Source of the DNA: Candidatus Desulfarcum epimagneticum
GTDB taxonomy: Bacteria; Desulfobacterota; Desulfobacteria; Desulfobacterales; CR-1
Direction: 5' to 3'
Length of the DNA: 64,000 nucleotides
Assembly: GCA_900659855.1 (NCBI GenBank)
Contig: CAACVI010000012.1
Span: 256,532 to 320,531 of the forward strand
Shown here: positions 1 through 64,000 of the stretch, in pieces
Layout of the letters: the number at the start of each line of letters is the position of its first letter
How positions within the stretch are numbered: the stretch's first letter is position 1
Notes under the pieces: generated by a model
The model's input: only the letters and a program-made list of their open reading frames with translations
Told to the model about the DNA's origin: nothing
The model's database searches: none
Program-made: the position numbers and the translations under genes

Positions 1-401
1 ACCCGTTTCTGGGGGTCGGCCATGAGAATGGCCTGGCAGTCGGCGGTCTGCATCACAGGAAACACCCCGGGGACGTCGGTGATGGCGGCGTCGGCCTCAA
101 GCGGGGATTGAAGCATGGCCGCCAGGTCCGGTTTTTCCCTCTTTTTTAAAATCGCGATTCCATCCCCGTGGGTCTGTTTGAAATAAAGGGTTTTGTCCGC
201 CCCCAGCGCCCGGCGGACCCGCTCCCGGTTGGCGGCCACGCAGGCGTCGTCGTCCCCCGCGCCCAGGGTCACATTCAGGCTTTTAAAGGGTCCCCGGCTT
301 TTTCCGCCCTTTCGGGAAAACACCCCGTGGGCGATTCCCGGAAGGCTCGCCAGATGGGGAAAGCGGAAATACAAAAGCCCGTTTTTTTTCTCTGAAATCA
401 T
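1..401 (-). CDS. pgeF: PgeF/YfiH (DUF152) family protein, N-terminal part; gene runs off the left window edge
   Basis: Own minus-strand translation from ATG 401..399: MISEKKNGLLYFRFPHLASLPGIAHGVFSRKGGKSRGPFKSLNVTLGAGDDDACVAANRERV...FKQTHGDGIAILKK...LEADAAITDVPGVFPVMQTADCQAILMADP. It carries YfiH-type motifs (HG.F.R.GG.S..SLN, Q.HG, ADC). It is absent from the ORF track because there is no stop inside the window. Confidence 0.75.
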   Translation of the reverse strand, partial: MISEKKNGLLYFRFPHLASLPGIAHGVFSRKGGKSRGPFKSLNVTLGAGDDDACVAANRERVRRALGADKTLYFKQTHGDGIAILKKREKPDLAAMLQSPLEADAAITDVPGVFPVMQTADCQAILMADPQKR

Positions 402-444
402 ATGGGGGTCTCGCGTCCGGCGGATCGTTTCCATCAATTAGCCG

Positions 445-497
445 TCAATTAAAAATAACCGCTGGAGCGCCGTAGATCGGATTTTTTACAACGCCAT
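445..497. repeat. Half copy (one arm) of the ~150-bp palindromic intergenic element
   Basis: TCAATTAAAAATAACCGCTGGAGCGCCGTAGATCGGATTTTTTACAACGCCATC aligns with the right arm of the full copy at 35207..35356. Confidence 0.7.
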
Positions 498-502
498 CAA
501 AA

Positions 503-745
503 TCATGCTTTCACTTTTTCATATAACGTTTCAGGCGCGATATCCGCCCCATTGGGCCATGATATAGTTCCGCCCTCTATGACGGCCTTTTTAAAAAAAC
601 TTTTATTCTTCAAGGGGAAAAAAACCGGGCCTTTGGCAAGGTAATCAGAAAAATCCACATCCCCGGACAGCCCGTTATCGAATGTGACGTGATAAACATA
701 TCCCCCTCTATAATTTATTTTTGTCACATCATTCATATTCCACAT
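503..745 (-). CDS. DUF2442 family protein (putative TA-like pair with the upstream DUF4160 gene)
   Basis: 80-aa ORF. The sequence ...[28 protein letters not shown]....[23 protein letters not shown] is typical of DUF2442. It lies 10 bp downstream of the DUF4160 gene. Confidence 0.8.
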
Positions 746-755
746 GGTTTTCTCC

Positions 756-1016
756 TCATTTTAACGGATCAATTTTTTTAAGCGCCCGGCTTTCTCTGGC
801 CAATTTCCAATTATCTTCAAGCTCATAAACGTGAAGGTCGATCCATTCCCGAACGAGCTTGGTCGCCGTCCTTGATGACAGATCCCCATTGACAATGTTG
901 CCCTGAAAATCAAACATCGCTTTTTTCCCGGAATATTCAGCATGAAAATGCGGGGGGCTATGCTCATCGTGAAACATTCTTATAATTATTCCGAAAAACC
1001 TTGATATTTCAGGCAT
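756..1016 (-). CDS. DUF4160 family protein
   Basis: 86-aa ORF. The N-terminus [28 protein letters not shown] is the DUF4160 signature. Confidence 0.8.
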
Positions 1017-1141
1017 ATAAAATCCTTTATAAAAAATCCAAATTTGTCTCCGCCATCCAGCGGCGTCAGGATGAGTGATGGTTTGAGTCTCAATCTACCA
1101 CGCCAACCGCCGTTTTTCAATATGAAAAGAAAAACCCCCGG

Positions 1142-2983
1142 TCATCCCAGACCGTAAAGCATGGGAAGCAGAAAGGACAAAGACAGCCACATGATCAGCG
1201 CCAGCGGGGTCCCGATCCTGATAAAATCGCTGAAGGCGTAATGTCCGGCGTTCATGACCAGAAGGTTGGTTTTGTAGGCCATGGGCGTGACATAGCTCAT
1301 ATTGGCCCCGAACAGAACCGCCAGGATGAACGGCTCCGGGGGCTGTCCCATCTGGGCCGCGATGGACACGGCGACGGGGGCGCCGATGAGCCCGGCCGCG
1401 TTGTTGGACACGATGTTGGTGAGAATTGCGATCAAAAGCATCAGGGCGCTGATGGCCACAGCCGGAGAGGCGGCCCCGGCCCCGGCCACAAATAGTTCCG
1501 CCAGGTAATCCGATCCCCCGGTTTTCAGAAGGGCCGAGCCCAGGGCCAGGCTGGCGGCCACCAGCAGAATCACCTTGGCGTTCAGGGCGTCGGTGGCGTC
1601 TTTCCACTTCAGGCATCCGGCCAGGACCATCAAAAGGGCGCCCAAAGACGCGCTGATGGCGATGGGCAAAACGCCCAGGGCCGACGCCGCCACAATCCCC
1701 ATCATGATCAAAAGAGACACGGGCGCTTTTTTGGAGATGGGCAAATCCACGGTGGCGTCCAGGGCCAGAAAACCCGTCTCCTTTTTGATGTCGGCGATCT
1801 GGTCGCGGGGGCCCTGGACCAGGAGAATGTCCCCGGGCCTGATTCGAATATCCCCGATTTCGCTGTAGAGGGTTTCCGGACGGACGCCGGCCCGGCTGAT
1901 GGCCAGGATGATCAGGCGGTGGCGCTCCCCGAATCGCGTCTCGGCCAGGGTCCTTCCCGCCAGACGCGATCCCTCAATGACCACCAGCTCCGCGATCTGC
2001 TGGTCTTTGGCGCTCAAAGGATGCTCGTCGTCCACCAGGCGCTCCACCCCGTCGTCCTGGTACAAAGAGCCCTCCAGGGTTTTTTCAAACTCCTTCAGCC
2101 GGTCAGGGGTGTCGCGGATAATCAAATGATCCCCGGCTTTCAGCTTTAATCCGGGCAGGGGCATGATAAAGTTGTCCGGGCCCCTTTCCACGTTTAAGAC
2201 CTTCATTTCACCATGGACTTTTTCAATGGCGTGGGCCAGGGTTTTTCCCGCCACTGAGCTGTTTTCCGAAATCGCCAGATGGGCGGAGAATATCCGGGGA
2301 GATGAGTCCGCCAGCGGCATGTCGCGCTCCGGCATGATCCGGGGAGCCACAAGCCAGAGATAAAGAATCCCCACGCTTCCGGCCAAAGCCGCCGGGACCA
2401 GGAAATAAAACATGCCCATCGGCTCCAGGCCCATCTCGGCGGCCACCGACGCCACCAGGAGGTTGGTGGAGGTGCCGATGGTGGTGCAGGTCCCCCCCAC
2501 AAGCGTGGCGAACCCCATGGGCATGAGAACCGAAGACGCCCTCACTCCGGTTTTGACGGAAACGGCGATCAGTATGGGAAGAAACAGAATCACCACAGGA
2601 ACGTTGTTGACAAAGGCGCTGATAAAGCCGCCGATGAGAAGGGTCAAAAGCAGCGACAGGGAGGGGCTCACCTTCCACAGCCGGGCCAGCGCCTTTCCCA
2701 CTGGCTCCAGCGCCCCGGTCCGGGAGATTCCCTGACCGGCGATCATCAGGGCGCACACGGCCACCAGCGCCTCGTGGCCGAAGCCATGAAAAAAATCCAC
2801 GGCGCGAAGAGTCGCCCCGCCGGACTGGAAGGGAAATATCTCAAATCCCACCGCCAGGGAGATGAGAACCAGCAGGCTGGATGTTTCCAGAGGAATTTTT
2901 TCATTGGCGAAAAGAACCAGCGCCGCGGCGGTCAAAAGCATGACGGCCAGCGCGTGGGGATTGGGGGGAGGATGAAACGCCAT
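1142..2983 (-). CDS. DASS/SLC13-type anion permease with two central TrkA-C domains
   Basis: Part of the 648-aa ORF 1142..3088. It is polytopic and hydrophobic at both ends, with two TrkA-C-like segments (VAGKTLAHAIEK...KAGDHLIIRD and LAGRTLAETRFGERHRLIILAISR...RPGDILLVQG). The likely start is the internal ATG at 2983 (MAFHPPPNPHALAVMLL...); the upstream extension is Arg-rich and implausible. Confidence 0.8.
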   Translation of the reverse strand: MAFHPPPNPHALAVMLLTAAALVLFANEKIPLETSSLLVLISLAVGFEIFPFQSGGATLRAVDFFHGFGHEALVAVCALMIAGQGISRTGALEPVGKALARLWKVSPSLSLLLTLLIGGFISAFVNNVPVVILFLPILIAVSVKTGVRASSVLMPMGFATLVGGTCTTIGTSTNLLVASVAAEMGLEPMGMFYFLVPAALAGSVGILYLWLVAPRIMPERDMPLADSSPRIFSAHLAISENSSVAGKTLAHAIEKVHGEMKVLNVERGPDNFIMPLPGLKLKAGDHLIIRDTPDRLKEFEKTLEGSLYQDDGVERLVDDEHPLSAKDQQIAELVVIEGSRLAGRTLAETRFGERHRLIILAISRAGVRPETLYSEIGDIRIRPGDILLVQGPRDQIADIKKETGFLALDATVDLPISKKAPVSLLIMMGIVAASALGVLPIAISASLGALLMVLAGCLKWKDATDALNAKVILLVAASLALGSALLKTGGSDYLAELFVAGAGAASPAVAISALMLLIAILTNIVSNNAAGLIGAPVAVSIAAQMGQPPEPFILAVLFGANMSYVTPMAYKTNLLVMNAGHYAFSDFIRIGTPLALIMWLSLSFLLPMLYGLG

Positions 2984-3149
2984 GTGTCCGAACTCTCCAT
3001 TTTCGGTTGAAAAGCCCCGGCCGCGCAGCCGGTCCGGGAGTGCTTCAGCTCTTCTTTTTTTTATAGGCCAAATATCCGCCTCCCGCAACCCTTTATTTCA
3101 GGGCTCGCCGGCCCCGGTTTTTTCTTGATCCGGATCCCGGGGGTCTGGT

Positions 3150-4130
3150 ATGGTGGAGAATTCAAAAACAAATTTGACGACATGGATTAAAAAGAAAACA
3201 ATCATGACCCTCCCAAAAACCGCCACCATTCAACAAATCGCCCGGGACCTGTGGCTCATATCCCCGGATCTCGGCCGGGCCGGGTTTTCGTCTTTCATCA
3301 GCGCCTGGCTTTTGAAAAAAAAACAAAAAACCTTTCTCATCGACGTCGGGCCGGCCTCCGGGATTCCCCAATTGGCGGCGGCCCTTTCGGATCTGGGCGT
3401 CAAACGCCCGGACGCGATTTTTCTGACCCATATTCACCTGGATCACGCCGGCGGCGCCGGTCATTTCGCCGCGCTTTTTCCGGGCGCCCCCATCTTCTGC
3501 CACCCATCGGCCATCCGCCATCTCGCCGACCCGGCCTCCCTGTGGGAGGGAAGCGTCAAAGCCCTTGGCGAGGTCGCCGAAATGTACGGCCCTGTGAGGC
3601 CCGTGCCGGAAAACCGGCTTTTTAACGCCCTGTCATTTGGGGAAAAGGAGATATCGGTTCTTGAAACCCCGGGGCACGCGCCGCACCACGTGTCGCTTCT
3701 GGCCGGCTCCCGGCTTTTCGCCGGGGAGTCCGGGGGCGTTTTCATAGATTTGGGGGACGACTACTGGCTCAGACCTGGAACCCCGCCCCGTTTTTTTCTT
3801 GAAAAAGCCCTTAAAAGCATCGAAACGCTTCAATCCGTTCCCCACGATCTGGCCCTTTACTGTCATTTCGGATGGACCCGGCGCCTGCCCCGTCTTTTGG
3901 AGCGTCACAAAAGCCAGCTTCTCCTGTGGGCCGACGTCATCGGGGAAGAGATGGACGCCGCGAACGGCCCCGGCCTGGTCTCCCGCTGTTTCGAGCGGCT
4001 TTTGAAAGAAGACCCTTGTCTGTCTGCCTGGGACAGATTGGAGCCGGGGACCCGCGAAAGGGAGCGGTTTTTTATGGAAAACAGCGTGAGGGGATTTGTG
4101 GGGTTTCACAGGGCCGGAAAGGGGGAATAG
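3150..4130 (+). CDS. MBL-fold metallo-hydrolase
   Basis: 326-aa ORF with THIHLDHAGGAGH (HxHxDH) and a later TPGHAPHH motif. The start may be the internal Met at 3204 (MTLPKTATIQQ). Confidence 0.8.
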   Translation: MVENSKTNLTTWIKKKTIMTLPKTATIQQIARDLWLISPDLGRAGFSSFISAWLLKKKQKTFLIDVGPASGIPQLAAALSDLGVKRPDAIFLTHIHLDHAGGAGHFAALFPGAPIFCHPSAIRHLADPASLWEGSVKALGEVAEMYGPVRPVPENRLFNALSFGEKEISVLETPGHAPHHVSLLAGSRLFAGESGGVFIDLGDDYWLRPGTPPRFFLEKALKSIETLQSVPHDLALYCHFGWTRRLPRLLERHKSQLLLWADVIGEEMDAANGPGLVSRCFERLLKEDPCLSAWDRLEPGTRERERFFMENSVRGFVGFHRAGKGE

Positions 4131-4156
4131 ATAAGGTGAAGACAGGACGGACGAAC

Positions 4157-4576
4157 ATGCGGATGATTCACCCGTTGATTTTGATCTTCGCCGCGCTTTT
4201 GACGCTGACCGGCTGCGCGGGCAATCAGAAAGAGATTGACGCGCTGGCGGATGAGATTTATCAAAGCCATCGTCTTAAGCCGCCCCTGCCGCCCAAACCC
4301 TTTGTGTCGGACGGCTGCTCCCTCTGGCCGGACTCCGGCTGGCTGGAATGCTGCGTCGAGCATGATCTGGTTTACTGGAAAGGCGGGGCCGGACAGGACA
4401 GGCTGGAGGCTGACCGCATGCTCAAAACATGCGTCTCAAAGAAAGCCGGCCCTTTCTGGGGGACCGTCATGTATCACGGCGCAAGAGTGGGCGGGGCATG
4501 GTGGCTGCCCACTCCATTCAGGTGGGGGTTCGGATGGGAATATCCCCGGTCCGGCCCGCCGGGCTCGCGTGATTAG
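4157..4576 (+). CDS. Lipoprotein with phospholipase-A2-like CC-x2-HD motif
   Basis: In-frame Met inside ORF 3872..4576: MRMIHPLILIFAALLTLTGC (lipobox LTGC). It is followed by DGCSLWPD...CCVEHDLVYWKGG...RLEADRML. The upstream part of the track ORF overlaps the MBL gene and is rejected. Confidence 0.55.
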   Translation: MRMIHPLILIFAALLTLTGCAGNQKEIDALADEIYQSHRLKPPLPPKPFVSDGCSLWPDSGWLECCVEHDLVYWKGGAGQDRLEADRMLKTCVSKKAGPFWGTVMYHGARVGGAWWLPTPFRWGFGWEYPRSGPPGSRD

Positions 4577-4747
4577 CCCGCGTGATCAGAAGGACCCGGG
4601 TTTTTAACCCCGATCATTCCCGGGAAAAAACACGGAAATCAAGCCGCCCCCAACCCGATTTTAACAAAAAAATGACCCTGATCGGACAGAAAGCTGACAG
4701 GCATAACATAAAATCATAGGCGTCCCCATTATATCCCCGCGCCTGTT

Positions 4748-5230
4748 TTACAACTCTCTCGCCTCCCGGGGGCTGAACAGGTCGTTGTCCCCATCCTTGT
4801 AAATCTCCCTCTCGTGGCTGATGAGAATATCGGCCAGCGCCCCATAGGCCTCCTTCCATGCCCCAAGGACCTCGGGAGTCGCGGCGTCCCCCAGCACATC
4901 CTTCATCGCGGCAAGCAGACACTCCCCAATCGCCGGATACATTTCAGGAATAATCCTGGCTTCCACGTGGACATGGGCGATGTGATCCAGCGGGCGGGCC
5001 AGTTTTTCAAGATCATCAATGTGTGACGCATAGGCATACACCGCGCCGGCCAGCCTTTGGGCCTGTTTGCGCCCCTCCCCGGGATTTTTCATCCAGGTGT
5101 TCACGAAAAAACGTCTGAGGTCCGGGCGAGCCTGAAACGCGATTTCGTACATCCGTTGGGTGATTTTTTGACCATGCTCCTTGACAAATGGCGCGGTGGC
5201 TTTCACGGTCTCAATGGCGGTGGGTGTCAT
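4748..5230 (-). CDS. Single-domain globin (flavohaemoglobin N-domain-like)
   Basis: 160-aa ORF. TVKATAPFVKEHGQKITQRMYEIAFQARPDLRRFF...AYASHIDDLEKL...HVEARIIPEMYPAIGECLLAAMKDVLGDAATPEVLGAWKEAY parallels Hmp/Vgb globin helices. Confidence 0.8.
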   Translation of the reverse strand: MTPTAIETVKATAPFVKEHGQKITQRMYEIAFQARPDLRRFFVNTWMKNPGEGRKQAQRLAGAVYAYASHIDDLEKLARPLDHIAHVHVEARIIPEMYPAIGECLLAAMKDVLGDAATPEVLGAWKEAYGALADILISHEREIYKDGDNDLFSPREAREL

Positions 5231-5251
5231 GGCGTCTCCTTTCGTTTGAAG

Positions 5252-5485
5252 TTATTTTAATGACTCCAAGGCGTTAATAAGTTCCCTTGGCTCGAAAACA
5301 GGCAACTGCGATTTTTTAAAATCAGCCGCGCTTCTTGTCACAATATACCCGGCCCCCGCATGAACAGCCGCCTCATGCGGCGCCGCGTCCTCAAAATCCT
5401 TGAATTCCGAGTTTACCGCGCGTAAGAATTTGAAAAATTCATTTTTCTTTAATTCCGGGGAAAAAATATGAAATCCCCCCGTCAT
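5252..5485 (-). pseudogene. PIN-domain (VapC-like) C-terminal remnant
   Basis: 77-aa ORF ending ...DFEDAAPHEAAVHAGAGYIVTRSAADFKKSQLPVFEPRELI, which is a typical PIN C-terminus. No PIN N-terminal acidic motif is present, and its 5' end overlaps the 3' end of the MBL gene. Confidence 0.5.
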
Positions 5486-6392
5486 TCAAAAGATCAAGAT
5501 GATGCCCCAGCATGATGTCGTCCCACATATATAAAAAAGAGCGCATGGGCTCTTTCACATTTGATTTGTTTTTAAAAAATATTCCCTTTTCCACAATGTC
5601 ATCCCGGCCCGCTCCCCGCTCAAGCATGTCATCAATCATCCGTTCACGCTCCATGATTTGGCCAAGCGCCCAATCCCAGCTTTCTTGAATCTTTGAGGCG
5701 CGTATTCCGCCATGACTGGTGAGCAGGATTTTCACGTCCATTTCTTTGAGCCTGAAAATGGATTCCATGAGATCTTTCAAGTCGCAGTCTTCCCAGCCAT
5801 ACCAGGGCCCGAAAGGGTCGATTCCCATGTCGCCGGTGAACAGGGTTTTTTCATCCGGAAAATAAAAAGACATATGCGAGGGCGAATGCCCGGAGGTCTT
5901 GACGGCCCTCATCTTGACTTCGGCTCCGAAAGATTCGCCGTGATCGTATGTGGAAAAATCCGTCACTTCCCGGTAAGCGGTTTCATTCACGGAAAATGCC
6001 TCCCACTTCTCATCAAGACCGCGCGCGCCCGCCGTGCGCTCCACAAAATAGGGAAGACTGGAGAGATATTTCTCCTCGCCTTTCGGAATCAGAAGCTCCG
6101 CCTGTGAATGCTCCAGAACACGGGAGCCCCATGTTCCATGGTCCAGATGATAATGGGACACGATCGCCATATCCGGCCGCTCCTGCTTGAGCAGGTCCGC
6201 CGTCTCATCCAGCCCCATATTGGCGTCTATCAGTATTTTTTTGCCCGGCGTTGACACAATCAAGCCCGAACACGCCCGGAAAGCGCTCATGGACGCGGGC
6301 TCTATATAAACAATTTGATCCGTCAAAGCGGTTCTTTTCATTTTTTCTCTCACAATCCTTGATAAACTCGTAAAAAATAGATCAGACGCCAT
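5439..6392 (-). CDS. MBL-fold metallo-hydrolase
   Basis: 317-aa ORF with SHYHLDHGTWG and a later SGHSPSH. The first 11 codons (MASDLFFTSLS) are encoded by a repeat-element remnant, so the true start is probably Met18 (ATG at 6341, MKRTALTDQ). Confidence 0.8.
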   Translation of the reverse strand: MASDLFFTSLSRIVREKMKRTALTDQIVYIEPASMSAFRACSGLIVSTPGKKILIDANMGLDETADLLKQERPDMAIVSHYHLDHGTWGSRVLEHSQAELLIPKGEEKYLSSLPYFVERTAGARGLDEKWEAFSVNETAYREVTDFSTYDHGESFGAEVKMRAVKTSGHSPSHMSFYFPDEKTLFTGDMGIDPFGPWYGWEDCDLKDLMESIFRLKEMDVKILLTSHGGIRASKIQESWDWALGQIMERERMIDDMLERGAGRDDIVEKGIFFKNKSNVKEPMRSFLYMWDDIMLGHHLDLLNDGGISYFFPGIKEK

Positions 6393-6393
6393 C
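6361..6393. repeat. Collapsed remnant of the palindromic element (both termini, core deleted)
   Basis: GATAAACTCGTAAAAAATAGATCAGACGCCATC is the End1 TIR followed directly by the End2 terminus. Confidence 0.55.
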
Positions 6394-6479
6394 TTAATTT
6401 AAACGACCTGAAAAAACAACTGTTTTCAGAAATGTCCAGAGGAGGTTAAAGGCGGGGTTGGTATTTGAACAATTGAACA

Positions 6480-6518
6480 AATAATACGTTTGACATATTA
6501 CGCTTTACGTATTATTTG
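6480..6518 (+). promoter_or_regulatory. Putative higBA promoter with flanking perfect 10-bp inverted repeat (operator candidate)
   Basis: AATAATACGT (6480..6489) and ACGTATTATT (6507..6516) are exact reverse complements. They bracket TTGACA (6490..6495), and TATTTG follows at 17-bp spacing (6513..6518). The higB ATG is at 6524. Confidence 0.5.
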
Positions 6519-6523
6519 TTTGT

Positions 6524-6802
6524 ATGATCCAGTCATTTGCCTGCGCGGACACCGAAAAATTATTCAACGACCAATGGGTCCGCCGTTTTCAATCATTTGA
6601 GAGGCAGGCAAGAAGAAAACTGATGGCCCTTCATGCCGCTCCCAGCCTTGAAGACCTGGCGCTCAATCCGGGAAACAAGCTTCACGCTTTAAAGGGAAAC
6701 CGCAAGGGACAATACGCCATTCGTGTCAATAAACAATGGCGCGTGTGTTTTCGGTGGCGTGACGGGAATGCGTATCGCGTTGAAATTTTAGACTATCATT
6801 GA
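6524..6802 (+). CDS. higB: HigB-type toxin (RelE/ParE superfamily, plasmid-maintenance killer protein)
   Basis: 92-aa ORF: MIQSF.....EKLF........F....RRKL..L.AA..L.DL...PGN.LH.LKGNRKGQYAIRVN.QWRVCFRW.DGNAY.VEI.DYH. Confidence 0.85.
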   Translation: MIQSFACADTEKLFNDQWVRRFQSFERQARRKLMALHAAPSLEDLALNPGNKLHALKGNRKGQYAIRVNKQWRVCFRWRDGNAYRVEILDYH

Positions 6803-6805
6803 GGA

Positions 6806-7159
6806 ATGACCATGACTGAAAAAGCGTTTCTGGATCCGATAAAGCCGGGCGAAATCTTGCGTGAAGATTTCATGGGACCGCTTGATATCACAATCAACCA
6901 ACTCGCCCGCGATCTTTCCGTGCCGCCGAACCGAATCAGCGAGATCGTCAACGGAAAGAGATCGATCAGCGCCGACACCGCGTTGAGACTGGAGCGCTAC
7001 TTTGGCGTTGACGCCCAGTTTTGGTTGAATCTGCAAAGCGAGTATAATCTGCGCATGATGAAACGAAAAATCTGGACCGACATTGAGCGACGGATTATTC
7101 CGCTCCCCCACCGGGAGACCCTTTCCGGGAGTGGCCAGGAGGTTCTCCGGAGCCGTTGA
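6806..7159 (+). CDS. higA: HigA-type antitoxin (XRE HTH)
   Basis: 117-aa ORF. PGEILREDFMGPLDITINQLARDLSVPPNRISEIVNGKRSISADTALRLERYFGVDAQFWLNLQSEYNL is the canonical HigA sequence. It starts 4 bp after higB. Confidence 0.85.
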   Translation: MTMTEKAFLDPIKPGEILREDFMGPLDITINQLARDLSVPPNRISEIVNGKRSISADTALRLERYFGVDAQFWLNLQSEYNLRMMKRKIWTDIERRIIPLPHRETLSGSGQEVLRSR

Positions 7160-7356
7160 CCCCGGGGCGCCGCCTTTAACCTTTCCCCATCGACCCATCT
7201 CGCGCCGACAGGGCCTGGTGGGCCCATGTGGGAGATTCCCGGCTCTACCTGACAAGAAACGGAATAACGGGGCAGATCACATGTGACCAGAGCATGGCAT
7301 GGTTCCTGGTGGAAAAGGGAGAAACAACCGAATTGGCCTGTCTCTTTTTATCATTT

Positions 7357-7830
7357 TTAAAAAAAACCGGCGATCAAAAAAAACGGAACAGCCAGACATC
7401 CCGCGCCATAGAGCCAGATCAGAACCCCCGGCATCTGCTTTTCAATATTTGAAAAACTTTTTTTCCCATTGTCCCAGTTTGTCTCATAGATTTCTTTCCA
7501 TTCACGGGAGCAAATTTTGTGGCTCCACTCCATGTCCCGGCGGGCCTCAATGGTCCGCAACTGCCTGTATTTCCAATCAATGAGATGAGCGTATTTCTGT
7601 ATAATGGTCCGCCATGCCAGGCAAATCAGAATGCCGAGTATGCAGATGAAAAAAACGCCGGCAAAGGCGATCCAGCCTTTGCCCTGCAAATCTTTGGCAA
7701 TGAACAGAATCACCGAGAAAACAGCCACATTGATGGATGTGTAAATCTGGGAGGCATGCTGTCGCCTTTCGGTCAAAAATTGAACGGACTCCGTGATGAG
7801 ACGGTATTCCTCAAATGATCTGTTTCCCAT
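7357..7830 (-). CDS. Hypothetical 3-TM membrane protein
   Basis: 157-aa ORF in AT-rich DNA. It has two adjacent TM helices (INVAVFSVILFIA / IAFAGVFFICILGILICLAW), a charged helical segment, and a C-terminal TM. I recognise no family; the topology is loosely SLATT-like. Confidence 0.5.
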   Translation of the reverse strand: MGNRSFEEYRLITESVQFLTERRQHASQIYTSINVAVFSVILFIAKDLQGKGWIAFAGVFFICILGILICLAWRTIIQKYAHLIDWKYRQLRTIEARRDMEWSHKICSREWKEIYETNWDNGKKSFSNIEKQMPGVLIWLYGAGCLAVPFFLIAGFF

Positions 7831-8023
7831 GGATGTGAACGGTCCTTTTTTGTCATGTCAAGATGAATCCTCATCCGTTCTTACAGACTCAATGTTTTTT
7901 ATCTTCCCGCCAGCCGGTCGATCGTCGCTTCAACGTCATATGCGGCAATGCTCAAAAGTTTGTAGATTATTTTATGAATGGCTTTATTGAATTGACGCGA
8001 CAAATATTCGATTCCATATTTTT

Positions 8024-8380
8024 TTAGAGTGTTAAGTATTTGTATAATTGCCTGCATGAAGCGTCAATTTCATTTTGCCGGCTCTCATTGTCATGATAAA
8101 TTAATGGAGCTTCGTATTGAATGTCATATCCCATCAACAGCTCTTTACCAAATTTCAAAACATCGCCCGAAGGGAAAGAGTTATTATATAGATCGTTAAT
8201 GATATATCCACCAAGAGCGTGACATGAAGACGCATGCTTTTTTATTGTCCGCTTTGACAACTTTTTTTCATTTTCCAAATAAAAAAGAAATCTGTCAAAT
8301 ATTTCGACCAGACTTTTTGAAGTTTGATAGCAATCATCATCGACTTCCCAATCTTTAATCCATTCTTGTTTATTGATCAT
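8024..8380 (-). CDS. Hypothetical protein (AT-rich orphan)
   Basis: 118-aa ORF immediately downstream of the XRE regulator. The LSKRTIKKH segment faintly recalls integrase N-terminal SAM-like domains. No confident assignment. Confidence 0.4.
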   Translation of the reverse strand: MINKQEWIKDWEVDDDCYQTSKSLVEIFDRFLFYLENEKKLSKRTIKKHASSCHALGGYIINDLYNNSFPSGDVLKFGKELLMGYDIQYEAPLIYHDNESRQNEIDASCRQLYKYLTL

Positions 8381-8470
8381 GATTCCGATTCAGCCATTTG
8401 TTAAAATATTACCGGAGGCTCCTGAATCTACCCTCATCCGCTGAAGCTCCATAAGGCTTCTTTCTCTGTC

Positions 8471-8839
8471 TTAGAAGTCATCGCGCGCCGCTTTGGATTT
8501 TTTGCGAACAGACTTTGGCAGAAGCGCCAGCTTTTCCCTGGTTTGACGCAGGTATCTCGTCATCGCGCTTTCATCGGCGTCAAACAGTTTCACGCCGACA
8601 ATGGCCGCCGCTTCGAACACGGCCCCGATTTCACATTTGAGGTTGCCTTTTTCAATGCGTTGCAGCAACCCTCTGGAAATACCCGCGCGATCGGCCAATT
8701 CCTGCGCTGAAAGCCTGCGCTCATGACGCGCTTCGCGGATCAACGCGCCGAGCAGGGCGGCCGCGTCGCGGCTATAGCGCGAGTAGGCGCGTGTGATGGA
8801 CTTTGGCATCATTTTTCCTTTGGTTCGCATATAGACCAT
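8471..8839 (-). CDS. XRE-family HTH regulator (HipB-like antitoxin type)
   Basis: 122-aa ORF. LLGALIREARHERRLSAQELADRAGISRGLLQRIEKGNLKCEIGAVFEAAAIVGVKLF is a Cro/C1 HTH. An 11-bp perfect hairpin lies upstream at 8915..8949. Confidence 0.8.
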   Translation of the reverse strand: MVYMRTKGKMMPKSITRAYSRYSRDAAALLGALIREARHERRLSAQELADRAGISRGLLQRIEKGNLKCEIGAVFEAAAIVGVKLFDADESAMTRYLRQTREKLALLPKSVRKKSKAARDDF

Positions 8840-9186
8840 AAAATATCCCGGCGCTCTTTCTGTGAATCACACGATATTGCATTTTTATCAGACAGTCAAG
8901 ACTAATTTGATCCGCATATAGCCCATAAGCCTTTCCTGTGGGCTATATGGAGACCACCGGCTTGTGTTTTTTAGCATTCGGAATCCAAAGCGTTTGTCCG
9001 GCCTCTTTTTCTTTTATAGTCAGCCAGTCCCGCAATGTGTCCAAAACGCCGCGCTTTTGCGATATGTCTTTTATCATTTGTTATAAAAACGGCATGATTC
9101 ATCATAGCCAAGGTATGTGTGTTTCAGACTTGACTCCGCTTTTCATGCGGCCATAGATCCACTGCGGAATCATGCCGACAGGGGCG

Positions 9187-10122
9187 CTATCCACCGCTGA
9201 AAAGGGGGTAAAAACCGGCGCCTAAAAACATAATGCCTGTTATTGTTAAAGCCAGTCCCGCGAATATGGCAATCAGATATTCAATGACGATTTTTCGGCT
9301 GTTTTTAGAAATCAGAGCGATTGAAGCGGTTTTTCCCGATATGGCAAGCATAACCACTATTGATATTGTGAAAGCCATGCCGATGGCGATAGCGATCCCC
9401 AGCAAAATTCCCAGCCCGATCAAATTCATTGACAATGCAAACAACATTGTTATCACCACGGCGGGGCATGGAATAACGCCCACCGCAAGAGCAAAAACCA
9501 CGGGATTGGCATATTCCCGGGCAAGCCCTTTTTTGTTTTGTTCTTTTTGGGGCTTTTCTTTTTTTATCAGTTTATAAACGCCGTGAAAAAAAATCCCCAG
9601 CCCAAGACAGGTGATGGCGCTGTAACTGACGATTTGGGTGATGTGGCTGACATTTTCAAGGTTTCGGACAACGCCCGCATTTAAAACAAAACGCACAACA
9701 AGCACAAAAACAATGCCTGAAATGCCATGGAATAGAGCCATGAGATTGCTTAACAGCAGCCCCTGCGCATATGTGGGGTGTTTTGCAAACACATATGACA
9801 GCGCCATGGCCTTTCCGTGCCCGGGACCCGCCGCATGAAGGACGCCGTAAGCAAACGCCACGACGGCAAGAAGAATGATCGGTAAAAAACTTTTCTCGGC
9901 TTTGGCTTTTTTGACCAGCGATGTCATTTTTTCTTTTAAATGCTTTTGCCAGACGTTTATCTTCATGAAAAATTTATTTTTAAAAAAAGAAGGCGCGGAG
10001 AGCGCAGGACGTTTTTCGGGTTTTGAGATAAACGGATTTTCCGCGGCGGGCGCAAGGTGGGCGACAGAAGACAATGCCGTATATATTGATAATAAAATCA
10101 ATCCGATGATAATTTTTTTCAT
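9187..10122 (-). CDS. NicO/RcnA-like nickel/cobalt transporter permease
   Basis: 311-aa polytopic ORF with the HAAGPGHGKA motif characteristic of the NicO/RcnA (COG2215) family. It overlaps the upstream DUF1007 gene by 4 bp. Confidence 0.75.
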   Translation of the reverse strand: MKKIIIGLILLSIYTALSSVAHLAPAAENPFISKPEKRPALSAPSFFKNKFFMKINVWQKHLKEKMTSLVKKAKAEKSFLPIILLAVVAFAYGVLHAAGPGHGKAMALSYVFAKHPTYAQGLLLSNLMALFHGISGIVFVLVVRFVLNAGVVRNLENVSHITQIVSYSAITCLGLGIFFHGVYKLIKKEKPQKEQNKKGLAREYANPVVFALAVGVIPCPAVVITMLFALSMNLIGLGILLGIAIAIGMAFTISIVVMLAISGKTASIALISKNSRKIVIEYLIAIFAGLALTITGIMFLGAGFYPLFSGG

Positions 10123-10715
10123 TTTTTCTTCCGGAAATCTAAAAATAACGCCCAGGGATTGGCCGTATTATTATACAATGAAGTTGATTGATCTTCTTTA
10201 ATGGCTGTTTTCACTTCAAACAATTCGGAATTGTCCAGCGAAACCGGTCTTTCTTTCGTAAAATAAATGGCGGTGTAATAAGTGGGATCGTATGTGGCGA
10301 CGCTTATTTTTTTAAAATTGTTCCCAGCCGCCGCCCGGCACGGCACAAAAAATTCATAGATCATTTTTTTTTTATCATTCAACGTGGCGGAAAAATCCCG
10401 GACAGAAGTCACATCAAAAGGTTTCTGATCCATTTTTATAAAGGTAAAATAATCATACTCCGACAAATTTGAAAAAGCCTCTTTTTTAATCGTCTCAACT
10501 TCGGATTCGCCAAAAACGCCGTTTTTATCTTTGTCATAGCTATCTGATATCATAACAGAAAACATTTCATCAAATGTCCATCTTATTTTAAACCCCTCAA
10601 GCCCTTTATCGCCGAATACGATTGCGACCCGTTGATCAATAAAAACATGGGGATGCGCATGGGCAATGCGGGGGGATAAGATCAAAAATATGGCGGTCAT
10701 GATCAATGAGAACAT
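10119..10715 (-). CDS. DUF1007 family periplasmic protein (partner of the NicO-like permease)
   Basis: ORF 10119..10832. The probable start is ATG at 10715, giving signal peptide MFSLIMTAIFLILSPRIAHA followed by HPHVFIDQRV, the DUF1007 N-terminal signature. Confidence 0.75.
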   Translation of the reverse strand: MFSLIMTAIFLILSPRIAHAHPHVFIDQRVAIVFGDKGLEGFKIRWTFDEMFSVMISDSYDKDKNGVFGESEVETIKKEAFSNLSEYDYFTFIKMDQKPFDVTSVRDFSATLNDKKKMIYEFFVPCRAAAGNNFKKISVATYDPTYYTAIYFTKERPVSLDNSELFEVKTAIKEDQSTSLYNNTANPWALFLDFRKKK

Positions 10716-10941
10716 TCGTTTTTTTTGCTCCGCAAAAACAAATTCGCTTAAACCTGGCTTTCCGTTATGCATAATATTCACCTTTTTCCATTTAATATGT
10801 TTAAAAGCAGCGCAACTGTCGTCTGGGGCCACAAGACACGGTTTTGATTTTGCGGCGCAGTAAATCTTATCCGTTTTCTGAATCAGTGGCGCGAAAACGG
10901 CATATGACCGAGTTGTTTTGTTGTAATTTCATTCCATAACT

Positions 10942-11091
10942 GATAAACTCGTAAAAAATTCGATCTACTGTGTTGCAGCGCTTATTTTTAATTGAGGCAT
11001 ACTACATGTATTGCCTCAATTAAAAATAACCACTACGCCTTGTATATCGAACTTTTTACGACGCTGTCCCGTGATTTTTTACGAGTTTATC
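10942..11091. repeat. Full 150-bp copy of the palindromic MITE-like element
   Basis: GATAAACTCGTAAAAAATTCGATCTACTGTGTTGCAGCGCTTATTTTTAATTGAGGCATACTACATGTATTGCCTCAATTAAAAATAACCACTACGCCTTGTATATCGAACTTTTTACGACGCTGTCCCGTGATTTTTTACGAGTTTATC. An extra module (AAGCTTGGGATGG..TTAAAGTTAAAAATCCGA) follows to about 11135. Confidence 0.85.
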
Positions 11092-11489
11092 AAGCTTGGG
11101 ATGGATGGTTAAAGTTAAAAATCCGAATTTTGCCGCATTCCTGCCGCGCTTTTCCGGTATGACTGAATTCCTTCCGGTTTCCTGAAAAAAACCCGGTGAG
11201 GAGTTGACGAGGACTGCGGCTTCACGATTTCCGCGCCACCGGTTCGGGTTGTCAGTGAGCCGTCACAGCCAGGGCGGAGCGCCCTGAAGTGTATGGAGAT
11301 ATTATCTCATTTCCTCGCATAAAACAATCAAAATCTATACAATCAAAGGCGACTGGACAATACGATTCAACGTGAAATCAAGGAAAATACCCGGGCCGAA
11401 AAAAACGAGCCGGATAAGTCCCGACCGGAAATCGAAGCGCTTGAGGCAAATCTTTGAGACTGCTTGAAAAAGGAGGAATAAAAAAACAA

Positions 11490-12092
11490 ATGACAATTTT
11501 TAAATTTTTTTTTGTTGCTTTGTTATTTTTAATATCTTTGGTTTCGATGACCGCATTTTCCTGGGGTGAGGCTATTGCGGCGGAATCTGAAATGTTTTTG
11601 AGGGATGCGCCGATTAATGTATTCACCGATGAAGAAGCGCGAATACGTTTTCGATTAAACAAATCATATCGCCCGCTTCATTATGCCGAAACCGAATTTA
11701 ACACGGTAAACGATGGGGTGGTCGTTGACTCATCCAATGGTTTGATGTGGCAGAAAACCGGCAGCGACAACATGCTGACATTCACGCAGGCCGACGATTA
11801 TATAAAAAGTTTGAATGAAAAAAATTATAACGGAAAAAATGACTGGCGGCTGCCCACCATCGAGGAGCTGGTGACTTTGATGTCAGCGGATAAAAATGAT
11901 TCGGGGCTTTTTATAAATCCTGCTTTTTCAGCCAGTCAGACATTATGCTGGAGTTCAGACACAAGATCCGTCAAAACGCCTTTCAGTATCCGCAAAACCG
12001 CCGCATGGGGAGTAAATTTCGTTTTCGGGTATGTGTTTTGGGGACCACTGCCGTACAAATTTTATGTGAGAGCTGTACGCCGTCTTCCATGA
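11490..12092 (+). CDS. Secreted DUF1566 (Lcl C-terminal domain) protein
   Basis: In-frame Met of ORF 11454..12092, preceded by AGGAGG (11471..11476). Signal peptide MTIFKFFFVALLFLISLVSMTAFSWG. The DUF1566 core is GLMWQKTGSDN.LTFTQADDYIKSLNEKNYNGKNDWRLPTIEEL. Confidence 0.75.
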   Translation: MTIFKFFFVALLFLISLVSMTAFSWGEAIAAESEMFLRDAPINVFTDEEARIRFRLNKSYRPLHYAETEFNTVNDGVVVDSSNGLMWQKTGSDNMLTFTQADDYIKSLNEKNYNGKNDWRLPTIEELVTLMSADKNDSGLFINPAFSASQTLCWSSDTRSVKTPFSIRKTAAWGVNFVFGYVFWGPLPYKFYVRAVRRLP

Positions 12093-12327
12093 GGCGCTGT
12101 TGTGATTTTATCAAAAAAAAGCGGCTTCTCAAAAAGTCAGGGGTAAAGACCGCGCCTATTCGCTGGAACAAGTCATTCCGGATTTTACAGTTTCAGCCAG
12201 GGGCGGATATTTATTCCGAGACTCAATTCAGTCCCTGAGTGAATTAAGGATTATTCGTCTCTCTCCTTTCATTCTTTTTTCAGAAATATCCTGAGAAAGT
12301 GAAAGGCGGGTTTGGAAAAAAACAGGG

Positions 12328-13260
12328 TCACAAGGATTCAGACAGTCGTTTCAACGAATAGATTCCATCAAGCCCTTGAATGGACTTGGGTTTCTTTTCA
12401 CGTTTGGACTCAAAACGGTCTTTAAACCTCTGGTAATGCGTCATGACAAACGCTTTGGAGCCGATGATTCCCGAATCGGTGAAATAGCGGGTTCTGTATG
12501 CGAACCTTCGGGTCCGGGTCAGGTTGAATCCGGCGTGTCTTTCTTTTTTTAAAACGCCCGGATCAATGGTTCCCGAAAACTCTTTTCCCGAGGGCTTTAA
12601 CGCCCCGGACTCATACACATATCGCCGGTATCGCCTGACTCTTTCGGCCTCGCTCATGACGTTGAATTCCACCAGGCCGAAGTCCGTGGACAAAAACCCG
12701 CCCTCATTTCCGGACTGGATGTGATGGCCCAGAGAACTCCAGCGATACGCCTCCGGGCGATCCGCGATTCCGGCCCGCACAGGGTTTAAGTCAATATAGG
12801 CCAGGCAGTTGATCAGGGTATGTCCGTCCTCCACGATCACGCTTTTGAAACGCTCGGCCCACAGCGTTCCTCTTCGGTGATGGAGCCTGTTATAAAACCG
12901 TGAAAAAGTCTGCTTGATTTCTTTCATAAATTCAGACAGGTTGGACCATTTTTTTCGAAAGCGTTCAATGTCGTCTTCCCCGAATTCCCGTTCTTTCCCG
13001 TAGAAATTCAAAAACCTTTCCCGGATTTGTTCGTCCGTGAAATCATGATCCGGGCGCATTTTCACCAGCAGGTGGAAATGGTTGCCCATGACACAAAAGC
13101 CCATGATGTCGGAAAAATAGATGCGGTTGTATTGTTTGATGATTTTGACGAGGGCCTCTTTTTCCACGTCCTGAAACGGGAAACCGTCCAGGGCGGTTCG
13201 GGAAATCACATGATAGACGGTCTTTTCACCCTTGTTGAGCATTCTGGCTGTTCTTGGCAT
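12328..13260 (-). CDS. IS200/Y1-type HUH tyrosine transposase homologue (RAYT-like, long form)
   Basis: 310-aa ORF with the HUH motif GNHFHLLV and the catalytic-Tyr region LAYIDLNPVRAGI...YRWSS. A single gene with no IS605-type tnpB. Confidence 0.75.
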   Translation of the reverse strand: MPRTARMLNKGEKTVYHVISRTALDGFPFQDVEKEALVKIIKQYNRIYFSDIMGFCVMGNHFHLLVKMRPDHDFTDEQIRERFLNFYGKEREFGEDDIERFRKKWSNLSEFMKEIKQTFSRFYNRLHHRRGTLWAERFKSVIVEDGHTLINCLAYIDLNPVRAGIADRPEAYRWSSLGHHIQSGNEGGFLSTDFGLVEFNVMSEAERVRRYRRYVYESGALKPSGKEFSGTIDPGVLKKERHAGFNLTRTRRFAYRTRYFTDSGIIGSKAFVMTHYQRFKDRFESKREKKPKSIQGLDGIYSLKRLSESL

Positions 13261-13481
13261 GGGGTTTGCTGTCCTGTTTTTTATGTTTGGGAATAATGGT
13301 GGATAAAATACTCTTGGTCTTTATCGTTGTCAAGCATTATTAGCCTGTCCCATTTTACTCCATTTTACTCGTTGTTGCCTCTTTAAACCGGAGACCGTGT
13401 TACCCCAAAAATACGTTTTTTTTGGATTTTTGTTGACCATATACAAGAAAAGAGTTGAAATATTATCCGCGTTATTCTAAA

Positions 13482-13610
13482 TTCATAAAATCGTAAAAAG
13501 TTTGACATACAAGATGTAGTGTTTTTTTATGAGAGATGGCATACATATAGTATGCCGGCCGAACAAAAGCCCACTGCAACGCAGCAGATCGGATTTTTGA
13601 CGATGCTGTC
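13482..13610. repeat. Variant (type-2) copy of the palindromic element, directly upstream of the RAYT-like gene
   Basis: ...AAATCGTAAAAAGTTTGACATACAAGATGTAGTG...GATGGCATACATATAGTATGCCGG...CACTGCAACGCAGCAGATCGGATTTTTGACGATGCTGTC. It shares the apex GGCATAC-N5-GTATGCC and arms with the copy at 32708..32863. Confidence 0.7.
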
Positions 13611-13864
13611 AATGATGGAGAATGTATAAATTATATTGTCTGCGACAATATATTCCGTAAACATAGTATGTTAAAACTGTTTGTGTGTTCAAAAGGTATG
13701 AAATGAAAATTTCCGTTATTTATAATCGAGACAGTAAAAGTGTTATCAATCTTTTTGGAATCCCTAATCGTGAAAAATATGGAAAAAAATCCATAGCCCG
13801 TATTGTTGATATCCTGAAAAAATTCGGCCATCAGGTAAAGGCTTTTGAAGGAGATAAAGACCTA

Positions 13865-15247
13865 TAGTGCGTCGCAAATGAATTGATACCAATTTGTTCG
13901 AATTATTGGGCGTCCATCTTTATATCTGTCACCCAGAATTCATTCTCGATTTTTCTTATTTTCTTAATGATTTTATCACATATCGTAGCCGTGACTTTAT
14001 TAAATCCGCAATCAAGTTGCTTGATCAGGTTCTTCATGGTGAAGTCACAATTTCTGGCCACATAATTTTTTACTAAACCCCAACATATTTCTATTGGTTG
14101 CAGTTCCGGGTGATACGGTGGCGTTCTGAGAACCTTATGCCCAAATGATATAGCTATTTCGTCGATTGCATAGATTGGCTCAGGGGCCATTTTCATCAAA
14201 ATCTCGATCAACTCAGCCTTTAGACAATCATCACGACAGTAAACTTTATTTTTTTCAAGCCATTCTTTAATTTTTTTCTTCGAGCTTTTTGGTGTCGGTG
14301 GAGAATGTTCTGAAAGGATATTGTGGTATGAGGCATTATCCATGATTATAAGGGACTTTTTCGGAATATTGGGGAGGAGCATCTCAATAAACCATTTTTT
14401 AAATAACTCCCAATTCATTTGACCGTGATAATCCCCTGTTTTTCTCGTGCTCTTAAACACAAGTTTTGAACCTGGAACCCAACCCGCTTTAGTTATCGCA
14501 TTGATAATGATAAGACGTTCGCCTTTGCCTGTCGGCTTTTGTACCCAAGGACCGTCTTCACCGTAATACCATATAAAATTATTGCTGTGATTCTTGTTTA
14601 CATATGACTCATCAAGATAAACTTCCGGACGAATTGTGTCAGCGCTTTTTCCGGGGACTCTATTGTCTCTCATTTCGCGCAAATAACGCTGTCTGGCGGC
14701 AACCACATGGTCCTTTTCTTTTAAATGCTGAGAACGCACTCCCTGACCAAATTCAAACCCCCACCTGTTAAGTGTTCTGCCTAACGTCGCTTTATTAAAT
14801 GATTCGCCGGGATATCGCTCCTCTAAGAAATTTTTGATGTCTGCAAGCGTTATGTGTTCCCCTTTTTTGTTTGCGGTTCGAATATATGACCGAGCAGATT
14901 CCTGGTAGGAAACGTTAACAGCATATATCGGTCGTCCACGCAGTTTTGCAGGCTTATCAAGCAGCCCGGGATCGCGATTGTAATCGGCCATGATTCGTTT
15001 TACCGTTGCCACACCAATACCAAGAGCATCCGCAGCACGCTTCACACTCGGTTCCGCTGGTATGATTTTGTTTCTGTCAAAATACTGCTTGACAGAAACA
15101 GTAACTTTCTTTATTTCAGGAGTCAGGGGCTTGCCTCGACATGAAAACATAATCTAACCATTTTCCTTTTTGTATGAATCAAAATTATGGGTAGATTACA
15201 ATGCTTTTGCCTCCTTTGTCAAGTATCAATTCATTTGCGCCGGACTA
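13865..15247 (-). mobile_element. IS630/Tc1-mariner family insertion sequence with TA target duplication
   Basis: The 25-bp terminal inverted repeats match 23/25: TAGTGCGTCGCAAATGAATTGATAC (13865..13889) versus the reverse complement of 15223..15247. TA flanks lie at 13863..13864 and 15248..15249. Confidence 0.85.
13903..15150 (-). CDS. IS630-family DDE transposase
   Basis: 415-aa ORF with an N-terminal HTH and a DDE_3-like core (...VYLDESYVNKNH...LIIMDNASYHN...). Confidence 0.85.
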   Translation of the reverse strand: MFSCRGKPLTPEIKKVTVSVKQYFDRNKIIPAEPSVKRAADALGIGVATVKRIMADYNRDPGLLDKPAKLRGRPIYAVNVSYQESARSYIRTANKKGEHITLADIKNFLEERYPGESFNKATLGRTLNRWGFEFGQGVRSQHLKEKDHVVAARQRYLREMRDNRVPGKSADTIRPEVYLDESYVNKNHSNNFIWYYGEDGPWVQKPTGKGERLIIINAITKAGWVPGSKLVFKSTRKTGDYHGQMNWELFKKWFIEMLLPNIPKKSLIIMDNASYHNILSEHSPPTPKSSKKKIKEWLEKNKVYCRDDCLKAELIEILMKMAPEPIYAIDEIAISFGHKVLRTPPYHPELQPIEICWGLVKNYVARNCDFTMKNLIKQLDCGFNKVTATICDKIIKKIRKIENEFWVTDIKMDAQ

Positions 15248-16925
15248 TAATACCCAACCTGGAAAAGTTCATGCCTCGAGTGCTCAAAGGCGAGCTTCCT
15301 GGAATGGCGTTTAACCTTTCTTACGGCATTCAGGGTCATGCCCGTTATACCCATGTGCCTGGCATTCTGGAAATGGTGGGAATACCATATATGGGTTCCA
15401 ACCCTCTGGCCCACTCTCTCGCTCTTGATAAAGTCGTTGCAAAGATGATTTTCAGGCAAAATGACCTTCCCACACCTGATTTTTCAGTATTAAATGAGCC
15501 GGGATTTGACATGCCTAATCTTGATTTTCCGCTGATTGTGAAACCAAAGAACGAAGCTGTTTCTATGGGTATACGTATTGTTCATGATTTAAAAGAACTA
15601 AAAGATGCCGCAGGAGTTATCTTTGATCAATTCAACCAGCCTGTGTTGGTTGAACAATATATAGAGGGGAGGGAAATCAATGTTGGGCTTCTGGGAAATA
15701 ACCCTCCTGAAATACTACCTCCCTGTGAGATCACATTCGGAAACCAGGGACCACATATTTATACTATTGAAGATAAAAAAGGGAAATCCGGAAGAAAAAT
15801 CGACTGGATATGTCCGGCGCCAATAAGCCGGGAATTAACTGAAAAGGCCCATGATATTGCATTGCGAGCCTTCCAGGCTCTTGGATGTTATGACATGGCT
15901 CGTGTGGATATGCGGCTTGATAATAATGACAACCTTTACATACTTGAAATAAACAGCCTACCCAGCCTTGGTGAACATGGTTCCTATACGATTGCGGCAA
16001 ATCATGTGGGTTTGGATTTCCCTGCATTGGTAAACAGGATGGTAGAAGTTGCAAGCGCACGATACTTCGGGACCCCATCCCCGCCTGATATTCGGCATAA
16101 TAAAAAGAAACCTGAAGAGGCCATTTTCTCCTATGTTACACAACGTCGTGACCTTATTGAAAAAGCGCTGGAGAACTGGTCTTCTCTTTCCAGCCGGACA
16201 TCTGACCCTGTTGGAATACAGCTGGCTATAAAGAAGTTAGAAAAAAAGATGACGGAAATAAAAATGAAACCGGCCCCTCAATTCTGTAAAAGTCAGCTTG
16301 TCCATACCTGGGAGACAAAGAAAGGAATGGCCGATGGCACATTGCTTATTGTTCATTGTGACGTGCCCCTTGAGCTTGAAATGCCGAACCAGGGTTTCCG
16401 ACGGGAACCGGAATGGCTTTATGGTGAAGGTGTTGGATGTTCAAGAGCCCCAATGGTGGTGTTGGAATATGCATTGAGAGCTCTGAGACACCAGCGGCGG
16501 TTGCATAAACTGCCATTGGGGGTTTTATGTTATATGGATGAAGGCCGGGATGCCAGGTATAGTGAGGAAATCATTCGAGCAGCAGTATCCATATCAAAAA
16601 AAGTTATTGTTTTGAGGCCAGGAAGCTCATTAAATCATATAATTGTTCAAAGAAGAGGTCAGCGTAAATGCCGACTCATCGTCCAGGGCAAAGCTCGCAG
16701 GTTAGGCAAGAAAGACAAGCAGCCAGAAGTATTGTTATGGACCATGAAAAAATTAGATGAAATATCCAGACTTTCATCAACGAAAAATAAAATCGCTGTC
16801 TCATCAACCGAAATAAAAACAAAAAGTTATCCTATGTTGCTGCCACATCATGTTTCAGCGACACTATTACTGAGCTACTTGGATACAAAAACAGGAAATG
16901 AAACAGAAATAAGTATCAGGGAAAT

Positions 16926-18252
16926 CACTGGTGTCCGGTTTAAATGAATTTAAAACTTACAACACATTGAATATATAAGGTAAAATATAAAAACAGGGGT
17001 GTCAACCTCTTGATTTTCCCCAGACAATCTCGTATTCTCCTTTCATAAAATTTAAGAAAGGAGACACTCATGTATCGGGGAAGAATGATATTTTCACAAG
17101 TACTGGATTTTATGCCGAGACGACCATTTCGCAAATGTGTGAGCCGATATTCTGGAAACAAGCATATTCGCTCTTTTTCATGTTTTGACCAGTTTCTGTG
17201 CATGGTATTTGCTCAACTGACTTATCGTGAAAGCCTTCGAGATACAGTCCTGTGCCTGCGAGCCATTCATGAAAAGCTTCATCATGTCGGCATTCAGGGA
17301 AAATTGTCTCGAACTACTTTTTCCGATGCCAATGAAAAACGCGACTGGCGTATCTACTGCGATTTTGCCCAGGTCCTTATTGAACAGGCGCGAAGGCTTT
17401 ATGCAGATGACGATTTTGGTCTCCAGCTTAAAGAGACTGTCTATGCGTTGGATTCATCGACGATCAGCTTATGTCGGTCCCTTTTTCCATGGGCTCGGTT
17501 TAAATCCACTAAAAGCGGCATAAAGCTCCATACATTGGTTGATTTGAGAGGAAATATCCCCTCGTTTATTTCCATCACGGATGCAAAACTTCATGATGTT
17601 AACATACTTGACCAGCTATTGCCGGAGGCCGGCTCAATTTATGTGATGGACCGCGCGTATCTCGATTTTTCAAGGCTCTATAACATGCATCAATCCTTAG
17701 CTTTTTTTATTCTGAGAGCCAAACACAACACCAAACTTCGACGGCTATATTCAGCGCAAGTAGATAAGCGTGACGGCATCCTGTGCGACCAAACAGTACG
17801 ACCAGGCGGGAACCTTGCGGCAAGGGATTATCCCGAAAAATTGAGACGGATAAAATATCATGATCATAAAACCGATAAACGCTTAATATTTCTTACCAAT
17901 AATTTTATATTGAACGCCGGAACCATAGCCGATCTCTATAAATACCGCTGGCAGGTAGAATTGTTTTTCAAATGGATAAAACAGCATTTGAGAATCAAAA
18001 AATTTTTCGGTTATTCCGAAAACGCCGTAAAAATACAAATCTGGACCGCAATTTCAGCATATGTTCTCGTGGCAATCATGAAAAAACGTCTCTGCCTGGA
18101 GCAGAATCTTTACACAATATTACAGATTTTAAGCATTACTCTTTTTGAAAAAACACCAATATTTCAATTGTTTACCGAGCCGGTTTACAAAAGCAAGATT
18201 ACTCGCGGGCCTATACAATTGAATTTATTCGATATCTAACCGGACACTAGTG
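16926..18252 (+). mobile_element. IS4-family insertion sequence with 9-bp target duplication
   Basis: The TIRs match 14/15: CACTGGTGTCCGGTT (16926..16940) versus the reverse complement of 18238..18252, CACTAGTGTCCGGTT. Direct repeats CAGGGAAAT lie at 16917..16925 and 18253..18261. Confidence 0.85.
17070..18239 (+). CDS. IS4-family DDE transposase
   Basis: 389-aa ORF with the N-terminal IFSQVLDFMPRRPFRKCV (DUF4372-type) motif and a DDE core (...ALDSSTISL...YVMDRAYLDF...YRWQVELFFKWIKQHL). Confidence 0.85.
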   Translation: MYRGRMIFSQVLDFMPRRPFRKCVSRYSGNKHIRSFSCFDQFLCMVFAQLTYRESLRDTVLCLRAIHEKLHHVGIQGKLSRTTFSDANEKRDWRIYCDFAQVLIEQARRLYADDDFGLQLKETVYALDSSTISLCRSLFPWARFKSTKSGIKLHTLVDLRGNIPSFISITDAKLHDVNILDQLLPEAGSIYVMDRAYLDFSRLYNMHQSLAFFILRAKHNTKLRRLYSAQVDKRDGILCDQTVRPGGNLAARDYPEKLRRIKYHDHKTDKRLIFLTNNFILNAGTIADLYKYRWQVELFFKWIKQHLRIKKFFGYSENAVKIQIWTAISAYVLVAIMKKRLCLEQNLYTILQILSITLFEKTPIFQLFTEPVYKSKITRGPIQLNLFDI

Positions 18253-18629
18253 CAGGGAAATATTAAAAGGAAGTAAGTTTAAAGTCGATTTTGAAATAGT
18301 CTCCGACAGGCCGCCAATGAAAGACAGAAAAACAAATATGAGAATAGCAAAACCGATCATGGATATTTCTGAAAACTGGGATATACCGTTAAAAAAAACT
18401 TCTTCATTGTGGCCTTCTGTGGGAGGGGTCGTGTATGGAAAAGTGCCGGTTGTCTGCGGTATAGGGCCAACAGCACGGGATCTTTATACTCCGCAGGAGT
18501 CTGTTAATCGAACAAGTCTGATTCAACGAACACTTTTACTTGCAGAATTCCTCGTTAAAACTTTATAATTGTTTTTGTAACAATAAAAAAATCTGCGAAA
18601 ACGTATTTCAGATATCATGGGAAAAGTTT

Positions 18630-20246
18630 ATGCCGTCAAAAACAAAAAAAGAAATCAATACCGATTTTATTGATCCGAAAAAGGTAAAAATACCGGAACC
18701 TCAGCGGATTGCAGTCTCTCAATACGGTATGGTTTCAACAGCTCAATATAATGCAACCAGATCAGGTATGCAAATACTTGAGATGGGAGGAAACGCTTTT
18801 GACGCAGCAGTGGCATGCGCATTTTCGTTGGGAGTTTGTGAACCACAGGCATCAGGAATCGGTGGACAAACAATGGCTCTTCTTTATATTAAAAAAGAGG
18901 ATAGACTCGTTGCGCTTGACGGATCTTCAAGAGTCCCGAACCGAGCTCTTAATAAAGATTTTTCATCAAAAGTATCCCGTCTTCACGGATACCGGGCTGC
19001 GACTGTTCCCAGCACACCGGCTGTGCTATCATACATGAATGACCGTTACGGTAACCTCACACTGGCTGAAGTTATAAAACCGGCGATTCAAATTGCTGAG
19101 AACGGATATGCAATAACCGAACTCCAAAGAAAGCTGCAAAAACGAGAACTAAAAAATTTTTCAAAAGGGAATGCAGGTCAATTTTTTTTAAGGAATGGAG
19201 AAAAACCCTATAGCGTCGGTACGCTTTTTAAACAACCGGTACTGGCAAAAACTTATCAGAGGATTGCGGATGCCGGTATCGAAGATTTTTATACAGGGGA
19301 GATTGCTGAAATCATCCACAAAGATATGGATACTAATGGCGGCCTGATCCATAAGGATGATCTGGGGCAAATTCCTTATCCCATTGAACGAGAGCCGCTC
19401 ATCGGAAGACTGGGAAACATGATGGCACATACAATGCCTCCCCCAGGCGCAGGCAGAACTCTTATAGAAATGATCAATATCCTGAAGAAATTTCCTGTAA
19501 AGGATCGCAATCCAGACACACCGGAAGGCTCGCTGTTGCTGGCGGAAATTATTCGAAGAGCCCAACTTGATCGTAGGGATAGACCATTTGAAGCGAACTT
19601 CTATCCCCAGGTTCAGGATAGACGAATGGTCAGTAACGAATACTCTAAAATTGTTGCGCAACAAATAAAAACCCGCATAAAGTCCAGTGGCGAAACGACT
19701 CATTTGTCTGTTATGGATAAATACGGCAATGTTGTTGCCCTCACACAGTCCATAGAACGCATATACGGCGCAAAAGTGGTTACACCAAAGTTAGGATTTC
19801 TTTACAATAACTACATGAGCGCCTTGGAGTATAAAGATATTACTCACCCTCACTATCTTAGGCCAAATGCTGTTCCATGGGCATCAGTCGCGCCAACCAT
19901 TATATTCAAGTCAAAAAAACCATGGCTGGCAATCGGCTCACCCGGCAGTGAACGAATTGCATCATCAATTCTGCAAGTCCTTATCAGATTAAACCTTCAA
20001 TCCCCGTTTGACGCTGTGGCAGCGCCACGAATTCATTGTTCGTATGACGGAAAGGTCTCCCTTGAAGCCGCATTTATGAGAGATGATATCCCTGGTAAAC
20101 TCGAAAGCATGGGTTTCAGTATTGATATACGTGAACCCAATTCATTTTATCTTGGGTGTATTCAAATGGTAATGGCTGAGAATAATGATTTTATAGGTGT
20201 TGCTGATCCACGTAGAGACGGTTCGGCTGGAGGCCCGAAGCAATGA
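18630..20246 (+). CDS. ggt: Gamma-glutamyltransferase family protein
   Basis: In-frame ATG of ORF 18540..20246. GGNAFDAAVA...ASGIGGQ and the autoprocessing/nucleophile region SSGETTHLSVMDKYGNVVALTQSI are present. Confidence 0.8.
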   Translation: MPSKTKKEINTDFIDPKKVKIPEPQRIAVSQYGMVSTAQYNATRSGMQILEMGGNAFDAAVACAFSLGVCEPQASGIGGQTMALLYIKKEDRLVALDGSSRVPNRALNKDFSSKVSRLHGYRAATVPSTPAVLSYMNDRYGNLTLAEVIKPAIQIAENGYAITELQRKLQKRELKNFSKGNAGQFFLRNGEKPYSVGTLFKQPVLAKTYQRIADAGIEDFYTGEIAEIIHKDMDTNGGLIHKDDLGQIPYPIEREPLIGRLGNMMAHTMPPPGAGRTLIEMINILKKFPVKDRNPDTPEGSLLLAEIIRRAQLDRRDRPFEANFYPQVQDRRMVSNEYSKIVAQQIKTRIKSSGETTHLSVMDKYGNVVALTQSIERIYGAKVVTPKLGFLYNNYMSALEYKDITHPHYLRPNAVPWASVAPTIIFKSKKPWLAIGSPGSERIASSILQVLIRLNLQSPFDAVAAPRIHCSYDGKVSLEAAFMRDDIPGKLESMGFSIDIREPNSFYLGCIQMVMAENNDFIGVADPRRDGSAGGPKQ

Positions 20247-20935
20247 AACTACCAGTTCTGATTTCCGTTCCCCATGCCGGCTTAGAAGTGCCTCCTGAAA
20301 TGAAAAACATTTGCCAGTTATCTGAGAAGGAGATTATTGAAGATGGTGATGAAGGCGCTGCAGACATTTATTATCCTTTAGAAAAAGAAGTAAAAGCATT
20401 TGTTAAAACCGACATTGCCCGGGCTATAGTTGATATGAACAGGACTCCTGAAGATTTTAGTAAAGACGGTGTAATAAAAACCCATACATGCCATAATATA
20501 CCTATATACCAAAAGCCTCTTGCAATAGAGACCGCAAATGATTTGATCGAAAATTATTATCAGCCTTATCATCGAGCGCTTTCTTCAAAAACCAGAGATG
20601 TAAGAGTGGGTCTTGACTGCCACACAATGGCGGAATTAGGGCCATCCGTGGCGCCGGATACCGGAAAAAAAAGACCCGCTGCTTGTGTAAGTAATGCGGA
20701 TAAAACATGCGATATATCACTGATACAATCATTTGCCGAAATTTTACAAGATATGCTCCATCATGAGGTAGCCATAAATAATCCTTTTAATGGGGGATAT
20801 ATTATCAAAAAACACTCCTTGGAAATCCCATGGTTGCAGATTGAATTGTCCCGCGCTCATTTTTTAACAAACGTAGAAAAAAGCGTAGCTTTTCATAAAA
20901 CAATAGTTAAATGGATCGTTATTAACGGCATTTAA
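20243..20935 (+). CDS. N-formylglutamate amidohydrolase (FGase) family protein
   Basis: 230-aa ORF overlapping ggt by ATGA. The N-terminus LPVLISVPHAGLEVPPE...DGDEGAADIY...ARAIVDMNR and the later GLDCHTM are typical of PF05013-type enzymes. Confidence 0.7.
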   Translation: MKLPVLISVPHAGLEVPPEMKNICQLSEKEIIEDGDEGAADIYYPLEKEVKAFVKTDIARAIVDMNRTPEDFSKDGVIKTHTCHNIPIYQKPLAIETANDLIENYYQPYHRALSSKTRDVRVGLDCHTMAELGPSVAPDTGKKRPAACVSNADKTCDISLIQSFAEILQDMLHHEVAINNPFNGGYIIKKHSLEIPWLQIELSRAHFLTNVEKSVAFHKTIVKWIVINGI

Positions 20936-21152
20936 AAATTATTTTCATTATAAACACCACACTCGATAATTTTTTCTATAATCATATTTTTTTTAACATG
21001 GCTCCGTATCTGCTGTGTCACCAAGCGCTTGAGCCACCACAAGTATGATTGGCGTCCCCTTTTATCATTATAGAATTCGGATGCCTGCTTTAAACAATCT
21101 GTAAAAATGGCGCTTTCAGCCGTTCATCCTTACCGGTTTTAATCGGTGCTTT

Positions 21153-21386
21153 TTATCGTTGCCTCCATACATTTTTTTGACTACCGGCCGGATTTGTTTT
21201 CCAAATTAAATCAAGGGTCTTAGGATCGGCTATACTTCCGATTTCGTACTCAGAATTTCCCTTCATACAAGCACAAGGAAAAATCCTTCCTTGAAAGTCA
21301 ACAAAGAAAAGCCTCTTTCCCGCTTGGCAACCCTTCGAATCTGGAAAAGGCCGACAGGTGTAGAATGCCACATTATATTTAACCAA
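21153..21386 (-). pseudogene. C-terminal SPASM-domain remnant of a radical-SAM protein
   Basis: The 77-aa ORF contains C-x-x-...GC.AGK..FFVDFQGRIFPCAC, the SPASM Cys pattern. No radical-SAM CxxxCxxC core lies upstream; the reading frame runs into AT-rich non-homologous sequence. Confidence 0.5.
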
Positions 21387-21442
21387 GCGTAGGATTTTTT
21401 TCAGAATATATTGACGAAAGAATAAAATTATCAGAATAAATG

Positions 21443-21469
21443 AAGCCTCTCAGTGAGAGGCTTTTTTTT
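21443..21469 (+). terminator. Rho-independent terminator-like hairpin
   Basis: GCCTCTC-AGT-GAGAGGC (21445..21461) is followed by T8 (21462..21469). Confidence 0.6.
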
Positions 21470-21558
21470 ATGGGAAAAGGGCGGCCAAGTCTTTGGCAGG
21501 ACAAACCGCCCTTTTCCAAAACCAAGGGCTGAAACTTCCAGCCCTGCAAGGAGGTGTG

Positions 21559-22005
21559 ATGGTAATATTTATTTCCATAAAACTCAAGAAGCTTTTTGAA
21601 CAAGAGCGCGATTATAAATGGAAAAAGCCGAAGCAATGCCCCCGCTGCGGCGGATGCAGGCTGTGGGGGCATGGGTATGCGCCCGTTTTGTTTGACGGTT
21701 TCAGAAAACCGCTTCTGATTAAGCGCAATCGGTGTCCGGACTGCCATTGTGTGATACGTTTCCGGCCAAAGGGGTATTTCGGGCGGATTCAGGCGTCAAA
21801 GAATGCCATACGCTCATGCATATCCGGGAAATTAAAATATGCCAAATGCCCCGGCTCCATCAGCCGGAGCCGGCGGCGTCACTGGGTCATGGCCCTGACC
21901 CGGCGGATCAAGGCGCATTTCGGCGACACGTGGCAAAAAAGCATATTAAAGGGATTGAACTATCTTGCGTTCCTGGGTCATATTCCGGTGAGCCGTTCCA
22001 TTTAA
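21559..22005 (+). CDS. Zinc-ribbon protein, probable accessory gene of the adjacent transposition module
   Basis: In-frame ATG preceded by AAGGAGG. Two CxxC pairs: KQCPRCGGCRLWGHGY...RNRCPDCHCVIRF. Confidence 0.55.
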   Translation: MVIFISIKLKKLFEQERDYKWKKPKQCPRCGGCRLWGHGYAPVLFDGFRKPLLIKRNRCPDCHCVIRFRPKGYFGRIQASKNAIRSCISGKLKYAKCPGSISRSRRRHWVMALTRRIKAHFGDTWQKSILKGLNYLAFLGHIPVSRSI

Positions 22006-22126
22006 CGCCCGTCCATTTCCATTTTTCACCCTCCCCACCCAAGAGTGTCATTTACCGGCTTTTTTTTCTGTCGTAAGAAGGGAAAAGATAAAATGTGCGT
22101 CAACCCGGACAAAAAAAGGAGGCGTT

Positions 22127-23407
22127 ATGACCAAAGAGCAGAGAATGGATGTGGCGGTTTTTCGTTACGGTGTTATCAGTGATTTTGTAAACGGGCCAAG
22201 CCTGTCCCGTCAGGAAAAGCGGAGGCTTTTACAGGGCAAAAGCGAAAAAAAATGGCGGATACCCTTTTCTGAAAAGACCCGGATCAGCAAAAGCGGCATA
22301 TTGCGATGGATTCGTCTTTACGAAAAAAGCGGCTGTGATATCCGATCATTGTATCCCAAAGTCCGCGCGGACAAGGGAAAAAGCAGGGTCATAGATGATG
22401 ACACGGCGCTGGGTCTGGCTGAGCTGAGGAAACAGTTTCCCAAATCGACTGTGGCCGCTCTGATTGAAAAAATGCGCAAGGGAAAATCGGAGGCTTTCCG
22501 GCGCCCGCTTTCCCCGTCCACGGTTTACCGGTTTTTGAATCAGCGCGGGCTTATGGACATGACCCGGAAAACCCCGGAGGACAGGCGCAAGTTTGAGGCG
22601 GAGATGCCCAATGATTTATGGCAGAGCGATGTCATGCACGGACCCAAAGTTCTTGCCGACGGCAAAAATAAAAAGACTTATCTGATCGCCATCATAGACG
22701 ATCATTCCAGGCTGATCGTTCACGCGAAATTTTATTTCTCAGAAAATCTGGTCAACTATATGGACGCGTTTCAGGACGCGCTTTTGAAGCGCGGCCTGCC
22801 CCGAAAACTCTATGTGGACAACGGCGCGGCGTTTCGCAGCGTCCGTCTGGCTTATACCGCCGCCTCATTAAATATCGCGCTTATTCGCGCCCGGCCGTAT
22901 AAACCCCAGGGAAAGGGAAAGATCGAGCGGTGGTTTAAAACCGTGCGGTCGGGTTTTTTGCCTGACTTTCAAGGAGATACGATCAATGATATCAATTCTG
23001 CGCTGACCCGCTGGATCGGGACCCAATATCACCCAAAGAAACATGGGGCCACAGGCCAGAGTCCTTTCGAGCGCTTCACCGCCCATATGGAATGTTTAAG
23101 AGCCGCTCCCGCAAATCTGAAAGATCATTTTCGAATCACCGCAAGACGCAGGGTGGCCAAAGACCGGACCATCACCTTAAACGGCAGACTGTATGAGGGG
23201 CCTGTGGCCCTTATCGGCAAAAATGTGGAGCTTTGCTTTCATCCCGATGAGCCTGATTCGGTGGAGATTAAATATAAAAGCAGGTCTTTTGGAAACGCGT
23301 CGCCGGTCAACCTTGCCGTCAACTGCAGGGTTAAAAGAGCCAAAAACACCCATGCCGACATGGAGCCCGCCCCGGGTTCCAGTTATCATGGCGGAAGTCT
23401 TTTATAG
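22127..23407 (+). CDS. DDE (rve / integrase-core) transposase, Mu/Tn552-like
   Basis: 426-aa ORF with an N-terminal HTH region and the core NDLWQSDVMHG...YLIAIIDDHSRLIV...LYVDNGAAFRS...ARPYKPQGKGKIERWF. Confidence 0.8.
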   Translation: MTKEQRMDVAVFRYGVISDFVNGPSLSRQEKRRLLQGKSEKKWRIPFSEKTRISKSGILRWIRLYEKSGCDIRSLYPKVRADKGKSRVIDDDTALGLAELRKQFPKSTVAALIEKMRKGKSEAFRRPLSPSTVYRFLNQRGLMDMTRKTPEDRRKFEAEMPNDLWQSDVMHGPKVLADGKNKKTYLIAIIDDHSRLIVHAKFYFSENLVNYMDAFQDALLKRGLPRKLYVDNGAAFRSVRLAYTAASLNIALIRARPYKPQGKGKIERWFKTVRSGFLPDFQGDTINDINSALTRWIGTQYHPKKHGATGQSPFERFTAHMECLRAAPANLKDHFRITARRRVAKDRTITLNGRLYEGPVALIGKNVELCFHPDEPDSVEIKYKSRSFGNASPVNLAVNCRVKRAKNTHADMEPAPGSSYHGGSLL

Positions 23408-23416
23408 GGAGGCCGC

Positions 23417-24223
23417 ATGGATAATCACAGGGTTTTTTTCAGTTTAAAAAAAGAGCCGTTTATCTCGGATTTAAAGCCGAATGAGATGCTTGAAACCCAT
23501 GAGCTGATATCGGTTCAAAATCGCTTTGACTATGCTGTGGGACTGGGAGGCATCGGTCTTGTCACCGGCGAGATCGGAAGCGGAAAATCAACGGCTTTGC
23601 GTTACAGCGCCGCCATGCTTCACCCTTCCGAATATCGCTGCGTCTACGTGGTGGCCTCATCAGGTTCCATCATTGAGCTTTACCGGCAGATCATATCAAA
23701 GCTTCAGATATTTTTGTCCACCAACTCCAAAGCCTTGATGACGGACATGATTCGTAAAGAGATCAAAAAACAGGTCCTCGGGAAAAAAATAAAGCCGGTT
23801 TTGATCATAGACGAAGCGTCATTGCTGAGGCTGGAGGTCTTTGCCGAACTGCACACCATCACCCAGTTCGAAAAAGACTCCAAACCCTGGCTGCCCGTCA
23901 TATTGGCGGGGCAGTCCAACCTGATTGACAAATTGATGTATCGGGGCTCCGGCCCCCTGGCGTCAAGAATTATTGCCCGAAGTCATCTGGAAGGGCTTAA
24001 CCTGGATATGATGCGAAAATACCTGGCCCACCACCTGGGACTTGCCGGAGTGGAGACAAATCTTTTTGATGACACCGCCGCAAGGGCCATACACCAGGGC
24101 TCCGGGGGTCTTTTGAGAAAGGCCAACCACCTGGCAAGGGGAGCTCTTATAGCGGCGGCGGCCCAAAAATCAATGACAGTGAAAGCGGATCACGTCAGAC
24201 TGGCTTCCACTGAAATCTTTTGA
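23417..24223 (+). CDS. AAA+ ATPase, ExeA/TniB-like transposition helper
   Basis: 268-aa ORF with Walker A GEIGSGKST and Walker B VLIIDEASLL. It lies 10 bp downstream of the DDE gene. Confidence 0.8.
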   Translation: MDNHRVFFSLKKEPFISDLKPNEMLETHELISVQNRFDYAVGLGGIGLVTGEIGSGKSTALRYSAAMLHPSEYRCVYVVASSGSIIELYRQIISKLQIFLSTNSKALMTDMIRKEIKKQVLGKKIKPVLIIDEASLLRLEVFAELHTITQFEKDSKPWLPVILAGQSNLIDKLMYRGSGPLASRIIARSHLEGLNLDMMRKYLAHHLGLAGVETNLFDDTAARAIHQGSGGLLRKANHLARGALIAAAAQKSMTVKADHVRLASTEIF

Positions 24224-24633
24224 TACCGTATTCGGTGAAACGGAGGAAGGCTCTGCTGGGGAGCAACCTTCCAAGGGATAGCCGAACGCAGACAGCATTG
24301 AATGATGCCTGCATAAAGGGGCGCGGCATATATCAGCGCCGCGCCCCCCATCAGGAAATCATTCAAGCTTTTCTGCCCATGCCTTAAAAAACCCATAAGA
24401 TAAAAGAGCGAAGCGATTCCGATTAATCATGCCCGCAGATCAATGCGCAGGCTCATGATTCAGACAATGTGAAAAAATAGACTTTCGGTCAAAATAATCA
24501 GAAAAAATCGGTTTGCATAATTTGGAAATCAACAACAGGGTGTTAATTCGGGAAAACCAGAAAAAGACAATTTAATTGGAAACGTATGTCGCGTCGGCCG
24601 CATTGGCCTTGTCACCTTGTTTACAGCTTGTTT

Positions 24634-24975
24634 TTACTTGATATTATGAGATTCCAGAAGCGTCTTGACCGCTTCCTTCAGCATCGGCAGGTCATTTTCA
24701 ACCATCAACCAAACTTCTGAAAGATGTATGCCGTCATATTGATGAATCAAAACATCCCGTAGTCCCGCAAACTGCCTCCATGGTATTTCCGAAACAATCC
24801 GGCGTGTTTCTTCGGAAAGACGTTTGACCGCTTCGCCGATAATTTCAAAATTACGAATCACCGCATCCTGTGTCTTCGGATCATTTAAAAACAACGATTC
24901 TCCGTCAACCGTGTATTGTTGAATTTTTTCAATACTTTCTTTTATATGAATAAGGACAAGTCGTTGGTCTTTCAT
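24634..24975 (-). CDS. hepT: HepT-like (DUF86) RNase toxin
   Basis: 113-aa ORF with ...AVIRNFEIIGEA...IPWRQFAGLRDVLIHQYDGI (R-x4-HxY). It overlaps mntA by 4 bp. Confidence 0.85.
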   Translation of the reverse strand: MKDQRLVLIHIKESIEKIQQYTVDGESLFLNDPKTQDAVIRNFEIIGEAVKRLSEETRRIVSEIPWRQFAGLRDVLIHQYDGIHLSEVWLMVENDLPMLKEAVKTLLESHNIK

Positions 24976-25250
24976 AAGGGCGCCGCTTCTTTCACAATCT
25001 TTTCGCGAACATACCAGTGGAGGCTTTTTTCTGTGACAACATCTACTTCTCTGCCGAGCAGATCTTCCAAATCCTGCTTAAACGCGATCCTTCTCAGCAG
25101 ACTTCCCTCCATGTCTATCAGAAAATCCGCATCGCTTTCAGAGTTATGGTCTCCCCGCGCAAATGAGCCGAAAATCCGTATGTTTGTCGCTCCGTATTTT
25201 TCCGCCAGCCGCACGATTTGATTCCGACTCTGTCTTATGACATCCGCCAT
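24972..25250 (-). CDS. mntA: MNT-type nucleotidyltransferase antitoxin
   Basis: 92-aa ORF. IRIFGSFARGDHNSESDADFLID is the GS-x10-D-x-D nucleotidyltransferase motif. Confidence 0.85.
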   Translation of the reverse strand: MADVIRQSRNQIVRLAEKYGATNIRIFGSFARGDHNSESDADFLIDMEGSLLRRIAFKQDLEDLLGREVDVVTEKSLHWYVREKIVKEAAPL

Positions 25251-25665
25251 ATTAACAATCTCCCTGTCGCGATAACTTCATATCGTTTTTATATCCAACA
25301 TTGTTTCAATGAGGCATAATCCCAGGCCGGCTCCCCGATTCCCGGCGACGCGGCCGCCGGGAACAAGGCATAAAAAAGAAGAAAAAAAGGGGACGGGCAA
25401 ATAAAACGCTATCAGGAGAAGAAAAATTCTCCGGTTAAACGCCGGGATCAAATTTTTTCATTCCATCCGCCTGCCTGAATTTCAGCGATCCATTGTTCCA
25501 GGGTGGGTTCTCCAAGCAACCCGTCTCGTTCTTTTGTGTAATCGCCGCAACCGGTTTCCGACTGTTGAAGAAAACGAATCATGCCGGTAATCCCCATGTG
25601 TCGGCTCAATATTTCAATATCTGTCCTTCTTATCTGTCGCTATGTCATCGTCTGTGTATTCATAA

Positions 25666-25884
25666 TTATATTTCCTTCTGCAACCATATCAGAGGGTTTT
25701 CAGCTTCTATTTTTAAAAATCGCTTATTCCTTTTGGATGCGTTTATAAGCTTGTCATCTGTTGACAAAAAAATATCAGCATTCCCTCCCTCCGCGCAGGC
25801 AATATGCAAAGCATCAAGGGATTTCAGACTCTTGTAATGCTCTTGATTTTTTCTTCTTATACCACCTTTTCCTGACACGGTCAA
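25666..25884 (-). pseudogene. PIN-domain C-terminal remnant
   Basis: 72-aa ORF with ...SLDALHIACAEGGNADIFLSTDDKLINA. A recognisable N-terminal PIN half is absent. Confidence 0.4.
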
Positions 25885-26042
25885 ATTTTCATCCAGACAT
25901 ATCCCGCGCCAAAAATCAACCCCATGCCGCGCCGAACGCTTACAAAATTTTTATTCGACGAAAAGGCAAATAATGTGCTATGATTGGAACAGACATCGCA
26001 GGCATCCTTGGGATAGCCGTTTTTTGGGGAATGGAGAAAAAT

Positions 26043-26294
26043 ATGAAACAAATCCGTGAAATGAACAGCTGGAGGACATACAGCAAGGTTCTGGGAAATC
26101 GAATTTCAATCGAGCTGCCGAAAAATTATGACTTTCAGGAAGTTGAGGCGCTCATAATACCACGAAAAATAAAAACGGTTCCCGAGAACAGAATCGGGCG
26201 GAAAGAGTGGCAGGATGATTTTCTCAGTATTTCTCAATGGGATATTTCTGAAGATGACATCAGGATGAAATCATGGTCAATACCCGAGTTTTAA
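26043..26294 (+). CDS. Putative VapB-type antitoxin
   Basis: In-frame ATG preceded by GGAGAA. This small acidic protein's stop overlaps the start of the PIN gene (ATG 26273). Confidence 0.5.
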   Translation: MKQIREMNSWRTYSKVLGNRISIELPKNYDFQEVEALIIPRKIKTVPENRIGRKEWQDDFLSISQWDISEDDIRMKSWSIPEF

Positions 26295-26822
26295 CAGACA
26301 CTTCTGTGATAATAGATTTTGATGGCGTCGTAAAAAATCCGATCTACTGCGTTGCGGCGCTTATTTTGAATTGAGGCATACTACATGTATTGCCTCAATT
26401 AAAAATAAGCGCCACGCCTTGTATATCGCATTTTTAACTTAGCCATCCCAAGCTTTTTTACGAGTTTATCAGATTTTCTGAGAAAGAAAAACAAAAAAAA
26501 TTCGCTTCTGTGGCGAGTCAGAGAAAACAACGACTGTTTTATGTCGTCTGTCACCTTATTTGAATTGAAGTGTGGCGCGAAGACAGAAAAACACTCCAAA
26601 GATATTGGGAAACTTCTGAAATGGATCGAAACAATTCCCTTTGACAATGAGATCGCTGAAATTGCTTCGATAATATATCAGCGCCTGAAATTGAAGCATA
26701 AACTGATCGAATTCAGAGACATTTTTATCGCCGCCACCGCCATTTCGGAGAATCTTTGCGTTGCGACATTGAATATAAAGGATTTTGAAAGGATAAAGGA
26801 TATAGACTTAATAAAAATTTAA
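26273..26822 (+). pseudogene. vapC: vapC (PIN toxin) interrupted by a 150-bp MITE-like element
   Basis: The N-terminal 16 codons are MVNTRVLTDTSVIIDF (26273..26320). After removing 26321..26477 the frame continues LRKKNKKNSLLWRVRENNDCFMSSVTLFELKCGA...FIAATAI...ATLNIKDFERI, giving a complete PIN domain. Confidence 0.8.
26321..26470. mobile_element. 150-bp MITE-like palindromic element inserted in vapC
   Basis: The termini are GATGGCGTCGTAAAAAA ... TTTTTTACGAGTTTATC. It is flanked by direct repeats (A)GATTTT at 26314..26320 and 26471..26477. Confidence 0.85.
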
Positions 26823-26916
26823 CAACCGATCATGACAGCGTTTGAAGAAAGGGGACAAAAAAAACGAAAAAACAAAACCATTGCGCCCAAAGTTTTTTTT
26901 TGCTACCCCTTTTCAA

Positions 26917-28476
26917 ATGAGCGAAAAAGACCTGATACTGGCCATTGACAACGGCACCCTGGGCATGAAGGCGCTGATTTTCGACCTGGAGGGAAACCTT
27001 CTGGCCGGGGAGCGGGAGGCCTTTTCGCCCTATTTTTCGGAGAAACCGGGCTGGGCCGAGCAGGACCCGGAGGTGTTCTGGCAGGCGCTTTGCGTCTCCT
27101 GCCAAAGACTGTGGAAAAACCACGCCATTGATGCCGGCCGCCTGGCCGCCGTGTCCCTCACGGCCCAGAGGGGAACGGTGGTCAATGTGGATTCGGACGG
27201 AAAACCCCTAAGGCCCGCCATGCTGTGGCTGGACCAGAGGAAAACCCACAGTTTGAAACCGGTGGGGGGTCTTTGGGGAATGATATTCAAAACCGCCGGA
27301 TTAAAAGAGACCATTTCCTATCTCCAGGCCGAGGCCGAGGCCAACTGGATCCAAACATTTGAGCCCGACGTGTGGAGACACACTCATAAATATCTCCTGC
27401 TTTCCGGATACCACACCCACCGTCTCACCGGGGAGTTCAGGGATTCCGTCGGCTGCCAGGTGGGCTATGTGCCCTTTGACTACAAAAGGCATGAATGGGC
27501 CAGAAGCTGGGACTGGAAATGGCGCATCCTGCCCATCCGGCCCGGAATGCTCCCGGAGCTGGTCCCCCCGGGCGAGACCCTGGGCCATATCACGAAACGC
27601 GCGTCCGAACAGACCGGGATTCCCGAGGGCCTTCCCCTGGTGGCGGCGGCGGCGGACAAGGCGTGCGAGGTCATCGGCTCCGGCGCTCTGGACCCGTCCA
27701 CGGGCTGCGTGAGCTACGGCACCACCGCCACCATCAATATCGTGAGCAAAAAATACATCGAGCCCATCGCCATGCTTCCGCCCTACCCTTCCCCGGTTCC
27801 CGGCTATTACAACGTGGAGGTCCAGGTGTACCGGGGATACTGGATGGTGGACTGGTTCAGGGAGGAGTTCGGCCACCCGGAAAAACGGGAGTCGGTGAAA
27901 AAAAATGTCGCGCCGGAGGCGCTGTTTGAAAAACTTTTAGACAAAATCCCGCCGGGCTCCATGGGGCTCATGCTCCAGCCCTACTGGACCCCGGGTTTGA
28001 AATCGCCGGGGCCGGAGGCCAAGGGGGCCATCATCGGGTTCGGGGATGTCCACACCCGGGCCCATTTGTACCGGTCCATCCTGGAGGGGCTGGCGTACGC
28101 CTTGAGGGAAGGGAAGGAAAGAATTGAAAAACGGAGCAAAACGCCCATCTCCACGCTACGGGTCTCGGGCGGGGGGTCCCAGAGCGATCATGCCATGCGG
28201 CTGACGGCGGATGTGTTCGGCATCCCGGCGGCCCGCCCCCACATCTATGAGACCTCGGGGCTGGGCGCGGCCATCAACGCGGCGGTGGGCATGGAATTTT
28301 ATCCCGACCACGAATCCGCCATTCAGGCCATGACCCGGACCGGACGGGTGTTTGAGCCCGACCGGTCCCACTTCAAAATTTACGACGCCCTTTACCGCGA
28401 CGTGTATAAAAAAATGTACAAACGCTTAAAGCCGCTGTACAAAAAAATCAAAGCCATCACCGGCTACCCGGCTTAA
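26917..28476 (+). CDS. FGGY-family carbohydrate kinase
   Basis: In-frame ATG of ORF 26842..28476. It begins MSEKDLILAIDNGTLGMKALIFD...GWAEQDPEVFW, and a C-terminal FGGY_C segment is present (...RVSGGGSQSD..MRLTADVFG). Confidence 0.8.
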   Translation: MSEKDLILAIDNGTLGMKALIFDLEGNLLAGEREAFSPYFSEKPGWAEQDPEVFWQALCVSCQRLWKNHAIDAGRLAAVSLTAQRGTVVNVDSDGKPLRPAMLWLDQRKTHSLKPVGGLWGMIFKTAGLKETISYLQAEAEANWIQTFEPDVWRHTHKYLLLSGYHTHRLTGEFRDSVGCQVGYVPFDYKRHEWARSWDWKWRILPIRPGMLPELVPPGETLGHITKRASEQTGIPEGLPLVAAAADKACEVIGSGALDPSTGCVSYGTTATINIVSKKYIEPIAMLPPYPSPVPGYYNVEVQVYRGYWMVDWFREEFGHPEKRESVKKNVAPEALFEKLLDKIPPGSMGLMLQPYWTPGLKSPGPEAKGAIIGFGDVHTRAHLYRSILEGLAYALREGKERIEKRSKTPISTLRVSGGGSQSDHAMRLTADVFGIPAARPHIYETSGLGAAINAAVGMEFYPDHESAIQAMTRTGRVFEPDRSHFKIYDALYRDVYKKMYKRLKPLYKKIKAITGYPA

Positions 28477-28506
28477 TATCCGGGGCCGGAAGGATCGAAA
28501 AGCCCG

Positions 28507-28881
28507 CTAACCTCGGCCCGGCACGATGATCCGCGAATCGTCCTGCCCTTTTTGCCGCTGTTGTTCCCGCATTTCTTTAAATTTTTCAATGGTGTCGTTC
28601 ATGGCGTTTTTCATGGCGGCCGGAAACGCCTTCAGGGCCTCCCCCAGATTGTTGGCCGTCAGCATGGCCTGGAGGGGAAGCGGGCCATCGGGGGTGATGA
28701 GCTGGGTGGAGCCGATGAAAAGCTCGGTCCTGCTTTTGTCATCTCCGCCGTCGGCCTTAACCGGGGTGAGCCTTCGAATGGCGCCGGTTTTCATGTCTGT
28801 GAACGATTCGTCGCGGTACAGGTTGTTTTCGTCAATTTTAAAATCAATCTCCGCGCCGGACGCTGGGTTCGGTTCTGTCAT
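28507..28881 (-). CDS. Conserved hypothetical protein (last gene of the beta-oxidation-like operon)
   Basis: 124-aa ORF with GC-rich coding composition on the same strand as the operon. I recognise no domain. Confidence 0.55.
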   Translation of the reverse strand: MTEPNPASGAEIDFKIDENNLYRDESFTDMKTGAIRRLTPVKADGGDDKSRTELFIGSTQLITPDGPLPLQAMLTANNLGEALKAFPAAMKNAMNDTIEKFKEMREQQRQKGQDDSRIIVPGRG

Positions 28882-28916
28882 GTCGGATGGTTTCCTTTTT
28901 TTTTAGGTGTGTTTTG

Positions 28917-29067
28917 GATAAACTCGTAAAAAGATTGCGGGACAGCGTCGTAAAAAGTTCGATCTACAAGGCGAAGCGGTTATTTTTGAGCGAGGCAATA
29001 CACTTAGTATGCCTCGCTCAAAAATAACCGCTTTAACGCCGTAGATCGGACTTTTTACGGCGCTGTC
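28917..29067. repeat. Full copy of the palindromic element (with compensatory stem changes)
   Basis: GATAAACTCGTAAAAAGATTGCGGGACAGCGTCGTAAAAAGTTCGATCTACAAGGCGAAGCGGTTATTTTTGAGCGAGGCAATACACTTAGTATGCCTCGCTCAAAAATAACCGCTTTAACGCCGTAGATCGGACTTTTTACGGCGCTGTC. Confidence 0.85.
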
Positions 29068-30280
29068 AGTCTCCGTATTTTCCCACTATGGAGATACTGC
29101 ACACATTCATCATGGGAAATCCCCCCAAATTGTGGGTCAGGCCGAAGCGGGGGTCCTCAAGCTGTCTTTCCCCGGCCTTTCCATGTAGCTGGAGATACAT
29201 CTCGTAAATCATACGGATGCCCGAGGCCCCGATGGGATGGCCGAAGCATTTCAGGCCCCCGTCCACCTGGCACGGCACTCCGCCGCCGTCCAGGTCGAAG
29301 AAGCCGTCCAGCACGTCCTTGACCGCGCCGCCCCGCTCGGAGATGTGCAGATCCTCCATGGTCACCAGCTCGGTGATGGAAAAGCAGTCATGGACCTCCA
29401 TCATGCTCAGCTCTTTTCGGGGATCGGTGATCCCGGCCTCTTTGTAGGCCTTTTTGCTGCACGCCGTGGTGGTCATGAAATGGTCGCCGTCCCACTCGTC
29501 GTAGCCCATTTCCTCGCCGCTGCTCAAGGCCAGCTGAAGGGCCTTGACCGTGACAAAATCCTTTTTGCCCATCTTTTTGGCGATCTCAGGGGTGGTGACG
29601 ATGGCGCAGGCCGACCCGTCGCTGACCCCGCAGCAGTCGTACAGCCCCAGGGGGTGGGCGATGATGGGGCAGGCCAGGATGGTGTCCACGGACACCTCTT
29701 TCCGAAGATGGGCCTTGGGATTTTTCGCGCCGTTGGCGTGGCTCTTCATGGAGATGTGGGCCATGGCCTGTTTGATATCGGCGTCCGGAACCCCGTGTTT
29801 GGCGCTGTAGGCGCTGGCGAGCTGGGCGAACGAGCCCGGCGCCGTGATGTTGGGAAACCACTGCCAGATAAGGCTTCCCGCGTTTGACCCGGTGAAGCTG
29901 GGAAGCCCCCCGAAGCCGGTGTCTTTGAGTTTTTCAACGCCAAGGGCCAGACATATGTCATAGGCCCCGGAAGCCACCGCGTAGCAGGCCCCCCTGAAGG
30001 CCTCGGTGCCTGTGGCGCAAAAATTCTCCACCCGGGTGACCGGGATAAAGGGAAGTCTTAAGGTGGTGGCCAGGGGAATGGCGCTTTTTCCCACGCCCCC
30101 CTCATCGAAACAGGTGCCGAACCACGCCGCCTCGATCTCCTTTTTTTCGATTCCGGCGTCCTGGAGGCATTCCTGGAACGCCTCGACCATGAGTTCCTCG
30201 GCCCCCACATCCCAGCGTTCTCCAAACTGGGTGCAGCCCATTCCAATAATCGCCACTTTGTCTCTTATGCCTGTCGCCAT
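29066..30280 (-). CDS. SCP-x/thiolase-like protein (acetyl-CoA C-acyltransferase family)
   Basis: 404-aa ORF. VAIIGMGCTQFGERW...NFCATGTEAF (active-site Cys region)...HPLGLYDCC...GHPIGASG...NLGG is a non-specific-lipid-transfer-type thiolase pattern. Confidence 0.8.
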   Translation of the reverse strand: MATGIRDKVAIIGMGCTQFGERWDVGAEELMVEAFQECLQDAGIEKKEIEAAWFGTCFDEGGVGKSAIPLATTLRLPFIPVTRVENFCATGTEAFRGACYAVASGAYDICLALGVEKLKDTGFGGLPSFTGSNAGSLIWQWFPNITAPGSFAQLASAYSAKHGVPDADIKQAMAHISMKSHANGAKNPKAHLRKEVSVDTILACPIIAHPLGLYDCCGVSDGSACAIVTTPEIAKKMGKKDFVTVKALQLALSSGEEMGYDEWDGDHFMTTTACSKKAYKEAGITDPRKELSMMEVHDCFSITELVTMEDLHISERGGAVKDVLDGFFDLDGGGVPCQVDGGLKCFGHPIGASGIRMIYEMYLQLHGKAGERQLEDPRFGLTHNLGGFPMMNVCSISIVGKYGD

Positions 30281-30320
30281 AGATTGGATCCTCCTCGTGT
30301 GTATGACGGATATATCAAAT

Positions 30321-32687
30321 TCAGGCGCTCATAAAACTCATCAGCGCCTCATTCAAATCAAAATACGCTTTGGCTTCATCCAGGGAATTGATATCGTCCA
30401 TGCGGTCCCGGATCATCTCCGGGGTGGGAGGCGCGTCGTCGTCCCCCAGGCGGACGCCTTTGCCGGTGACAATGGACGCCTTGTTGTAATAGCCCATTCC
30501 GGCGTTAAAAATTTCCCCGGTTTCCCCGCACGACTCCCCGGCCAGGTAAAGGACCAGGGAAGAGACAAACCCGGGTTTGAGCTTTTCAAACAGGTCCGGG
30601 GGCAGCACGTCCTCGGTGAGGCGGGACGCGGCCAGAGGCGCCACGGCGTTGACCTTGACGTCGTATTTTTTGCCCTCCAGCTTCAGCGAATTCATCAGCC
30701 CGATCAAAGCCAGTTTGGCCGAAGAGTAGTTGGCCTGGCCGAAATTGCCGTACAGCCCGGCCCCGGAGGTGGTCATGACGATCCGGCCGTAGCCCTTTTC
30801 CTTCATGACTTTAAAGGCCGGCCGGGTCACGTGACAGGCGCCGTTCAAATGAACGTCCATCACGGATTTCCAGGTTTCCATATCGGTTTTGACAAAGCTT
30901 TTGTCCCGTAAAATCCCGGCGTTGTTGATCAGAACATCCACGCGGCCAAAGGCGTCCAGGGCGCTTTGAACGATGTTTTCCCCGCCCTGACGAGTGGCCA
31001 CGTTGTCGAAGTTGGCCACGGCCTGGCCGCCGTCCGCGCGGATTTCGTCCACCACTTTTTCAGCCGGAGAGGCCGAGCCCTCCCCGGAGCCGTCCCTGGA
31101 CCCGCCCAGATCATTGACCACCACCTTTGCGCCGCGACGGGCCAGATCCAGGGCGTACACCTTGCCCAGACCCCCGCCGGCGCCGGTGACGATGGCGACT
31201 TTTCCATCAAAATCCCGCTCCCGCATTTTCTCAGCGGCGCCGGGCACAGGCACGGCCTTCCAGAAATAATTCACCATGCCCCTTTCAGCGTCCACCCCTT
31301 TTCGCTTGAACTCCAGGGTCACGGGAAGGCCCACCTTCAACTCGTCCTGAACGCAATCCGTGAAATCGGCCATGAACCGGCCCCCGTTGTCAAACTGGAT
31401 GAGGCCGTACATGGCCGGGGGATCCACGGAGATGGAAAGCATGTCCGCGGTGAAGGTTTTGATTTTGGCCGGCTCGTCGGCGAACTCGAAATCTTTCTGG
31501 GTTCCCACGGCCCCGCAGGACGGGTTCACACAGATGTCCATTTTGGGAAACTGACGGGTCCCGCACTCCGAGCACCGGCCCCCCACCAGGCCCAGGATCA
31601 TCTTGTTTTTCCGATAAAGAACCGTCATGGCCGTCTGGGTGGGCGCCTCGGCCCGGATGCCCATCTCCGTCTGAATGAGGTCCCGGTACTTGAGCCATTT
31701 GGGATAATTGTCAAGGGCCTTTTTGTTTTCCAGGGTCCCTTTGAAGCCCTTTCTTTCGGGAAGATTCAAAATATGCTCCGTGACCTCAAAGTAAAGGGCC
31801 GAGCATCCCTGGCCGTATCCCGCCATGATGATCCGGTCGCCGGGTTTTGCCTCGTCCAGAACCGAGGCCAGCATGAGAAACGGGTGGGCCGCGCCGGTCT
31901 CGCCGCAGACATCGTGAAGGTTGTCCACGAGCTTTTCCGGTCCGGCGCCCAGTTTGGCCGCGATCTTTCGGTGGTCGCCTTTGAAAAAGCAGGGATAAAT
32001 CAGCTTGTCCACATCGTCCATGGAGATGCCGAGCTTGTCAAACAGTCCGTTGACGGCCTCGGGGACAATTTTGGCGTAACCCGCGTCCCGGGCCCATCTT
32101 TCCTCCCACATGTAGTCAAATTTGCGGTCCGCGGCCCGGTAATGGTCCACGAAATCGTAGGACACGGAGTAAGAGCCCTTGTATTCGGCGATGACGTTTT
32201 CGCGCCCCGTCAAAAGGGAGGCGGCGCCGTCGCCGAACCACATCTCGTAAAAATAGGCGGCCTTGGTCTCTCTTTTGTCCGTGGCCGTCACCAGGATATG
32301 GTCCTTTTCCCCGCTTTTGACGGACTCCAAAGCGGAGATCAGCGCCGCGGCCCCCACCCTCTGGGAGCCGGTGAAGTCGGATGTGATAAGGTCGTTTCTT
32401 AAATTGAGCCCCGACGCCAGAATGCCGGCGTTTTGCCGGTCGGCGAAGGGAAGCGTGGTGGAGGCCAGGTAAACAGCGTCCAGGCCGCCTTTGTCCTGCC
32501 CCGCCAGGCAGTCCCGGGACGCGGCCACGGCCATGGTGACGGAGTCCTCATCCCAGCCGCACATGGACCTTTCGCCCTGGGCCACCATCATGATGGCGGG
32601 CGCGAACCATCCCATGGCGGAAACAATGGACATGCGGTCAAGCCGCAAACGCGGAATATACGCCCCATATGAAGTGATGCCGATCAT
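30321..32687 (-). CDS. Tri-domain fusion: HMG-CoA-synthase/KAS-III-like + DUF35 (Zn-ribbon/OB) + MFE-2-type SDR
   Basis: Start ATG at 32687 (MIGITSYGAYIPRLR) is preceded by GAAGGAG. There is a central CSECGTRQFPKMDICVNPSCGA zinc ribbon and a C-terminal SDR (VAIVTGAGGGLG...NNAGILRD...YSSAK). Confidence 0.8.
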   Translation of the reverse strand: MIGITSYGAYIPRLRLDRMSIVSAMGWFAPAIMMVAQGERSMCGWDEDSVTMAVAASRDCLAGQDKGGLDAVYLASTTLPFADRQNAGILASGLNLRNDLITSDFTGSQRVGAAALISALESVKSGEKDHILVTATDKRETKAAYFYEMWFGDGAASLLTGRENVIAEYKGSYSVSYDFVDHYRAADRKFDYMWEERWARDAGYAKIVPEAVNGLFDKLGISMDDVDKLIYPCFFKGDHRKIAAKLGAGPEKLVDNLHDVCGETGAAHPFLMLASVLDEAKPGDRIIMAGYGQGCSALYFEVTEHILNLPERKGFKGTLENKKALDNYPKWLKYRDLIQTEMGIRAEAPTQTAMTVLYRKNKMILGLVGGRCSECGTRQFPKMDICVNPSCGAVGTQKDFEFADEPAKIKTFTADMLSISVDPPAMYGLIQFDNGGRFMADFTDCVQDELKVGLPVTLEFKRKGVDAERGMVNYFWKAVPVPGAAEKMRERDFDGKVAIVTGAGGGLGKVYALDLARRGAKVVVNDLGGSRDGSGEGSASPAEKVVDEIRADGGQAVANFDNVATRQGGENIVQSALDAFGRVDVLINNAGILRDKSFVKTDMETWKSVMDVHLNGACHVTRPAFKVMKEKGYGRIVMTTSGAGLYGNFGQANYSSAKLALIGLMNSLKLEGKKYDVKVNAVAPLAASRLTEDVLPPDLFEKLKPGFVSSLVLYLAGESCGETGEIFNAGMGYYNKASIVTGKGVRLGDDDAPPTPEMIRDRMDDINSLDEAKAYFDLNEALMSFMSA

Positions 32688-32707
32688 AGTATTCTCCTTC
32701 TTTCTTT

Positions 32708-32863
32708 GATAAACCCGTAAAAAATGGATCGGACGGCATCGTAAAAATTCCATATGCTAAAATTTAAGCTACAAGGCGTAGTGGTTTTTTGAGAGTGAGG
32801 CCATACATATAGTATGCCGAAGGAACAAAAAACCACTGCGACGCATTTTTCTACGATGTCGTC
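32708..32863. repeat. Variant (type-2) copy of the palindromic element
   Basis: GATAAACCCGTAAAAAATGGATCGGACGGCATCGTAAAAATTCC...CTACAAGGCGTAGTGGTTTTTTGAGAGTGAGGCCATACATATAGTATGCCGAAGGAACAAAAAACCACTGCGACGC...CTACGATGTCGTC. Confidence 0.75.
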
Positions 32864-32889
32864 TTTAAACAGGCTCATTTAAACCCGAT

Positions 32890-35007
32890 TCAGTTCAATT
32901 TGAACAGCTGCTCAATCAGCTGGGATTTCATGATATCGCCCGTGATCTTCAATTTTCCGGACGTATAGGCCTGCATGGCCGGAAGGCTCCCGTTCATCAT
33001 GTCCAGAAAATCCGCGTCCGGCATCTCAAGACAGCAACTCGGGTTGTCGTGGACCCCCGGCGAAATATCAAGGGCCCCGTCCTGGATGTCGCAGATCCAT
33101 TCGCACCCGTCGTTTCCGGTGATATTAAACTGAAACGTCACGGTTTTGCCTTTGGCGGCCTCCTCCATGAACTTGTCCCCCAGGGTCTCAAACACCTCGG
33201 TCACCGAGCCGGCGCCGGCGCCGGACGAGGCGCCGTCCCCTTCGGGTTTTTTCGTGAAGGCGGCCATCACATCGCCCACCTGCTCGCTCACCTGGCCGTA
33301 CTCCACCGCCCCTTTCATGGCGGTGATTTTCCCCCAGGCCCCTTTGAGCGCCTTTGGCCCGGGCGCCTCGGCGCCGTCTCCCACCACGGCCCCCGGTCCT
33401 GTGACCATGGCGGCCCGGTTGAAAAATCCCATGCCCGCGTTGTAAACGCTCCCGGATTCCCCGCAGTCCTCCGAGCACAGGTAAAGGGTCATGGGCGCCA
33501 CAAACTCCGGCTTCATTTTTTCAAACAGATCCGGGGGCAGCACGTCCTCGGTGAGCCGGGACGCCGCCACCGGGGCGATGGCGTTGACCTTGATGTCGTA
33601 TTTCGCGCCCTCCAGCCTCAGCGTGTTCATCAGCCCCACCAGGCCCATCTTGGCCGCCGAATAGTTGGTCTGGCCGAAATTGCCGTACAGACCGGCCGCC
33701 GATGTGGTGAGCACGATCCGGCCGTAGCCCTTTTCTTTCATGACTTTAAAGGCCGGCCGGGTCACGTGGTAGGCGCCGTTTAAATGAACGTCCAGAACCG
33801 CCTCCCAGGTCTCCGGCTCCATCTTGACGAAACTTTTGTCCCGTAAAATGCCGGCGTTGTTGATCACGATATCCACGGTCCCGAAATGGTCCAGGGCGGT
33901 TTTGACGATGTTTTCCCCGCCCTTCGGGTCGGCCACGTTGTCGAAATTGGCCGCGGCCTCTCCTCCCATGTCGCGAATTTCCTGAGCCACCTTTTCGGCC
34001 GGCGACGACGATCCGTCTCCGCTTCCGTCCCGGGCGCCGCCCAGGTCGTTGACCACCACCTTGCACCCGCGCTTTGCCAGCTCCAGGGCGTACACCCGTC
34101 CCAGGCCGGCCCCGGCGCCGGTGACAATGGCCACCCGGCCGTCAAATCGAATCTCGTCCGGCGTCGCGTCCCCGTATTCAAAGGTTCCGTTGGTGATGAT
34201 CTCCTCGCCGGTTTTGGCGTTGACGGTCTTCCACACGCCTTTGCCCTCTTCCGTTTTCCATACCAGGGTCTGGACGGGCTCGCCGGGGTACAGGGTTTTT
34301 GAAAAGCGGCAGTTGAATGTCCTGAGTTTTTCAGGCTCACCGGGCATCAGGCTTTCAATCACGGCCCGGCAGGCGTAGCCGTGGGTGCACAAACCGTGCA
34401 TGATGGGCTTTTCAAACCCCGACATTTTGGCGAATTCGGGGTCCACATGAAGCTGAAAGGTGTCCCCGGTGAGCCGGTAGATGAGGGGCTGATCGGCCGA
34501 CGGCGCGGCGTCCACCACGAAATCCGGCTCTCTTTGGGGAAACTCAAACTCGGATTTCGGGGCCGGGGGGCCGCCGAAATTCCCGTCCAGACGGGAAAAC
34601 ACCGTGATGATGTTGGTGAAAAGCTTCTGGCCGTTTGAATGGCGCGTCTCAAATTCGGCGACGATCAACGCCCCTTTGTCGCCTTTGTCATACATGTGGA
34701 TGACCTTTCCCTCGGTGGAAAGGGTCCCCTGGGGCGGAATGGGATGGTGGAACACCAGCTCCTGCTCGCCGTGCAGAATCCCCGCCAGATTGATATTGAT
34801 CTCCTTTGCGATGGATATGAAAAAATCCATCTCCACCAGAGCCGCGATGGAAAAGCTGGGAACGACCTTGATGTCTTTTTCATAGCAGTACTCCAGATCT
34901 GAAAAACCGGCGCCCACCCCCAAGGCGTAGAGCGCGACATCCTTCCAGTCGTATTCCCGGGTAAACGGCCCGATTTTTTTTCCGATTGCGTCTAAGTTAA
35001 GCGCCAT
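32890..35007 (-). CDS. Multifunctional-enzyme-2-like protein: MaoC/hot-dog hydratase (N+C) + SDR dehydrogenase + SCP2 domain
   Basis: 705-aa ORF. The N-terminal double hot-dog has ...YRLTGDTFQLHVDPEFA. The central SDR has VAIVTGAGAGLG...NNAGILRD...YSAAK. The C-terminal SCP2 has ...FQFNITG...LPAMQAYTSGKLKITGDIMKSQ. Confidence 0.85.
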   Translation of the reverse strand: MALNLDAIGKKIGPFTREYDWKDVALYALGVGAGFSDLEYCYEKDIKVVPSFSIAALVEMDFFISIAKEININLAGILHGEQELVFHHPIPPQGTLSTEGKVIHMYDKGDKGALIVAEFETRHSNGQKLFTNIITVFSRLDGNFGGPPAPKSEFEFPQREPDFVVDAAPSADQPLIYRLTGDTFQLHVDPEFAKMSGFEKPIMHGLCTHGYACRAVIESLMPGEPEKLRTFNCRFSKTLYPGEPVQTLVWKTEEGKGVWKTVNAKTGEEIITNGTFEYGDATPDEIRFDGRVAIVTGAGAGLGRVYALELAKRGCKVVVNDLGGARDGSGDGSSSPAEKVAQEIRDMGGEAAANFDNVADPKGGENIVKTALDHFGTVDIVINNAGILRDKSFVKMEPETWEAVLDVHLNGAYHVTRPAFKVMKEKGYGRIVLTTSAAGLYGNFGQTNYSAAKMGLVGLMNTLRLEGAKYDIKVNAIAPVAASRLTEDVLPPDLFEKMKPEFVAPMTLYLCSEDCGESGSVYNAGMGFFNRAAMVTGPGAVVGDGAEAPGPKALKGAWGKITAMKGAVEYGQVSEQVGDVMAAFTKKPEGDGASSGAGAGSVTEVFETLGDKFMEEAAKGKTVTFQFNITGNDGCEWICDIQDGALDISPGVHDNPSCCLEMPDADFLDMMNGSLPAMQAYTSGKLKITGDIMKSQLIEQLFKLN

Positions 35008-35089
35008 TCAAACCCTCCTTATGTTCCGGATTTTTATTTAAAAAAAATCCCCGCATGAGCGGCGTCATAAAATTTCATATGGTAAAATT

Positions 35090-35199
35090 GATGAACTCGT
35101 AAAAAAGCCGATTTTGGACTGTTTCCAAAATTCAGGTCTAATAATTTCAGTTGTTTATACAGACAAAAAATCTGTTTTTTGATTTTTTACGAGTTTATC
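35090..35199. mobile_element. 110-bp short variant sharing the element TIRs, with 6-bp target duplication
   Basis: GATGAACTCGTAAAAAAG...different internal sequence...TTTTTTACGAGTTTATC. AAAATT lies on both flanks (35084..35089 and 35200..35205). Confidence 0.75.
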
Positions 35200-35206
35200 A
35201 AAATTT

Positions 35207-35356
35207 GATGATCTCGTAAAAAAGCCTGGGATGGCTAAGTTAAAAATTCGATATACAAGGCGCAGCGGTTATTTTTAATTGAGGCAATACATGTAGTATG
35301 CCTCAATTAAAAATAACCGCTGTAACGCAGTAGATCGGATTTTTTACGACGCCATC
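35207..35356. repeat. Full 150-bp copy of the palindromic element (inverted orientation)
   Basis: GATGATCTCGTAAAAAAGCCTGGGATGGCTAAGTTAAAAATTCGATATACAAGGCGCAGCGGTTATTTTTAATTGAGGCAATACATGTAGTATGCCTCAATTAAAAATAACCGCTGTAACGCAGTAGATCGGATTTTTTACGACGCCATC. This is near-identical to the reverse complement of 26321..26470. Confidence 0.85.
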
Positions 35357-36068
35357 AGATGTTGTACTTCCCTGATTCAATGTAGGGAATATCCTCCACG
35401 TCTATGGCATGCGTGATCTCTTTGTTCAATCTCTTTTTCAGCTCCGCGATGATGCCCCTTTTTTTGCCGAGCCCCCGGGCGAACTCAAGGGTTTCGGTCA
35501 TGAGATCATCGATATGACAGGCTTTTCTCACAATATGGGCGCGTTCGCACTCCTCGGCGGTGAGCCGCCTTCCCGTGTACTCCATGTCCTGGAGGACATG
35601 GGCGGGAATGGCTTTTCTTAAAAGCGCGTTCATCCCCGGGAGAAAGGGGATGCCCAGGTCCACTTCCGGGAAGCAGAAAAATCCCCGGTCCGACCTCATG
35701 AACCTGAAGTCAAAGGCGCAGGAAATAATGGCCCCGCCGGCAAAGGCATGGCCGGTGATGGCGGCCACCGTGATCATGGGATACATGGCGACCCTTCTCA
35801 AAACGCCGTTCAAAGAACGGAAAAACGCCTTGGCGGTTTCGATGTCCCCCTTTTGAAGAACCGGGACCAGCCAGTCCAGATCAATGCCGTTTGAAAAAAT
35901 CTTTTCATGGGACGAGCGGACCACAAGGGTCAGCGCGTCGGTCTTTTCCTCAATTTCATCCAGCGCGTCTCCAAACGCCTTCAAAAATTCAGGATTAAAT
36001 CTGTTTTCCCCGTCGTTCAGCGTGGCCAGCGCCACATCGCCGTCCAACTCGTACTCCACCTTTGCCAT
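35355..36068 (-). CDS. Enoyl-CoA hydratase/isomerase (crotonase) family protein
   Basis: ORF 35355..36101; the likely start is Met12 (MAKVEYELDGDVALATLNDGENRFN). The oxyanion-hole region is ITGHAFAGGAIISCAFDFR. Confidence 0.8.
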   Translation of the reverse strand: MAKVEYELDGDVALATLNDGENRFNPEFLKAFGDALDEIEEKTDALTLVVRSSHEKIFSNGIDLDWLVPVLQKGDIETAKAFFRSLNGVLRRVAMYPMITVAAITGHAFAGGAIISCAFDFRFMRSDRGFFCFPEVDLGIPFLPGMNALLRKAIPAHVLQDMEYTGRRLTAEECERAHIVRKACHIDDLMTETLEFARGLGKKRGIIAELKKRLNKEITHAIDVEDIPYIESGKYNI

Positions 36069-36169
36069 GTTTTTGGGCCCCTCCCGTGATAAAAAAAACA
36101 ATCGATTTAAAATAATAATCTCAATTCAACGAATCTGTTATCATTGAACGGGCCCCGGGTCAACCCAAA

Positions 36170-36212
36170 CAAAAAGGGCGAGAGACTTTTTCAAGCCCCT
36201 CGCCCTTTTTTT
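36170..36212 (-). terminator. Bidirectional rho-independent terminator downstream of the selenoprotein gene
   Basis: AGGGCGAG (36175..36182) pairs with CTCGCCCT (36199..36206). It is flanked by an A-run (36170..36174) and a T-run (36206..36212). Confidence 0.65.
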
Positions 36213-36254
36213 CATGCGAATCGGATGGCGGAATCCTTTAAAAGAATCCGTTTG

Positions 36255-36578
36255 TCATGAGCATCCTCCAGCGGATGAGCCGCAGCCCGAGCACCCCTCC
36301 TGTCCGGCTCCCAGGTCCATGCCGCTGGTGAGCTTGAATCCGTAGGGGGAGAAGTCTACCTTGATGGGGGCGGCTTTTTTCATGAATTCTTTGTCCACAA
36401 TATATTTAAAGCCTTCGATCTCATATTCATCGTCCGTTTTTTTGGCCTCATCCAGGGCCAAAGCCAGCGAAGGCCCGCCTCAACCGCCTTCGTTCAAAAA
36501 AATCCTCACGGGAGAAAGCTCTTTTCCCTTGAAATATTCGGCGATCTGAGCGTTCGCCGACTCTGTGACCTCAACCAT
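36255..36578 (-). CDS. HesB/IscA-like selenoprotein (in-frame UGA = Sec at codon 33)
   Basis: ATG at 36578 is preceded by AAGGAGG. Own translation: MVEVTESANAQIAEYFKGKELSPVRIFLNEGG-U-GGPSLALALDEAKKTDDEYEIEGFKYIVDKEF...GCSGCGSSAGGCS. The TGA at 36482..36480 aligns with the first conserved Cys of IscA (GGCSG). The ORF track shows only the part after the TGA (36255..36461). Confidence 0.75.
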
Positions 36579-36711
36579 TTTGTCCTCCTTGAAATAAGCT
36601 TAATTGATTCGCCGCGTCTTTTAAAATCAAAATAACAAAACGCGCGTTTCCATACCCATACATTAGGCGCTCCCGCGGCGGTTGTCAACCCGCGCAAACG
36701 CGCCGGGCGGC

Positions 36712-37248
36712 TCATGGCCGGGAACGGGCCATTTTTTCCAGCCGATTCTGGTAAATCTTAAAATTTTCTTCGGAAAAAAGAACAAACACCGCCCGTTTGA
36801 TCCCCTCTTCCTTCTCCAGAAAATCCCATGTGACGCCTGTGGCGATCCGGCAGGCCTCCTCAAGGGGATAGCCGTAAACCCCGCAGCTCACGGCCGGAAA
36901 GGCGACGCCGGAAAGCCCATGCTCCAGCGCCAGCCCCAGGCTGTTTTTGTAACAAAGCGCCAGCAGCCGGGCGTCTTCCGGGACGCCGCTGTAAACAGGC
37001 CCCACCGTGTGGATGACATGCCGGGCCTTCAGGTTGTGGCCCCCGGTGATCCGGGCCTCGCCTGTGGGGCATCCCCCCAGGGTTCGGCATTCTTCCAAAA
37101 GCCCCGGCCCCGCGGCCCGGTGGATGGCGCCGTCCACGCCCCCGCCCCCCAGGAGAGAGGAGTTGGCCGCGTTGACAATGGCGTCCACATCCATCCGGGT
37201 GATGTCACCCAGCCGCGCCTCCAGTTTTCCGAATTGGATCGGCTCCAT
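36712..37248 (-). CDS. Macro-domain protein (O-acetyl-ADP-ribose deacetylase, YmdB-like)
   Basis: 178-aa ORF. GDITRMDVDAIVNAANSSLLGGGGVDGAIHRAAGPGLLEECR is the canonical macro-domain motif. Confidence 0.85.
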   Translation of the reverse strand: MEPIQFGKLEARLGDITRMDVDAIVNAANSSLLGGGGVDGAIHRAAGPGLLEECRTLGGCPTGEARITGGHNLKARHVIHTVGPVYSGVPEDARLLALCYKNSLGLALEHGLSGVAFPAVSCGVYGYPLEEACRIATGVTWDFLEKEEGIKRAVFVLFSEENFKIYQNRLEKMARSRP

Positions 37249-37401
37249 ATGTCCCTCCCTTAAATCAGGTAGTCTTAATGGATCAATTTAAAAAATTTAT
37301 CAAGAAAAAAAACGCCGCCCGCCCATTTTTTCACCGGTTTTGCCCCGATTTTGGGGGAGCTTCGCCCCCAAACGCCCCGGAGCCTTTGAACGGCCGGCGT
37401 T

Positions 37402-38703
37402 TTAAACGCCCAGAAACGCCCGGATGCGCGCGATGGGCTTTCTAAAAAGCCGCAGGCCCAGAAAAGTCCGGGGGCCTTTGATCCGGGCGGTTCCCCGCTG
37501 TCCGGGGGCCACGCCTTCAGGAGGCTTTTCCCACAGGGCCTCGGCTGTGATCGATGGAATGTTTTCATCGGACAGCGCCACATCAAAACCAATTCGCTCC
37601 ACAGTGGCGCCGATGGCGCGGAAGGGATTGTGGTCCAGCCTCACCGCCGCCGGGTCCCCTTTTCGGACGAGCCCGGAGTCTCCCGCCGGAATCATGATCC
37701 GGACCTTGGTCTTTAAAGGGTCGGCCACCCGAAGAACCAGGCGGCCGGTTTCCACAAACGCCCCGATGAGGGCGTCGGGATCGTCCAGGATCACCGCCCC
37801 GTCGGCCCCGGAGCGCGCGGTGGAAAGGGCCAGGGTCCGGATGATAAAATCCAGCTCGGCCCGCCGGCTTCGGATTTCAATCTTCTGGGCCGGAATTTTA
37901 GACAGCTCCGCCCCGCTCACGTAGGCGGCGCCCTCCAGCCTGGCCAGCTCGGCTTTGGCCGAGGACAGGGCCCGGGCCGCCTCGTCTCTTTTTTTTTCCA
38001 GAGCCCGGATGTCGTAGGAGAACAGGGCGTCGCCCTTTTGAACCGGCTGTCCCGGCCGGACATGCAGTTTTCGGATGATGCCGTCAAAGGGGGCGAAAAC
38101 ATAATGGGGATTGAGGGGGGCCACCCGGGCCGGGGCGCTGATCCGGGACCGGACCGGAATGAGCGTCAAAAGAACAAAGGCCGCCGCCACCGCCGCCGCG
38201 GCCTTTTTGTTTTTGAAAGCCGTTCGCGCCAAAGGCGTTTTCACGCAGGGCGCCAGCAGGGGGGCGGCCAGGGAAAAGGCCTCCAGGGCCGAAGAGGGAT
38301 CGGTGTTCAACACAATCAAAAGGGCGTGGCCCGGTTTCGCGCCTCTTTGAGCCAAAGGCGCCCACAAAAGCGGCCTCGGCTCCAGGGTCCGAAGAAGCCC
38401 GGCGGCGCGGGGCGTCTTTTTTTCATCCAGGTCCCGCCCCCGGATGACCACGGGGCCGGACCGGCCGGCGAATGCTTTCCGGATTTCTTTCACCCCATAG
38501 GCGAACTCGTTGTCCTGGGAGGGTTTGAGCCCCCCGGAGACGGCCCGGACGCGTTTGAGCCCTTTTAAGGAGACCCAAACAACCCGGGAGCCTTCCAGCT
38601 CCTCCGACAGACGGTCTAAAAAAACCCGGACCGGTTTTTCCCCGGGCGGGGACGCGATCATGGACGAGGCGAGTTTAATGATATTCTGGGCGATTTTATT
38701 CAT
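37402..38703 (-). CDS. HlyD-family periplasmic adaptor-like protein
   Basis: 433-aa ORF with one TM (AAAVAAAFVLLTLIP), a lipoyl-like hairpin (APFDGIIRKLHVRPGQPVQKGDALF), a coiled coil, and beta-barrel-like segments. Confidence 0.7.
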   Translation of the reverse strand: MNKIAQNIIKLASSMIASPPGEKPVRVFLDRLSEELEGSRVVWVSLKGLKRVRAVSGGLKPSQDNEFAYGVKEIRKAFAGRSGPVVIRGRDLDEKKTPRAAGLLRTLEPRPLLWAPLAQRGAKPGHALLIVLNTDPSSALEAFSLAAPLLAPCVKTPLARTAFKNKKAAAAVAAAFVLLTLIPVRSRISAPARVAPLNPHYVFAPFDGIIRKLHVRPGQPVQKGDALFSYDIRALEKKRDEAARALSSAKAELARLEGAAYVSGAELSKIPAQKIEIRSRRAELDFIIRTLALSTARSGADGAVILDDPDALIGAFVETGRLVLRVADPLKTKVRIMIPAGDSGLVRKGDPAAVRLDHNPFRAIGATVERIGFDVALSDENIPSITAEALWEKPPEGVAPGQRGTARIKGPRTFLGLRLFRKPIARIRAFLGV

Positions 38704-38707
38704 TTCG

Positions 38708-39493
38708 TTATTTGATTCTTGAAAGGGGCGCCTCGGACCTGACCGGCCCCATACTCAAAACCCCCCTCATGCCGGGAAGCAGGCCGGATTCGGCGGCCTG
38801 CCTGGAATTGGAAACGCGCCAGTATGTTTTGATAGTGCCGCTGCGCGCGTCCACCAAAGGCTCGGACACGCTCAGCTCGGCGGTGATCCGGGCCCCGATG
38901 TCCGGGACAAAAAACACATGGCTCTTCCCCTTTTCAAAGCCCACCGCCAGTTTTGAAGGCAGGCTGGCCGCGAAATAAAGCCGATTCCGGCTGTAAAGCT
39001 CAATGACGGGCCGGCCCGGCTCGACCCACTCAAAGGGGCGGACCAGGCGCCGGACCACCACGCCGTCAAAGGGCGCGTAAAATTTGGACGCTTTGATCCG
39101 GGAATCGATGATCTCGGCCTGGCTTCGATTGGAAATCATCTCAATCCTGGCTTTTTCGATCTCCTCGTTGGACGCGAACCCGGATCGGTTCAGGCCGGAT
39201 ATCTCCTTCACCCGCCTTTTCCAGTAGGCGCTCTGGGCGTCATGGCTCTTTTTTTGGATAATGAGATCCCGGTGAAAGAGCATGGCCAGGAAATCGCCCT
39301 TTTTCACCGTGTCCCCGGCGTCGGCCTCGAAGCGGATCAGCGCCCCCTCCCGGCTGGCCGAGAGAACGGCGTGGTCTTTGGCCTCCACAATGGCCGGAAA
39401 GGTCTCGGCCGCGCAAATCCCGGGCCCGGCCAGACCCCACAGCGCCCAGGCGAAAAAAAGCCGGGCCATCATCCGAAAACGCGCGTTCCTCAT
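38708..39493 (-). CDS. HlyD-family / biotin-lipoyl-like adaptor protein
   Basis: ORF 38708..39580. The likely start is ATG 39493, overlapping the upstream stop as ATGA. Signal peptide MRNARFRMMARLFFAWALWGLAGPGICAA, then ...SREGALIRFEADAGDTVKKGDFLA...APFDGVVVRRLVRP. Confidence 0.7.
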   Translation of the reverse strand: MRNARFRMMARLFFAWALWGLAGPGICAAETFPAIVEAKDHAVLSASREGALIRFEADAGDTVKKGDFLAMLFHRDLIIQKKSHDAQSAYWKRRVKEISGLNRSGFASNEEIEKARIEMISNRSQAEIIDSRIKASKFYAPFDGVVVRRLVRPFEWVEPGRPVIELYSRNRLYFAASLPSKLAVGFEKGKSHVFFVPDIGARITAELSVSEPLVDARSGTIKTYWRVSNSRQAAESGLLPGMRGVLSMGPVRSEAPLSRIK

Positions 39494-41685
39494 ATCATCC
39501 CCTCCCCGGCCAGACCCCGCCACGCCCACCGTAAAAAAGAAGCCAGCGCGCTTTCCCAGAAAGTGACGCGCGCGAAACACGGCCGCCCGTGCCCGACCGC
39601 CGTTGAAAGACCCCCGGATTCGGGAATGCTGAATATCACGGGATAAAACGCTTTCAGGGGCCTGGCCCGGCCGTCGGGCGACGGCGCGGAGGCCATGGGG
39701 CCGCCGGCGAAATCAAACAGGGAAAGGTTGACGAACGAGTCCGCCGGAAAATCCAGGACCCGCTCCAGGCGGCCTTCCAGGGTGGGGGTCTCCATGTCCT
39801 CAAACACGATCCCGGCCCGGGCCCCCCTTCGGCCCTTGAGCTTTTGGCGGGTCCGCTCATCGGCGTACACCCTGGCCTCATGGCCGGATTCGCCGGCCAC
39901 GGTCATCAGAAAGGCGCTCCGGAAAAGATAGGCGCCCGGCCCCAGGGTCTCGTTGACCCGGACCACCCGGCCCCGGATGGGAGAGCCCACCCGAAGCTGG
40001 GAAAGGGCCTCGTCCGCCGTCCGGACAGCGGCGGCGATCCTTTTCGCCTCCTCGGCCAGCCATTTCCGGTATCCTCCCTCGGCGCCCCCGGCTCTCATCG
40101 TCTCCATGACGCTTCGGGTTTTTTCAAAATCGCGCATAAGGCGGTCCCTTTTAAGCTCCAGCGCCCGGCTTTGGATCCGCAAAAGGGTCTCGCCCGGCGC
40201 CACGGCCTTTCCCAGGGCCGGAAGGGGGCCTGTGATCCGCCCCGAATCCGGCGCCGTGATCTCGGCCACGTCCCGAACCATCAAAAAACCGGGAAGCTTC
40301 TGGGTCCGGGGCATGGGAAACGCCGCCAGGGCCAAAACCGCGGCCGCCGCGGCCCCGGATCGCAGAACCTTTTTTTTCTCGCCCCAAAAACGTCTGTTTT
40401 GAATCAGAAAACGAATTTCAAGCGCCAGGGGAAAAAGAACGATCGCGAACGCCTGGGCCAGGGCCAGAAGGGCCCCCAGCGCCTTGAAGACAAAATGATA
40501 AACCGCGACGGAGATGACGGTGAAAATAAACAGGCGGTACGCCAGCGCGAAGGCGCCGAAGGCCGCCAGGAATTTTCGCCGGGGATGAATCTCAGGCTCG
40601 GGGCCCTGCCAGTCCACCAGGACCCGGCGGACATAATAAAGGAAAAAGGCCCTGGACCGGGACCTGAGATTGCTGACGCGAAGATAGTCCATCAGGATAT
40701 AATAGGCGTCAAAGCGCATCAGGGGGTTCAGATTGGTGAAAAGGGAAGAGGCCAGAGAGGCCCCGGAAAAATAAAACATGACGCTTCTAATCGCCCCTTC
40801 GGGGGAAACCGACCAAAAAAACAGGGCCACTCCGGCCGCCGCGAACTCCGTCATGACCCCGGCGGCGGCGATGACGACCCGGTCCCGCCGGGACCTCAAA
40901 CGCCAGGCGTCGGAGACATCGCAGTAAAAAACCGGCATGAAGACCATGAGGGCGACGCCCATGCGCCGGACAAAAAGCCCCCGGCTCTTGGCCGCGAGCG
41001 CGTGGGCCAGCTCGTGCAGAATTTTCACAAAGGACAGGGCCGCCACAAACGCGGCCGCGCCCAAAGGAGTCAGCAGATGGTTGGCCGTGTGGGCGTAAAG
41101 CTCCCAGTCCTGGAAGGCGAAAAGAATTCCCAGGACCCAAAGAACGGCGCACACATATAAAAAGGGGCGGGACCCCAAAGGCGCGGCCCAGGGCAGAAGT
41201 TTTTCGATAAAGGCGTCGGGTCTGGCCAGAGGGATTTTCACAAACAGATACCCGGTCAGGGCTTTTAAAATCCGGCGGCGACGGTTTGTTTTCACGCCCG
41301 CCCCCGCGGGCGACGGGTCTTTTTTTTCCGGGTCGCCGAAATCCGAAGGCAAAAACGCCAGCCTCTCTTTCTGGAGAAGGGAAAGAAATCCCGCGATATC
41401 CGCCGGCGAGGGTTTGAGGGGCGTTTTGGCCATGAGCTTTTCCACGGCCGAGCGGATGTCGGGCTCGGTCATGAGACACACCGAAAAGGCGGCCTCGAAT
41501 TCCCCCAGCTCGAAATAATGCCCCTGGAGCGGGTCTTCCAGAAGCCATGTTTTCGAGCCGTCGTCTCCAGGCGCCCCCCGGCGCAGCTTCAGCTCGGGGC
41601 GAAGCCCCATCCAGGGATGGGGCAGGCTCTTTTCCACGGCCTTGAAAATATCGGTCTGAGAAGGGGGTGTGCGTTTCATCGCCAT
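39490..41685 (-). CDS. M50 (site-2-protease-like) metalloprotease fused to a C-terminal HlyD-like adaptor region
   Basis: ORF 39490..41808; the likely start is ATG 41685 (MAMKRTPP). It carries the HExxH motif HELAHALAAK in a TM helix and a second M50 motif NLNPLMRFDAYYIL. It has multiple TMs, then a lipoyl-like/coiled-coil region (...GETLLRIQSRALELKRDRL...IRGRVVRVNE). Confidence 0.7.
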   Translation of the reverse strand: MAMKRTPPSQTDIFKAVEKSLPHPWMGLRPELKLRRGAPGDDGSKTWLLEDPLQGHYFELGEFEAAFSVCLMTEPDIRSAVEKLMAKTPLKPSPADIAGFLSLLQKERLAFLPSDFGDPEKKDPSPAGAGVKTNRRRRILKALTGYLFVKIPLARPDAFIEKLLPWAAPLGSRPFLYVCAVLWVLGILFAFQDWELYAHTANHLLTPLGAAAFVAALSFVKILHELAHALAAKSRGLFVRRMGVALMVFMPVFYCDVSDAWRLRSRRDRVVIAAAGVMTEFAAAGVALFFWSVSPEGAIRSVMFYFSGASLASSLFTNLNPLMRFDAYYILMDYLRVSNLRSRSRAFFLYYVRRVLVDWQGPEPEIHPRRKFLAAFGAFALAYRLFIFTVISVAVYHFVFKALGALLALAQAFAIVLFPLALEIRFLIQNRRFWGEKKKVLRSGAAAAAVLALAAFPMPRTQKLPGFLMVRDVAEITAPDSGRITGPLPALGKAVAPGETLLRIQSRALELKRDRLMRDFEKTRSVMETMRAGGAEGGYRKWLAEEAKRIAAAVRTADEALSQLRVGSPIRGRVVRVNETLGPGAYLFRSAFLMTVAGESGHEARVYADERTRQKLKGRRGARAGIVFEDMETPTLEGRLERVLDFPADSFVNLSLFDFAGGPMASAPSPDGRARPLKAFYPVIFSIPESGGLSTAVGHGRPCFARVTFWESALASFLRWAWRGLAGEGMI

Positions 41686-41859
41686 TGACGTAACACGCCC
41701 TTTTTTTTTTTGCCATTTCAAAACGCCCGGGCCGGAAAGAAAGCAAAAACCCTGTTGACCTTTGGGCGCATTTATGTTTATTTTTTCAAATAATTTTGAA
41801 ATTTTCACCTAATTTTTTATTCACAGCCGTTCGCATAATAAATAAGGGGGGCGCCCGCC

Positions 41860-44800
41860 ATGACATTCGGGGCAAACCGGACGCGCCTGAAAAACCGGGC
41901 GGTTTTTTGGGTTCTGATCCTGTCATCCGCAGCTCTTTTTTCCACTCATTTTTTTGCCGGCCGAAAAGACGCCGGCGCCGCTGAAAACGCCGGGGCCGAA
42001 GCGTTTGAGTACTACCGGGAACACGTGGCCCCCATCCTGTCCTCCACCTGCTCGGCCAGGGACGAGAACGGGGCTTTTATCTGCCACGGAACCCCGGACC
42101 TGGCGTCCGAGACGGCCAAAAAGGACCCGGGGGACTACCATTCGGCGCCGTATTCCCAGTCCGAATACTGCCAGACCTGCCACCGGGGCATCAAAAGAAA
42201 ATTCATCTTCGGGCTTGATCCCAGGGGCGAAATCTCCACCGACGCCCAGTTCCTGTTGTCTTACCAGCAGGCGAAAAAACGGGCGCTGCATCTGAAAATT
42301 CCCTTTGCCAAAATCCTTCGCATGCCCCTGGCGGCCCAGGGCGGGGGGTTCGGCCAGTACCACGCCGGGGGGGAAATTTTTGAAAGCCTTTCCAGCGCCG
42401 ATCACCAAAAACTGTCCGAATGGGTCCGGCTGGAGAATGAAAGCGCCCGGGAAAGCGAAAAGAGCGTGGGCGAGGCCGAGCGGTTCTTCGGCGAACAGGT
42501 CCTGCCGGTTTACGCCCGGAACGGGTGCATGAGCCCCAACTGCCACATTTTCAACCACAGCAGTTTTTTCCCGTCTCCCGGAATGGATGTGGACGATCTG
42601 TCCACGCCTCTGGCCGACCGGTTTTCCGCCGAGCAAAGAAGCTTCAACCGCATGACCTCCAAGGGGCTGATCCAGAGCAATGTGTACCTCACCGGCGACG
42701 TGGAGCAGAGCCGAATACTGAAAAAAAACATTCCCATTGAAAAGGGCGGCGTGATTCAGCGCGGCGGCAACAACCAGTTTTTTTCCGGCCCCGACGACCC
42801 CGACTACCAGATCATGAAAAAATGGCTGGAGCTGGAGCGCAAAGAGGTCATTTCCCGTCTGCGAATCGCCGGGAAACCGGTGGACCCCTCACAGGTGGGC
42901 AAAGTCCGGGGAATCGTGTTTGTCAGAACCGATGTGAAAAACCACCGCCGGTACCTGGACGTGGGCAAATACATGCCCGGCGGCGACCTGTTTTTGCTCA
43001 AACTCAAAGACGGGGAGACGCTTGAAAGCGCCCGGGGCGAGCCCGTCAACCTCACCGCCCGGTTTCACCCGGGAAAAAAGGCCGACATCCGGGAGCCCGA
43101 CGTCCGCTACGACGCCGGGGCCGTGATTTTCTCCATGAGAATCGGGGAACAGGACCGCCTGAACGTGTATGAAATCCGGCTGGATGAAAACCTCGACTAT
43201 GTCGAGGGAAGCTTCCGGCGCCTCACCCACGGCCCCGATCTCGTCAACGGAATCAAGGTCCATTACACGGACCCCACCTATGTGCCGGACAGCGCCGACA
43301 AAGCGGCCCTGATCGGGGGTCATAACCTGGACAAAGCCGACATCGTGTTCGCCTCCAATTTAAACGGAGGCGTGGTCCAGAGCGTGGAGCGCGGAATCGT
43401 GGGAGAGGCCGACGGCGGAACCCGGAACGTGATTTTTGATTTCGACCGCCCGGAGACCGACGGCTCCTTTGAGGGAAAACGCATCTATATCGTGGACGGG
43501 GCCAACAAGGGCCAGTGGCGGACCATCGCCCGGTTTCAAAACCGCCTCTTCACCCCTGAAAAACGCTCCTATATCACGGTGGACCGGCCCTTCCCGAACC
43601 CTGTGGACCACTCCGTCATCTATGTGATCGAGCGGGACCCCGAAACCCAGCCGGGATTTCTGCCCTCCTACTCCATGTACGGGATGAAGTATCCCAAACC
43701 CGGGGAGGAAAAGGCCCTGTATGACAAAACCATCTCCCGGATCACCTACGGAATCGCCCAGGAGCTGGATTTGAGCGTCCGCACCACCGGCGAGGTGTTT
43801 TATTCGGGCCAGCGCTCTTTCACGGACAAGTATGAGCGCCCCATCTTTCACATGACCAGCTGCCGCCGGCATCTCGACACCCGGTTCAGCTTCCCCACCC
43901 ATCATGGGAACCGGTCCCAGGTTCTGGTGTACGCCGACAACCACGAGCTTCCCAGCGGCATCGACATCCACGTGGGTCTGGACCCGGACAACCTGTGGGA
44001 GGCGGGGAACTTAAGCGTGTCCGACCACCAGATGGGACCCGGCCTGGAGGCCCGAAACCCCCACGATTTTTCCACCGGCTTCTTTGACGAAGACGGCTTT
44101 CCCATTGTGGACGGCCCGAAAATCATCAACACACGGTTCAATTTCAAGAACGGGAAACAGCCCTCCCACACCCGCTTTGTTTTCAAAAAAATGGCCCTGT
44201 TCCCCTTGAGGGGGCCCCGGGCCGTCTCCAGAACCGGTTTTTCCCCGGGCGGGGCGTTCAAGGACTCCGTTCCCCTGCCCGACGGCGACATCCTGGTCTC
44301 CCACTCGCCCGCCCCCATCAACCATCTGGACCCCGGGGCCGCCCCCGACTTCGACCTTTATATCGTCAGGCCGGACCCCAGCTTTCACACGCCGGGAGGA
44401 AAGGGCGTTCCCAAAGTGAGGAAAATTCGCCTCTCCGCCGCCTCGGCCGCGGGCCTCTCCGATGTCCAGGCCTACCCGGTTTACGTCCGGATGAAGCCCA
44501 AAATCAACGCGGCCAGACGCGCCAGGCGGGACCATCTCATCCGGCCCCCGGAAATGCCGGACAACGACCACAGGCCCGCCATCTATCTGGAGCGGAACTA
44601 CCTTTTAATCGACGCCATCATGGACGATCCTTCTCCGGTGGGCAAAAACGTGGCTTACGCCACCAATCCCCTGACGGGGAAAAAGACCGCGCCTGAAGAC
44701 GAGGTGAAATACGTGAGGATGGTGGAGGTTCTGCCGGTCCATCCCGACGACGCGGCCCCTGTGGCCTCGGGGCTCATCGCAAACCGGGACCCCGAAAGCA

Positions 44801-45576
44801 CGCTGATCAGCAACGGCATTCATTTGAAAAAACGCATCGTGTGCGAAGTTCCCCTGGAGGCGGACGGCTCCGTGTACATCAAGGTCCCGTCCAAGACCCC
44901 CATGTCCATCCAGAGCTTAAACAAAGACAAAATGGCCCTTCGCCAGTCGGCCCGGCTCTACTTCTTCGCGCCCGGGGAGAAATTCACCATATCGCCCTCC
45001 CCCAGCGAAACCTTTCAAACCTGCGGCGCCTGCATGGGCTCCATGTCTAAAAGCCCCGAAAAACTCTTCGGCCCGACGAACATGTTCTCCGGCCAGGAAA
45101 AGGTCCGGGCCATCGCCCTGGCCAAGGGCGAGCCTCAAGAATACGGAATCGATCCCGACGACCGGATCTCCATTGATTTCGTCCGGAACATCCAGCCCAT
45201 TTTCGATAAAAACTGCGCGGCGTGCCACTCCGGGGAAAATCCCCCGGCCGGGCTTTCCCTTTCCGGTGAAAAAACGACCTATTATAACGCGGCCTACGAA
45301 AATCTCATGGAGCTGGAAGACCCCCAAAGCGGCTGGCATTCCCGGAAGAAGTACGTGAATGAGCGCGGCGCGCTGGCCATTGAAAGCTATCTCATGGAAA
45401 AAATCCTCGGCCGGGAGCTGAAAGCCCGCCGGGACCTGTCCGGAGATTTTCCCCATCCGGGCAAACGCCTGATGAAAAAACGCAAAGTCAACGTCCCGCC
45501 GCTGACCCGGGGCGAAAAAATGACACTGGTCAGATGGATCGACATGGGCGCGGTTTACAGGGGGGTGAGGGAATGA
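41860..45576 (+). CDS. Large secreted multi-domain protein with three PSCyt-like modules and haem c motifs (possible HzsA-related architecture)
   Basis: 1238-aa ORF with a signal/anchor (AVFWVLILSSAALFSTHFFAG). Canonical CxxCH occurs at CQTCH and CAACH. Non-canonical spacings are C-x4-CH (CMSPNCH) and C-x10-CH (CSARDENGAFICH), each preceded by an F..V.P.. context as in the planctomycetal cytochrome domain. The C-terminus has ...LVRWIDMGA. The long middle region looks beta-rich. Confidence 0.6.
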   Translation: MTFGANRTRLKNRAVFWVLILSSAALFSTHFFAGRKDAGAAENAGAEAFEYYREHVAPILSSTCSARDENGAFICHGTPDLASETAKKDPGDYHSAPYSQSEYCQTCHRGIKRKFIFGLDPRGEISTDAQFLLSYQQAKKRALHLKIPFAKILRMPLAAQGGGFGQYHAGGEIFESLSSADHQKLSEWVRLENESARESEKSVGEAERFFGEQVLPVYARNGCMSPNCHIFNHSSFFPSPGMDVDDLSTPLADRFSAEQRSFNRMTSKGLIQSNVYLTGDVEQSRILKKNIPIEKGGVIQRGGNNQFFSGPDDPDYQIMKKWLELERKEVISRLRIAGKPVDPSQVGKVRGIVFVRTDVKNHRRYLDVGKYMPGGDLFLLKLKDGETLESARGEPVNLTARFHPGKKADIREPDVRYDAGAVIFSMRIGEQDRLNVYEIRLDENLDYVEGSFRRLTHGPDLVNGIKVHYTDPTYVPDSADKAALIGGHNLDKADIVFASNLNGGVVQSVERGIVGEADGGTRNVIFDFDRPETDGSFEGKRIYIVDGANKGQWRTIARFQNRLFTPEKRSYITVDRPFPNPVDHSVIYVIERDPETQPGFLPSYSMYGMKYPKPGEEKALYDKTISRITYGIAQELDLSVRTTGEVFYSGQRSFTDKYERPIFHMTSCRRHLDTRFSFPTHHGNRSQVLVYADNHELPSGIDIHVGLDPDNLWEAGNLSVSDHQMGPGLEARNPHDFSTGFFDEDGFPIVDGPKIINTRFNFKNGKQPSHTRFVFKKMALFPLRGPRAVSRTGFSPGGAFKDSVPLPDGDILVSHSPAPINHLDPGAAPDFDLYIVRPDPSFHTPGGKGVPKVRKIRLSAASAAGLSDVQAYPVYVRMKPKINAARRARRDHLIRPPEMPDNDHRPAIYLERNYLLIDAIMDDPSPVGKNVAYATNPLTGKKTAPEDEVKYVRMVEVLPVHPDDAAPVASGLIANRDPESTLISNGIHLKKRIVCEVPLEADGSVYIKVPSKTPMSIQSLNKDKMALRQSARLYFFAPGEKFTISPSPSETFQTCGACMGSMSKSPEKLFGPTNMFSGQEKVRAIALAKGEPQEYGIDPDDRISIDFVRNIQPIFDKNCAACHSGENPPAGLSLSGEKTTYYNAAYENLMELEDPQSGWHSRKKYVNERGALAIESYLMEKILGRELKARRDLSGDFPHPGKRLMKKRKVNVPPLTRGEKMTLVRWIDMGAVYRGVRE

Positions 45577-48500
45577 TGAACACACACACACGCAAATCGA
45601 ATCGGACCAGGGCCTTTTTGCCGGCGCTTCTTTTCCTGGCGGCCCTCTTTGTCTTTCATCCGGGCGAGCGCCCCCGCGCGGCCGGCCCCGGTGCCGCCGG
45701 AGTCTCCAACCCCTCCGTATACGGGATTTTAACCAGCGACCGGTGGGCCTTCGGCGCCTCCTATGAGCGGCGGGACCTGGAGCCGGTGAAAAACAACAAT
45801 CCCTACCCCGAGCCCCAGCCCGAACGGGACCATCCCAAGGCCATGGAGATCACTCCGGACGGCAAAAAACTCTACATCGCCCTGGCCGGAAACGAGGCCG
45901 AGCCGGGAAACCAGGTGGCGGTGTTTGACGTGGAGAAAAAAACAGTCGTCAAAAAAATCAGGGTGGGCTCAAGCCCCTGGCACATCGCCATGCATCCCAA
46001 GGGAAGATTCGCCGTGGTCATCAACCGGCTCTCCAATTACGCCTCGGTCATCGACACGGCCCTGGACGAGCCGGCCGGGGAAATCCCCCTGGACTTTTAC
46101 TGCCAGTATATGGTGTTCAACAAAAAAGGGACCCGGGCCTATGTGAGCAACCGCTACCTGGGCCAGGCGCTGGTCCTGGATGTCAAAGCCGGACGGGATC
46201 GCTTCAAGGCCCGGATGCAAACCCTGGGGGGCTTTGATTTGAAAACCTTTGAAAAAAAGGTTTTTCCGGCTTTAACAAAATCCTGCGGCGCCGCGGCCTG
46301 CCACGGCGTGTCCCGGGGGGACTTTTACGCGGGGGAAAATGTGTTAAAGGCCTTTTTTTCCGCCATTGAAAATTCCACTCCCGGCGACCCCGACGACAGC
46401 CTTCTGCTCAAAGCCGTCCGGCCCCGGGCCGAAGGGGGATTCGCCGACGATCTGTCCGGGGCCAACTTCCACGCCGGAGGAAAGGTCGCATGGTCCAAAA
46501 AGGATCGCGGATACAAAAAAACCGCCCGGTGGATCTCCGAAGCCTCCGAAGGCCCGGGGATTCCCGTGGGGAACTTCGGCTCCAAGCCCTTCAGCCTTCA
46601 GCTCAGCCATGACGAAAAATACCTGTACGTCGGCAACCTGGGGACCCAGGACATCTCCATCATTGATCTGAAACAAAAAAAAGAGGCGGGCGGGATTTAC
46701 ACCCAGAACGTGGTTCTGGACCTGGCTCTTTTTCATGACAAAAAAACCGACAAAGAGATGCTTTTCGCCCTTTCCATGGGGCTGGGTTTCGGCGCGGCCC
46801 GGGAAAGGGACCCCTTTGGGGGCGAGACCGAGGACGCGCGAAATCCGGCGGCCCAGTTCAGCGTCCGCCGGGACATCGACACCACAGAGCCCCTTCCTGT
46901 CCATCAGCAGAAAATATTGGGGGCATTCGACGCCATCGACGGCACGGCGGCCTTTAAAATGGCGGACATTCAAAACGATGTCATCGCCATTGACGCCGGG
47001 GCGCTGAAAATTCCCAAAAAAATCCCCTCGCCGCGCCTGGACTATGTGTTAAAGGCCAACCGGTACGAGGCCCACAGGGCCTGGACCCGGTACACGTCGG
47101 ATTCCGCCGAGGTTCTGCCCCAGGAGCCCAGCGGGGACATCCCGCCGGAGCTTCAGCGGGTCATCGGCGCCTTCCCGGAGGCGGCCAGAGTCTGCGGCGA
47201 CCGTCTCTACACCGTGATGCTGGGCTCTTATGAGCTGGTGGAATGGAAAATCAACCCCTCGGCCGCCGAGCCCTCGGACTGCCTGGAGCCCGTGGCCGTC
47301 TATCCCACCGGGATCATGCCCCGGGAAGTGGTCTGCGGGCCGGCCGAAACCGTCGCGGAAGGCCTTCTTTTTGTGAGCAATTTCCTCGGGGAGACCGTGA
47401 GTGTCATTGACCGGAAGTCCGGCGAATCCAAAGAACACGTCGTGGGAAACCTGTCCCGGCCTTTCCCGGACAGCAACGCGGAGCGGGGCCAGATGTTTGT
47501 CAACACCGCCGTTTTCTCCGTGGACGGGGACACCTCTTGCATGTCCTGCCATATTTACGACACCAGCGACGCCCGGGGATGGGGCGCCGGACAGGCCATC
47601 GCCCAGACGCGGGACGGCAAATTCGTCAACGGCGGGTCCCTGGCCATTCCCCAGATCAAAAATCTCTTCGCCACCCAGCCCTTTTATTTCGAGGGCACCC
47701 ACACCTGCTTCGACGCCCAGTTCGACGACGCCCGCGAGCATGTGGCCCTTCAGGGGTTTCTGGAGCCCAACCCCCAGGGCGACTTCACCGGGGTGTCCCA
47801 CCCGGTCCCGCCGGGCCAAAGGCCCGAAGAGCATGAGGAGATCCAGGACAAAATGTCCACGGACTCCTTTGGCGACCTCTACTTTGATTTAAGGGAGCGC
47901 CGGGATGAGTTCATACGCCGGGCCTCCATGAAATATTTTGGAAAGGCGTTCAACTTCCGGGATTTCCAGCGCTTTATCGGGGAATTCCAGGCCGCCGAAA
48001 CCCGGCTTCTGCCCAATCCCCACGACCCGGCCAACCCGTCCGTGGCGCGGGGAAAACGCCTCTTCAACCGGTTGGACACCGGCTGCGTGACGTGCCACAG
48101 GCCCCCGGAATTCACCAACAAAACCGAAACTCTTTCCAACAACCATGAGCGGGTCCTTCCCTCCATCATCAGCTTCACCCGAAGGGAAAAGGCCTTCACC
48201 CTGGTGGGGCCCCACTGGATGGACTCCGTCAACGGATACAAGCGGGACCTGGAATACTGGGAAAAGGGCCGGGTGGAGAGACAGGAGGGCCATATGACCG
48301 TCTTTCCCTTAAGGGGCCTGTTTGACCGCCCCTTCGCCTTTCTGCACCACGGCCGGGCCCGGTCCGTCCGGGAGGTCATCGCCTCCCCGGACCATTACGC
48401 GCTGAGAAAATTCAAGTATCCCCCGCTGAGGGGAGGAGAAGAAATCCGGGAGGACCGCCGGGAGCGGGGATTCAATGAGCTGAGCTTTATCGAGGAGCGG

Positions 48501-48590
48501 ACCTATGTCCCGGACACCCACGGCGGAACCTCCCATTTGAGCGCCGTTCAGATCAGGGATCTGGAAAATTTCCTTCTTTCCATCGAATAA
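45573..48590 (+). CDS. Secreted YVTN-type beta-propeller fused to a di-haem cytochrome c peroxidase/MauG-like domain
   Basis: The start ATG 45573 overlaps the upstream stop (ATGA). Signal peptide RAFLPALLFLAALFVF. Propeller repeats are present (LYIALAGNEAEPGNQVAVFDV..., PWHIAMHPKGRFAVVINRLSNYASVIDT, LYVGNLGTQDISIIDL). There is an inserted C-x4-CH (CGAAACH). The C-terminal CCP-like pair is SCMSCHIYD and GKRLFNRLDTGCVTCHRPPEFTN, followed by ...LENFLLSI. Confidence 0.7.
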   Translation: MMNTHTRKSNRTRAFLPALLFLAALFVFHPGERPRAAGPGAAGVSNPSVYGILTSDRWAFGASYERRDLEPVKNNNPYPEPQPERDHPKAMEITPDGKKLYIALAGNEAEPGNQVAVFDVEKKTVVKKIRVGSSPWHIAMHPKGRFAVVINRLSNYASVIDTALDEPAGEIPLDFYCQYMVFNKKGTRAYVSNRYLGQALVLDVKAGRDRFKARMQTLGGFDLKTFEKKVFPALTKSCGAAACHGVSRGDFYAGENVLKAFFSAIENSTPGDPDDSLLLKAVRPRAEGGFADDLSGANFHAGGKVAWSKKDRGYKKTARWISEASEGPGIPVGNFGSKPFSLQLSHDEKYLYVGNLGTQDISIIDLKQKKEAGGIYTQNVVLDLALFHDKKTDKEMLFALSMGLGFGAARERDPFGGETEDARNPAAQFSVRRDIDTTEPLPVHQQKILGAFDAIDGTAAFKMADIQNDVIAIDAGALKIPKKIPSPRLDYVLKANRYEAHRAWTRYTSDSAEVLPQEPSGDIPPELQRVIGAFPEAARVCGDRLYTVMLGSYELVEWKINPSAAEPSDCLEPVAVYPTGIMPREVVCGPAETVAEGLLFVSNFLGETVSVIDRKSGESKEHVVGNLSRPFPDSNAERGQMFVNTAVFSVDGDTSCMSCHIYDTSDARGWGAGQAIAQTRDGKFVNGGSLAIPQIKNLFATQPFYFEGTHTCFDAQFDDAREHVALQGFLEPNPQGDFTGVSHPVPPGQRPEEHEEIQDKMSTDSFGDLYFDLRERRDEFIRRASMKYFGKAFNFRDFQRFIGEFQAAETRLLPNPHDPANPSVARGKRLFNRLDTGCVTCHRPPEFTNKTETLSNNHERVLPSIISFTRREKAFTLVGPHWMDSVNGYKRDLEYWEKGRVERQEGHMTVFPLRGLFDRPFAFLHHGRARSVREVIASPDHYALRKFKYPPLRGGEEIREDRRERGFNELSFIEERTYVPDTHGGTSHLSAVQIRDLENFLLSIE

Positions 48591-48617
48591 AAATAAAAAA
48601 AGAGAAGAGCGCCGAGC

Positions 48618-49442
48618 ATGAAAAAAACCATTTGCGTGATTTTGTTTTTGTCCCTGGCCGTCTGGGCCGCCGACTCCAACGCCGCCGGGCCCGATCGCCA
48701 AAGGGATTCCTCCCCCATGATCCTGGTTTACGCCGGGGATTTTATCATGGGACAGGGCGAAACCCAAAAAACCGTCCATGTGAAAAGTTTTCACATCGAC
48801 AAGTATGAGGTGTCCAACGCCCAGTACCGCGTGTTTCTGGACTGGGTGAAAAAACATTCCGACAAAACCGTCCGGCGCCCGGATCAGCCCCGGGGCAAAG
48901 ACCACACCCCGCGGTTCTGGAAGCCCTTTCGCCCCGCCATTTTTAAAAAAACCGGGATGGCCGCCCTTCAGCGGTTTGACGAAAAAATCTTCACGGAAGA
49001 CCGCCGTCCGGTGACGGGAATCGACTGGCACGACGCCTACGCCTACGCCAAATGGGCCGGGAAACGCCTTCCCACCGAGGCGGAGTGGGAAAAGGCGGCC
49101 CGGGGCGTCACGGGGTCGCGTTGGCCCTGGGGGAACCGGTGGGTCTTTGAAAACTGCAACAGCGGGGGCTACGAATGGAAAGGGGAGCGCGACGGCCACA
49201 TCTACCCGGCGCCGGTGGACGCCTATCCCCAGGGAAAAAGCCCCTATGGCGTTTACAACGCGGCGGGAAACGTCTCGGAATGGGTGGACGCCGATTTTGA
49301 TTCCGAAAGGGGCCTGAAAACGGTCAAGGGCGGGGGGTCGGACTCCTATCCCAGCTCAGTGGCGCCGTCGGCCCGGCGGGGCCGCGAACCGGATTTCAGG
49401 CATTTCACCCTGGGGTTTCGATGCGCGAAGGACGCGAACTGA
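48618..49442 (+). CDS. Secreted FGE-sulfatase/SUMF1-domain protein
   Basis: 274-aa ORF with signal peptide MKKTICVILFLSLAVWA. FHIDKYEVSNAQY...PVTGIDWHDAYAYAKWAGKRLPTEAEWEKAARG...GNVSEWV...GFRCA. Confidence 0.8.
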   Translation: MKKTICVILFLSLAVWAADSNAAGPDRQRDSSPMILVYAGDFIMGQGETQKTVHVKSFHIDKYEVSNAQYRVFLDWVKKHSDKTVRRPDQPRGKDHTPRFWKPFRPAIFKKTGMAALQRFDEKIFTEDRRPVTGIDWHDAYAYAKWAGKRLPTEAEWEKAARGVTGSRWPWGNRWVFENCNSGGYEWKGERDGHIYPAPVDAYPQGKSPYGVYNAAGNVSEWVDADFDSERGLKTVKGGGSDSYPSSVAPSARRGREPDFRHFTLGFRCAKDAN

Positions 49443-49463
49443 TTTTTTAAAACAGGGATTTCG

Positions 49464-50369
49464 ATGGGAATGACACCAATGGGCAAAATAAGACATGCGA
49501 TGATCTTTTTATTTGTTTCCGGCGCCTTTCTGGCCCTTTCGCCGGCCGCTTCGGCGGAGGACCGGCTTCCGGACGGCGTTTCTTTCAAAAACGGAAAGTA
49601 TATCAGCGAAAAAGACCAGGCCCAGATGGCTTTCATCCCGGAAGGGGCCTTTGTCATGGGAAGCCGGTCGGGAAACGACAATGAAAAACCGGCCCACGCC
49701 GTGTGGCTGTCGGATTTTTACATGGACATTTCCGAGGTGAATAACGCCCGTTTTGAAAAATTCGTGAAAGAATCGGGATATCGGCCCCAGGGCCCCTGGC
49801 GTCGGGGATACGCCCCGGGCCAGGGAGACTATCCCGTCCGGTTCGTGACCTGGCATGACGCCAACGCCTACGCGGACTGGGCCGGGAAGCGCCTTCCCAC
49901 CGAGGCGGAGTGGGAAAAGGCGGCCCGGGGTGAAAAGAGCCTCGTTTACCCCTGGGGAGACGACTGGAACCCCCGGTTCGTGGAAAACCCGCAAAACGAC
50001 TTTTCACCCGTAAAGACAGACGCCTTTCCCGAGCGGGCCGCCCCTTACGGCTGCCTGGGAATGGGCGGAAATGTCTGGGAATGGGTGGCCGACTGGTACG
50101 ACCGGTTTTATTACCGGGAATTTGAAGACGGATCAGTGGCCGAAAACCCCGCCGGACCCGAAGACGGCGCGCCTCCCCTGAAACGTTTCATGGACGCCGG
50201 AGCCGGGGCCGGAAACGAGAGAAGCACACTAAAGGTCATCCGGGGCGGAGGGAGCTGGGGCCGTTTCGCGAAGGAAAACGCCCGGACGTCCAAAAGAATG
50301 TGGGCCAATCCATCCTACTGGCTCAACGACACGGGATTCCGGTGCGCCGTTTCGGCGCCCCGTAAATAA
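49464..50369 (+). CDS. Secreted FGE-sulfatase/SUMF1-domain protein (paralogue)
   Basis: 301-aa ORF with signal peptide ...IFLFVSGAFLALSPAASA. FYMDISEVNNARF...PVRFVTWHDANAYADWAGKRLPTEAEWEKAARG...GNVWEWV...GFRCA. Confidence 0.8.
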   Translation: MGMTPMGKIRHAMIFLFVSGAFLALSPAASAEDRLPDGVSFKNGKYISEKDQAQMAFIPEGAFVMGSRSGNDNEKPAHAVWLSDFYMDISEVNNARFEKFVKESGYRPQGPWRRGYAPGQGDYPVRFVTWHDANAYADWAGKRLPTEAEWEKAARGEKSLVYPWGDDWNPRFVENPQNDFSPVKTDAFPERAAPYGCLGMGGNVWEWVADWYDRFYYREFEDGSVAENPAGPEDGAPPLKRFMDAGAGAGNERSTLKVIRGGGSWGRFAKENARTSKRMWANPSYWLNDTGFRCAVSAPRK

Positions 50370-50503
50370 ACGACAAACCCGCGCTCCCCAACGAAAAAAC
50401 GCGTGTGATCCGCCTGGAGGACAATGAGATGACGCGATACGGTCACAGTCGAGACATTCATAGCGAAAGTCGCATGATTGTGAAAAACGTTTCACCCAAT
50501 ATT

Positions 50504-50676
50504 GACAGCATCGTAAAAAATCCGATCTACTGTGTTGCAGCGCTTATTTTTAATTGAGGCATACTACATGTATTGCCTCAATTAAAAATAACCACTACGC
50601 CTTGTATATCGAATTTTTTACGACGCTGTCCCGTGATTTTTTACTACGCTGTCCCGTGATTTTTTACGAGTTTATC
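50504..50676. mobile_element. Palindromic MITE-like element, 173 bp (150-bp unit plus internal 23-bp tandem duplication), with 6-bp target duplication
   Basis: The core is identical to copy 10942..11091. The duplicated segment ACGCTGTCCCGTGATTTTTTAC lies near the right end. AATATT flanks lie at 50498..50503 and 50677..50682. Confidence 0.85.
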
Positions 50677-50722
50677 AATATTCCCCGATTGACATAGTAC
50701 CAAAAAATGGTACAATAATATT

Positions 50723-50977
50723 GTGAAACGAAAACACAAAAAGACATTAGAACTGATTTTTGCGCGACCCATAAGCGGCAATATCAAGTGGTCTGATATT
50801 GAGTCTCTTTTTAGAGAGTTGGACGCAAAAATATCTGAACGGAAAGGTTCCCGTATCGGCGTTGCTCTTTTTGGTGAAATCCAGGTTTTTCATAGACCCC
50901 ATCCCTCACCGGATACTAATAAGGGAGCTGTTTCAAGCATTCGAAAATGGTTGGAGAAAAACGGAGTCAAGCCATGA
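50723..50977 (+). CDS. hicA: HicA-family toxin
   Basis: 84-aa ORF (GTG start). KKTLELIFARPISGNIKWSDIESLFRELDAKISERKGSRIGVAL...FHRPHP. It is paired with hicB by an ATGA overlap. Confidence 0.7.
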   Translation: MKRKHKKTLELIFARPISGNIKWSDIESLFRELDAKISERKGSRIGVALFGEIQVFHRPHPSPDTNKGAVSSIRKWLEKNGVKP

Positions 50978-51312
50978 TGAATATTATGAATATTGATGGT
51001 TATAAGGCCATCATTAAATACGACCCCGCAATTGATCAATTCCGTGGAGAATTTATCGGTCTTAATGGAGGAGCCGATTTTTACGCCACAAATATTGAGG
51101 AACTTCGGAAAGAGGGTAAAACTTCTCTCAAGGTGTTTCTTGATATCTGTAAGGAAGAAGGAATCAATCCGCGCAAAGAGTATTCCGGAAAATTTAATTT
51201 AAGAGTTCCCTCCGGACTGCATGCTGAAATTGCCGCCAAAGCGGCCGCTGAAGGCAAAAGCCTGAATAAATGCGTCGCTGATTTGTTAGGCGACGCCATC
51301 CAGTGTCAGTAA
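50974..51312 (+). CDS. hicB: HicB-family antitoxin with C-terminal RHH
   Basis: MMNIMNIDGYKAIIKYDPAIDQFRGEFIGLNGGADFYATNIEELRKEGKTSLKVFLDICKEEG..PRKEYSGKFNLRVPSGLHAEIAAKAAAEGKSLN. Confidence 0.85.
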   Translation: MMNIMNIDGYKAIIKYDPAIDQFRGEFIGLNGGADFYATNIEELRKEGKTSLKVFLDICKEEGINPRKEYSGKFNLRVPSGLHAEIAAKAAAEGKSLNKCVADLLGDAIQCQ

Positions 51313-51390
51313 AAAACAGGGGTTCTTCTCCAATAAGGATTCCTAGACGCGACGCGATTTTTGAAAACCGCTTAAAAAAAGAAGGTTGTC

Positions 51391-51891
51391 ATGGCGCGAA
51401 TCACTTTGCAAGGGGCTTCCATCAACACCTGCGGGGACCTGCCCGCCGCGGGGGACCCGGCCCCGGGTTTTTTACTGACGAAAACCGACCTGTCTGATTT
51501 TTCGCTGTCCGAATACCGGGGAAAAAAGGTGGTCCTCAACATCTTCCCCAGCATTGACACCCCGGTGTGCTCCCTGTCCGTGGAGCGCTTCAACCATGAG
51601 ATGGGCAAGCGCGAAAACGCTGCGGTCATCTGCGCCTCAAGGGACCTTCCATTCGCCCACGCCCGGTTCTGCGCCGCCAATGGGATCGACCATGTGGTCT
51701 CGGCCTCGGAGATGCGGGACGTCCGTTTCGGGGAAAGCTACGGGGTCCGAATCATCGACGGCCCCATGGAGGGCCTTCTGGCCCGGGCCGTGGTGGTCAT
51801 TGACGAAGAGGGCAAGGTTCTGTATTCCCAGCTGGTGGGGGAAATCGCCGATGAGCCGGACTACGACGCCGCGCTGGCGGCTGTGGGATAA
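51391..51891 (+). CDS. tpx: Thiol peroxidase (atypical 2-Cys peroxiredoxin)
   Basis: 166-aa ORF. GDPAPGFLLTKTDLSDFSLSEYRGKKVVLNIFPSIDTPVCSLS...FCAANGI is the Tpx signature. Confidence 0.9.
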   Translation: MARITLQGASINTCGDLPAAGDPAPGFLLTKTDLSDFSLSEYRGKKVVLNIFPSIDTPVCSLSVERFNHEMGKRENAAVICASRDLPFAHARFCAANGIDHVVSASEMRDVRFGESYGVRIIDGPMEGLLARAVVVIDEEGKVLYSQLVGEIADEPDYDAALAAVG

Positions 51892-51904
51892 AAAAGGGAG
51901 GGGC

Positions 51905-52501
51905 ATGATGCCGTCATACAGCGGAATCAATCACCTGGCCATGGTCACGCCGGATATGGACGAAACCATCCGCTTCTGGAGGGATTTTCTGGGGATGCGT
52001 CTGGTGGCGGGTCTGGGAAACAGCCGGTTCCGCCACTACTTTTTCGAGATATCCGAAACCGATCTCATCGCGTTTTTTGAATGGCCGGACGTGGAAAAAA
52101 ATCCGCCCAAGGACCACGGGGCGCCGGTGAAAGGCCCCTTTTCCTTTGACCATGTCTCCATCGGGGTGGAGTCCGACGAGGATCTCCATGAGCTGATCGA
52201 CAGGTTCAGGGCCGCCGGAATGTGGGTGTCTGAGATCATCGACCACGGGTTTATCCATTCCATCTACGCCTTTGACCCCAACCATATTCCCATTGAATTC
52301 AGCGCGCCCACCCAGGTGGATATTCGAAAAAACCCCATGATGAAGGACCGGCATCCGTCCGAAACCACACTGGAGGGCCCGGACCCCGTTCCCGGGCGCC
52401 GGCCCGAAGCTCACCGGGCCGGGAAAGGAGGAAGGGACGGGTCCGGGCATGGGGTTTTCCCGGGCGAGGGGATTGTGTTTGCCGGAAAAACCCCGGATTG
52501 A
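51905..52501 (+). CDS. VOC (glyoxalase/bleomycin-resistance/dioxygenase) family protein
   Basis: In-frame ATG of track ORF 51554..52501. MMPSYSGINHLAMVTPDMDETIRFWRDFLGMRLV...FDHVSIGVES...IHSIYAFDPNHIPIEF. The upstream part of the track ORF overlaps tpx and is rejected. Confidence 0.75.
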   Translation: MMPSYSGINHLAMVTPDMDETIRFWRDFLGMRLVAGLGNSRFRHYFFEISETDLIAFFEWPDVEKNPPKDHGAPVKGPFSFDHVSIGVESDEDLHELIDRFRAAGMWVSEIIDHGFIHSIYAFDPNHIPIEFSAPTQVDIRKNPMMKDRHPSETTLEGPDPVPGRRPEAHRAGKGGRDGSGHGVFPGEGIVFAGKTPD

Positions 52502-52551
52502 CACGGCGTCTCAAAAACAACCGCGCCTTGCCTGTCGAATTTTGCGACGCC
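52502..52551. repeat. Degenerate remnant of the palindromic element (core hairpin deleted)
   Basis: ACGGCGTCTCAAAAACAACCGCGCCTTGCCTGTCGAATTTTGCGACGCCG parallels GAYGGCGTCGTAAAAA...AACCGC..GCCTTGTATATCGAATTTTTTACGACGCC. Confidence 0.5.
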
Positions 52552-52606
52552 GTTTAAACGGTTAAGTTGAATGGCGGAGGCGTCTTTTCGCCCCCGCCGG
52601 TTTCAT

Positions 52607-54577
52607 CTACGCGACGTCAAGCTGCCGCCGGTCGGACATATCCATCAACACGCGCTCTTTGGATCTGTCCAGACCCAGCTCTTGTCTCTTCTTGTCAATG
52701 TGGGCGATCATCATCTTCGCCATTTCATAGGGATCCGGAGTGAATCCCCATTTCCCCAGGCCCTGTTTTTCCAGGCCGTTGAACAGATACTCGTGGAATT
52801 TGGTCTCCTCCACGATGGGAAAGGTCACGCCGAAGACCGTGAACACGCCCGAGGCCACGAAGTACTGGCCGATGCAGATGGCCTTTTCGCTCATCCACTC
52901 AGGGGCCGCGCCCGCCACAGGAAGATCGGCGATGCTGTCTCCAAGGCCTCCTTCCCGAACCATTTCCGAAGCGGCGATGAGGATGCGGCTGTTGTCCACG
53001 CATGATCCCATTCCCAAAACAGGCGGCATTCCAACGGTCTCACACACTTCCCTCAATCCGTCCCCCGCCAGGATGGCCGACTCGGGCGTGGTGAGCCCGG
53101 CCTTGGCCAGCGCGATCTGGGAACAGCCGGTCTGAAGCACCAGAACGTCATTTTTAATCAGCTCTTTGACCAGCTCCACATGGACCCAGTCCTGCTTCAT
53201 CCTGGGATTGGTGCATCCCACCACTCCGGCGACGCCCCGTATGCGCCCATTGATAACGTTGTCGTTCAGGGGCCGGTAGGAGGAACGAAACGATCCGCCC
53301 AGCATGTAGCTGATGTACTCGTGGGAGAACCCGTGAACGCCGACGTTGACATTCTTGGGAATCTCGATCCTGGCGGTCCGGTTCTTGAACCGCGAGATGG
53401 CCCGGATGATGATCTCATCCGTGGCGGCCTTGGGATCATGCTCGTGGAACTCGATGTGCTCGACGCCCTCGATCTTGCACCTGGGATTGGTGGTGAACAG
53501 GGGCGTGTCGTAACAGTCGGCCACCTTGCCCAGACCCTGCTTGATGCACTGGACATCCACAGCCATGGCGTCCACAGCCCCGGTGACCAGAACGGTCTCG
53601 GTGGACATGAAGTTTCCGGCGTGGGGAACGCCGTGGCGAACCAGCATCTCCGCGCCCGAGCAACACATTCCCGCCAGGTTGATGCCCTTGGCGCCGGCCT
53701 TTTCAGCGGCTTCGATGAGGGTGGGCTCCTGGGATGAGGCGAGAATGGACTCAAACAGGTTGGGCTCGTGTCCGTGGACGATGACGTTGACCATGTCCTC
53801 TTTCAAAACCCCCATGTTGACTTCCACGCTGACCGGGGAAGGCGTGCCGAAGAGAATGTCCGATATCTCGGTGGCCACCATGGATCCCCCCCATCCGTCG
53901 GAAAGGGCGGTTCGGCTGCACTGTTTGACGATATTTTCGTAATCCTGGTCCACGCCCATGTGGGAGCGGTGCATCAGCTCCATGATTTCCCGCATGGCCC
54001 CCCGGGGAACGATGCCCATTTCGCGCCATGTCTCCAGGGTCTTTTTCGGAACCCGTTTGGCGAAGGGGATTTCCCCGTCCACCTGGGTGTAGGTGCGCTC
54101 CAGCTCTTTGTAAAGATCCTCCGCGATGTCCATGAGTTCCCGGTCCTGGGTCTCAATGTCGATGGATTCCGCCACCGCTTTGAGCTTCGCGGGATTCTTG
54201 ATGCGGTAATCCTTGATTTTTCCCTTGATCACATCCCGGAACATATCCAGCATGCTCATGCCGTGGTCCGTGTGGGCGGCTCCCCCGGCGGCCACCATCC
54301 TGGAAAAATTCCGGGCCATGATGGTGTCGATGGTGGCGCCGCAGACCCCCACTTTTCCGTAAGGATCCCGGGCGTTGAGGCGGCAGGGCCCCATGGCGCA
54401 GTGCTTGCAGCAGGCCGAATCGGCGCCGATGGGACAGGCCTTCATGTTCATGGCCCGGTCAAAGGCGGTCTCCACCCCGTCTTTCTTGGCTTTCTCAAGC
54501 ATCTGGGCGGTGGCCTCGCAAGTGGTGACGCTGGAAATGTCCAGCTCTTTTGGCGCTTTCGTTTTGTCTTTTCCCAT
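52607..54577 (-). CDS. cooS: Anaerobic Ni-Fe carbon-monoxide dehydrogenase catalytic subunit
   Basis: 656-aa ORF. N-terminal D/B-cluster cysteines (ACPIGADSACCKHCAMGPCRL...GVCGA). C-cluster region motifs are present (...HGHEP..., ...GMCCSG..., ...GCTNP..., ...GSCVDNSR). Confidence 0.9.
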   Translation of the reverse strand: MGKDKTKAPKELDISSVTTCEATAQMLEKAKKDGVETAFDRAMNMKACPIGADSACCKHCAMGPCRLNARDPYGKVGVCGATIDTIMARNFSRMVAAGGAAHTDHGMSMLDMFRDVIKGKIKDYRIKNPAKLKAVAESIDIETQDRELMDIAEDLYKELERTYTQVDGEIPFAKRVPKKTLETWREMGIVPRGAMREIMELMHRSHMGVDQDYENIVKQCSRTALSDGWGGSMVATEISDILFGTPSPVSVEVNMGVLKEDMVNVIVHGHEPNLFESILASSQEPTLIEAAEKAGAKGINLAGMCCSGAEMLVRHGVPHAGNFMSTETVLVTGAVDAMAVDVQCIKQGLGKVADCYDTPLFTTNPRCKIEGVEHIEFHEHDPKAATDEIIIRAISRFKNRTARIEIPKNVNVGVHGFSHEYISYMLGGSFRSSYRPLNDNVINGRIRGVAGVVGCTNPRMKQDWVHVELVKELIKNDVLVLQTGCSQIALAKAGLTTPESAILAGDGLREVCETVGMPPVLGMGSCVDNSRILIAASEMVREGGLGDSIADLPVAGAAPEWMSEKAICIGQYFVASGVFTVFGVTFPIVEETKFHEYLFNGLEKQGLGKWGFTPDPYEMAKMMIAHIDKKRQELGLDRSKERVLMDMSDRRQLDVA

Positions 54578-54675
54578 CTAAAACCTCCTTTGGCTTGGGT
54601 GCGTCTCTTCATGAGACTGTTTATTGTCGCCGGCTGATGAAAAAAAGCATTCCGCGCGGCATGCTTCTAACCCAA

Positions 54676-54703
54676 AATATAACACTTTGTGGCACAAAGT
54701 CAA
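54676..54703 (-). promoter_or_regulatory. Putative cooS promoter with embedded 17-bp palindrome
   Basis: On the minus strand, TTGACT (54703..54698) is followed by 16 bp and then TATATT (54681..54676). The spacer contains the perfect palindrome ACTTTGTG-G-CACAAAGT (54684..54700). Confidence 0.45.
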
Positions 54704-54744
54704 TGGAACAAAATCAAACGCTCAAAATGAAATCAAGAAAACAT

Positions 54745-54790
54745 GATAAACCCGTAAAAAACGGCGGACGACATCGTCAAAAATCCCGGC
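54745..54790. repeat. Partial (one-end) copy of the type-2 palindromic element
   Basis: GATAAACCCGTAAAAAACGGCGGACGACATCGTCAAAAATCCC aligns with the first 45 bp of the copy at 32708..32863. Confidence 0.6.
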
Positions 54791-54791
54791 C

Positions 54792-55355
54792 TCAAAAATC
54801 CCGGGGCTTGCAAATCACCTCCCGAATCCGCATGTCAAACAGGTGGGACTGGCCCGCCGGTTTTAAAACCAGGGCCGCGTCCGCGCCCCTGCCGCTTCCG
54901 CCGATGGCGATGATGTCGCGCCCCGACAGGGCCCCGGCGTCCGCGGCCATGATGGATATCTCCACCGCCACTTTCACCCCCTGGCCGAAAAGCCTGAGGG
55001 TGTCGGCGATCAGAAGGGCGGGATACGACCCGCCGTGCTTCATGGCGATGGCGCGCTCGACTCCTGAAAGCGCGTGGGTGGCCGAAATCACACGGGCCCC
55101 CTTTTCCTCAAGATCCTTTCGGGCATCGTCCGTCATGACATTTTGAAACGGCTCTTTGAATCCGCAGTGGTAGGTGACCGCCGTGATCTGAAACCCCTTG
55201 AAAACATCCAAAGCCCGGCGCGCCGTCTCCCCGGTGGTGGAGGCCACCGCCAGCTCGGACAGGCCCAGGGCTTTGCCCCGCTCATACGCCGCCGAAAGAA
55301 CAGCGTCTGTGTTGGCCGGCCCCGGTTTTTCGAAAACACCCGCTTGATCGCCCAT
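54792..55355 (-). CDS. Pyruvate-kinase C-terminal (alpha/beta) domain-like protein
   Basis: ORF 54792..55409; the likely start is Met19 (MGDQAGVFEKPGPANTDAVL). ...LAVASTTGETARRALDVF...ITAVTYHCGF...GARVISATHALSGVER...IAIGGSGRGADAALV. Confidence 0.65.
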   Translation of the reverse strand: MGDQAGVFEKPGPANTDAVLSAAYERGKALGLSELAVASTTGETARRALDVFKGFQITAVTYHCGFKEPFQNVMTDDARKDLEEKGARVISATHALSGVERAIAMKHGGSYPALLIADTLRLFGQGVKVAVEISIMAADAGALSGRDIIAIGGSGRGADAALVLKPAGQSHLFDMRIREVICKPRDF

Positions 55356-55488
55356 AATTGGGACCTCCTTTTTTTGTTTTTTCCAAAATAATGATTTATT
55401 TTTATACAATTCTTGGCTATAGTCAACTCATAAACTCAAAATCCGGCCATAAGGGCCTTTGAATCACGCCGTCAAAAAGGGAGGAACG

Positions 55489-55659
55489 ATGATGACAGAC
55501 AATCCGGAAACCCTCGCGGAACTTTTAAAGGACTCCATATTCATCAACGCGGTGAACATGGCCGAGCGCCGGCAGCTCAAAGAAAGAATTGTCAGAATCG
55601 CCGAAAAATGGAGCGCCCAAAGCGACATCATTCGAAAACACAGCCTCAACCATGACTGA
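55489..55659 (+). CDS. Small hypothetical protein
   Basis: 56-aa in-frame Met preceded by GGGAGGA (55479..55485): MMTDNPETLAELLKDSIFINAVNMAERRQLKERIVRIAEKW.... It lies upstream of murJ. Confidence 0.4.
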   Translation: MMTDNPETLAELLKDSIFINAVNMAERRQLKERIVRIAEKWSAQSDIIRKHSLNHD

Positions 55660-55707
55660 ATTCCCGTTTCCTGAAAATCCCGGACACGCCGGCGATTTGT
55701 CCGCGCC

Positions 55708-57273
55708 ATGACCGAAAACTCAAAAGTCACAAAAGCCGCCGGAATCGTCGGGTCGGCCACCTTGCTCAGCCGCGTGATGGGCTATATCCGGGACATGGCC
55801 CTGGCCTGGTTCTTCGGCGCCGGGATGGCCTCGGACGCGTTCTTCGTGGCCTTCAGGATCCCCAATCTCTTAAGGAGGCTCTTCGCCGAGGGCTCTTTGA
55901 GCGTGGCCTTTATCCCCGTGTTCACCGATTATCTGGAAAAAGAGGGGAAAGAGGAGGCGATGCGCTTCGCGGGATCGGCCTTGAAATGCCTGTCCGTGAT
56001 CCTGGCCGCTGTGGCGCTCGCCGGCGTTTTGCTCGCGCCCTTCATCGCCCGGGCGTTCGCCCCGGGGTTTATGGAGGACCCCGAAAAGCTTCGCCTCACG
56101 ACGCTTTTGACCCGGGTCATGTTCCCCTATATCCTGTTCATCGGCCTGGTGGCGCTTTGCATGGGGATTTTAAATGTGATGGGCCATTTCGCGGCCCCGG
56201 CCCTGGCCCCGGTTTTGTTGAACCTGTCCATGATCGGGGCGGTTTTTCTCATTTCCCCGGGGCTTGAAGAGCCGGCCATGGGCCTGGCGATCGGGGTTCT
56301 CATCGGCGGGGCGCTTCAACTGGCGCTCCAGGCGCCCTTTGTGATCCGAAAAGGCGTCCGGCTGGGGCGGCGAATCCCGCTGCGCCACCCGGGATTAAAA
56401 AAAGTGGGGGTCCTGATGCTTCCCACCATCCTGGGCTCGGCGGCCTACCAGGTGAACATACTGGCCGGGACGCTTCTGTCCTCTCTTCTGCCGGAGGGCA
56501 GCGTGTCTTATCTGTACTACGCGGACCGGCTCACCCAGTTTCCCCTGGGAATTTTCGCCATCGCGCTGGCCACGGCGGTTCTGCCCAGTCTGTCCAGACA
56601 GGTGTCGGCCGGCGACATGGAGGCGGCGGGCCAAACCTTTTCCCACGCCATGCGGTTCGTGTGGTTCATCACCCTGCCCGCCATGTTCGGCATGATGGCG
56701 CTCAGGGAACCCATTGTGGCGCTGCTTTTCAAGCGGGGGGCCTTTGACGCCCGGGCTGTGGAGTCCACGGCCCATGCGCTTTTGTTTTACTCGGCGGGCC
56801 TGTGGGCGTTTTCAGGGGTTCGAATCGTGGTCTCCGCCTTTTACGCCCTGAAGGACACCCGGACCCCGGTGAAAATGGCCGTCATCTCCATCGCGGCCAA
56901 CATCATCCTGGGCGCGGCGCTCATGGGCCCCATGGGGCATGGGGGGCTGGCGCTGGCCACCTCTTTGTCCTCCATGCTCAACCTCATCCTTCTGACCCGG
57001 GCCTTGAGGGCGAAATTCGATTTTTTCGACCGAATCTTTTTCACGGTTTCGTCGCTGAAAATCCTGGTGTCCTCCCTGGTCATGGGCGGGGCGGTTTTCG
57101 CCATGTCGCGGTTTGTTTTAACGCCCGGCCAGGACGACTTTTCCCGGCTTTTGACCGGGATACTGATATGCGTGGCCGCGGGGTCGGCGCTTTACGCCCT
57201 GCTCGCGTTCGCGCTCAAAAGCCGGGAGATGAAAACGATCCTTCAAATGGCGGGAAAGGATTCTGAAAAATGA
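55708..57273 (+). CDS. murJ: Lipid II flippase MurJ
   Basis: 521-aa polytopic ORF. The N-terminus ...SATLLSRVMGYIRDMALAWFFGAGMASDAFFVAFRIPNLLRRLFAEGSLSVAFIPVF is canonical MurJ/MviN. Confidence 0.9.
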   Translation: MTENSKVTKAAGIVGSATLLSRVMGYIRDMALAWFFGAGMASDAFFVAFRIPNLLRRLFAEGSLSVAFIPVFTDYLEKEGKEEAMRFAGSALKCLSVILAAVALAGVLLAPFIARAFAPGFMEDPEKLRLTTLLTRVMFPYILFIGLVALCMGILNVMGHFAAPALAPVLLNLSMIGAVFLISPGLEEPAMGLAIGVLIGGALQLALQAPFVIRKGVRLGRRIPLRHPGLKKVGVLMLPTILGSAAYQVNILAGTLLSSLLPEGSVSYLYYADRLTQFPLGIFAIALATAVLPSLSRQVSAGDMEAAGQTFSHAMRFVWFITLPAMFGMMALREPIVALLFKRGAFDARAVESTAHALLFYSAGLWAFSGVRIVVSAFYALKDTRTPVKMAVISIAANIILGAALMGPMGHGGLALATSLSSMLNLILLTRALRAKFDFFDRIFFTVSSLKILVSSLVMGGAVFAMSRFVLTPGQDDFSRLLTGILICVAAGSALYALLAFALKSREMKTILQMAGKDSEK

Positions 57274-57575
57274 AGCGTGGAATACTGCTGGGCGTCATGG
57301 CCGCCGTCCTGGGGGCGACGCTGATTCTCATTGTGTTCGGGGACAACGGATACATGGACCGGAACCGGATGAAAAAGACGCTGGAACGCCTGGCTCTGGA
57401 CAACAAACGGCTGGCGGACGAAAATCTGGATTTTTACAGAAGAATTCACCGGCTGAAAACCGACCCGGTTTACGTGGAGGGCGTCGCCAGGCGGGAGCTG
57501 GGCCTGGCGGCCGACGGCGAGGTGGTCTTCCACCTCCATGATCCGGGGAAAAAACCCAAAAAACCAAACCCATAA
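57270..57575 (+). CDS. ftsB: Septum formation initiator (FtsB/DivIC family)
   Basis: 101-aa ORF with an N-terminal TM, a coiled coil (RLALDNKRLADENLDFYRRIHRLKTD) and PVYVEGVARRELGL. It overlaps murJ by ATGA. Confidence 0.8.
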   Translation: MKRGILLGVMAAVLGATLILIVFGDNGYMDRNRMKKTLERLALDNKRLADENLDFYRRIHRLKTDPVYVEGVARRELGLAADGEVVFHLHDPGKKPKKPNP

Positions 57576-57593
57576 GCGGGAAAGGCGCGCGCC

Positions 57594-57929
57594 GTGAACC
57601 CACCATCCGATTTTGAAACGCTGACAATGGCCAAAATTCACGCCGACCAGGGACGTCTGGGAAAGGCGGCGGATATCTGCCGGAATCTTTTAAACCAGGC
57701 CCCGGACCAGAACCAGGACCAGGACCAGGAACGGCGGGGAAAAATATTAAAAATCCTTTCGGACCTGGAAAACCGCGTCGCCGAGAAGGGAAGGCGGGAC
57801 GCCGGACGCCTGGCGCCTTTGTTTGAAAAATGGCTCGGGCTCGTCCTTGCCCGGGAAAGGCTGGCGCGGCTTCAAAAAATCAAAACCGACATGGCCCCGT
57901 CCCTTCCCTTGTCCAAAAACGGCGTCTAA
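57594..57929 (+). CDS. Hypothetical protein (TPR-like N-terminus, DQ-rich linker)
   Basis: 111-aa ORF with a GTG start. LTMAKIHADQGRLGKAADICRNLL resembles one TPR helix pair. Confidence 0.4.
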   Translation: MNPPSDFETLTMAKIHADQGRLGKAADICRNLLNQAPDQNQDQDQERRGKILKILSDLENRVAEKGRRDAGRLAPLFEKWLGLVLARERLARLQKIKTDMAPSLPLSKNGV

Positions 57930-58603
57930 GACTCGTAGCATCCGGCCATTTTTTCGGCCGTCTGCCTCCCCCAGAAATCCGAGATGGCTTTTTCATAGGA
58001 CGCCGTGTGGGAAAAGGCTTTTCCGGCCAGATTAAAACGCGATTCCAGGGAAATACGGCCCTGGGAGGCGGCCATCTCCTTAACCACGGCGCCGTAATCG
58101 CCGGGGTCCGACACGCAGGCCACCCGGATGAAATTCTTGGCCGCGGCCCGGATCATGCAGGGGCCCCCGATGTCGATGTTGCCCCGGGCCTCCTCCAGCG
58201 TGGCGCCCGGGCGTCTTGACACCTCCTTGAACGGGTACAGGTTCACCACCGCCATGTCGATGGGAACGGCGTCCGTCCGCCTCAAATCCTCCTGGTGGCT
58301 GTCATTGTATGTTTCCGTCAAAAGCCCCAGGTAGATTTTAAAATCCAGGGTTTTCACCAGCCCCCCCTGGGTCTCGGGCTGGCCCGTGTAGTCGGACACC
58401 CGGATCAGATTTTTTTCCGCGCCTGGGCCGATGATCCCCCGCAGGCGCTCGTAGGTTCCGCCGGTGGAAAAAAACCGGATCCCGGGTCGAATGTCCATCA
58501 GCGCCGGGATAAAGGTCTCCAGACCGGTTTTGTCCGACACGCTGATCAGCGCATGGTCCACTTTCACCAGATCGTCCACTTTTTCAACCACATTGAGGGT
58601 CAT
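57926..58603 (-). CDS. IMP cyclohydrolase domain protein (PurH N-terminal MGS-like domain only)
   Basis: 225-aa ORF. ALISVSDKTGL...STGGT...VSDYTGQPE..GGLVKTLDFKIYLGLL...DMAVVNLYPF...EEARGNIDIGGPCMIRAAAKN. No AICAR-transformylase half is present. Confidence 0.8.
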   Translation of the reverse strand: MTLNVVEKVDDLVKVDHALISVSDKTGLETFIPALMDIRPGIRFFSTGGTYERLRGIIGPGAEKNLIRVSDYTGQPETQGGLVKTLDFKIYLGLLTETYNDSHQEDLRRTDAVPIDMAVVNLYPFKEVSRRPGATLEEARGNIDIGGPCMIRAAAKNFIRVACVSDPGDYGAVVKEMAASQGRISLESRFNLAGKAFSHTASYEKAISDFWGRQTAEKMAGCYES

Positions 58604-58615
58604 GACATTTTCCTT

Positions 58616-59314
58616 TCACGACAAGGTCATAATGGATTCCCACCGCTCGTATTCATTCGAATGGGCCAGCCCCCGTTTTTTTAACACATCGATCATGCCG
58701 GGATCGTTAAATCGAAGATACGGGTTGACTTTCATCTCATCGCCCATCGTGGAGCGAACCAGGCGGGGGTCATATTTTTTCAAATACGCGTCAATATGGG
58801 GATGGTCCGGCTCAATAACCCGGGCAAAGGCCATGGCGTATTCCACGTAGTCGTGGCCCGCGTATATGACGGTGTCCGGGGGGAAGGCCATGAGCGTTTT
58901 GATGGACTCGTAAAAGCCCCTCAAATCCCCGGAAAAACAGTTCCCGATGGTGCCGTTGAAAAGCGTGTCTCCGGCGACCAGGAACCCGTCGGCGAAAAAC
59001 GTCATGGAGTCCGGGGTGTGACCGGGGGTGTGAAGGACCTGGGCCGTCTCCCCTTCGATTTCCACCGCCTTTTTTTTCATCAGGGTCTCGTGGTCGAGAT
59101 ATCGGGCGCCCGTTCGCCCGATGAGCCGCCGGGTCCCGGATGTGTGGTCGGGATGGCCGTGGGTGTTGGCGGCGAATTTTAAATCCAGGCCCTTTTCATC
59201 CAGGAAGGACGCGATGTCGTCCACGGCCCCGCCGTCTATGGCCAAAGCCGTCCGCCGGCCATATAACACATATCCCAGGTTGTCGGATGAGTATCGAAAC
59301 TGTTGGATGTTCAT
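58616..59314 (-). CDS. MBL-fold hydrolase, hydroxyacylglutathione-hydrolase-like
   Basis: 232-aa ORF. NLGYVLYG...ALAIDGG...ANTHGHPDHTSG...LHTPGHTPDS...GDTLF..TIGNC.... Confidence 0.75.
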   Translation of the reverse strand: MNIQQFRYSSDNLGYVLYGRRTALAIDGGAVDDIASFLDEKGLDLKFAANTHGHPDHTSGTRRLIGRTGARYLDHETLMKKKAVEIEGETAQVLHTPGHTPDSMTFFADGFLVAGDTLFNGTIGNCFSGDLRGFYESIKTLMAFPPDTVIYAGHDYVEYAMAFARVIEPDHPHIDAYLKKYDPRLVRSTMGDEMKVNPYLRFNDPGMIDVLKKRGLAHSNEYERWESIMTLS

Positions 59315-59411
59315 GTTTTTCCTGACGGGGATTTAAGCGGCCCCTCACCGGGTTCCTGTGTAAAAACGTTCCATTTTGCCCAGCGCGGAAACGGAGCAAA
59401 AGGGGGCGTTT

Positions 59412-60491
59412 CTACTTATACGCGCTGTAATCCACCCCCCTGCTCTCTCCCCGACTCTCAAACCACTGGTCTTCATCCCCGGGCGGGGCCACAATCTCGG
59501 TGTCGGCTTTTCTTTTCATGGACACCGCCTCCTCCGGGCATGTGGACACGCAAAGCCCGCAGCCGATGCAGCTTTCCCTGATGACGCGATACACATCGCC
59601 GTCCTCCTCAATGGCGTTGACCTGGCAGCGCTCGTCCGCGCAGACCCCGCAGGCCACGCATGAGTCCGGATCGATTTCGGCGAAGAAGTGGGTGTTTACG
59701 GCGTCGGCGATGCCCAGATTATTGATCGCCCTCAAAACCCCGCAGCAGCATCCGCAGCAGTTGCAGATATAAAAATGGCCGCTCTCCACGTTGCTGGTCA
59801 TGTGAACCAGGCCCGCCTCCTCGGACTTTTTCAACACTTCCCGGGCCTTTTCCTTTGAAATGGGGCGTCCCCAGTGGCTGTTTTCAAATATTCCCGGGAC
59901 CGGCGCGATGGCCATGCAGACCTCGGAGGGTTTGTCGCATCCGTCGTCCAAAAGGCGCTTCTCCTTTTTGCAGATGCACTCCGCCAGACCGAAGGACTGG
60001 CCGTTTTCGATGATGCCGGACACCTTTTCATAGGGAAGGGTCTCCTGGATGGCCGAAATCTCCTTTTCAACGGGAAGCACCTGCATCAACTGGGGTTTGT
60101 TTTCAAAAAACTGTTTGCCGAACGCCTTGAAATATTTCTCGCACATTTCTGCGAATTCCCGGTCCATCCGCTCCAGCTGAAGCTCATAGACGCCGAACAC
60201 CCAGGGCATCATCTTAAAAATCTTCACCCCTCCCATGTTCACGCCGAACACCAGACCCCTTTCCCACATGGCGTCCAGGAAATCCTCCAGCCCCTCCAGG
60301 GGGCGGCCCGTCCGCTCGGCGATCTGGTCCGCCGTCTCAAAGGAAAGCCTCAGATCGCAAAACATCTCCGCCTCTTTTTCCGTAAAGGTCTTTTTTAAAA
60401 TGTCGATCTCAAGCCCCGACTCAGTGGCGGGAAATCCATTGGGCAGGGTGTCCAGAACCTTTGCCAGTTTGCGATACGCGTCATCTCCCAT
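59412..60491 (-). CDS. 4Fe-4S dicluster domain protein with N-terminal helical/HTH-like region
   Basis: 359-aa ORF. Cys-rich CNCCGCCCG, plus two ferredoxin motifs CVACGVCADERC and CIGCGLCVSTCP. Confidence 0.7.
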   Translation of the reverse strand: MGDDAYRKLAKVLDTLPNGFPATESGLEIDILKKTFTEKEAEMFCDLRLSFETADQIAERTGRPLEGLEDFLDAMWERGLVFGVNMGGVKIFKMMPWVFGVYELQLERMDREFAEMCEKYFKAFGKQFFENKPQLMQVLPVEKEISAIQETLPYEKVSGIIENGQSFGLAECICKKEKRLLDDGCDKPSEVCMAIAPVPGIFENSHWGRPISKEKAREVLKKSEEAGLVHMTSNVESGHFYICNCCGCCCGVLRAINNLGIADAVNTHFFAEIDPDSCVACGVCADERCQVNAIEEDGDVYRVIRESCIGCGLCVSTCPEEAVSMKRKADTEIVAPPGDEDQWFESRGESRGVDYSAYK

Positions 60492-60494
60492 TTT

Positions 60495-62084
60495 TTATGT
60501 CTCCTTTTCGTTTCCGGTTTCCCCTTCCGGGATATGTGTCAAAGACCGCCCCGTCATCCGCTCCGGCTTTTCAACGCCCATGATCTCCAGAACCGTGGGG
60601 GCGATGTCGGCCAGGGAGCCGCCGGGACGCAGGGCCGCGTCTTTCCGGGAGTCGTCCGCCAGGATGAAAGGCACGGGATGGGTGGTGTGGGCCGTGTGAG
60701 GGCCGCCGTTTTCATCCGCCATCTTTTCGGCGTTGCCGTGATCCGAAGTGACAATGGCCGCGCCCCCTTTTTCAAGGACCCGGCCCACGACTTTTCCCAC
60801 ACCGATATCCACGGCCTCGCACGCCCGGATCGCGGCGGGCAGAATACCGGTGTGCCCCACCATGTCCATGTTGGCGAAATTGACCACCATGAGATCGAAA
60901 CAGCCGGAGTCGATCTCCTCCAGGACCTTGTCGGTCAGCTCAAAGGCGCTCATCTCAGGCTTTAAGTCATAGGTCCGGACCTCCCGGGGGGACGGAATCA
61001 GACATCGTTCCTCCAGGGGAAAGGGCTCTTCGGCGCCGCCGTTGAAAAAATAGGTCACATGGGCGTACTTTTCGGTCTCCGCGATTCTGAGCTGCCGCAG
61101 TCCGTTTCGGCTGACCGTCTCCCCCAGGGTGTCTTTCAGGGTCTCCGGGGGAAAGGCCGACGGCAGGCCAAAGCGCTCGTCATAACGGGTCATGCCCACA
61201 AAACCGGACAGACGGGGCCGGGGGTCCCGGGGAAAGGCGTCAAAGGAATCGTCGGTCAGGGCCCGGGTGATCTCCCTGGCCCGGTCGGCCCTGAAATTGA
61301 AAAACACAACGCCGTCCCCGTCCCTGAGAAGGCCGGGGTCCCCGTCCCCGGGGAAAATCACGGTCGGGGAGACGAATTCGTCCGTCTCCCCTTTCCGGTA
61401 GGCGTTTTCAACCGCTGTCTCCGGATCGTTTTCCCGGTTTCCCTCGCCTGTGGTGTAAAGCCGGAAGGCCTTTTCGATCCTGTCCCACCGTTTGTCCCGG
61501 TCCATGGCGTAAAATCTGCCGCAGACCGTGGCCACCCGGACGTTTTCCTTTTCCCGGGCCCATTCCTTCAATGACCGGACATATTCCAGCCCGCTGTCCG
61601 GGGGGGTGTCCCGGCCGTCCAGGATGGCGTGAACAAAAACGCGGCGGATTTTCGGCCCCGCTTTCCCGGACGCGGCCATGTCCAGAAGGGCCCGGAGGTG
61701 ATCCGTGTGGCTGTGGACCCCGCCGTCTGAAAGCAGGCCCATGATGTGAAGGGACGCGCCTTCGGCCGCCACTTTCTCCATAAGGCCCAGGATGGCGGCG
61801 TTTTGAAAAAAAGACCGGTCGGCCACAGCCCGGTTGATCCTGAGAAGATCCTGGAGAACCGGCCGCCCGGCCCCGATGTTGAGATGCCCCACCTCCGAGT
61901 TTCCCATGGTCCCGTCGGGAAGCCCCACGGCTTCCCCCGAGCACGACAGGCGGGTGTGGGGATAGGCGTCCATGAGCCGGTCAAGATTGGGGCAGTCCGC
62001 CAGGGCGCAGGCGTTTTGGCGGCGGTCCGGGTTGATTCCGCATCCGTCTAATATGAGCAGAAGACATGGTTTTTTCGGGGTCAT
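60495..62084 (-). CDS. gpmI: 2,3-bisphosphoglycerate-independent phosphoglycerate mutase
   Basis: 529-aa [14 protein letters not shown]...[14 protein letters not shown]...[11 protein letters not shown]...DGRDTPP...[12 protein letters not shown]...TSDHGNAE. Confidence 0.9.
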
Positions 62085-62119
62085 TTTTTTCCCGTTTTTT
62101 GTTCAGGCGGGTCTTTTTG

Positions 62120-62536
62120 TTATGGGCTTTCATCGGATTTCACAGGTATTCGCCCGGCGTCCGTCCAAAGGCCCTCCAGATCGTAAAATTTTCGCTCGGT
62201 CTCAAGAAACACATGGATCACCACGTCCCCGTAATCCAGAAGCACCCACCGCCCCCCTTTTTTTCCCTCCACGCTCAGCGGCCGGATCCCGGAGTCTTTT
62301 TTCAGCGTGATTTGAATGTGATCGGCGATGGCCGTCACCTGGCGGTTTGAGAGCCCGCCGCACACGATAAACACATCGGCGATGGAGGTGAGCCCCCGCA
62401 CGTCCAGGGCCACAATGTCCCGGGCCTTTTTGCCTGAGACGGCGTCCAGGTAAACGTCTATGTCCGGATACGGATCGTTTTTCATCGGTAAAGCCTTTGG
62501 CAAATATGCCCGCCGTTTTTTAAAAAACGAAAACAA
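62120..62536 (-). CDS. rsfS: Ribosome silencing factor RsfS (iojap family)
   Basis: 138-aa ORF. KKARDIVALDVRGLTSIADVFIVCGGLSNRQVTAIADHI...WVLLDYGDVVIHVF....R.FYDLEGLW. The start may be the internal ATG at 62485. Confidence 0.85.
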   Translation of the reverse strand: MFSFFKKRRAYLPKALPMKNDPYPDIDVYLDAVSGKKARDIVALDVRGLTSIADVFIVCGGLSNRQVTAIADHIQITLKKDSGIRPLSVEGKKGGRWVLLDYGDVVIHVFLETERKFYDLEGLWTDAGRIPVKSDESP

Positions 62537-62887
62537 GGCGTCGCAAAATATCTAAGCAATTGTTATTAATAATAAAAAAATAAACCTGCCACAAAACTCT
62601 TTCCAAAAACTTTAACACAATTTCACTTTTATATTCAAGAAAAACTTTGCCCGGCCTTATTTTTCTTTTTTTGTCTCCGGTTCCAAATTTTTTTCGAAGA
62701 AGCGTTTTTATTTTTTTCCTATTTTTTCCTATTTTTTGTTTTTTTTGTCCATCAATTTCCTTTCATAGATTAATAAAAAAATATAATTTCCCATCCAGGA
62801 TGAAAAATATTTTAGTTATTTTTAAAAAACAAAAATCAATTTTAAATCATCGGGGTCAAGTCCGGCCCCCCAAAACAAAAAAAAAGG

Positions 62888-64000
62888 ATGGAAATCATGT
62901 TCTGGAAAATGAAATCTCCGAAATTCAAAGTTTTTAAAAAAGCCATCTGCATGCTGCTTGTGTTCTGTCTTGTGGCCGGGCCTTTCTCCACGGTGATGAA
63001 TGAGCGGCCTTTCACGCCCCCCAAAGCCCATGCGGTCGTGGGAGGGAGCGTGGGGATTCTGGCGGCTGTGGCGATGACCGCTTTGGCTGTAAAAATTTTT
63101 AAATGGATGAATACCGACGGAGGTGGAGACAATGCCGCCCGGCAGACTGACATGGCCGATAATGTCGCGCGGCGTGGAGACGACGCCATACGACAGGGAG
63201 AAGATGCCGCGCGACATGACGTCGCGGAGGCCTGGGGAAGGGCTGAAAATCCGCCTCAGTTCCCGGGAAGACAGGGAGACGAGGGAACGTTCCCCCCGCC
63301 GGGAGATCAGAAAGAGGCCATTCAACTTGAGCAGGCTATGGAGGCGAGCCGGGCCGGCGAAGATGGAACTCCGAGGTCCTTCCCCCCGGACGTCACCGGC
63401 AACGCCGCCGCTAAAGTCGCTCCTGATAATCCCCCGGCTCCAGATTCTTCCGTCAGGGTCAACGCCCTTCAAAAAAGGCTGGAAGAAAAAGGCCCCCTCG
63501 GAATTCGCAGACCCGGCGGGCATTACCCGTCAGAGCATGGCGAAGCGCCCGCGCCGAAGGCGCCCGTCTACGCTCCAAGCGATGCGGAGGCATTGAGAAG
63601 GGCTGAGGCGGAAATCTCCGGAACGCCATCCCATCAAGGAAACGCCGTGACAATTCCCCGTAGAAGCGGGAATGAGTCGCCTGACGAAACGCCCGTCTTT
63701 ATAGAACCTCCTCCTCATGCAAAGCCGATTCCCGCCACTGAAAGAATGAAAAGCCCTGACGAAAAAACCGGTCCCCAAACTTCCGGGAGACAAAAACGCT
63801 GGATGGTAAGATCCGACCCGGAAGCTGTCGTCATAAAACAATCACAGGAACCATCGCCTGAACTGACAATATCCCCCCCTGGGAGGGTAATACCTCGAAT
63901 AACGGGATTGAGCGACCGAAAACCGGATCGTCTTCTACCCGATTATGTTGATGACCCGCTAAAATTCGAGCTGGAAGCGCGGAAGCTCTCGAAGGAACCA
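62888..64000 (+). CDS. Hypothetical membrane-anchored, Pro/charge-rich low-complexity protein (5' part; runs off the right window edge)
   Basis: Own translation from ATG 62888: MEIMFWKMKSPKFKVFKKAICMLLVFCLVAGPFSTV...GGSVGILAAVAMTALAVKIF (two hydrophobic segments). This is followed by more than 290 codons without a stop (…PPQFPGRQGDEGTFPPPGDQKE…). It is absent from the ORF track because there is no stop in the window. Confidence 0.55.
   Translation, partial: MEIMFWKMKSPKFKVFKKAICMLLVFCLVAGPFSTVMNERPFTPPKAHAVVGGSVGILAAVAMTALAVKIFKWMNTDGGGDNAARQTDMADNVARRGDDAIRQGEDAARHDVAEAWGRAENPPQFPGRQGDEGTFPPPGDQKEAIQLEQAMEASRAGEDGTPRSFPPDVTGNAAAKVAPDNPPAPDSSVRVNALQKRLEEKGPLGIRRPGGHYPSEHGEAPAPKAPVYAPSDAEALRRAEAEISGTPSHQGNAVTIPRRSGNESPDETPVFIEPPPHAKPIPATERMKSPDEKTGPQTSGRQKRWMVRSDPEAVVIKQSQEPSPELTISPPGRVIPRITGLSDRKPDRLLPDYVDDPLKFELEARKLSKEP

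Follow-up and report, generated by a model that had tools for sequence, protein, structure and literature searches.

Repeat loci in the window

The stretch of Candidatus Desulfarcum epimagneticum DNA analysed here, 64 kb in all and referred to below as the window, contains 12 loci of a short repeated element: five canonical copies, two diverged copies, one 110-bp mini-element and four remnants (Table 1). At 110-173 bp the elements are too short for a gene. The same window carries an IS630-family element, an IS4-family element, a pair formed by an rve/IS481-like gene and an AAA_22 ATPase gene (22127-24223), and a gene resembling Y1_Tnp/REP-associated tyrosine transposases (12328-13260).

Each of the twelve copies or remnants listed in the initial annotation is present, its stated position being correct or off by no more than a few bases, and the lengths given there for the full copies (150, 150, 150, 151 and 173 bp) are correct. 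Allowing up to two mismatches, the motif TTTTTTACGASNYNRTC matches the window 25 times, compared with 1.13 matches expected from shuffles, and every match except one at 58901 falls inside the loci of Table 1. A profile search with nhmmer recovered seven full or variant copies, with E-values from 4e-51 to 1e-35. Among the remnants it reached E = 3.5e-4 at 54739-54786 and E = 0.024 at 6357-6466, while the matches at 445-502 and, weakly, at 52510-52553 have the E-values given in the table. Pairwise identity among copies ranges from 59% to 96%, which indicates that several subfamilies and ages are present.

Two of the earlier entries change. The copy placed at 13482..13610 as a variant is real, although its bounds are 13485-13610 and it lacks the outer right repeat described below. 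The sequence at 6361-6393, taken for a remnant, is indeed a partial copy, but an internally deleted one and not a solo end.

Table 1. Element loci in the window, with strand, basis of identification and surroundings
Feature	Position	Strand	Evidence	Context and remarks
Remnant, left half only (left inverted repeat, sub-terminal arm, start of central hairpin)	445..502	-	nhmmer (E = 4e-12); sequence	
Internally deleted copy (GATGGCGTC..GATCTA + outer right repeat TTTTTTACGAGTTTATC)	6361..6393	-	motif scan, sequence	Ends 21 nt upstream of the ATG of a metallo-beta-lactamase-fold gene
Canonical copy, 150 bp; outer-type left repeat (GATAAACTCGTAAAAAA); without target duplication	10942..11091	+	nhmmer, sequence	
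Diverged copy, subfamily B; non-palindromic core; without outer right repeat	13485..13610	-	nhmmer, sequence	
Canonical copy 26321-26470 with direct duplication AGATTTT (26314-26320, 26471-26477)	26314..26477	+	sequence, fold	Single-strand DNA fold of 26321-26470: -36.9 kcal/mol, z = -7.6
Canonical copy, 151 bp; compensatory changes in central stem	28917..29067	-	sequence	Occupies the whole spacer between a thiolase gene and a 124-aa gene; thiolase stop codon is the terminal TGA (29068-29066)
Diverged copy, subfamily B; 9-bp deletion and 14-bp insertion	32708..32863	-	nhmmer, sequence	Outer right end 22 nt upstream of an ATG at about 32687
Mini-element of 110 bp (35090-35199); same terminal repeats, unrelated core; duplication AAAATT	35084..35205	+	motif scan, sequence	
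Canonical copy, 150 bp	35207..35356	-	sequence	Stop codon of an enoyl-CoA hydratase gene is the terminal TGA (35357-35355)
Canonical copy 50504-50676 (173 bp); duplication AATATT	50498..50682	+	motif scan, sequence	Three tandem 23-bp right-end units (50614, 50637, 50660), i.e. one 23-bp unit extra
Weak, GC-enriched right-half remnant	52502..52553	+	nhmmer (E = 1.4e-3); sequence	
Right-end remnant, inner and outer repeat units	54745..54783	-	motif scan, nhmmer	About 170 nt upstream of a CO-dehydrogenase/prismane gene

Architecture of the element

A canonical copy consists of a 127-nt near-perfect palindrome, with a left inverted repeat (L) at one end and an inner right inverted repeat (Ri) at the other, and of an outer repeat (Ro) that lies 23-24 bp downstream of Ri in the window copies. 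L pairs with Ri, leaving Ro as an unpaired remainder. In copies from a second locus, L002 (Desulfobulbaceae), the spacing between Ri and Ro is about 33 bp. The initial description holds for the central hairpin and for the asymmetry of the sub-terminal arms. Terminal inverted repeats, GAYRRCNTCGTAAAAAA / TTTTTTACGANNYYRTC, are likewise present as reported, except that the right repeat is not single and comprises the two tandem units Ri and Ro. The GA of the left end has a T before it in 12 of 13 cases, and the TC of the right end has an A after it in 11 of 12. The double right end, the target duplications and the overlap with stop codons are additions to the earlier description.

L and Ri co-vary, such that GATGGC occurs with GCCATC and GACAGC with GCTGTC. 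Over the palindrome as a whole, 91.6% of cells are paired, as opposed to 36-47% with slid partners, and pair changes on both sides number 16 versus 2-6 in the slid controls. The cores of subfamily B are not palindromic. Furthermore, two mini-elements carry the family ends around unrelated cores, namely 35090-35199 in the window and a 95-bp element in a third locus, L026. The former had been read as a variant sharing the common core and is instead a separate element with its own target duplication. Since the ends are common to elements with unrelated cores, the ends are what is recognised.

Target duplications, empty sites and distribution

Exact duplications of 6 bp (in one case 7 bp), all of the form ANNNNT, flank six of the 11 two-ended copies; the other five have none. 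Those in the window are AGATTT(T), AATATT and AAAATT, and those in L002 are ATTATT, ACTCCT and AATGGT. A duplication of this kind is expected by chance at a rate of 5e-4 per element. Because the duplications flank L and Ro, the mobile unit includes the outer repeat. L026, a locus of Desulfobulbaceae S3730MH12 with 92-95% nucleotide identity to L002, supplies the corresponding empty sites. At the hisI-hisG and hisI-FKBP sites, both occupied in L002, the element is precisely absent from L026 and one copy of the 6-mer is found. Judged by sequence, the target duplication may be read equally well as 4 bp, with TGA..TCA tips, or as 6 bp, with GA..TC tips; the empty sites do not separate the two, since every target is A-NNNN-T.

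Outside the window, family members occur in Desulfobulbaceae UBA2775, and two copies lie between tail genes within the tail module of a Mu-like prophage (L004). Scans of the genome collection and metagenomes with the family returned the UBA2775 locus alone, pattern scans of viral contigs returned L004 and chance 17-mers but nothing else, and BLAST against plasmid and phage collections gave no element match. The initial annotation had proposed a dispersed, unassigned palindromic family, implicitly MITE-like, and had set against it a local duplication with copies confined to this region. The former is borne out by the target duplications and by the sites that stand empty in a close relative; the copies from other genomes support it as well, and contradict the latter. 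In several genomes of sulfate reducers, and in a prophage, the element has jumped between genes recently. It is a marker of recent transposition both in marine Desulfobulbaceae and in an uncultured magnetotactic ectosymbiont.

Assignment as a MITE and relationship to known repeat families

The element is small, non-coding and multi-copy, has terminal inverted repeats and target duplications, and is polymorphic for presence and absence. On these features the family of ~150-bp palindromic elements is very probably a MITE, that is, a small non-coding transposon. A MITE is an ordinary kind of element, and the understanding of how MITEs work is unchanged. Its practical value lies in providing a clean, well-bounded repeat family for the annotation of Desulfobacterota genomes and MAGs, where unrecognised MITEs bring broken assemblies, distorted start and stop calls, and AT-rich dips.

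The family seems not to be catalogued, as judged against Rfam, the core motifs of ERIC, Correia and BOX, and plasmid and phage collections; in none of these was a match found, in keeping with the earlier statement that it belongs to no named family. Rfam returned 0 matches at the gathering score, and below that threshold just generic long-hairpin (miRNA precursor) matches. The literature searched contained no description of this element family.

Among known repeats, the ERIC/IRU elements of Enterobacteriaceae and Yersinia are non-coding, imperfect palindromes of ~127 bp that occur between genes or in operons in either orientation, are co-transcribed as a long RNA hairpin, and are regarded as MITE-like. 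The present element resembles them in its roughly 127-bp palindrome, its lack of coding capacity, its intergenic and intra-operon locations and its occurrence in either orientation. TA targets have been reported for ERIC, however, whereas this element has 6-bp ANNNNT duplications, and one of its ends carries an additional outer repeat in tandem. The Correia elements (NEMIS/CREE) of Neisseria, MITEs of 100-155 bp with terminal inverted repeats, are abundant near genes, and their ends affect the expression of neighbouring genes. They too are short MITEs with terminal inverted repeats, but they duplicate TA and reside in Neisseria, whereas in the Desulfobacterota element a TA duplication is not seen. 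Searches with the consensus of the ERIC core (AAGTAAGTGACTGGGGTGAGCG, the ERIC2 primer sequence), the Correia terminal inverted repeat (TATAGTGGATTAACAAAAA...) and the boxA core of BOX (CTACGGCAAGGCGACGCTGACG) gave 0 matches each with up to three mismatches, in agreement with the initial view that the element is not ERIC, Correia or BOX.

The resemblance to REP/BIME/REPIN sequences and their RAYT transposases deserves closer attention, as these are also palindromic, intergenic and abundant, and the window holds a RAYT-like gene. On a REPIN-like origin, the element would be a doublet of REP-type hairpins that is moved in single-stranded form by the Y1 (HUH) transposase of the gene at 12328-13260. 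The copy at 13485-13610 lies 220 bp upstream of this gene, and the genome of the window contains at least 10 of its paralogues (90-93% identity); the element is a long palindrome with a strong single-stranded DNA fold, and its CTAC/GTAK motifs recall the GTAG of REP. HUH/Y1 transposition, however, produces no target duplication, yet exact 6-bp duplications, differing from one another, flank six of 11 copies, and long terminal inverted repeats also set the element apart from REP/BIME/REPIN. Moreover, the conserved Y1 unit (12311-13344 of the window, as aligned with a further locus, L003) ends 140 bp before the element begins at 13485, so that the copy lies outside the conserved flanks of the gene. 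No Y1 gene accompanies the copies of L002 and L004, and the Y1 gene of the window scores 67 bits against the NCBIfam model REP_Tyr_transpos, below the 80-bit cut-off. The target duplications and the L003 alignment lead us to reject the RAYT link, and a REPIN-like origin is therefore most improbable; the element is not REP/BIME, as had been supposed from the start. PATEs derived from IS200/IS605, which have sub-terminal hairpins only, with no terminal inverted repeats and no duplication, were also ruled out, both features being present here.

Gene context

In five cases the stop codon of the upstream gene is the terminal TGA of the element. Both tips read TGA inward, so a gene that takes an insertion at its very 3' end is still left with a stop codon. 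Copies hence build up precisely at stop codons and in the short spacers of operons. Such tips are an example of how tightly packed operons can tolerate an element. Copies in operon spacers are presumably co-transcribed.

Such locations also raise the question of whether the hairpin is a functional RNA or regulatory module under structural selection (an intercistronic hairpin, processing site, promoter or terminator) and not primarily a transposon. The covariation of the palindrome is what such a module would show, three copies lie inside one beta-oxidation-like operon along the direction of transcription, and element ends fall 21-45 nt upstream of start codons. The consensus scan, however, revealed no convincing promoter or terminator signal, A-runs and not U-runs following the hairpin, and there is no Rfam family at the gathering score. 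The copies in L002 have the opposite orientation relative to transcription, and the non-palindromic cores of subfamily B do not fit a conserved hairpin. The paired changes themselves may have another source, as templated correction of quasi-palindromes is an established mutational mechanism that can yield them. With mobility documented by target duplications and empty sites, we consider a primarily regulatory module about as improbable as a REPIN-like origin. An integron attC site was considered and dropped, there being no integrase and no cassette array, and both orientations occurring.

A possible transposition mechanism

For the element as a MITE, we infer a transposase whose recognition sites at the termini would be 17 bp long and read T-GAYRRCNTCGTAAAAAA. 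One such site (L) would stand at the left end and two or three in tandem, Ri and Ro, at the right. On insertion, a staggered cut would duplicate a 6-bp ANNNNT target, and the body from L to Ri would be carried as cargo. Tandem end sites together with TG..CA-like tips suggest DDE chemistry of the retroviral-integrase (rve) type acting on multi-site ends, either IS21-like or Tn552/B3-like. The palindrome is maintained through paired changes, which is not required of a DDE MITE.

The ends of Tn552 are built of 23-bp units, and IS21 makes duplications of 4-5 bp. The ends of IS21, Tn552 and B3, elements which combine an rve transposase with an AAA+ partner, have TG..CA-type tips and repeated end sites. 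Several directly repeated sites at one end are seen here in Ri and Ro, and as three units in 50504-50676; the tips may be of TG..CA type as well, but the T before GA and the A after TC could equally belong to an ANNNNT duplication. Tn552 generates 6-bp duplications through a two-gene p480/p271 module (PMC3276174). B3/Tn552-family transposases have been described as leaving a 6-bp duplication, and Mu- and B3-like phages as usually ending in TG-CA (PMC8705779). In the present element, however, TG..CA tips and a 6-bp duplication are mutually exclusive, since TGA..TCA goes with 4 bp and GA..TC with 6 bp. The element also differs from these systems in that it carries no transposase gene, and no autonomous element with the family ends turned up, whether in the window, in the other loci compared or in collections of viral, plasmid and phage sequences.

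The ends of the three IS elements of the window were inspected and aligned, and are unrelated to those of the MITE. Derivation from the IS630-family element (Tc1/mariner type, TA target) is scarcely credible: its transposase gene is present at 13903-15150 and its end TAGTGCGTCGCAAATGAA is loosely like GACAGCGTCGTAAAAAAT (11/17 positions by eye), but no copy has a TA duplication beside it, the duplications being 6 bp (ANNNNT) and differing between copies, and a profile search showed no similarity at the IS630 ends. The pair of rve and AAA_22 genes is not bounded by family ends, and a scan of viral contigs with the rve protein of the window retrieved just relatives of 28% identity, without the motif. 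The 35090 mini-element looked similar to the rve element in TTTCCAAA, but the score fell within the shuffled range and the likeness was rejected.

It is conceivable, though we regard it as rather unlikely, that the MITE is a miniature of a transposable-phage or Tn552/IS21-type two-protein system that crosses Desulfobacterota orders on Mu-like phages, its palindrome being co-opted as a co-transcribed intercistronic hairpin and its TGA tips acting as ready-made stops, thereby reshaping operon expression. The copies inside the Mu-like prophage provide a concrete case of a MITE carried by phage.

Structure of the element family

The ~150-bp nested-palindrome element is a genuine, well-defined MITE family of the Desulfobacterota, apparently uncatalogued, with recent activity in at least one lineage. 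It stands out for its asymmetric, multi-site ends and for tips that create stop codons. Alignment of the five full copies claimed by the initial annotation, two of them reverse-complemented, confirmed that they belong to one family, and a profile derived from the copies recovered seven full or variant copies in the window (E = 4e-51 to 1e-35) and, more weakly, four remnants. The window has 25 occurrences of the terminal motif, where 1.13 would be expected by chance, and the G+C content of the element is 35-45%. Lengths, asymmetric sub-terminal arms and central hairpin all match the original description. The right end, described there as a single terminal repeat, instead consists of two tandem units spaced 23-24 bp apart, the inner and outer right inverted repeats (Ri and Ro), with three such units in the copy at 50504-50676; and 35090-35199, listed as a variant copy, is actually a separate 110-bp element with the family's ends and an unrelated core. 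The core motifs of ERIC, Correia and BOX were not found, in keeping with the earlier view that the element is none of these. The stretch GGCGCTGTTGTGATTTTATCAA at 12090-12115, directly after the stop codon of an Lcl_C-domain gene, could be another, decayed remnant of a right end; it gave no match in the profile search of the window.

Parts of the element (in the common orientation of the aligned full copies), target duplications, stop-codon cases and neighbouring mobile genes
Feature	Position	Strand	Sequence or content
L (left inverted repeat)			GAYRGCRTCGTAAAAAAT
Left sub-terminal arm			CCGATCTACTGCGTTGCAGCG
Central hairpin			TTATTTTTAATTGAGGCATAC-TACAT-GTATTGCCTCAATTAAAAATAA
Right sub-terminal arm			CGCTACGCCTTGTATATCGAA
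Ri			TTTTTTACGACGCYRTC
Spacer Ri-Ro			6-7 nt
Ro			TTTTTTACGAGTTTATC
Duplication, window	26321		AGATTT(T)
Duplication, window	50504		AATATT
Duplication, window	35090		AAAATT
Duplications, L002 (UBA2775 lineage)			ATTATT, ACTCCT, AATGGT
Stop codon, thiolase gene, window	29066		TGA
Stop codon, enoyl-CoA hydratase gene, window	35355		TGA
Stop codon, SNase gene	L002 and L026		TGA
Stop codon, tail sheath gene	L004		TGA
Stop codon, tail tube gene	L004		TGA
Y1 transposase-like protein	12328-13260	minus	310 aa, IS200-like/RAYT-like
Conserved Y1 unit	12311-13344		~1.03 kb
IS630-family element	~13865-15190	minus	415-aa DDE_3 transposase gene, 13903-15150
IS4-family element	~16926-18291		389-aa DUF4372 + DDE_Tnp_1 transposase, 17070-18239
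Three-gene module	21559-24223		zinc-ribbon ORF 21559-22005; rve transposase 22127-23407; AAA_22 ATPase 23417-24223

Target duplications and empty sites

Flanks were compared at 11 copies possessing both ends, in the window and at other loci, and six of these carry an exact direct duplication just outside L and Ro; in the window, identical 6-mers at that spacing arose by chance in 5e-4 of trials. Orthologous regions of close relatives were retrieved via HisG. Locus L026, from Desulfobulbaceae S3730MH12, is 92-95% identical in nucleotide sequence to L002, from Desulfobulbaceae UBA2775. Between hisI and hisG, L026 is without the element and has a single ATTTTT where L002 has ATTATT-element-ATTATT, and the interval between hisI and the FKBP gene is similarly empty, retaining a single ACTCCT. 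A third site holds a 164-bp canonical copy in L002 (5486-5649) and a different, 95-bp mini-element in L026 (~3290-3385), with different cores and an identical AATGGT duplication; either one family member replaced another by recombination, or a hot spot was used more than once. The duplications, empty sites and shared site are what cut-and-paste or copy-in DDE transposition typically leaves behind, and they rule out local duplication.

L002 (3432-3460) and L026 (~5418-5441) share an old solo left-end remnant (GATGGCGTTATAAAAAC...), and a new full copy in L002 abuts its outer edge exactly, a possible sign that existing ends draw in new insertions. The window has a comparable end-to-end pair at 35090-35356.

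Placement among genes

Five times, the element's terminal TGA coincides exactly with the stop codon of the upstream gene (Table). In a sixth, the hisI stop codon TAA lies within the duplication, and the protein ends in ...VYGQ* there and in ...VYGEK* where the site is empty. One minus-strand operon (36.1 to 28.5 kb) has three copies in its spacers, all along the direction of transcription and with the next start codon 22-45 nt past Ro. The L002 copies are oriented against transcription; thus, orientation is not fixed. Insertions would survive where the TGA tips maintain a stop codon and the ribosome-binding site downstream is undisturbed; a preference for A/T-rich targets of the form TCA-NNNN-TGA may contribute as well.

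The palindrome and alternative origins

Folded as single-stranded DNA (-36.9 kcal/mol, z = -7.6), the element forms a 127-nt hairpin in which L is paired with Ri, and Ro stays unpaired. In a set of 12 copies drawn from three sources, pairing holds in 91.6% of cells of the L-Ri hairpin, versus 36-47% with slid partners, and two-sided pair changes number 16, versus 2-6 in slid controls. L and Ri co-vary (GATGGC with GCCATC, GACAGC with GCTGTC); Ro is constant, and two elements have an L that is of the Ro type. The central stem differs wholly between subfamilies, with self-complementarity retained; subfamily B (13485, 32708 and L004:2332) has a non-palindromic core. The paired changes could stem from selection acting on a hairpin of DNA or RNA, or from templated correction of quasi-palindromes during replication.

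That the element is purely a regulatory RNA is contradicted by the evidence for mobility and by its inconsistent orientation, although a secondary, co-opted regulatory role beside mobility is possible. A consensus scan gave no convincing promoter or terminator signal, and Rfam returned no family at gathering score, with generic long-hairpin matches alone below threshold. A REPIN/RAYT origin, brought to mind by the multi-copy Y1 gene adjoining the element, fails as well, since target duplications are present and the conserved Y1 unit leaves the element out. An IS630 origin does not fit the form of the duplications.

Ends and candidate transposase

Because the target duplications border L and Ro, the moving unit of this MITE takes in both right-end sites. 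A T stands before the left GA in 12 of 13 ends and an A after the right TC in 11 of 12, and all duplications have the form A-NNNN-T; a 6-bp duplication with GA..TC tips and a 4-bp duplication with TGA..TCA tips therefore fit equally, and the empty sites do not discriminate between them. Multi-site ends and TG..CA tips characterise the integrase-type (rve) transposases working with an AAA+ partner, among them IS21, with duplications of 4-5 bp and repeated end sites. Like IS21, Tn552 and B3-type phages, the element has multi-site ends, and on the 4-bp reading its tips are TG..CA-like. Duplications of 6 bp are made by Tn552 (PMC3276174) and by B3-type phages (PMC8705779). By analogy in end architecture, and in either tips or duplication size, an rve-type transposase with an AAA+ partner is the favoured, though tentative, candidate for mobilising the element if it is a MITE, at somewhat below even chances. 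No autonomous element with the same ends was found in the window, the fetched loci, or the viral, plasmid or phage collections.

Distribution

When 185,579 species-representative genomes were scanned for the exact pattern, UBA2775 alone had the canonical hairpin, and a metagenome scan found it in the same lineage; the collections scanned do not include the window's own assembly. In L002, three full copies and remnants lie between housekeeping genes within 6 kb. A scan of viral contigs returned two copies, at 1736-2482 of L004, which encodes the tail module of a Mu-like myovirus prophage (sheath, tube, Gp41_Mu, tape measure and GpP-like baseplate proteins); they sit in the gaps between the sheath and tube genes and between the tube and Gp41 genes. 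Over its first 27 nt the left end is near-identical in the Desulfobacteraceae window, the Desulfobulbaceae and the phage copies, as horizontal spread would predict.

Neighbouring mobile elements and genes

The Y1 protein matches, at 100% identity, VEN73801.1 of Candidatus Desulfarcum epimagneticum, an uncultured Desulfobacteraceae bacterium. Its gene has at least 10 full paralogues (~90-93% identity) in that genome and more than 7,500 homologues (~60-74%) across Desulfobacterota metagenomes, and the conserved unit is twice the size of a classical IS200 or RAYT gene. G+C is 41-45% in an island at ~8-27 kb and 58-60% elsewhere in the window. The island contains three insertion sequences, the Y1 gene, nickel-transport-like genes and small unannotated ORFs, and is likely acquired or degraded DNA. 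Its insertion sequences are of the IS630 family, of the IS4 family, and an rve/IS481-like transposase gene with an AAA_22 ATPase gene as its partner. The IS630-family element appears to have inserted at a TA within an ATP-grasp (D-Ala-D-Ala-ligase-like) gene, splitting it into an N-terminus (13703-13866) and a remainder (15187-16947). The IS4-family element has inverted repeats CACTGGTGTCCGGTT / AACCGGACACTAGTG; its neighbours are the ATP-grasp gene on one side and a gamma-glutamyltranspeptidase gene on the other. The three-gene module shows no relation to the MITE ends; its IS481-like rve transposase has a Mu-transpos_C match, a best NCBIfam match (IS481) below cut-off, and IstA of IS5376 as best PDB match.

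Outside the island, 41860-50369 encodes two very large proteins (1238 and 1018 aa) that have hydrazine-synthase-alpha-like, beta-propeller and cytochrome c domains; next come two tandem formylglycine-generating-enzyme-like genes with a common 81-nt stretch at 93% identity (49025-49105 and 49850-49930).

Follow-up and report, generated by a model that had tools for sequence, protein, structure and literature searches.

At one locus in the genome of Candidatus Desulfarcum epimagneticum, an ectosymbiont of a magnetotactic protist, a gene for a PIN-domain toxin of the VapC type is split by 150 bp of other sequence, raising the question of what this sequence is, how it came to lie there, and what it means for the gene. 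The locus was examined within the 64-kb stretch of contig introduced above (hereafter the window, to which all plain coordinates refer), and compared with homologous loci from public genomes and metagenomes.

A vapC gene split after codon 16

The first-pass annotation of this DNA had described a vapC PIN ORF that starts at 26273 and is broken after codon 16 by the stretch 26321..26470, and both the coordinates and the sequences hold. The features of the gene pair and of the insertion junctions are the following:

26031..26294, plus strand: intact antitoxin gene (MEKNMKQIREM...), co-linear with the upstream genes of the metagenomic loci L001 and L003 (same-frame translation)
26273..26320, plus strand: vapC 5′ fragment, codons 1–16 (MVNTRVLTDTSVIIDF), with the conserved N-terminal DTS motif inside
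26314..26320, no strand: left copy of the target-site duplication, AGATTTT, which the empty site (L001 2931–2937) has only once
26321..26470, plus strand: 150-bp MITE, oriented as IRL to IRR of the related insertion sequence (IS)
26471..26477, no strand: right copy of the target-site duplication, AGATTTT (sequence and blastn)
26478..26822, plus strand: vapC 3′ fragment, codons 17–130 plus stop, of which ORF 26541..26822 (93 aa) is the part from the internal Met38

The ORF starting at 26273 reads MVNTRVLTDTSVIIDF before it enters the element, where a stop ends it after 33 codons, and the frame of ORF 26541..26822 is +1 relative to it. When 26321..26477 is deleted (i.e., the 150-bp element and one AGATTTT, together 157 bp), a 393-nt ORF with no internal stops is obtained that runs in frame into 26541..26822, which bears out the earlier claim that removing the element and one flanking repeat restores an uninterrupted PIN domain. 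The rebuilt 130-aa protein matches the Pfam PIN domain (PF01850) over residues 7–123 with an E-value of 2.3e-13, the 93-aa fragment by itself reaching 6e-07. A database search with the rebuilt protein returned 192 homologues, many of them exactly 130 aa long and several annotated as VapC family toxins; the best 130-aa homologues show up to 85% identity at 100% coverage, and in the alignment the rebuilt junction (DTSVIIDF/LRKKNK) equals the consensus of the homologue family. The 93-aa fragment is 100% identical to P0027, a protein of Candidatus Desulfarcum epimagneticum. Apart from the insertion, vapC carries no stop, no frameshift, and no further lesion.

The full-length PIN domain of the rebuilt protein, together with the overlapping upstream antitoxin gene, identifies the gene as a vapC. 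Its arrangement is that of a VapBC type II toxin–antitoxin system, in which a PIN-domain VapC follows a small overlapping antitoxin gene (here, the 3′ end of the antitoxin gene and the vapC start overlap by 22 nt), but differs in that the toxin gene is split and the antitoxin product has no Pfam match. The insertion parts codons 1–16, and with them the DTS motif, which contributes the first acidic residue to the PIN active site, from the remainder of vapC and shifts the reading frame, and a product re-initiated at Met38 would be without this motif. The locus documents a dated and mechanistically clear gene inactivation, in which the VapC toxin was probably lost while its intact upstream antitoxin gene was kept.

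Intact vapC homologues, which the first-pass annotation had proposed to look for as empty sites, were found at three metagenomic loci. The antitoxin and vapC pair is uninterrupted in L001 and L002 (85–87% DNA identity to the window) and in L003 (77–78%). With blastn, window positions 26028–26320 aligned to L001 2645–2937 and window positions 26471–26820 to L001 2931–3280; the AGATTTT at L001 2931–2937 is thus shared by the alignments left and right of the insertion, a pattern characteristic of target-site duplication. The single AGATTTT at this position in the uninterrupted metagenomic copies identifies them as empty sites, located in homologous mobile toxin–antitoxin cassettes of other organisms rather than in a syntenic allele of a sister strain. 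In the window itself, the junctions run ...GTGATAATAGATTTT / GATGGCGTCGTAAAAAATCC ... CTTTTTTACGAGTTTATC / AGATTTT CTGAGAAAG..., with a flanking repeat of 7 bp that is exact (7/7) at the boundaries of the element. We conclude that a formerly intact vapC gene was interrupted by the insertion of this 150-bp sequence, a MITE.

Homologues of 93 aa (66–88% identity) were also considered as possible cases of interruption at the same site, an idea rejected on the intact L001 and L003 loci. An uninterrupted N-terminus (...GTGATAATAGATTTTCTCAGAAAG...) is encoded ahead of the called start in L001/L002 and L003, and the 93-aa length is a gene-calling artefact that arose because the gene caller picked an internal Met.

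A dispersed family with a palindromic target site

Within the 150-bp MITE, whose longest ORF has 33 codons and which has stops in every frame, the following parts can be distinguished:

26321..26339, plus strand: left terminal inverted repeat, GATGGCGTCGTAAAAAATC (motif search and comparison with IS ends)
26321..26447, plus strand: imperfect palindrome forming a long hairpin, 127 nt, with the conserved loop CATACTACATGTAT (folding and covariation)
26431..26447, minus strand: internal degenerate third repeat copy, GATGGCTAAGTTAAAAA on the minus strand (sequence)
26454..26470, minus strand: right terminal inverted repeat, GATAAACTCGTAAAAAA on the minus strand (motif search)

The vapC copy is thereby laid out as a left repeat, a palindrome whose right arm is closed by the internal repeat, a 6-nt spacer, and a right repeat. 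Its terminal repeats (GATGGCGTCGTAAAAAA vs. GATAAACTCGTAAAAAA) are identical at 12 of 17 positions, and the internal copy (also written GATGGCTAAGT) has a GCTAAGT variant that is conserved in the copies of other genomes. The consensus of the family's terminal repeats likewise recurs in conserved form from genome to genome. The 127-nt hairpin is predicted to fold at –62 kcal/mol as RNA (z-score –8.8) and also scores strongly as DNA (z-score –8.0), and of the 43 pairs in its stems, 27 show compensatory changes when 19 copies are compared. In all 19 of these copies, folding is better on the strand that runs from right end to left end, owing to mismatches that are G·U there; since much of this strand bias is inherited from a common ancestor, however, the 19 copies are not independent. 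A search of Rfam returned nothing for the element at gathering thresholds, relaxed matches being generic miRNA hairpins.

The family to which the vapC copy belongs consists of elements of ~100–230 bp in which a long hairpin lies between GAYRNNNYCGTAAAAA(A/G)(T/G)C inverted repeats. The window holds ~11 full or partial copies, i.e., about one per 6 kb: the 17-mer GATRAACYCGTAAAAAA (right-end type) has 11 matches vs. 0.06 expected, and a 27-mer of the left-end type has 9 vs. 0.00 expected. Most copies are intergenic. The siblings of the vapC copy in the window are:

10942..11091, plus strand: sibling without duplication, followed by the remnant of another copy to ~11131
13484..13610, minus strand: diverged sibling without duplication, whose distance to the start of a RAYT-like gene is 224 bp
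28917..29067, minus strand: sibling without duplication
32708..32863, minus strand: diverged sibling without duplication
35090..35199, no strand: 110 bp long, shares the terminal repeats but not the core; AAAATT on both sides (35084..35089 and 35200..35205)
35207..35356, minus strand: at 92% identity the sibling nearest to the vapC copy, without recognisable duplication
50504..50676, plus strand: 173-bp sibling containing an additional internal repeat, with AATATT on both sides (50498..50503 and 50677..50682)

The AATATT and AAAATT duplications reported earlier for two of these copies are exact. A recognisable duplication is absent in five of the eight full-length window copies (those starting at 10942, 13484, 28917, 32708, and 35207), and this, together with a divergence of 6–25% among the window copies, indicates that the family is not obviously young or now active here.

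Scans of public genomes and metagenomes revealed related elements in Desulfobacterota, Nitrospirota, Syntrophia/Syntrophales, Smithella, and many sediment metagenomes, with full-length relatives at ~70% identity in other Desulfobacterales MAGs. Across several anaerobic phyla, no fewer than five unrelated hairpin cores are found between these same ends. A scan of a genome collection with GATRAACYCGTAAAAAA was unspecific, the matches listed including homologous Desulfobacterota elements as well as many chance or coding matches in Bacteroidota. BLAST of the terminal repeat against a plasmid collection gave chance matches only, and a scan of viral contigs yielded a few MITE copies and no IS.

Target-site duplications were counted across 147 elements with boundaries fixed at GAT...ATC, using flanks re-paired between elements as a control. 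An exact 6-bp duplication flanked 65 of the 147 elements (44%) vs. 1.0% in the re-paired control, by which chance is excluded; another 21 had 6-mer flanks with one mismatch. Exact 7-bp duplications, among them that of the vapC copy, were found in 7 of the 147 (~5%) vs. 0.07% in the control. A first set of 42 elements had contained 16 exact 6-mers and 3 exact 7-mers. The fixed 6-bp length proposed by the first-pass annotation thus stands as the norm of the family, but not for the vapC copy, which has 7 bp. Among the 65 exact 6-mers, the prevailing bases were:

Position 1: A 62
Position 2: A 47, T 11
Position 3: T 28, A 20
Position 4: A 27, T 20
Position 5: T 48, A 12
Position 6: T 58, A 7

The target consensus is the palindromic AAWWTT, in line with the AT-rich, mostly TT-ending duplications that had been anticipated from the window copies. 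An alternative reading with TGAT...ATCA ends and a duplication of 4–5 bp (IS3- or Tn552-like), suggested by the A and T that nearly always adjoin the element ends, was rejected. Even when the outer 6-mer positions were non-consensus they tended to match on both sides (T/T four times and A/A seven times, vs. 5–6 mismatches), which favours a true 6-bp duplication and GAT...ATC ends.

With its short non-coding sequence, terminal inverted repeats, target duplication, dispersed copies, empty site, and a matching, probably autonomous element (see below), the family has the properties of a MITE. It resembles the known bacterial MITEs (Correia, Chunjie, Nezha, RUP, ERIC) in being ~150 bp long and non-coding, in its terminal inverted repeats and duplication, and in its many mostly intergenic copies with a long hairpin that sometimes lie in genes. 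Nevertheless, the Correia element duplicates TA, whereas the present family duplicates a 6-bp (rarely 7-bp) AAWWTT site. Chunjie, a MITE of Geobacter, measures 178–235 bp and combines repeats of 21 bp with a duplication of 9 bp (PMC3184786), as opposed to the ~19-bp repeats of other sequence, the 6–7 bp duplication, and the median size of 145 bp of this family. None of the papers searched prints the family's terminal repeat.

A candidate partner insertion sequence and competing routes of insertion

Metagenome contigs were found to carry an IS of 1.88–1.90 kb with the same terminal inverted repeats and 6-bp duplications as the MITE. It was discovered in a search of the fetched loci for long ORFs lying behind a solo terminal repeat: in L196 and L148, the terminal repeat is followed after ~100–130 nt by homologous ORFs of ~580–600 aa. 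Distant repeat pairs in L086, L070, and L063 had likewise been tried as transposase sites and enclosed housekeeping genes only, and clustering of ORFs around the motifs returned only ABC ATPases, sigma-54 activators, and similar proteins. Full copies of the IS measure 1880–1903 bp, are 73–87% identical to each other (among the fetched copies), and are bounded by GACGNCCTCGTAAAAAGTCA and its inverted complement (the ends are also written GAYGNNNYCGTAAAAAGTCA and GAYRNNNYCGTAAAAAGTC). Exact duplications flank the IS in L261 (AAAATT/AAAATT) and L287 (AATGAT/AATGAT), and further flanks (AATATT, AATAAT, AAGATT, and ATAATT) match across contigs. On most IS contigs the two flanks differ, which we tentatively attribute to chimeric assembly of a multicopy IS.

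The single ORF of the IS (~580 aa) encodes a transposase with the DDE domains DUF772, DDE_Tnp_1, and DDE_Tnp_1_6, for which 4,964 database homologues were retrieved, mostly on ~2-kb contigs; the named sources include Syntrophales, Smithellaceae, Deltaproteobacteria, and Omnitrophota. Its best NCBIfam model is IS1182, yet the score of 165.2 bits lies below the curated cut-off of 270, so that the partner is not a recognised IS1182 member (ISNCY_1 scores 69.8 bits vs. a cut-off of 325). Like IS1182 family elements, the candidate has these domains, a single ORF, a length of ~1.9 kb, and terminal inverted repeats; apart from the score, it differs from them in its regular 6-bp duplication at AAWWTT. 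Elements of the ISDol1 group in ISfinder measure 1.6–1.9 kb, make 6–7 bp duplications, and occur in a Desulfobacterales host (Desulfococcus oleovorans). The partner IS fits this ISNCY/ISDol1 group in size, duplication length, and host range as compared by description, making ISDol1-group kinship a lead for classification. Both the MITE family and its IS1182-like partner are apparently undescribed, and both are of a familiar kind.

The existence of an IS with the same ends, duplication length, and target preference as the MITE strengthens the case for mobilisation in trans by a DDE enzyme. We therefore consider it very probable that the vapC copy is a non-autonomous MITE that was moved in trans by a DDE transposase, most likely the ~580-aa IS1182-like enzyme, and was inserted by it into an intact vapC. 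In this process, a transposase supplied from elsewhere would bind the ~19-bp terminal inverted repeats (GAYRNNNYCGTAAAAA(A/G)(T/G)C) and excise or copy the element, whose ends would then be joined to the strands of a target cut with a 6-bp stagger (here 7 bp) at an AT-rich, nearly palindromic AAWWTT-like site; gap repair would yield the flanking direct repeat. The transposase of the 1.88–1.90 kb IS would be the likeliest enzyme to act in this way. Since MITE and IS are similar only in their terminal ~16–19 bases, the MITE did not arise by simple deletion from any of the IS copies seen. The 64-kb window contains no homologue of the IS1182-like transposase, so that for this genome the mobilisation in trans is inferred: the enzyme of the partner IS family presumably moved the vapC copy, and a copy of the partner IS presumably exists, or existed, elsewhere in the genome. 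The earlier proposal of a DDE-type MITE mobilised in trans is in this way supported by an IS with matching ends, duplication, and DDE transposase, but not by any such IS within the window.

Two other sources of mobility could be envisaged. One is that the element is a REPIN-like hairpin moved on single-stranded DNA by a REP-associated tyrosine (HUH, Y1) transposase, e.g., the product of the RAYT-like gene at 12328..13260. This gene resembles Y1_Tnp/REP_Tyr_transposase and has element copies on both sides (10942..11091 and 13484..13610); moreover, the family shares with REP/REPIN sequences (and their RAYTs) that it is hairpin-forming and highly repeated, the loop of its long hairpin is conserved and the stems covary, 19/19 copies fold better on one strand, and the cores of the sister families resemble inverted REP doublets. 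However, two copies flanking one gene are expected by chance at ~11 copies in 64 kb, and the Y1 match of the RAYT-like gene (67 bits) falls below the NCBI cut-off of 80. Nor do the ends of the RAYT-like gene match those of the MITE. HUH/Y1 insertion (IS200/IS605, REP/RAYT) makes no target duplication, and REPINs have neither such a duplication nor terminal inverted repeats of this type, whereas the family has both: exact 6-bp duplications in 44% of its copies, and ends that are inverted repeats in common with a DDE insertion sequence. The duplications largely refute mobilisation of this kind, which we regard as highly unlikely. It appears equally improbable that one of the other transposases of the window itself moved the element, i.e., the IS630-like, the IS4, or the rve + AAA_22 genes, even though these sit only 2–13 kb away. 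Transposons with rve and ATPase genes (e.g., Tn552) make 6–7 bp duplications and bind tandem ~23-bp repeats, to which the 22–24 bp spacing of the terminal repeat copies within the MITE can be compared. Nevertheless, the ends of the IS630-like element (TATAGTGCGTCGCAAATGAATTGATAC) and of the IS4 element (GTAAGTTT...) bear no relation to those of the MITE, the rve + AAA_22 genes are not flanked by MITE-like repeats, and no homologue of these window transposases was present in the first 140 fetched loci (~1 Mb, with dozens of MITE copies), while another IS exists whose ends and duplication match exactly.

It could also be supposed that vapC stays functional because the insert acts as an intron-like or bypass element, with the 157 nt being taken out of the RNA or skipped in translation. 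This might be read from the lack of any other lesion in a protein that is 85% identical to intact homologues, and from the great stability of the inserted hairpin. Yet the insert has stops in all frames and imposes a +1 shift, matches no Rfam family at threshold, recurs mostly in intergenic positions, and bears the hallmarks of a transposon (inverted repeats and duplication) along with a cognate IS, making such a bypass extremely unlikely. A flanking repeat that arose by coincidence or as an assembly artefact has a practically negligible probability: the target is AT-rich and of low complexity, and metagenome-derived assemblies can be chimeric, as on the IS contigs, but the 7/7 match lies at the exact boundaries and restores both frame and homologue sequence, 7-mers occur at 0.07% in the control, and the same signature recurs at other copies.

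The MITE and its candidate partner give a testable transposase–substrate pair. The analysis also defines the ends, the AAWWTT target, and the probable transposase of a MITE/IS family, apparently unnamed, which abounds in sediment anaerobes, and so aids the annotation of ~2-kb ‘transposase-only’ contigs and of spurious small ORFs in hairpin repeats. At about one copy per 6 kb, the MITE is dense enough to shape intergenic regions, annotation, and assembly.

Possible roles and orientation of the copies

The covarying stems, strand-consistent wobble pairs, co-orientation with genes, and unrelated REP-like cores suggest a further reading, in which the hairpin core would be more than a passive passenger: DDE transposition would spread structured RNA or DNA modules that act on neighbouring genes, with the family as their carrier, or else the family would be a hybrid of DDE-MITE and REPIN. 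Possible roles for such modules include those of a transcript stabiliser, a terminator, a processing site, or an antisense RNA. We consider this reading rather unlikely.

As to the placement of the copies, the flanking genes are co-directional with the element in 27 cases vs. 7. Plausibly, though by inference only, copies whose orientation would put the stronger hairpin into the mRNA are selected against. In our reading of the window, the right-end repeat faces the start of the adjacent gene in all scorable copies, and its distance to the start codon is ~10–40 nt in several cases and up to ~220 nt in others.

Orientation and folding of the MITE

The MITE insertions show an orientation bias: among the window copies and the loci fetched from public genomes and metagenomes (L016-L252), the element is co-directional with its flanking genes in 27 cases and runs against them in 7. 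The window copies in this set were those at 6361, 13484, 26321, 28917, 32708, 35090/35207, 50504 and 54745. Across the same copies and loci, a start codon often lies 10–40 nt downstream of the right-end repeat, and the stop codon of the preceding gene adjoins the left end of the element.

Alignment of the window hairpin (26321..26447) with its relatives (alignment A3) revealed covariation between genomes in 27 of the 43 stem pairs, with the conserved loop CATACTACATGTAT enclosed by covarying stems. The strand running from the right to the left end gave the better RNA fold in all 19 MITE copies scored, because it forms G·U pairs where the opposite strand has C·A mismatches.

Other cores, tandem copies and remnants

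At least four other, unrelated cores were bounded by the same terminal repeats and 6-bp duplication as the MITE (fetched loci L004, L008, L014, L027, L042-L049, L053, L063, L078, L084, L087 and L094). Their motifs were GTCATTCCGGCGAAAGCCGGAATCCAG, a CACAGAG-rich type, a CCCCTCCCC-rich type and GTCACCCTGAGCGAAGCGAAGGGTC, and to the eye these cores look like common REP-like hairpins.

Tandem elements, separated by exactly one spacer of 6–7 bp, were found at the following loci:

L094, 5596-5918
L024, 145-320
L053, 980-1254
L016, 3016-3307
L008, L211 and L258

Both outer flanks of the L094 tandem are identical to its spacer (TTTCTT), while in L008, L211 and L258 one shared duplication flanks the element doublet. 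This arrangement suggests either that the same site was hit repeatedly or that dimers move. Truncated or solo remnants were also present in the window (432..504, 6361..6393, 11092..11131, 54745..54790 and 58901..58916), and comprised a deletion derivative joined end to end, a half hairpin that keeps a single end, and two ends that lack any core.

Insertion sequences and transposase genes

On many contigs carrying the 1.9-kb IS, the candidate autonomous partner of the MITE (L261-L287), the left flank differs from the right flank. Such mismatched flanks do match those of other contigs from related samples, which was taken as a sign of chimeric assembly among copies of this multicopy IS.

Within the window itself, mobile-element genes were clustered at 12328..24223:

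12328..13260, minus strand, RAYT-like Y1 transposase gene
13863..15249, IS630-like element with inverted repeats of 27 bp
about 16926..18291, IS4-family element with DUF4372
22127..23407, rve + Mu_C transposase gene
23417..24223, AAA_22 ATPase gene, following the rve + Mu_C gene

No clear element ends were found for the rve + Mu_C/AAA_22 pair (22127..24223).

Toxin-antitoxin genes and direct repeats

Two further features lie near vapBC:

24634..24975, minus strand, HepT-like RNase toxin gene
25666..25884, minus strand, 72-aa ORF with only the C-terminal part of a PIN domain (Pfam E 6.5e-4)

Hence vapBC is surrounded by further toxin-antitoxin genes, and truncation has affected one or more of these as well. 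The PIN domain of the 72-aa ORF is distinct from that of the split vapC.

Finally, two direct-repeat pairs, 30426..30725/33361..33660 (74% over 300 nt) and 49025..49105/49850..49930 (93% over 81 nt), are both situated within adjacent long ORFs; they have the appearance of paralogous genes in tandem, not of mobile repeats.

Follow-up and report, generated by a model that had tools for sequence, protein, structure and literature searches.

The window analysed here, a stretch of 64,000 nucleotides from Candidatus Desulfarcum epimagneticum, carries on its minus strand a coding sequence of the IscA/HesB family (36255..36578), which opens with an ATG at 36578 and, with the TGA at 36482..36480 lying in frame, does not end until a terminal TGA at 36257..36255, a frame of 107 codons with a predicted product of 107 residues including a putative selenocysteine (Sec) at position 33. 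The joined frame translates as MVEVTESANAQIAEYFKGKELSPVRIFLNEGG*GGPSLALALDEAKK...GCSGCGSSAGGCS*, or more fully as MVEVTESANAQIAEYFKGKELSPVRIFLNEGG*GGPSLALALDEAKKTDDEYEIEGFKYIVDKEFMKKAAPIKVDFSPYGFKLTSGMDLGAGQEGCSGCGSSAGGCS*, the first asterisk being the in-frame TGA. The in-frame TGA lies in a GG-U-GGP motif, and a C-terminal motif, C96-S-G-C99 ... C106 (36261..36293, minus strand), located by family alignment, is presumed to provide the partner ligands of Sec33. A Shine-Dalgarno sequence, AAGGAGG, can be read directly on the minus strand at 36584..36590, 5 bases before the ATG. The first-pass annotation had remarked that the ORF track is limited to 36255..36461, and had followed the frame upstream through the TGA to the ATG and its AAGGAGG; both observations hold, with a 68-residue ORF starting at TTG the only entry in the mechanical ORF list at the locus, and the coordinates and sequence of the longer frame matching throughout.

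The gene is flanked on the same strand by a Macro-domain O-acetyl-ADP-ribose deacetylase upstream (36712..37248, minus strand; NF001664, 220.9 bits against a cutoff of 200) and a crotonase/enoyl-CoA hydratase family protein downstream (35355..36101, minus strand; NCBIfam matches, all below equivalog cutoffs), with a terminator-like hairpin of 18 pairs and a T run found 45 nt past the stop codon (36171..36210, minus strand) as a consensus match only in a pattern scan. The adjacent same-strand gene is a Macro-domain homologue on the upstream side in 29 related loci and a crotonase-family homologue on the downstream side in 18, a conserved synteny that supports orthology and says nothing on function. 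The neighbourhood analysis found no isc, suf, other Fe-S-assembly or selenium genes adjacent to the locus.

Further afield, the crotonase-family gene belongs to a beta-oxidation-like cluster (29066-36101, minus strand), which includes a thiolase (NF004810, 700 bits) and some unusual fusions, namely an 810-residue HMG-CoA-synthase-like and SDR protein and a 705-residue SDR-containing protein. On the other side, the region 37402-41808 (minus strand) encodes a 772-residue protein with an HExxH intramembrane metalloprotease region and an HlyD/RND-adaptor-like region, whose match to a daptide-type model (157 bits) falls below the cutoff of 300, followed by two more adaptor-like genes of 290 and 433 residues; judged from these sequences, the region may form a peptide maturation and export module. 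Two adjacent very large ORFs of 1238 and 1018 residues with signal-peptide-like N-termini lie at 41860-48590 on the plus strand, with precomputed Pfam matches on an identical contig to HZS_alpha for the former and, faintly, to a Lactonase beta-propeller for the latter. An anaerobic carbon-monoxide dehydrogenase catalytic subunit is encoded at 52607-54577 on the minus strand (TIGR01702, 589 bits against a cutoff of 478), and a 359-residue protein with a ferredoxin-like 4Fe-4S domain at 59412-60491. Four different transposases lie within ~11 kb (12328-13260, 13903-15150, 17070-18239, and 22127-23407), their families being REP-associated tyrosine transposase-like, IS630, IS4, and IS481, and many small ORFs of toxin-antitoxin size occur between 500 and 27000, which suggests an IS-rich genome in flux.

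An 11,111-nt contig of run ERR2856278 is 100% identical to window positions 35351..46461, with the Logan gene calls on this contig giving a 32-residue and a 68-residue ORF at the locus, and the protein database lists the 68-residue piece as ‘conserved hypothetical protein [Candidatus Desulfarcum epimagneticum]’. As this C-terminal piece is the only part named in the public database, the selenoprotein has been missed by annotation. Taken at face value, these records describe two independent small genes, encoding a 32-residue peptide and a 68-residue protein translated from the TTG at 36461, a reading that we consider the least probable of those weighed here, and extremely improbable in itself, in view of the homology of the joined frame. 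Neither fragment alone gives a Pfam match, whereas the joined sequence matches PF01521 (Fe-S_biosyn) as a single sequence with 22.1 bits and E = 1.8e-4, below the gathering threshold of 26.3, and PF01521 matches are precomputed for many close homologues. With Cys put in place of the TGA-encoded residue, as in all of our profile tests of the joined protein, the joined sequence scores 113.2 bits against a cutoff of 85 (E = 5.9e-33) with the NCBIfam model NF038090 (IscA_HesB_Se), with residues 1–97 aligned to profile positions 1–100 of 101. Furthermore, 65 homologues run continuously across the junction with a Cys.

The two features that mark NF038090, a TGA (Sec) at codon 33 in GG-x-GGP and a conserved C-terminal Cys triad, are both found in the joined frame, and its UGGP corresponds to the UxGP motif given for the HesB-like family (PMC13188914, Table 1). 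The model TIGR01911 (HesB_rel_seleno) gives only 27.9 bits against a cutoff of 66.35 over residues 2–67, which places the protein in a sister subfamily whose Cys-rich C-terminus is different, and the equivalog models all fall far below their cutoffs (IscA, TIGR02011, 28.8 against 150.6 bits; SufA, TIGR01997, 28.9 against 136.2; ErpA, NF010147, 21.7 against 117). On these profile scores, the predicted protein is a member of NF038090, and lies outside TIGR01911 and the IscA, SufA, and ErpA equivalogs. A protein search returned 258 homologous clusters, and a profile built from 28 family members matches solved A-type carriers, with AQ_1857 (1nwb) at E = 2.7e-10 and E. coli IscA (1s98) at E = 7e-5, as well as E. 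coli IscA 1r94 and SufA 2d2a. The IscA/HesB identity proposed for the joined ORF in the first-pass annotation is thereby upheld, by the NF038090 score and by the profile match to solved IscA homologues. In these carriers the first cluster-ligand Cys, which is Cys35 in E. coli IscA (1s98) and has its counterpart in Aquifex AQ_1857 (1nwb), is aligned with position 33 of the window protein. C96, C99, and C106 are invariant in the 28-sequence alignment, and the first two of them align with the E. coli IscA C-G-C (Cys99/Cys101) once a one-residue insertion is allowed for.

The assignment of the UGA to the first conserved cluster-ligand Cys, likewise made at first pass, is confirmed by this alignment and by the alternation of TGA with TGC or TGT among relatives. 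A scan of genomes, one for each species, gave 80 loci, all from Desulfobacterales or other Thermodesulfobacteriota, one of which was unmatched by the motif; in the 79 closest relatives read, codon 33 is TGA in 74, TGC in 4, and GGC in 1. Of 68 metagenomic relatives, 47 carry TGA and 21 TGT or TGC, the scan having returned mostly TGA forms even though it was seeded with Cys forms. The best 120 of the 258 protein clusters divide at position 33 into 65 with Cys, 53 with ‘W’, and 1 with Leu, the one remaining entry being the truncated 68-residue piece. Alignment with Cys-containing homologues, proposed earlier as a check on the gene, finds TGC or TGT at the same codon together with the 65 Cys-form protein clusters, so that the locus presents an in-frame UGA aligned with the Cys of its homologues, as expected of a bacterial selenoprotein gene. 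Two exceptions in the relatives are TTA (Leu) in the copy at 601-915 of L164 (protein entry P0018) and GGC (Gly) in L079 at 3097; an intact SECIS-type hairpin persists in the TTA copy, which may thus reflect a single-base mutation or a sequencing error, or else be a copy that has been inactivated.

The ‘W’ called at this site in 53 of the best 120 homologous entries might be taken to favour selenium-free read-through of the TGA, whether by near-cognate Cys or Trp insertion, by a suppressor tRNA or by a code in which TGA is sense, with a Cys or Trp product. In some systems, misinsertion of Cys at Sec codons is possible under selenium limitation. Both ‘W’ entries that were checked on DNA (P0002 and P0022; codon 429-431 of L162 and codon 583-585 of L163), however, carry TGA at this codon, and in P0022 a genuine TGA stop is likewise read as Trp (tail ‘WVSTS’), with the 53 ‘W’ entries appearing to be TGA translated by a TGA=Trp code on short contigs. 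Additionally, a Trp would hardly be expected where the ligand Cys is invariant, and TGA terminates many well-supported full-length genes in the window, among them the thiolase (29066-30280) and MurJ (55708-57273), both with end-to-end profile matches, so that the code is the standard one. Together with the confinement of hairpin conservation to TGA forms described below, these observations leave selenium-free decoding very improbable, if marginally less so than two small genes.

Conservation on the two sides of the TGA also bears on the two-gene reading. The ATG lies exactly 32 codons before the TGA in all 122 TGA-form genes, the gene of the window included, with the frame likewise invariant, and a Shine-Dalgarno match precedes the conserved ATG in 123 of the 123 TGA-form homologues checked (52 with GGAGG and 71 with four-base cores). 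No Shine-Dalgarno sequence was found before the internal TTG at 36461, which sits within the hairpin. In a comparison of the window with 121 homologues, in which synonymous differences are near saturation (pS ~0.8), pN/pS is 0.19 over codons 1–32 and 0.23 over codons 34–84, which indicates that both sides of the TGA are coding and under equal purifying selection. Two separate short ORFs are thus effectively refuted, with the upstream half conserved as protein and its ATG at a fixed spacing, and the alternation at codon 33, the ATG spacing, pN/pS, the Shine-Dalgarno sequences and the TGA stops together effectively rule out both this and a reassigned code. The same comparative results show the TGA to be ancestral and not a recent nonsense mutation.

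Downstream of the TGA, the predicted SECIS hairpin occupies 36441..36462 on the minus strand, with its apical loop, U29 G30 G31 A32 U33, at 36454..36450 (the U of the UGA is counted as +1, such that the window coordinate is 36483 minus the position). Folding with RNAfold gives the pairs U21-A42, U22-A41, U23-A40, G24-C39, G25-C38, C26-G37, C27-G36, and, above a bulged A35, C28-G34, at -10.3 kcal/mol, or -9.3 kcal/mol for the isolated hairpin, with the UUUGGCC/GGCCAAA stem beginning 17 nt after the UGA and a UGA-to-loop spacing of 25 nt. The candidate hairpin of the first-pass annotation (36462..36441) was right in its placement and is a family-conserved element, but its 8-nt loop, CUGGAUGA, breaks the rule on the position of G; in the refined fold the extra C28-G34 pair and bulged A35 close a 5-nt UGGAU loop with G at the second position. 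Bacterial SECIS (bSECIS) elements are described as having a loop of 3–9 nt, an upper stem of 4–16 bp, a spacing of 16–37 nt and a minimum free energy of -7.5 kcal/mol or lower, with a G within the first two loop positions that is usually followed by G or U (PMC13188914, Fig. 2A). When tested against these published constraints, as a bSECISearch-type check suggested at the outset would do, the window hairpin falls within every one of them (8 bp with one bulge, loop UGGAU, spacing 25 nt, -9.3 kcal/mol), given a filter that allows one single-nucleotide bulge, a filter without bulges rejecting it.

A hairpin of this kind after a TGA is not in itself distinctive. Hairpins conforming to the bSECIS constraints follow 4.2% of the 2296 TGA trinucleotides of the window, and 104 TGA-bridged ORF pairs occur in it (at least 25 + 25 residues, and at least 100 in total), so that the bare pattern is common and the case must rest on comparative evidence. 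Rfam was searched over the whole window at gathering thresholds and over 36200-36700 at E values of 10 or less; neither a SECIS nor any other credible family emerged, the only matches being chance ones to microRNAs and snoRNAs. The fold of the 61-nt region shows no unusual stability (z = -0.74), and the sliding energy profile is undistinctive because the upstream Gly-rich codons are GC-rich. The comparative evidence, that is the family score, the TGA/Cys alternation, the invariant ATG spacing and selection, lifts the locus far above chance. A scan for further TGA-bridged selenoprotein genes in the window gave no credible one, with the other candidates being off-frame overlaps or adjacent separate genes.

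Across the family, the consensus hairpin consists of the pairs G24-C38, G25-C37, C26-G36, U27-A35, and C28-G34 around the loop U29-G30-G31-A32-U33, with the same 5-bp stem and UGGAU loop independently predicted by RNAalifold, and 92% of cells paired compared with 18–56% in slid-partner controls. In 101 unique TGA forms, third-position entropy falls to 0.08 bits at +27, 0.00 at +30, 0.40 at +33 and 0.08 at +36, +27 being the four-fold degenerate third position of an Ala codon and +30 the third position of a Leu codon, whereas flanking third positions (+9 to +21, +45, and +48) carry 1.5–1.95 bits in the TGA forms. Among the Cys forms, a small control set of 20 unique sequences that is less diverse than the TGA set, entropy relaxes to 0.92 bits at +27 and 0.75 at +30, and the hairpin is lost in 15 of the 20. 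The five that keep a full SECIS-type hairpin (L087, L089, L093, L096, and L105, of the metagenome loci L082–L161) are consistent with recent Sec-to-Cys conversions, a remnant SECIS-like structure having been described in a Cys-form HesB-like gene of Desulfitobacterium hafniense (PMC1794560, Fig. 4b). Covariation is weak, with one compensatory pair (G-C to A-U), as the stem is nearly invariant, and neither covariation statistics nor pair counts exceed shuffle controls; it is thus conservation at synonymous sites on which the RNA evidence rests. Such freezing of the synonymous sites of the hairpin, confined to TGA forms, is the hallmark of SelB-dependent recoding rather than of leaky read-through.

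The hairpin of the window departs from this consensus in its register. C at +27 and G at +37 are found in the window only, among 75 TGA forms (the 74 genomic loci and the window), and the hairpin also carries U22 and C39, two of these four substitutions altering residues (M40L and P45A). Imposing the consensus register on the window sequence leaves two mismatches, and, when +37 or +39 is reverted singly, the fold collapses and its energy weakens to -5.8 and -4.0 kcal/mol respectively, whilst reversion of all four restores the consensus hairpin at -10.0 kcal/mol, from which it follows that the four changes are interdependent. A SECIS element rebuilt in a new register at equal stability implies selection on the hairpin within the lineage of the window.

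This last point bears on whether the gene is a relic in a lineage that has lost Sec decoding, a young and as yet undecayed pseudogene in which the UGA would end the product at 32 residues. Sec machinery is not seen within the 64-kb window, with ARAGORN finding no tRNA genes there, and hence no tRNA-Sec, and NCBIfam annotation of 29 large ORFs finding no SelA, SelB, or SelD. The window also holds several transposases, as in an IS-rich and probably host-associated bacterium, and its richness in IS elements would fit a genome in flux in a host-associated organism, where traits can be lost; losses of selenoproteins and of the Sec trait are frequent in bacteria, the HesB-like family included (PMC1794560, Tables 1 and 4). 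Against a relic stand an ORF that is intact on both sides of the TGA, with its Shine-Dalgarno sequence, ATG, three invariant Cys and normal stop, the rebuilding of the SECIS element by four interdependent substitutions, and low pN/pS in both halves, although the last is averaged over the whole path to the relatives and is compatible with a very recent loss. We therefore judge a relic unlikely, though the least unlikely of the three alternatives. From the ancestral TGA, the intact ORF, and a SECIS element rebuilt at equal stability, we infer that the organism decodes Sec; our literature search returned nothing on selenocysteine in Candidatus Desulfarcum, and nothing on NF038090.

The locus very probably encodes a single 107-residue A-type carrier of NF038090 in which Sec, inserted under the direction of the SECIS hairpin, replaces the first of three conserved ligand cysteines. 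Translation would begin at the ATG at 36578, and at the UGA (36482..36480) SelB with Sec-tRNA(Sec) would bind the hairpin 25 nt downstream through its UGGAU loop, allowing Sec to be inserted in place of termination and the ribosome to carry on as far as the terminal TGA (36257..36255). Sec33, Cys96, and Cys99, perhaps joined by Cys106, would presumably hold iron or an Fe-S cluster in the mature protein. The binding of SelB, insertion of Sec in the organism and the ligand role of Sec33 are proposed by analogy with bacterial Sec decoding and with what is known of IscA.

Since a curated model for this selenoprotein family exists already, the result is an annotation fix and not a discovery. Restoring the 107-residue selenoprotein corrects the record of the 68-residue ‘conserved hypothetical protein’ and makes it probable that the organism uses Sec, and the spurious Trp at the Sec site in ~44% of the best database homologues (53/120) can mislead alignments and active-site inference. 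With Sec dominant over Cys in the clade and a tightly conserved SECIS element lying over a conserved peptide motif, the family would serve well as a model of how Sec acts as a metal ligand and of joint constraint on RNA and protein, neither being new in kind. Mildly interesting beyond annotation are the dominance of Sec over Cys in the clade, the locking of the SECIS element in the M-A-L-D-E codons, and the register shift of the window. A more tentative suggestion, which we regard as possible but doubtful, is that Sec is the strongly preferred first ligand in the Desulfobacterales clade (74/79), and that a SECIS element locked in a protein motif (M-A-L-D-E-P) has slid its register. If true, the preference for Sec would mean that a selenolate ligand brings a genuine functional benefit in iron or Fe-S handling, and a SECIS element inside conserved M-A-L-D-E-P codons could still evolve, by way of four coupled substitutions with M40L and P45A among them.

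HesB-like selenoproteins have been in print since at least 2005–2006 (PMC1794560, PMC1976440, PMC1088965; reviewed in PMC13188914), from deltaproteobacteria, including the symbiont of a gutless worm, and from Sargasso Sea data (PMC1794560, PMC1976440, PMC1088965), in agreement with the earlier statement that such proteins are known from deltaproteobacteria and marine metagenomes (PMC1794560, PMC1088965, PMC1976440). The protein of the window shares with this published family a Sec at the first conserved Cys of the HesB/IscA domain, in U-x-G-P (here U-G-G-P), a host of the same type, anaerobic deltaproteobacteria that include a symbiont (PMC1976440), and hairpins that remain after Sec-to-Cys conversion (PMC1794560, Fig. 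4b), comparable to those kept in 5 of the 20 Cys forms here. It resembles NF038090 in length class (~103–108 residues), in GG-[U/C]-GGP and a C-terminal C-x-x-C ... C, and in its distribution among Desulfobacterales/Thermodesulfobacteriota; nothing essential differs, the copy in the window being set apart by its lineage-specific SECIS register, M40L, and P45A. From TIGR01911 it is separated by its score (27.9 bits, cutoff 66.35) and by its own different, Cys-rich C-terminus. Homology to IscA, SufA, and ErpA (1s98, 1r94, 2d2a, and 1nwb) is nearly full-length with corresponding ligand positions; in contrast to these carriers, the first ligand of the window protein would be Sec, the C-terminus has C-x-x-C and a further Cys in place of C-x-C, and the gene lies outside any isc or suf operon.

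The hairpin likewise agrees with the bSECIS model, whose prototype is E. coli fdhF, in lying immediately downstream of the UGA within the coding sequence, in a 5-nt loop whose second and third positions are both G, and in an 8-bp stem, spacing, and energy within the published ranges. Its primary sequence is unrelated to that of the fdhF SECIS, with no Rfam model matched, and it differs from the consensus of its own family in its bulged A, directly beneath the pair that closes the loop, and in a one-base shift of register. By analogy with these systems, the locus would work in the same way as other bacterial selenoprotein genes with an intragenic SECIS element.

Follow-up and report, generated by a model that had tools for sequence, protein, structure and literature searches.

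The operon described here lies on the + strand of a 64-kb stretch of DNA (64,000 nucleotides, hereafter the window) from the sulfate-reducer-type symbiont Candidatus Desulfarcum epimagneticum. It comprises four genes, preceded by a promoter-like site:

41755..41784, + strand: weak sigma-70-like site, TTGACC-18-TATTTT; AT-rich 51-nt gap upstream of A
41860..45576, + strand: gene A, 1238-aa secreted multihaem protein resembling the alpha subunit of hydrazine synthase (HZS); ORF intact
45573..48590, + strand: gene B, 1005-aa secreted fused HZS-beta/gamma-like protein; ORF intact
48618..49442, + strand: FGE1, 274 aa, secreted, FGE-sulfatase fold; starts 27 nt past B
49464..50369, + strand: FGE2, 301 aa, secreted, paralogous FGE fold; starts 21 nt past FGE1 and ends the operon

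An earlier note on this DNA had described A and B as a translationally coupled pair encoding secreted proteins. The 4-nt ATGA overlap that it reported at 45573..45576 is present (A stop codon TGA at 45574-45576, B start codon ATG at 45573-45575), with a purine-rich GGGGGGTGAGGG immediately 5' of the ATG of B. Both proteins begin with signal-like sequences, and the length of 1238 aa given for the first product was correct; A is 100% identical to 'conserved exported hypothetical protein [Candidatus Desulfarcum epimagneticum]'. The 1018 aa given for the second product correspond to the longest ORF version of B (start at 45534) and are inconsistent with the coupled start, which yields 1005 aa; this shorter version is 100% covered by a 1002-aa homologue at 92% identity. 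While A and B are indeed real and coupled, two FGE-like genes had been overlooked, and the unit is a four-gene operon, A-B-FGE1-FGE2. The TTGACC-18-TATTTT site may be the operon promoter; its 9/12 match is no better than shuffle expectation. The next promoter-like site downstream of FGE2 is at 50689-50716. A divergent RiPP-like HExxH protease/HlyD cluster adjoins the operon, and a redoxin/peroxiredoxin gene lies 1 kb downstream, separated from it by a HicB gene and a separate promoter-like site.

Protein A carries the following features:

41860..41976, + strand: signal peptide or N-terminal anchor, aa 1-39; basic n-region, then hydrophobic AVFWVLILSSAALF
42049..42087, + strand: haem motif 1, C-x10-CH, aa 64-76; C64, C75 and H76 invariant
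42169..42183, + strand: haem motif 2, CQTCH, aa 104-108
42526..42546, + strand: haem motif 3, CMSPNCH (CX4CH), aa 223-229; Cys, Cys and His invariant
42877..44679, + strand: beta-rich propeller region, ~aa 340-940; HZS-alpha has its N-terminal propeller domain at the collinear position
44701..44982, + strand: HZS_alpha middle domain PF18582, aa 948-1041
45022..45036, + strand: CGACM, aa 1055-1059; equivalent of the HzsA haem alphaI site C583-x-x-C586-H587
45139..45561, + strand: cytochrome c domain at the C terminus; homologue of the HZS-alpha haem alphaII domain
45214-45228, + strand: CAACH, aa 1119-1123; invariant

Protein B carries these:

46284..46304, + strand: CGAAACH (CX4CH), aa 238-244; invariant in 44 homologues
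47415..48587, + strand: dihaem HZS-gamma/CCP-like domain, aa 615-1005
47538-47552, + strand: CMSCH, aa 656-660
48084-48098, + strand: CVTCH, aa 838-842

Every haem motif previously quoted for the two proteins could be located at these coordinates. Eight of the 12 cysteines of A are invariant across 37 homologues and six of the 11 of B across 44, a degree of invariance that, judged from the alignments, is far beyond chance. The position of motif 1 is occupied by a canonical CxxCH in a distant clade, and CX3CH and CX4CH intermediates exist; motif 2 is found as CX2-3CH in 29 of the 37 homologues and is absent from the distant clade. The F..V.P.L...C..CH pattern on which these modules had been called planctomycetal cytochromes is visible, but neither A nor B has a Pfam match to PSCyt1 (PF07635) at E<=1, so that the label derives solely from this short pattern.

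Protein A is a true homologue of HZS-alpha. The DGSVYIKVP segment, which had been associated with HzsA-related proteins, belongs to PF18582, detected with an E value of 2.5e-10 and 41.2 bits against a gathering cutoff of 26.6, and also by hhalign. The long beta-rich middle region described earlier is seen in AF2 secondary structure (pLDDT mostly >90), in collinear profile segments against 5C2V_A and in Foldseek. The C-terminal haem domain matches 5C2V_A at E 5e-13 as a single sequence and at 1.9e-30 as a profile, and when A is compared with three HzsA sequences, hhalign reports a probability of 99.8% across 384 columns. In a Foldseek search with the predicted fold, the top match was 5C2V_A (E 1.3e-29, TM 0.62 on target) and the second match was at 2.6e-5. 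Like the alpha subunit of anammox HZS (Kuenenia, PDB 5C2V; NCBIfam NF052339-NF052342 for the HZS subunits and their fusion), A thus consists of a propeller, PF18582 and a C-terminal CxxCH haem domain, and its invariant C1055 and C1058 align with the haem alphaI cysteines C583 and C586. It differs in being 430 aa longer, with ~300 extra residues N-terminal to the HZS-alpha-like part that hold three additional c-haem motifs.

Protein B is a fused beta-gamma homologue of HZS, in which a seven-bladed YVTN propeller (beta) and a gamma-like dihaem domain are joined as in Scalindua. That beta and gamma are fused in some anammox lineages, as the earlier note stated, agrees with NCBIfam NF052342 and PMC12758564. 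The proposed YVTN repeats were recovered by TIGR02276 (E 1.6e-14), and the propeller is closest to HZS-beta, 5C2V_B being its top fold match (E 8e-16, TM 0.70); HZS subunits are therefore the best fold matches for both A and the propeller of B, in line with the structural comparison that had been suggested. Departing from HZS-beta, this propeller carries an inserted helical haem module (~aa 222-330) in which CGAAACH sits. The proposed di-haem CCP/MauG-like domain stood in part: it has two CxxCH motifs at a spacing equivalent to that of dihaem CCP/MauG/MbnH proteins (PF03150), the fold class being shared through HZS-gamma, but CCP_MauG scores do not reach the gathering threshold (18.8-22.4 bits; threshold 25.6). 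In a profile comparison with the PDB, HZS-gamma alone matches the domain significantly (E 1.2e-11), ordinary CCPs giving E>0.3. A further difference from CCP/MauG/MbnH lies in its company: the domain shares its polypeptide with a propeller and has an alpha-like subunit as partner.

FGE1 and FGE2 match PF03781 with E values of 1e-47 and 2e-47. The catalytic Cys pair of human FGE is C336/C341. The best PDB match of FGE1 is SUMF2/pFGE (1Y4J), an inactive paralogue, and against Streptomyces FGE (6MUJ) FGE1 has 'dsYPssv' opposite 'dsYCnry', the first Cys being missing as well; FGE2, from an alignment read by eye, also lacks the pair. Both proteins are weakly similar to PvdO, EgtB and SenA. They share with SUMF2/pFGE, PorK/GldK and PvdO the PF03781 fold and secretion, and with SUMF2 the missing Cys pair, but they occur outside any sulfatase or T9SS context and are conserved as two paralogues linked to HZS-like genes.

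We surveyed 45 related loci. A and B are neighbours in all 31 loci holding both and in every related locus of sufficient length; a survey of their co-occurrence across Desulfobacterales had been suggested earlier. The family spans at least eight phyla (Planctomycetota, Verrucomicrobiota, Myxococcota, Desulfobacterota and others), including both anaerobes and aerobes. Cultured bacteria with a B homologue include Pelagicoccus sp. SDUM812002 and Actomonas aquatica. Identities of A and B homologues to the window proteins co-vary (Spearman 0.87). As in HZS, then, the genes are adjacent and co-evolving and their products secreted; the order differs, being beta, gamma, alpha in HZS and alpha followed by beta-gamma here. 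Conserved neighbours in the 45 loci are FGE-fold, ResB/CcsA, DAHP synthase or Rnf-like genes, the last three kinds having no representative in the 64-kb window. FGE1 and FGE2 are syntenic in related loci; in 23 of these, FGE-like genes stand on the flanks of A and B or between them, and in one locus (L056) the FGE fold is fused to the alpha-like protein.

The residues that define HZS catalysis are not retained. In HZS, which converts NO and NH4+ to N2H4, haem gammaI has a third thioether from gammaCys165, with gammaHis144 replacing the Trp of CCPs, and haem alphaII has a CxxCH motif and bis-His ligation with His772 as the distal ligand. At haem alphaI, the CxxCH His587 is turned to a Zn ion and Tyr591 is the iron ligand (PMC12758564). 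By hhalign and alignment, His587 is replaced by Met1059 in the clade of the window, and alphaTyr591 aligns with a variable hydrophobic position in the A family. His772 aligns with a non-conserved column; close to it, in a gapped region, A has an invariant His1199 (in PHP). The column of the CCP inter-haem Trp and gammaH144 reads F16/V9/L3/other among 31 sequences of the B family, and no Cys is conserved in the alignment from one CxxCH motif to the other, hence no equivalent of the cross-linking gammaCys165. NCBIfam equivalog scores are far under their cutoffs (alpha 54.1/800; BC fusion 48.8/1250; beta 41/560; gamma 25/625). As had been noted before, no HAO/HDH-like or other anammox gene lies in the 64-kb window, and the genes neighbouring the operon are unrelated to the anammox module (HDH, HAO-like octahaem, electron transfer); outside A and B, CxxCH occurs only in two short ORFs of 104 and 170 aa, with one motif each. 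On sequence grounds, the A-B pair is a distant HZS relative and not a hydrazine synthase. Since the HZS catalytic signature is missing, it probably performs a different periplasmic redox reaction, and the loss of these residues lends weight to the earlier proposal of a chemistry other than hydrazine synthesis. FGE-fold partners and non-anammox hosts further set the operon apart from HZS.

HZS was long regarded as an orphan enzyme, and its non-anammox relatives were recognised only in 2023-2025. To our knowledge, none of the non-anammox HZS-like clades, that of A-B included, has a characterised member. Co-localised non-anammox HZS-like alpha/beta-gamma pairs, grouped in clades I-IV, were published in December 2025 with example hosts Syntrophobacter fumaroxidans, Aquisphaera, Thermogutta and Opitutus (Hagglund et al. 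2025, PMC12758564). The general phenomenon is therefore less novel than the earlier note assumed. Those pairs resemble A-B in being co-localised with alpha upstream, in not conserving HZS catalytic residues and in their TM-scores to HZS (about 0.6-0.7). They differ in several respects: alpha homologues among the matches of the BLAST table, in the available portions of that article, are about 430-750 aa long as against 1238 aa for A; clades I-III have FG-GAP/CRTAC1 and ABC-SBP genes as neighbours where A-B has two FGE-fold genes; and their beta-gamma proteins have Trp at the gammaHis144 position, clade I keeping gammaCys165, as opposed to Phe/Val and no Cys in the B family. No FG-GAP/CRTAC1 gene is found in the window or among the conserved neighbours in the 45 loci. 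The available portions of the article describe neither CxxCM, operon-linked ResB/CcsA and Rnf-like modules nor a large-alpha, FGE-linked architecture; A-B is set apart from clades I-III by their descriptions there, clade IV being sparsely described. One genome of the A-B family (L007) has only a weak match in the portions available of the supplementary BLAST table.

Taken together, we think it fairly probable that the operon encodes a periplasmic multihaem enzyme complex of HZS ancestry and architecture that is not HZS. A would be the alpha-like subunit, B the fused beta-gamma-like subunit and FGE1/FGE2 accessory subunits. Electrons would enter through the extra haem modules, with up to eight haems per A-B pair, and pass to two buried catalytic haems, a gammaI-like one in B and an alphaI-like one in A. 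There a small molecule of the periplasm would be converted in a multi-electron reaction, most likely by reduction; on analogy alone, the foremost candidates are N-oxides such as NO or NH2OH. In this clade, a dedicated system-II (ResB/CcsA) lyase would attach the alphaI-like haem at the unusual CxxCM.

Haem lyases normally require the His of the motif. Dedicated system-II lyases for odd motifs are known in Wolinella NrfI, for the CxxCK of NrfA, and CcsA1, for the CX15CH of MccA. A natural CxxCM haem motif was not found in the literature, which yielded only an engineered mitochondrial cytochrome c CXXCM variant; in that study, HCCS attached no haem to cytochromes missing the motif's His. ResB/CcsA genes are present in eight of 13 CxxCM loci as against none of 29 CxxCH loci, a correlation that probably reflects one evolutionary event, so that its Fisher p-value exaggerates the independence of the loci. 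The CcsA paralogue of the CxxCM loci scores just under the equivalog cutoff (169.7 against 187.6). The likeness to NrfI and CcsA1 is that paralogous ResB/CcsA genes adjoin the gene of a cytochrome with a non-CxxCH motif; here the motif would be CxxCM, lyase specificity is suggested by synteny only, and the genes lie beside the operon in related genomes, not in the window. A more far-reaching reading, to which we give a rather low probability, is that CxxCM is a natural c-type haem motif served by a dedicated ResB/CcsA lyase, and that A-B-FGE is a two-active-site haem enzyme for a hitherto unrecognised periplasmic transformation of nitrogen or another small molecule, e.g. the full reduction of NO to ammonium, or chemistry at N-N bonds in bacteria other than anammox.

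Alternatively, the dihaem domain of B might oxidise a partner (an FGE-fold protein, A or an exported peptide) to a cofactor or modified product, as in MauG/MbnH-type protein or peptide modification. The domain belongs to the CCP/MauG superfamily, with sub-threshold PF03150 matches in 25/31 members and weak MbnH and His-Xaa-Ser MauG-like matches of B, and conserved secreted partners stand beside A-B; yet among solved structures it is significantly related to HZS-gamma alone, neither MauG nor MbnH reaching significance, and hole hopping of the MauG type needs an inter-haem Trp, whose place is taken by Phe/Val. The adjoining RiPP-like cluster speaks for this reading, but it is kept beside A-B in none of the 45 related loci, and the strictly conserved partner of B is, as in HZS, the alpha-like subunit. 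DAHP synthase in related loci hints at aromatic chemistry. We consider this explanation unlikely.

A periplasmic peroxidase or ROS/RNS detoxification system, in which the CCP-like domain would reduce H2O2 with electrons from the other haems and the HZS-like parts would be structural, appears more doubtful still. It would accord with the CCP-like dihaem domain, with the nearby redoxin/peroxiredoxin gene and with the presence of the family in both anaerobes and aerobes. Ordinary CCP profiles and structures, however, match B poorly, the CCP Trp is absent, the redoxin gene is not syntenic elsewhere, and four proteins totalling ~2,800 aa, one more conserved haem pocket among them, go far beyond the needs of a peroxidase.

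Maturation of an aromatic secondary metabolite or chromophore in the periplasm, with the FGE-fold proteins as catalysts in the manner of PvdO and the haem proteins as an oxidant relay, is improbable. DAHP synthase genes are embedded in at least nine close-clade loci, often twice, but they are missing from the window and the distant clade; the similarity of FGE1/FGE2 to PvdO and EgtB amounts to 38-97 bits against cutoffs of 360-500, and related loci share no NRPS, PKS or exporter genes. The DAHP synthase genes are not accounted for by the HZS-relative model. That the operon encodes a genuine hydrazine synthase, its host being a cryptic anammox or hydrazine-producing organism, has a negligible probability despite homology to all three subunits and the same alpha plus beta-gamma partnership, given that none of alphaHis587, alphaTyr591, gammaCys165 and gammaHis144 is present, scores fall short of the equivalog cutoffs by a factor of 15-25, no HDH/HAO or other multihaem gene occurs within 64 kb, the family occurs in at least eight non-anammox phyla, and PMC12758564 concludes likewise for other HZS-like clades.

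Returning to the reading of A-B-FGE as a non-HZS multihaem complex, its wider meaning depends on the chemistry. If haem is attached at CxxCM through the linked CcsBA, the rules of cytochrome c maturation would be extended, and there would be a handle on ancestral HZS-like machines, with a bearing on anammox evolution and on N-oxide chemistry that may go unrecognised in the periplasm of common marine and sediment bacteria; should the complex be a mere electron-transfer or peroxidase system, an ordinary family annotation would result. To the known HZS relatives, the A-B clade adds a larger, distinct architecture with extra haem modules and FGE-fold partners, joined in some members of the window's CxxCM clade by an adjacent ResB/CcsA lyase. 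In the sister (CxxCH) clade it adds Rnf-like electron-supply genes beside the pair, RnfC/RnfD-like genes being present in 19 of the 29 CxxCH-type loci, and several of these loci have NuoF-like genes or a small multihaem cytochrome directly downstream.

Four same-strand genes at 41860-50369 follow one another with almost no gaps between them and encode, in order, an HZS-alpha-like multihaem protein (A), a fused HZS-beta/gamma-like protein (B) and two FGE-fold proteins (FGE1 and FGE2), HZS being the hydrazine synthase of anammox bacteria. Signal-like sequences were found at the N-termini of all four products, and A matches, at 100% identity, a Candidatus Desulfarcum epimagneticum protein annotated as 'conserved exported hypothetical protein'. 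The operon and its downstream border are arranged as follows:

41860-45576, +, A, 1238 aa
45573-48590, +, B, 1005 aa from an ATG overlapping the TGA of A (ATGA), with GGGGGGTGAGGG just ahead of the start
48618-49442, +, FGE1, starting 27 nt past B
49464-50369, +, FGE2, starting 21 nt past FGE1
50689-50716, strong promoter-like site ahead of the HicB gene, 11/12 sigma-70-like with an extended -10
50947-51312, HicB-family antitoxin gene, the next gene after the operon

The haem motifs listed in the earlier note were all found at the coordinates checked. Its second gene also stands, but the length of 1018 aa assigned to it is that obtained from an in-frame ATG farther upstream, at 45534, and the ATGA-coupled start gives 1005 aa. 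Promoter and terminator scans of the window gave counts not above those of shuffled sequences and were used solely to mark the site ahead of HicB; this site and the HicB gene (50689-51312) mark the predicted end of the operon.

In A, Pfam places an HZS_alpha middle domain at aa 948-1041 (E 2.5e-10, above the gathering threshold), and the C-terminal 140 aa resemble residues 634-768 of the HZS alpha subunit (PDB 5C2V_A, E 5e-13). A 37-member family profile of A matched 5C2V_A with E 1.9e-30, its four collinear segments covering the propeller, the middle domain and the haem domain; no other PDB sequence matched. Modelled with AlphaFold2 (pLDDT 83.7, pTM 0.84), mature A likewise retrieved 5C2V_A as its top fold match (E 1.3e-29, TM 0.62 on the target), with the runner-up at 2.6e-5. 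For B, the top fold match of the model (pLDDT 84.0, pTM 0.89) was HZS-beta (E 8e-16, TM 0.70), and a profile of its C-terminal 390 aa (alignment A3) matched HZS-gamma with E 1.2e-11. Because A and B match HZS-alpha, -beta and -gamma by Pfam, profile and fold, the 'HZS domain logic' read earlier from the sequence was right for all three subunits. Two less likely alternatives bear on the dihaem domain of B. MauG/MbnH-like protein modification by the A/B system would fit a domain of this kind; the Pfam family CCP_MauG stayed below threshold in 25 of 31 members, and the position of gammaHis144, an HZS signature residue, holds Phe, Val or Leu in the B family, neither the HZS His nor the CCP/MauG Trp. 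A peroxidase role would fit the same domain, and ordinary dihaem peroxidases matched its profile only at E>0.3.

Both A and B have many full-length homologues, all uncharacterised; carriers of the B family include the cultured Pelagicoccus sp. SDUM812002 and Actomonas aquatica. When the single mature A sequence was searched exhaustively against 1.84 billion cluster representatives, its relatives numbered 72 at E<=1e-30, 191 at 1e-10 and 841 at 1e-3. Scanning one genome per species yielded 45 related loci, every one from a MAG, labelled Desulfobacterales, Elusimicrobiota, Gynuella, Planctomycetota, Myxococcota, Bacteriovoracaceae, Thiomargarita, Acidobacteria, Akkermansiaceae, Chromatiales and others. 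An indication of horizontal spread is that Desulfarcum A resembles an Elusimicrobiota MAG (67%) about as closely as a Desulfobacterales MAG (66-68%). A and B were neighbours in 31/31 loci holding both, and the identity of A homologues to the window A rises and falls with that of B homologues to the window B (Spearman 0.87). The pair is secreted, tightly coupled and co-evolving, with up to eight conserved c-haem motifs and two conserved FGE-fold partners.

FGE-fold genes accompany A/B in 23 loci, in the order A-B-FGE-FGE in a close clade and B-FGE-A in a distant one. FGE1 and FGE2 match the FGE fold at E 1e-47 and are without the catalytic Cys pair; the closest solved relative of FGE1 is SUMF2, an inactive paralogue. 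On the metagenome contig L056 (SDBT01019996.1, 4234-7488), a single 1084-aa protein has a propeller and two CxxCH motifs, with an HZS_alpha middle domain (E 1e-31) and, fused on at the C-terminus, an FGE-sulfatase domain (E 9e-41). This fusion is an independent sign that alpha-like and FGE modules may function together. Two related loci hold a second A paralogue, 31-33% identical to the first and 7-8 kb from it (L013, 21059-23494; L014, 20891-23602), so that some genomes carry two HZS-alpha-like genes near each other.

The two clades also differ in their haem motifs. The close clade takes in the window together with 29 of the 37 aligned proteins and 13 genome loci. Its first motif is C-x10-CH, and it further has an extra CX2-3CH, a CX4CH and, at the haem attachment site of the HZS alpha subunit HzsA (alphaI), CxxCM. 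In the distant clade both the first motif and alphaI are canonical CxxCH. CX3CH and CX4CH intermediates of the first motif exist, and would show that it grew via loop insertion. Helper genes split along the same line. Genes for a ResB-like and a CcsA-like protein (system II haem lyase) adjoin the operon in 8/13 CxxCM loci versus 0/29 CxxCH loci, with a Fisher p of 1e-5 that overstates independence because the CxxCM clade is probably monophyletic and the link likely a single evolutionary event. Such operon-linked pairs are exemplified by the Gynuella locus L003 and the Myxococcales locus L005. The CcsA paralogue scored slightly below its equivalog cutoff. The lyase genes track CxxCM rather than C-x10-CH, since two loci (L011 and L013) have the long first motif, yet carry CxxCH at alphaI and are without lyase genes. 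In Wolinella, NrfI serves CxxCK and CcsA1 serves CX15CH; by analogy, we infer a dedicated lyase for the putative CxxCM haem site. The sole literature match for a CXXCM haem was an engineered mitochondrial cytochrome c variant, in a study reporting that cytochromes without the motif His receive no haem from HCCS.

Among the CxxCH-type loci, 19 of 29 hold RnfC-like or RnfD-like genes, and several also hold NuoF-like fusions, small unassigned membrane proteins or a multihaem cytochrome of ~160-200 aa. These neighbours suggest that the periplasmic complex may be fed low-potential electrons by the cytoplasm; its catalysis would then be reductive. A different and less likely role, the maturation of an aromatic metabolite by the operon, is raised by type I-beta DAHP synthase genes, often in two copies, in or beside the A-B-FGE operon of close-clade loci (L002, L003, L005, L007, L008, L011, L012 and L014; the L005 copy scores 354.9 bits, cutoff 335); the distant-clade loci have none. 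Genes for a lyase, Rnf-like proteins or DAHP synthase are absent from the 64-kb window.

Signature residues were compared by profile-profile alignment with reference hzsA, hzsB and hzsC genes from anammox metagenome contigs (L046-L055); these supplied full HzsA, HzsB and HzsC, whereas a 135-aa piece of HzsA used as query had found short fragments only. A aligned with HzsA at 99.8% probability (E 1.7e-28) and the dihaem domain of B with HzsC, the gamma subunit, at 97.3% (E 1.9e-11). C1055-G-A-C1058-M1059 of A falls exactly on C583-S-G-C586-H587 of HzsA, so that the alphaI His is Met in A, and Tyr591, the iron ligand in HZS, corresponds to a variable hydrophobic column. The B alignment shows no conserved Cys where gammaCys165 forms the third thioether unique to HZS, and NCBIfam scores of A/B lie 15-25 times under the HZS equivalog cutoffs. 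Besides A and B, the only CxxCH genes in the 64-kb window are two short ORFs with one motif each. That A/B is a true HZS is thus very improbable, and we regard it with high confidence as an HZS-like complex.

We propose that A and B would assemble into an HZS-like complex in which four extra haem modules, three on A and one on B, would wire electrons to both buried haem pockets. True HZS needs electrons at the gamma site only. If the alpha site too receives electrons, this would point to redox chemistry at each of the two sites, stepwise reduction of an N-oxide being one example. On balance we favour the overall picture of an HZS-homologous periplasmic multihaem complex of non-HZS chemistry; reductive small-molecule chemistry is a tentative assignment, somewhat short of even, and N-oxides specifically are less likely still. 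The earlier interpretation of an HZS-like pair with another chemistry is supported and the underlying observation confirmed.

HZS-like enzymes have been speculated to form a broader family (Dalcin Martins et al. 2023, PMC10732223). In non-anammox Planctomycetota, Desulfobacterota and others, alpha-like genes lying together with fused beta-gamma-like ones were then described and sorted into clades I-IV, with catalytic residues not conserved (Hagglund et al. 2025, PMC12758564), so the general finding is already known. The present family, which may be the briefly described clade IV, differs in the length of A (1238 aa, versus ~430-750 aa for alpha homologues in the available part of the PMC12758564 BLAST tables), in its neighbours (FGE-fold genes, where that study has FG-GAP/CRTAC1 and ABC genes) and at the gammaHis144 position (Phe/Val rather than Trp). 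The supplementary BLAST table of PMC12758564 includes one genome of the A/B family, in a weak row only. Terms for the FGE, CxxCM, lyase and Rnf features are absent from its text; relative to that paper, CxxCM and the association with lyase and Rnf genes are new. A literature search for 'hydrazine synthase' with formylglycine found nothing relevant. The main value of the locus lies in a testable CxxCM-plus-lyase hypothesis and a well-defined, widespread operon.

Downstream, a Prismane-family gene (52607-54577, -) was considered as hydroxylamine reductase Hcp/hybrid-cluster protein, an identity that would have tied the locus to NH2OH; it was rejected, the gene being CooS, the anaerobic CO dehydrogenase catalytic subunit (588.7 bits, cutoff 478). 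A redoxin ORF (51391-51891) shares ~340 nt, read in another frame, with a glyoxalase-family ORF (51554-52501, TTG start); since the domain of the latter begins at aa 124, its true start probably lies downstream of the redoxin stop. Upstream, a divergent cluster (37402-41808, -) encodes a 772-aa M50-type HExxH intramembrane metalloprotease fused to an HlyD-like domain and two further HlyD adaptors. The protease has a sub-threshold match to a 'daptide biosynthesis' RiPP protease, and the cluster resembles a module for maturing and exporting peptides; it was excluded from the operon system because it is syntenic in none of the related loci.

A low-GC block at 8000-26000 (0.41-0.45, versus ~0.59 elsewhere), dense in mobile-element genes, is probably an acquired island:

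12328-13260, IS200-like Y1 transposase
13903-15150 and 17070-18239, DDE transposases
15187-16947, ATP-grasp D-Ala-D-Ala-ligase-like gene, cargo
18540-20246, gamma-glutamyltranspeptidase, cargo
20243-20935, N-formylglutamate amidohydrolase, cargo
22127-24223, Mu/Tn7-like rve and AAA_22 pair

At the edge of this block lies a gene pair, a NicO-family nickel/cobalt transporter gene and a DUF1007 gene (9187-10832, -).
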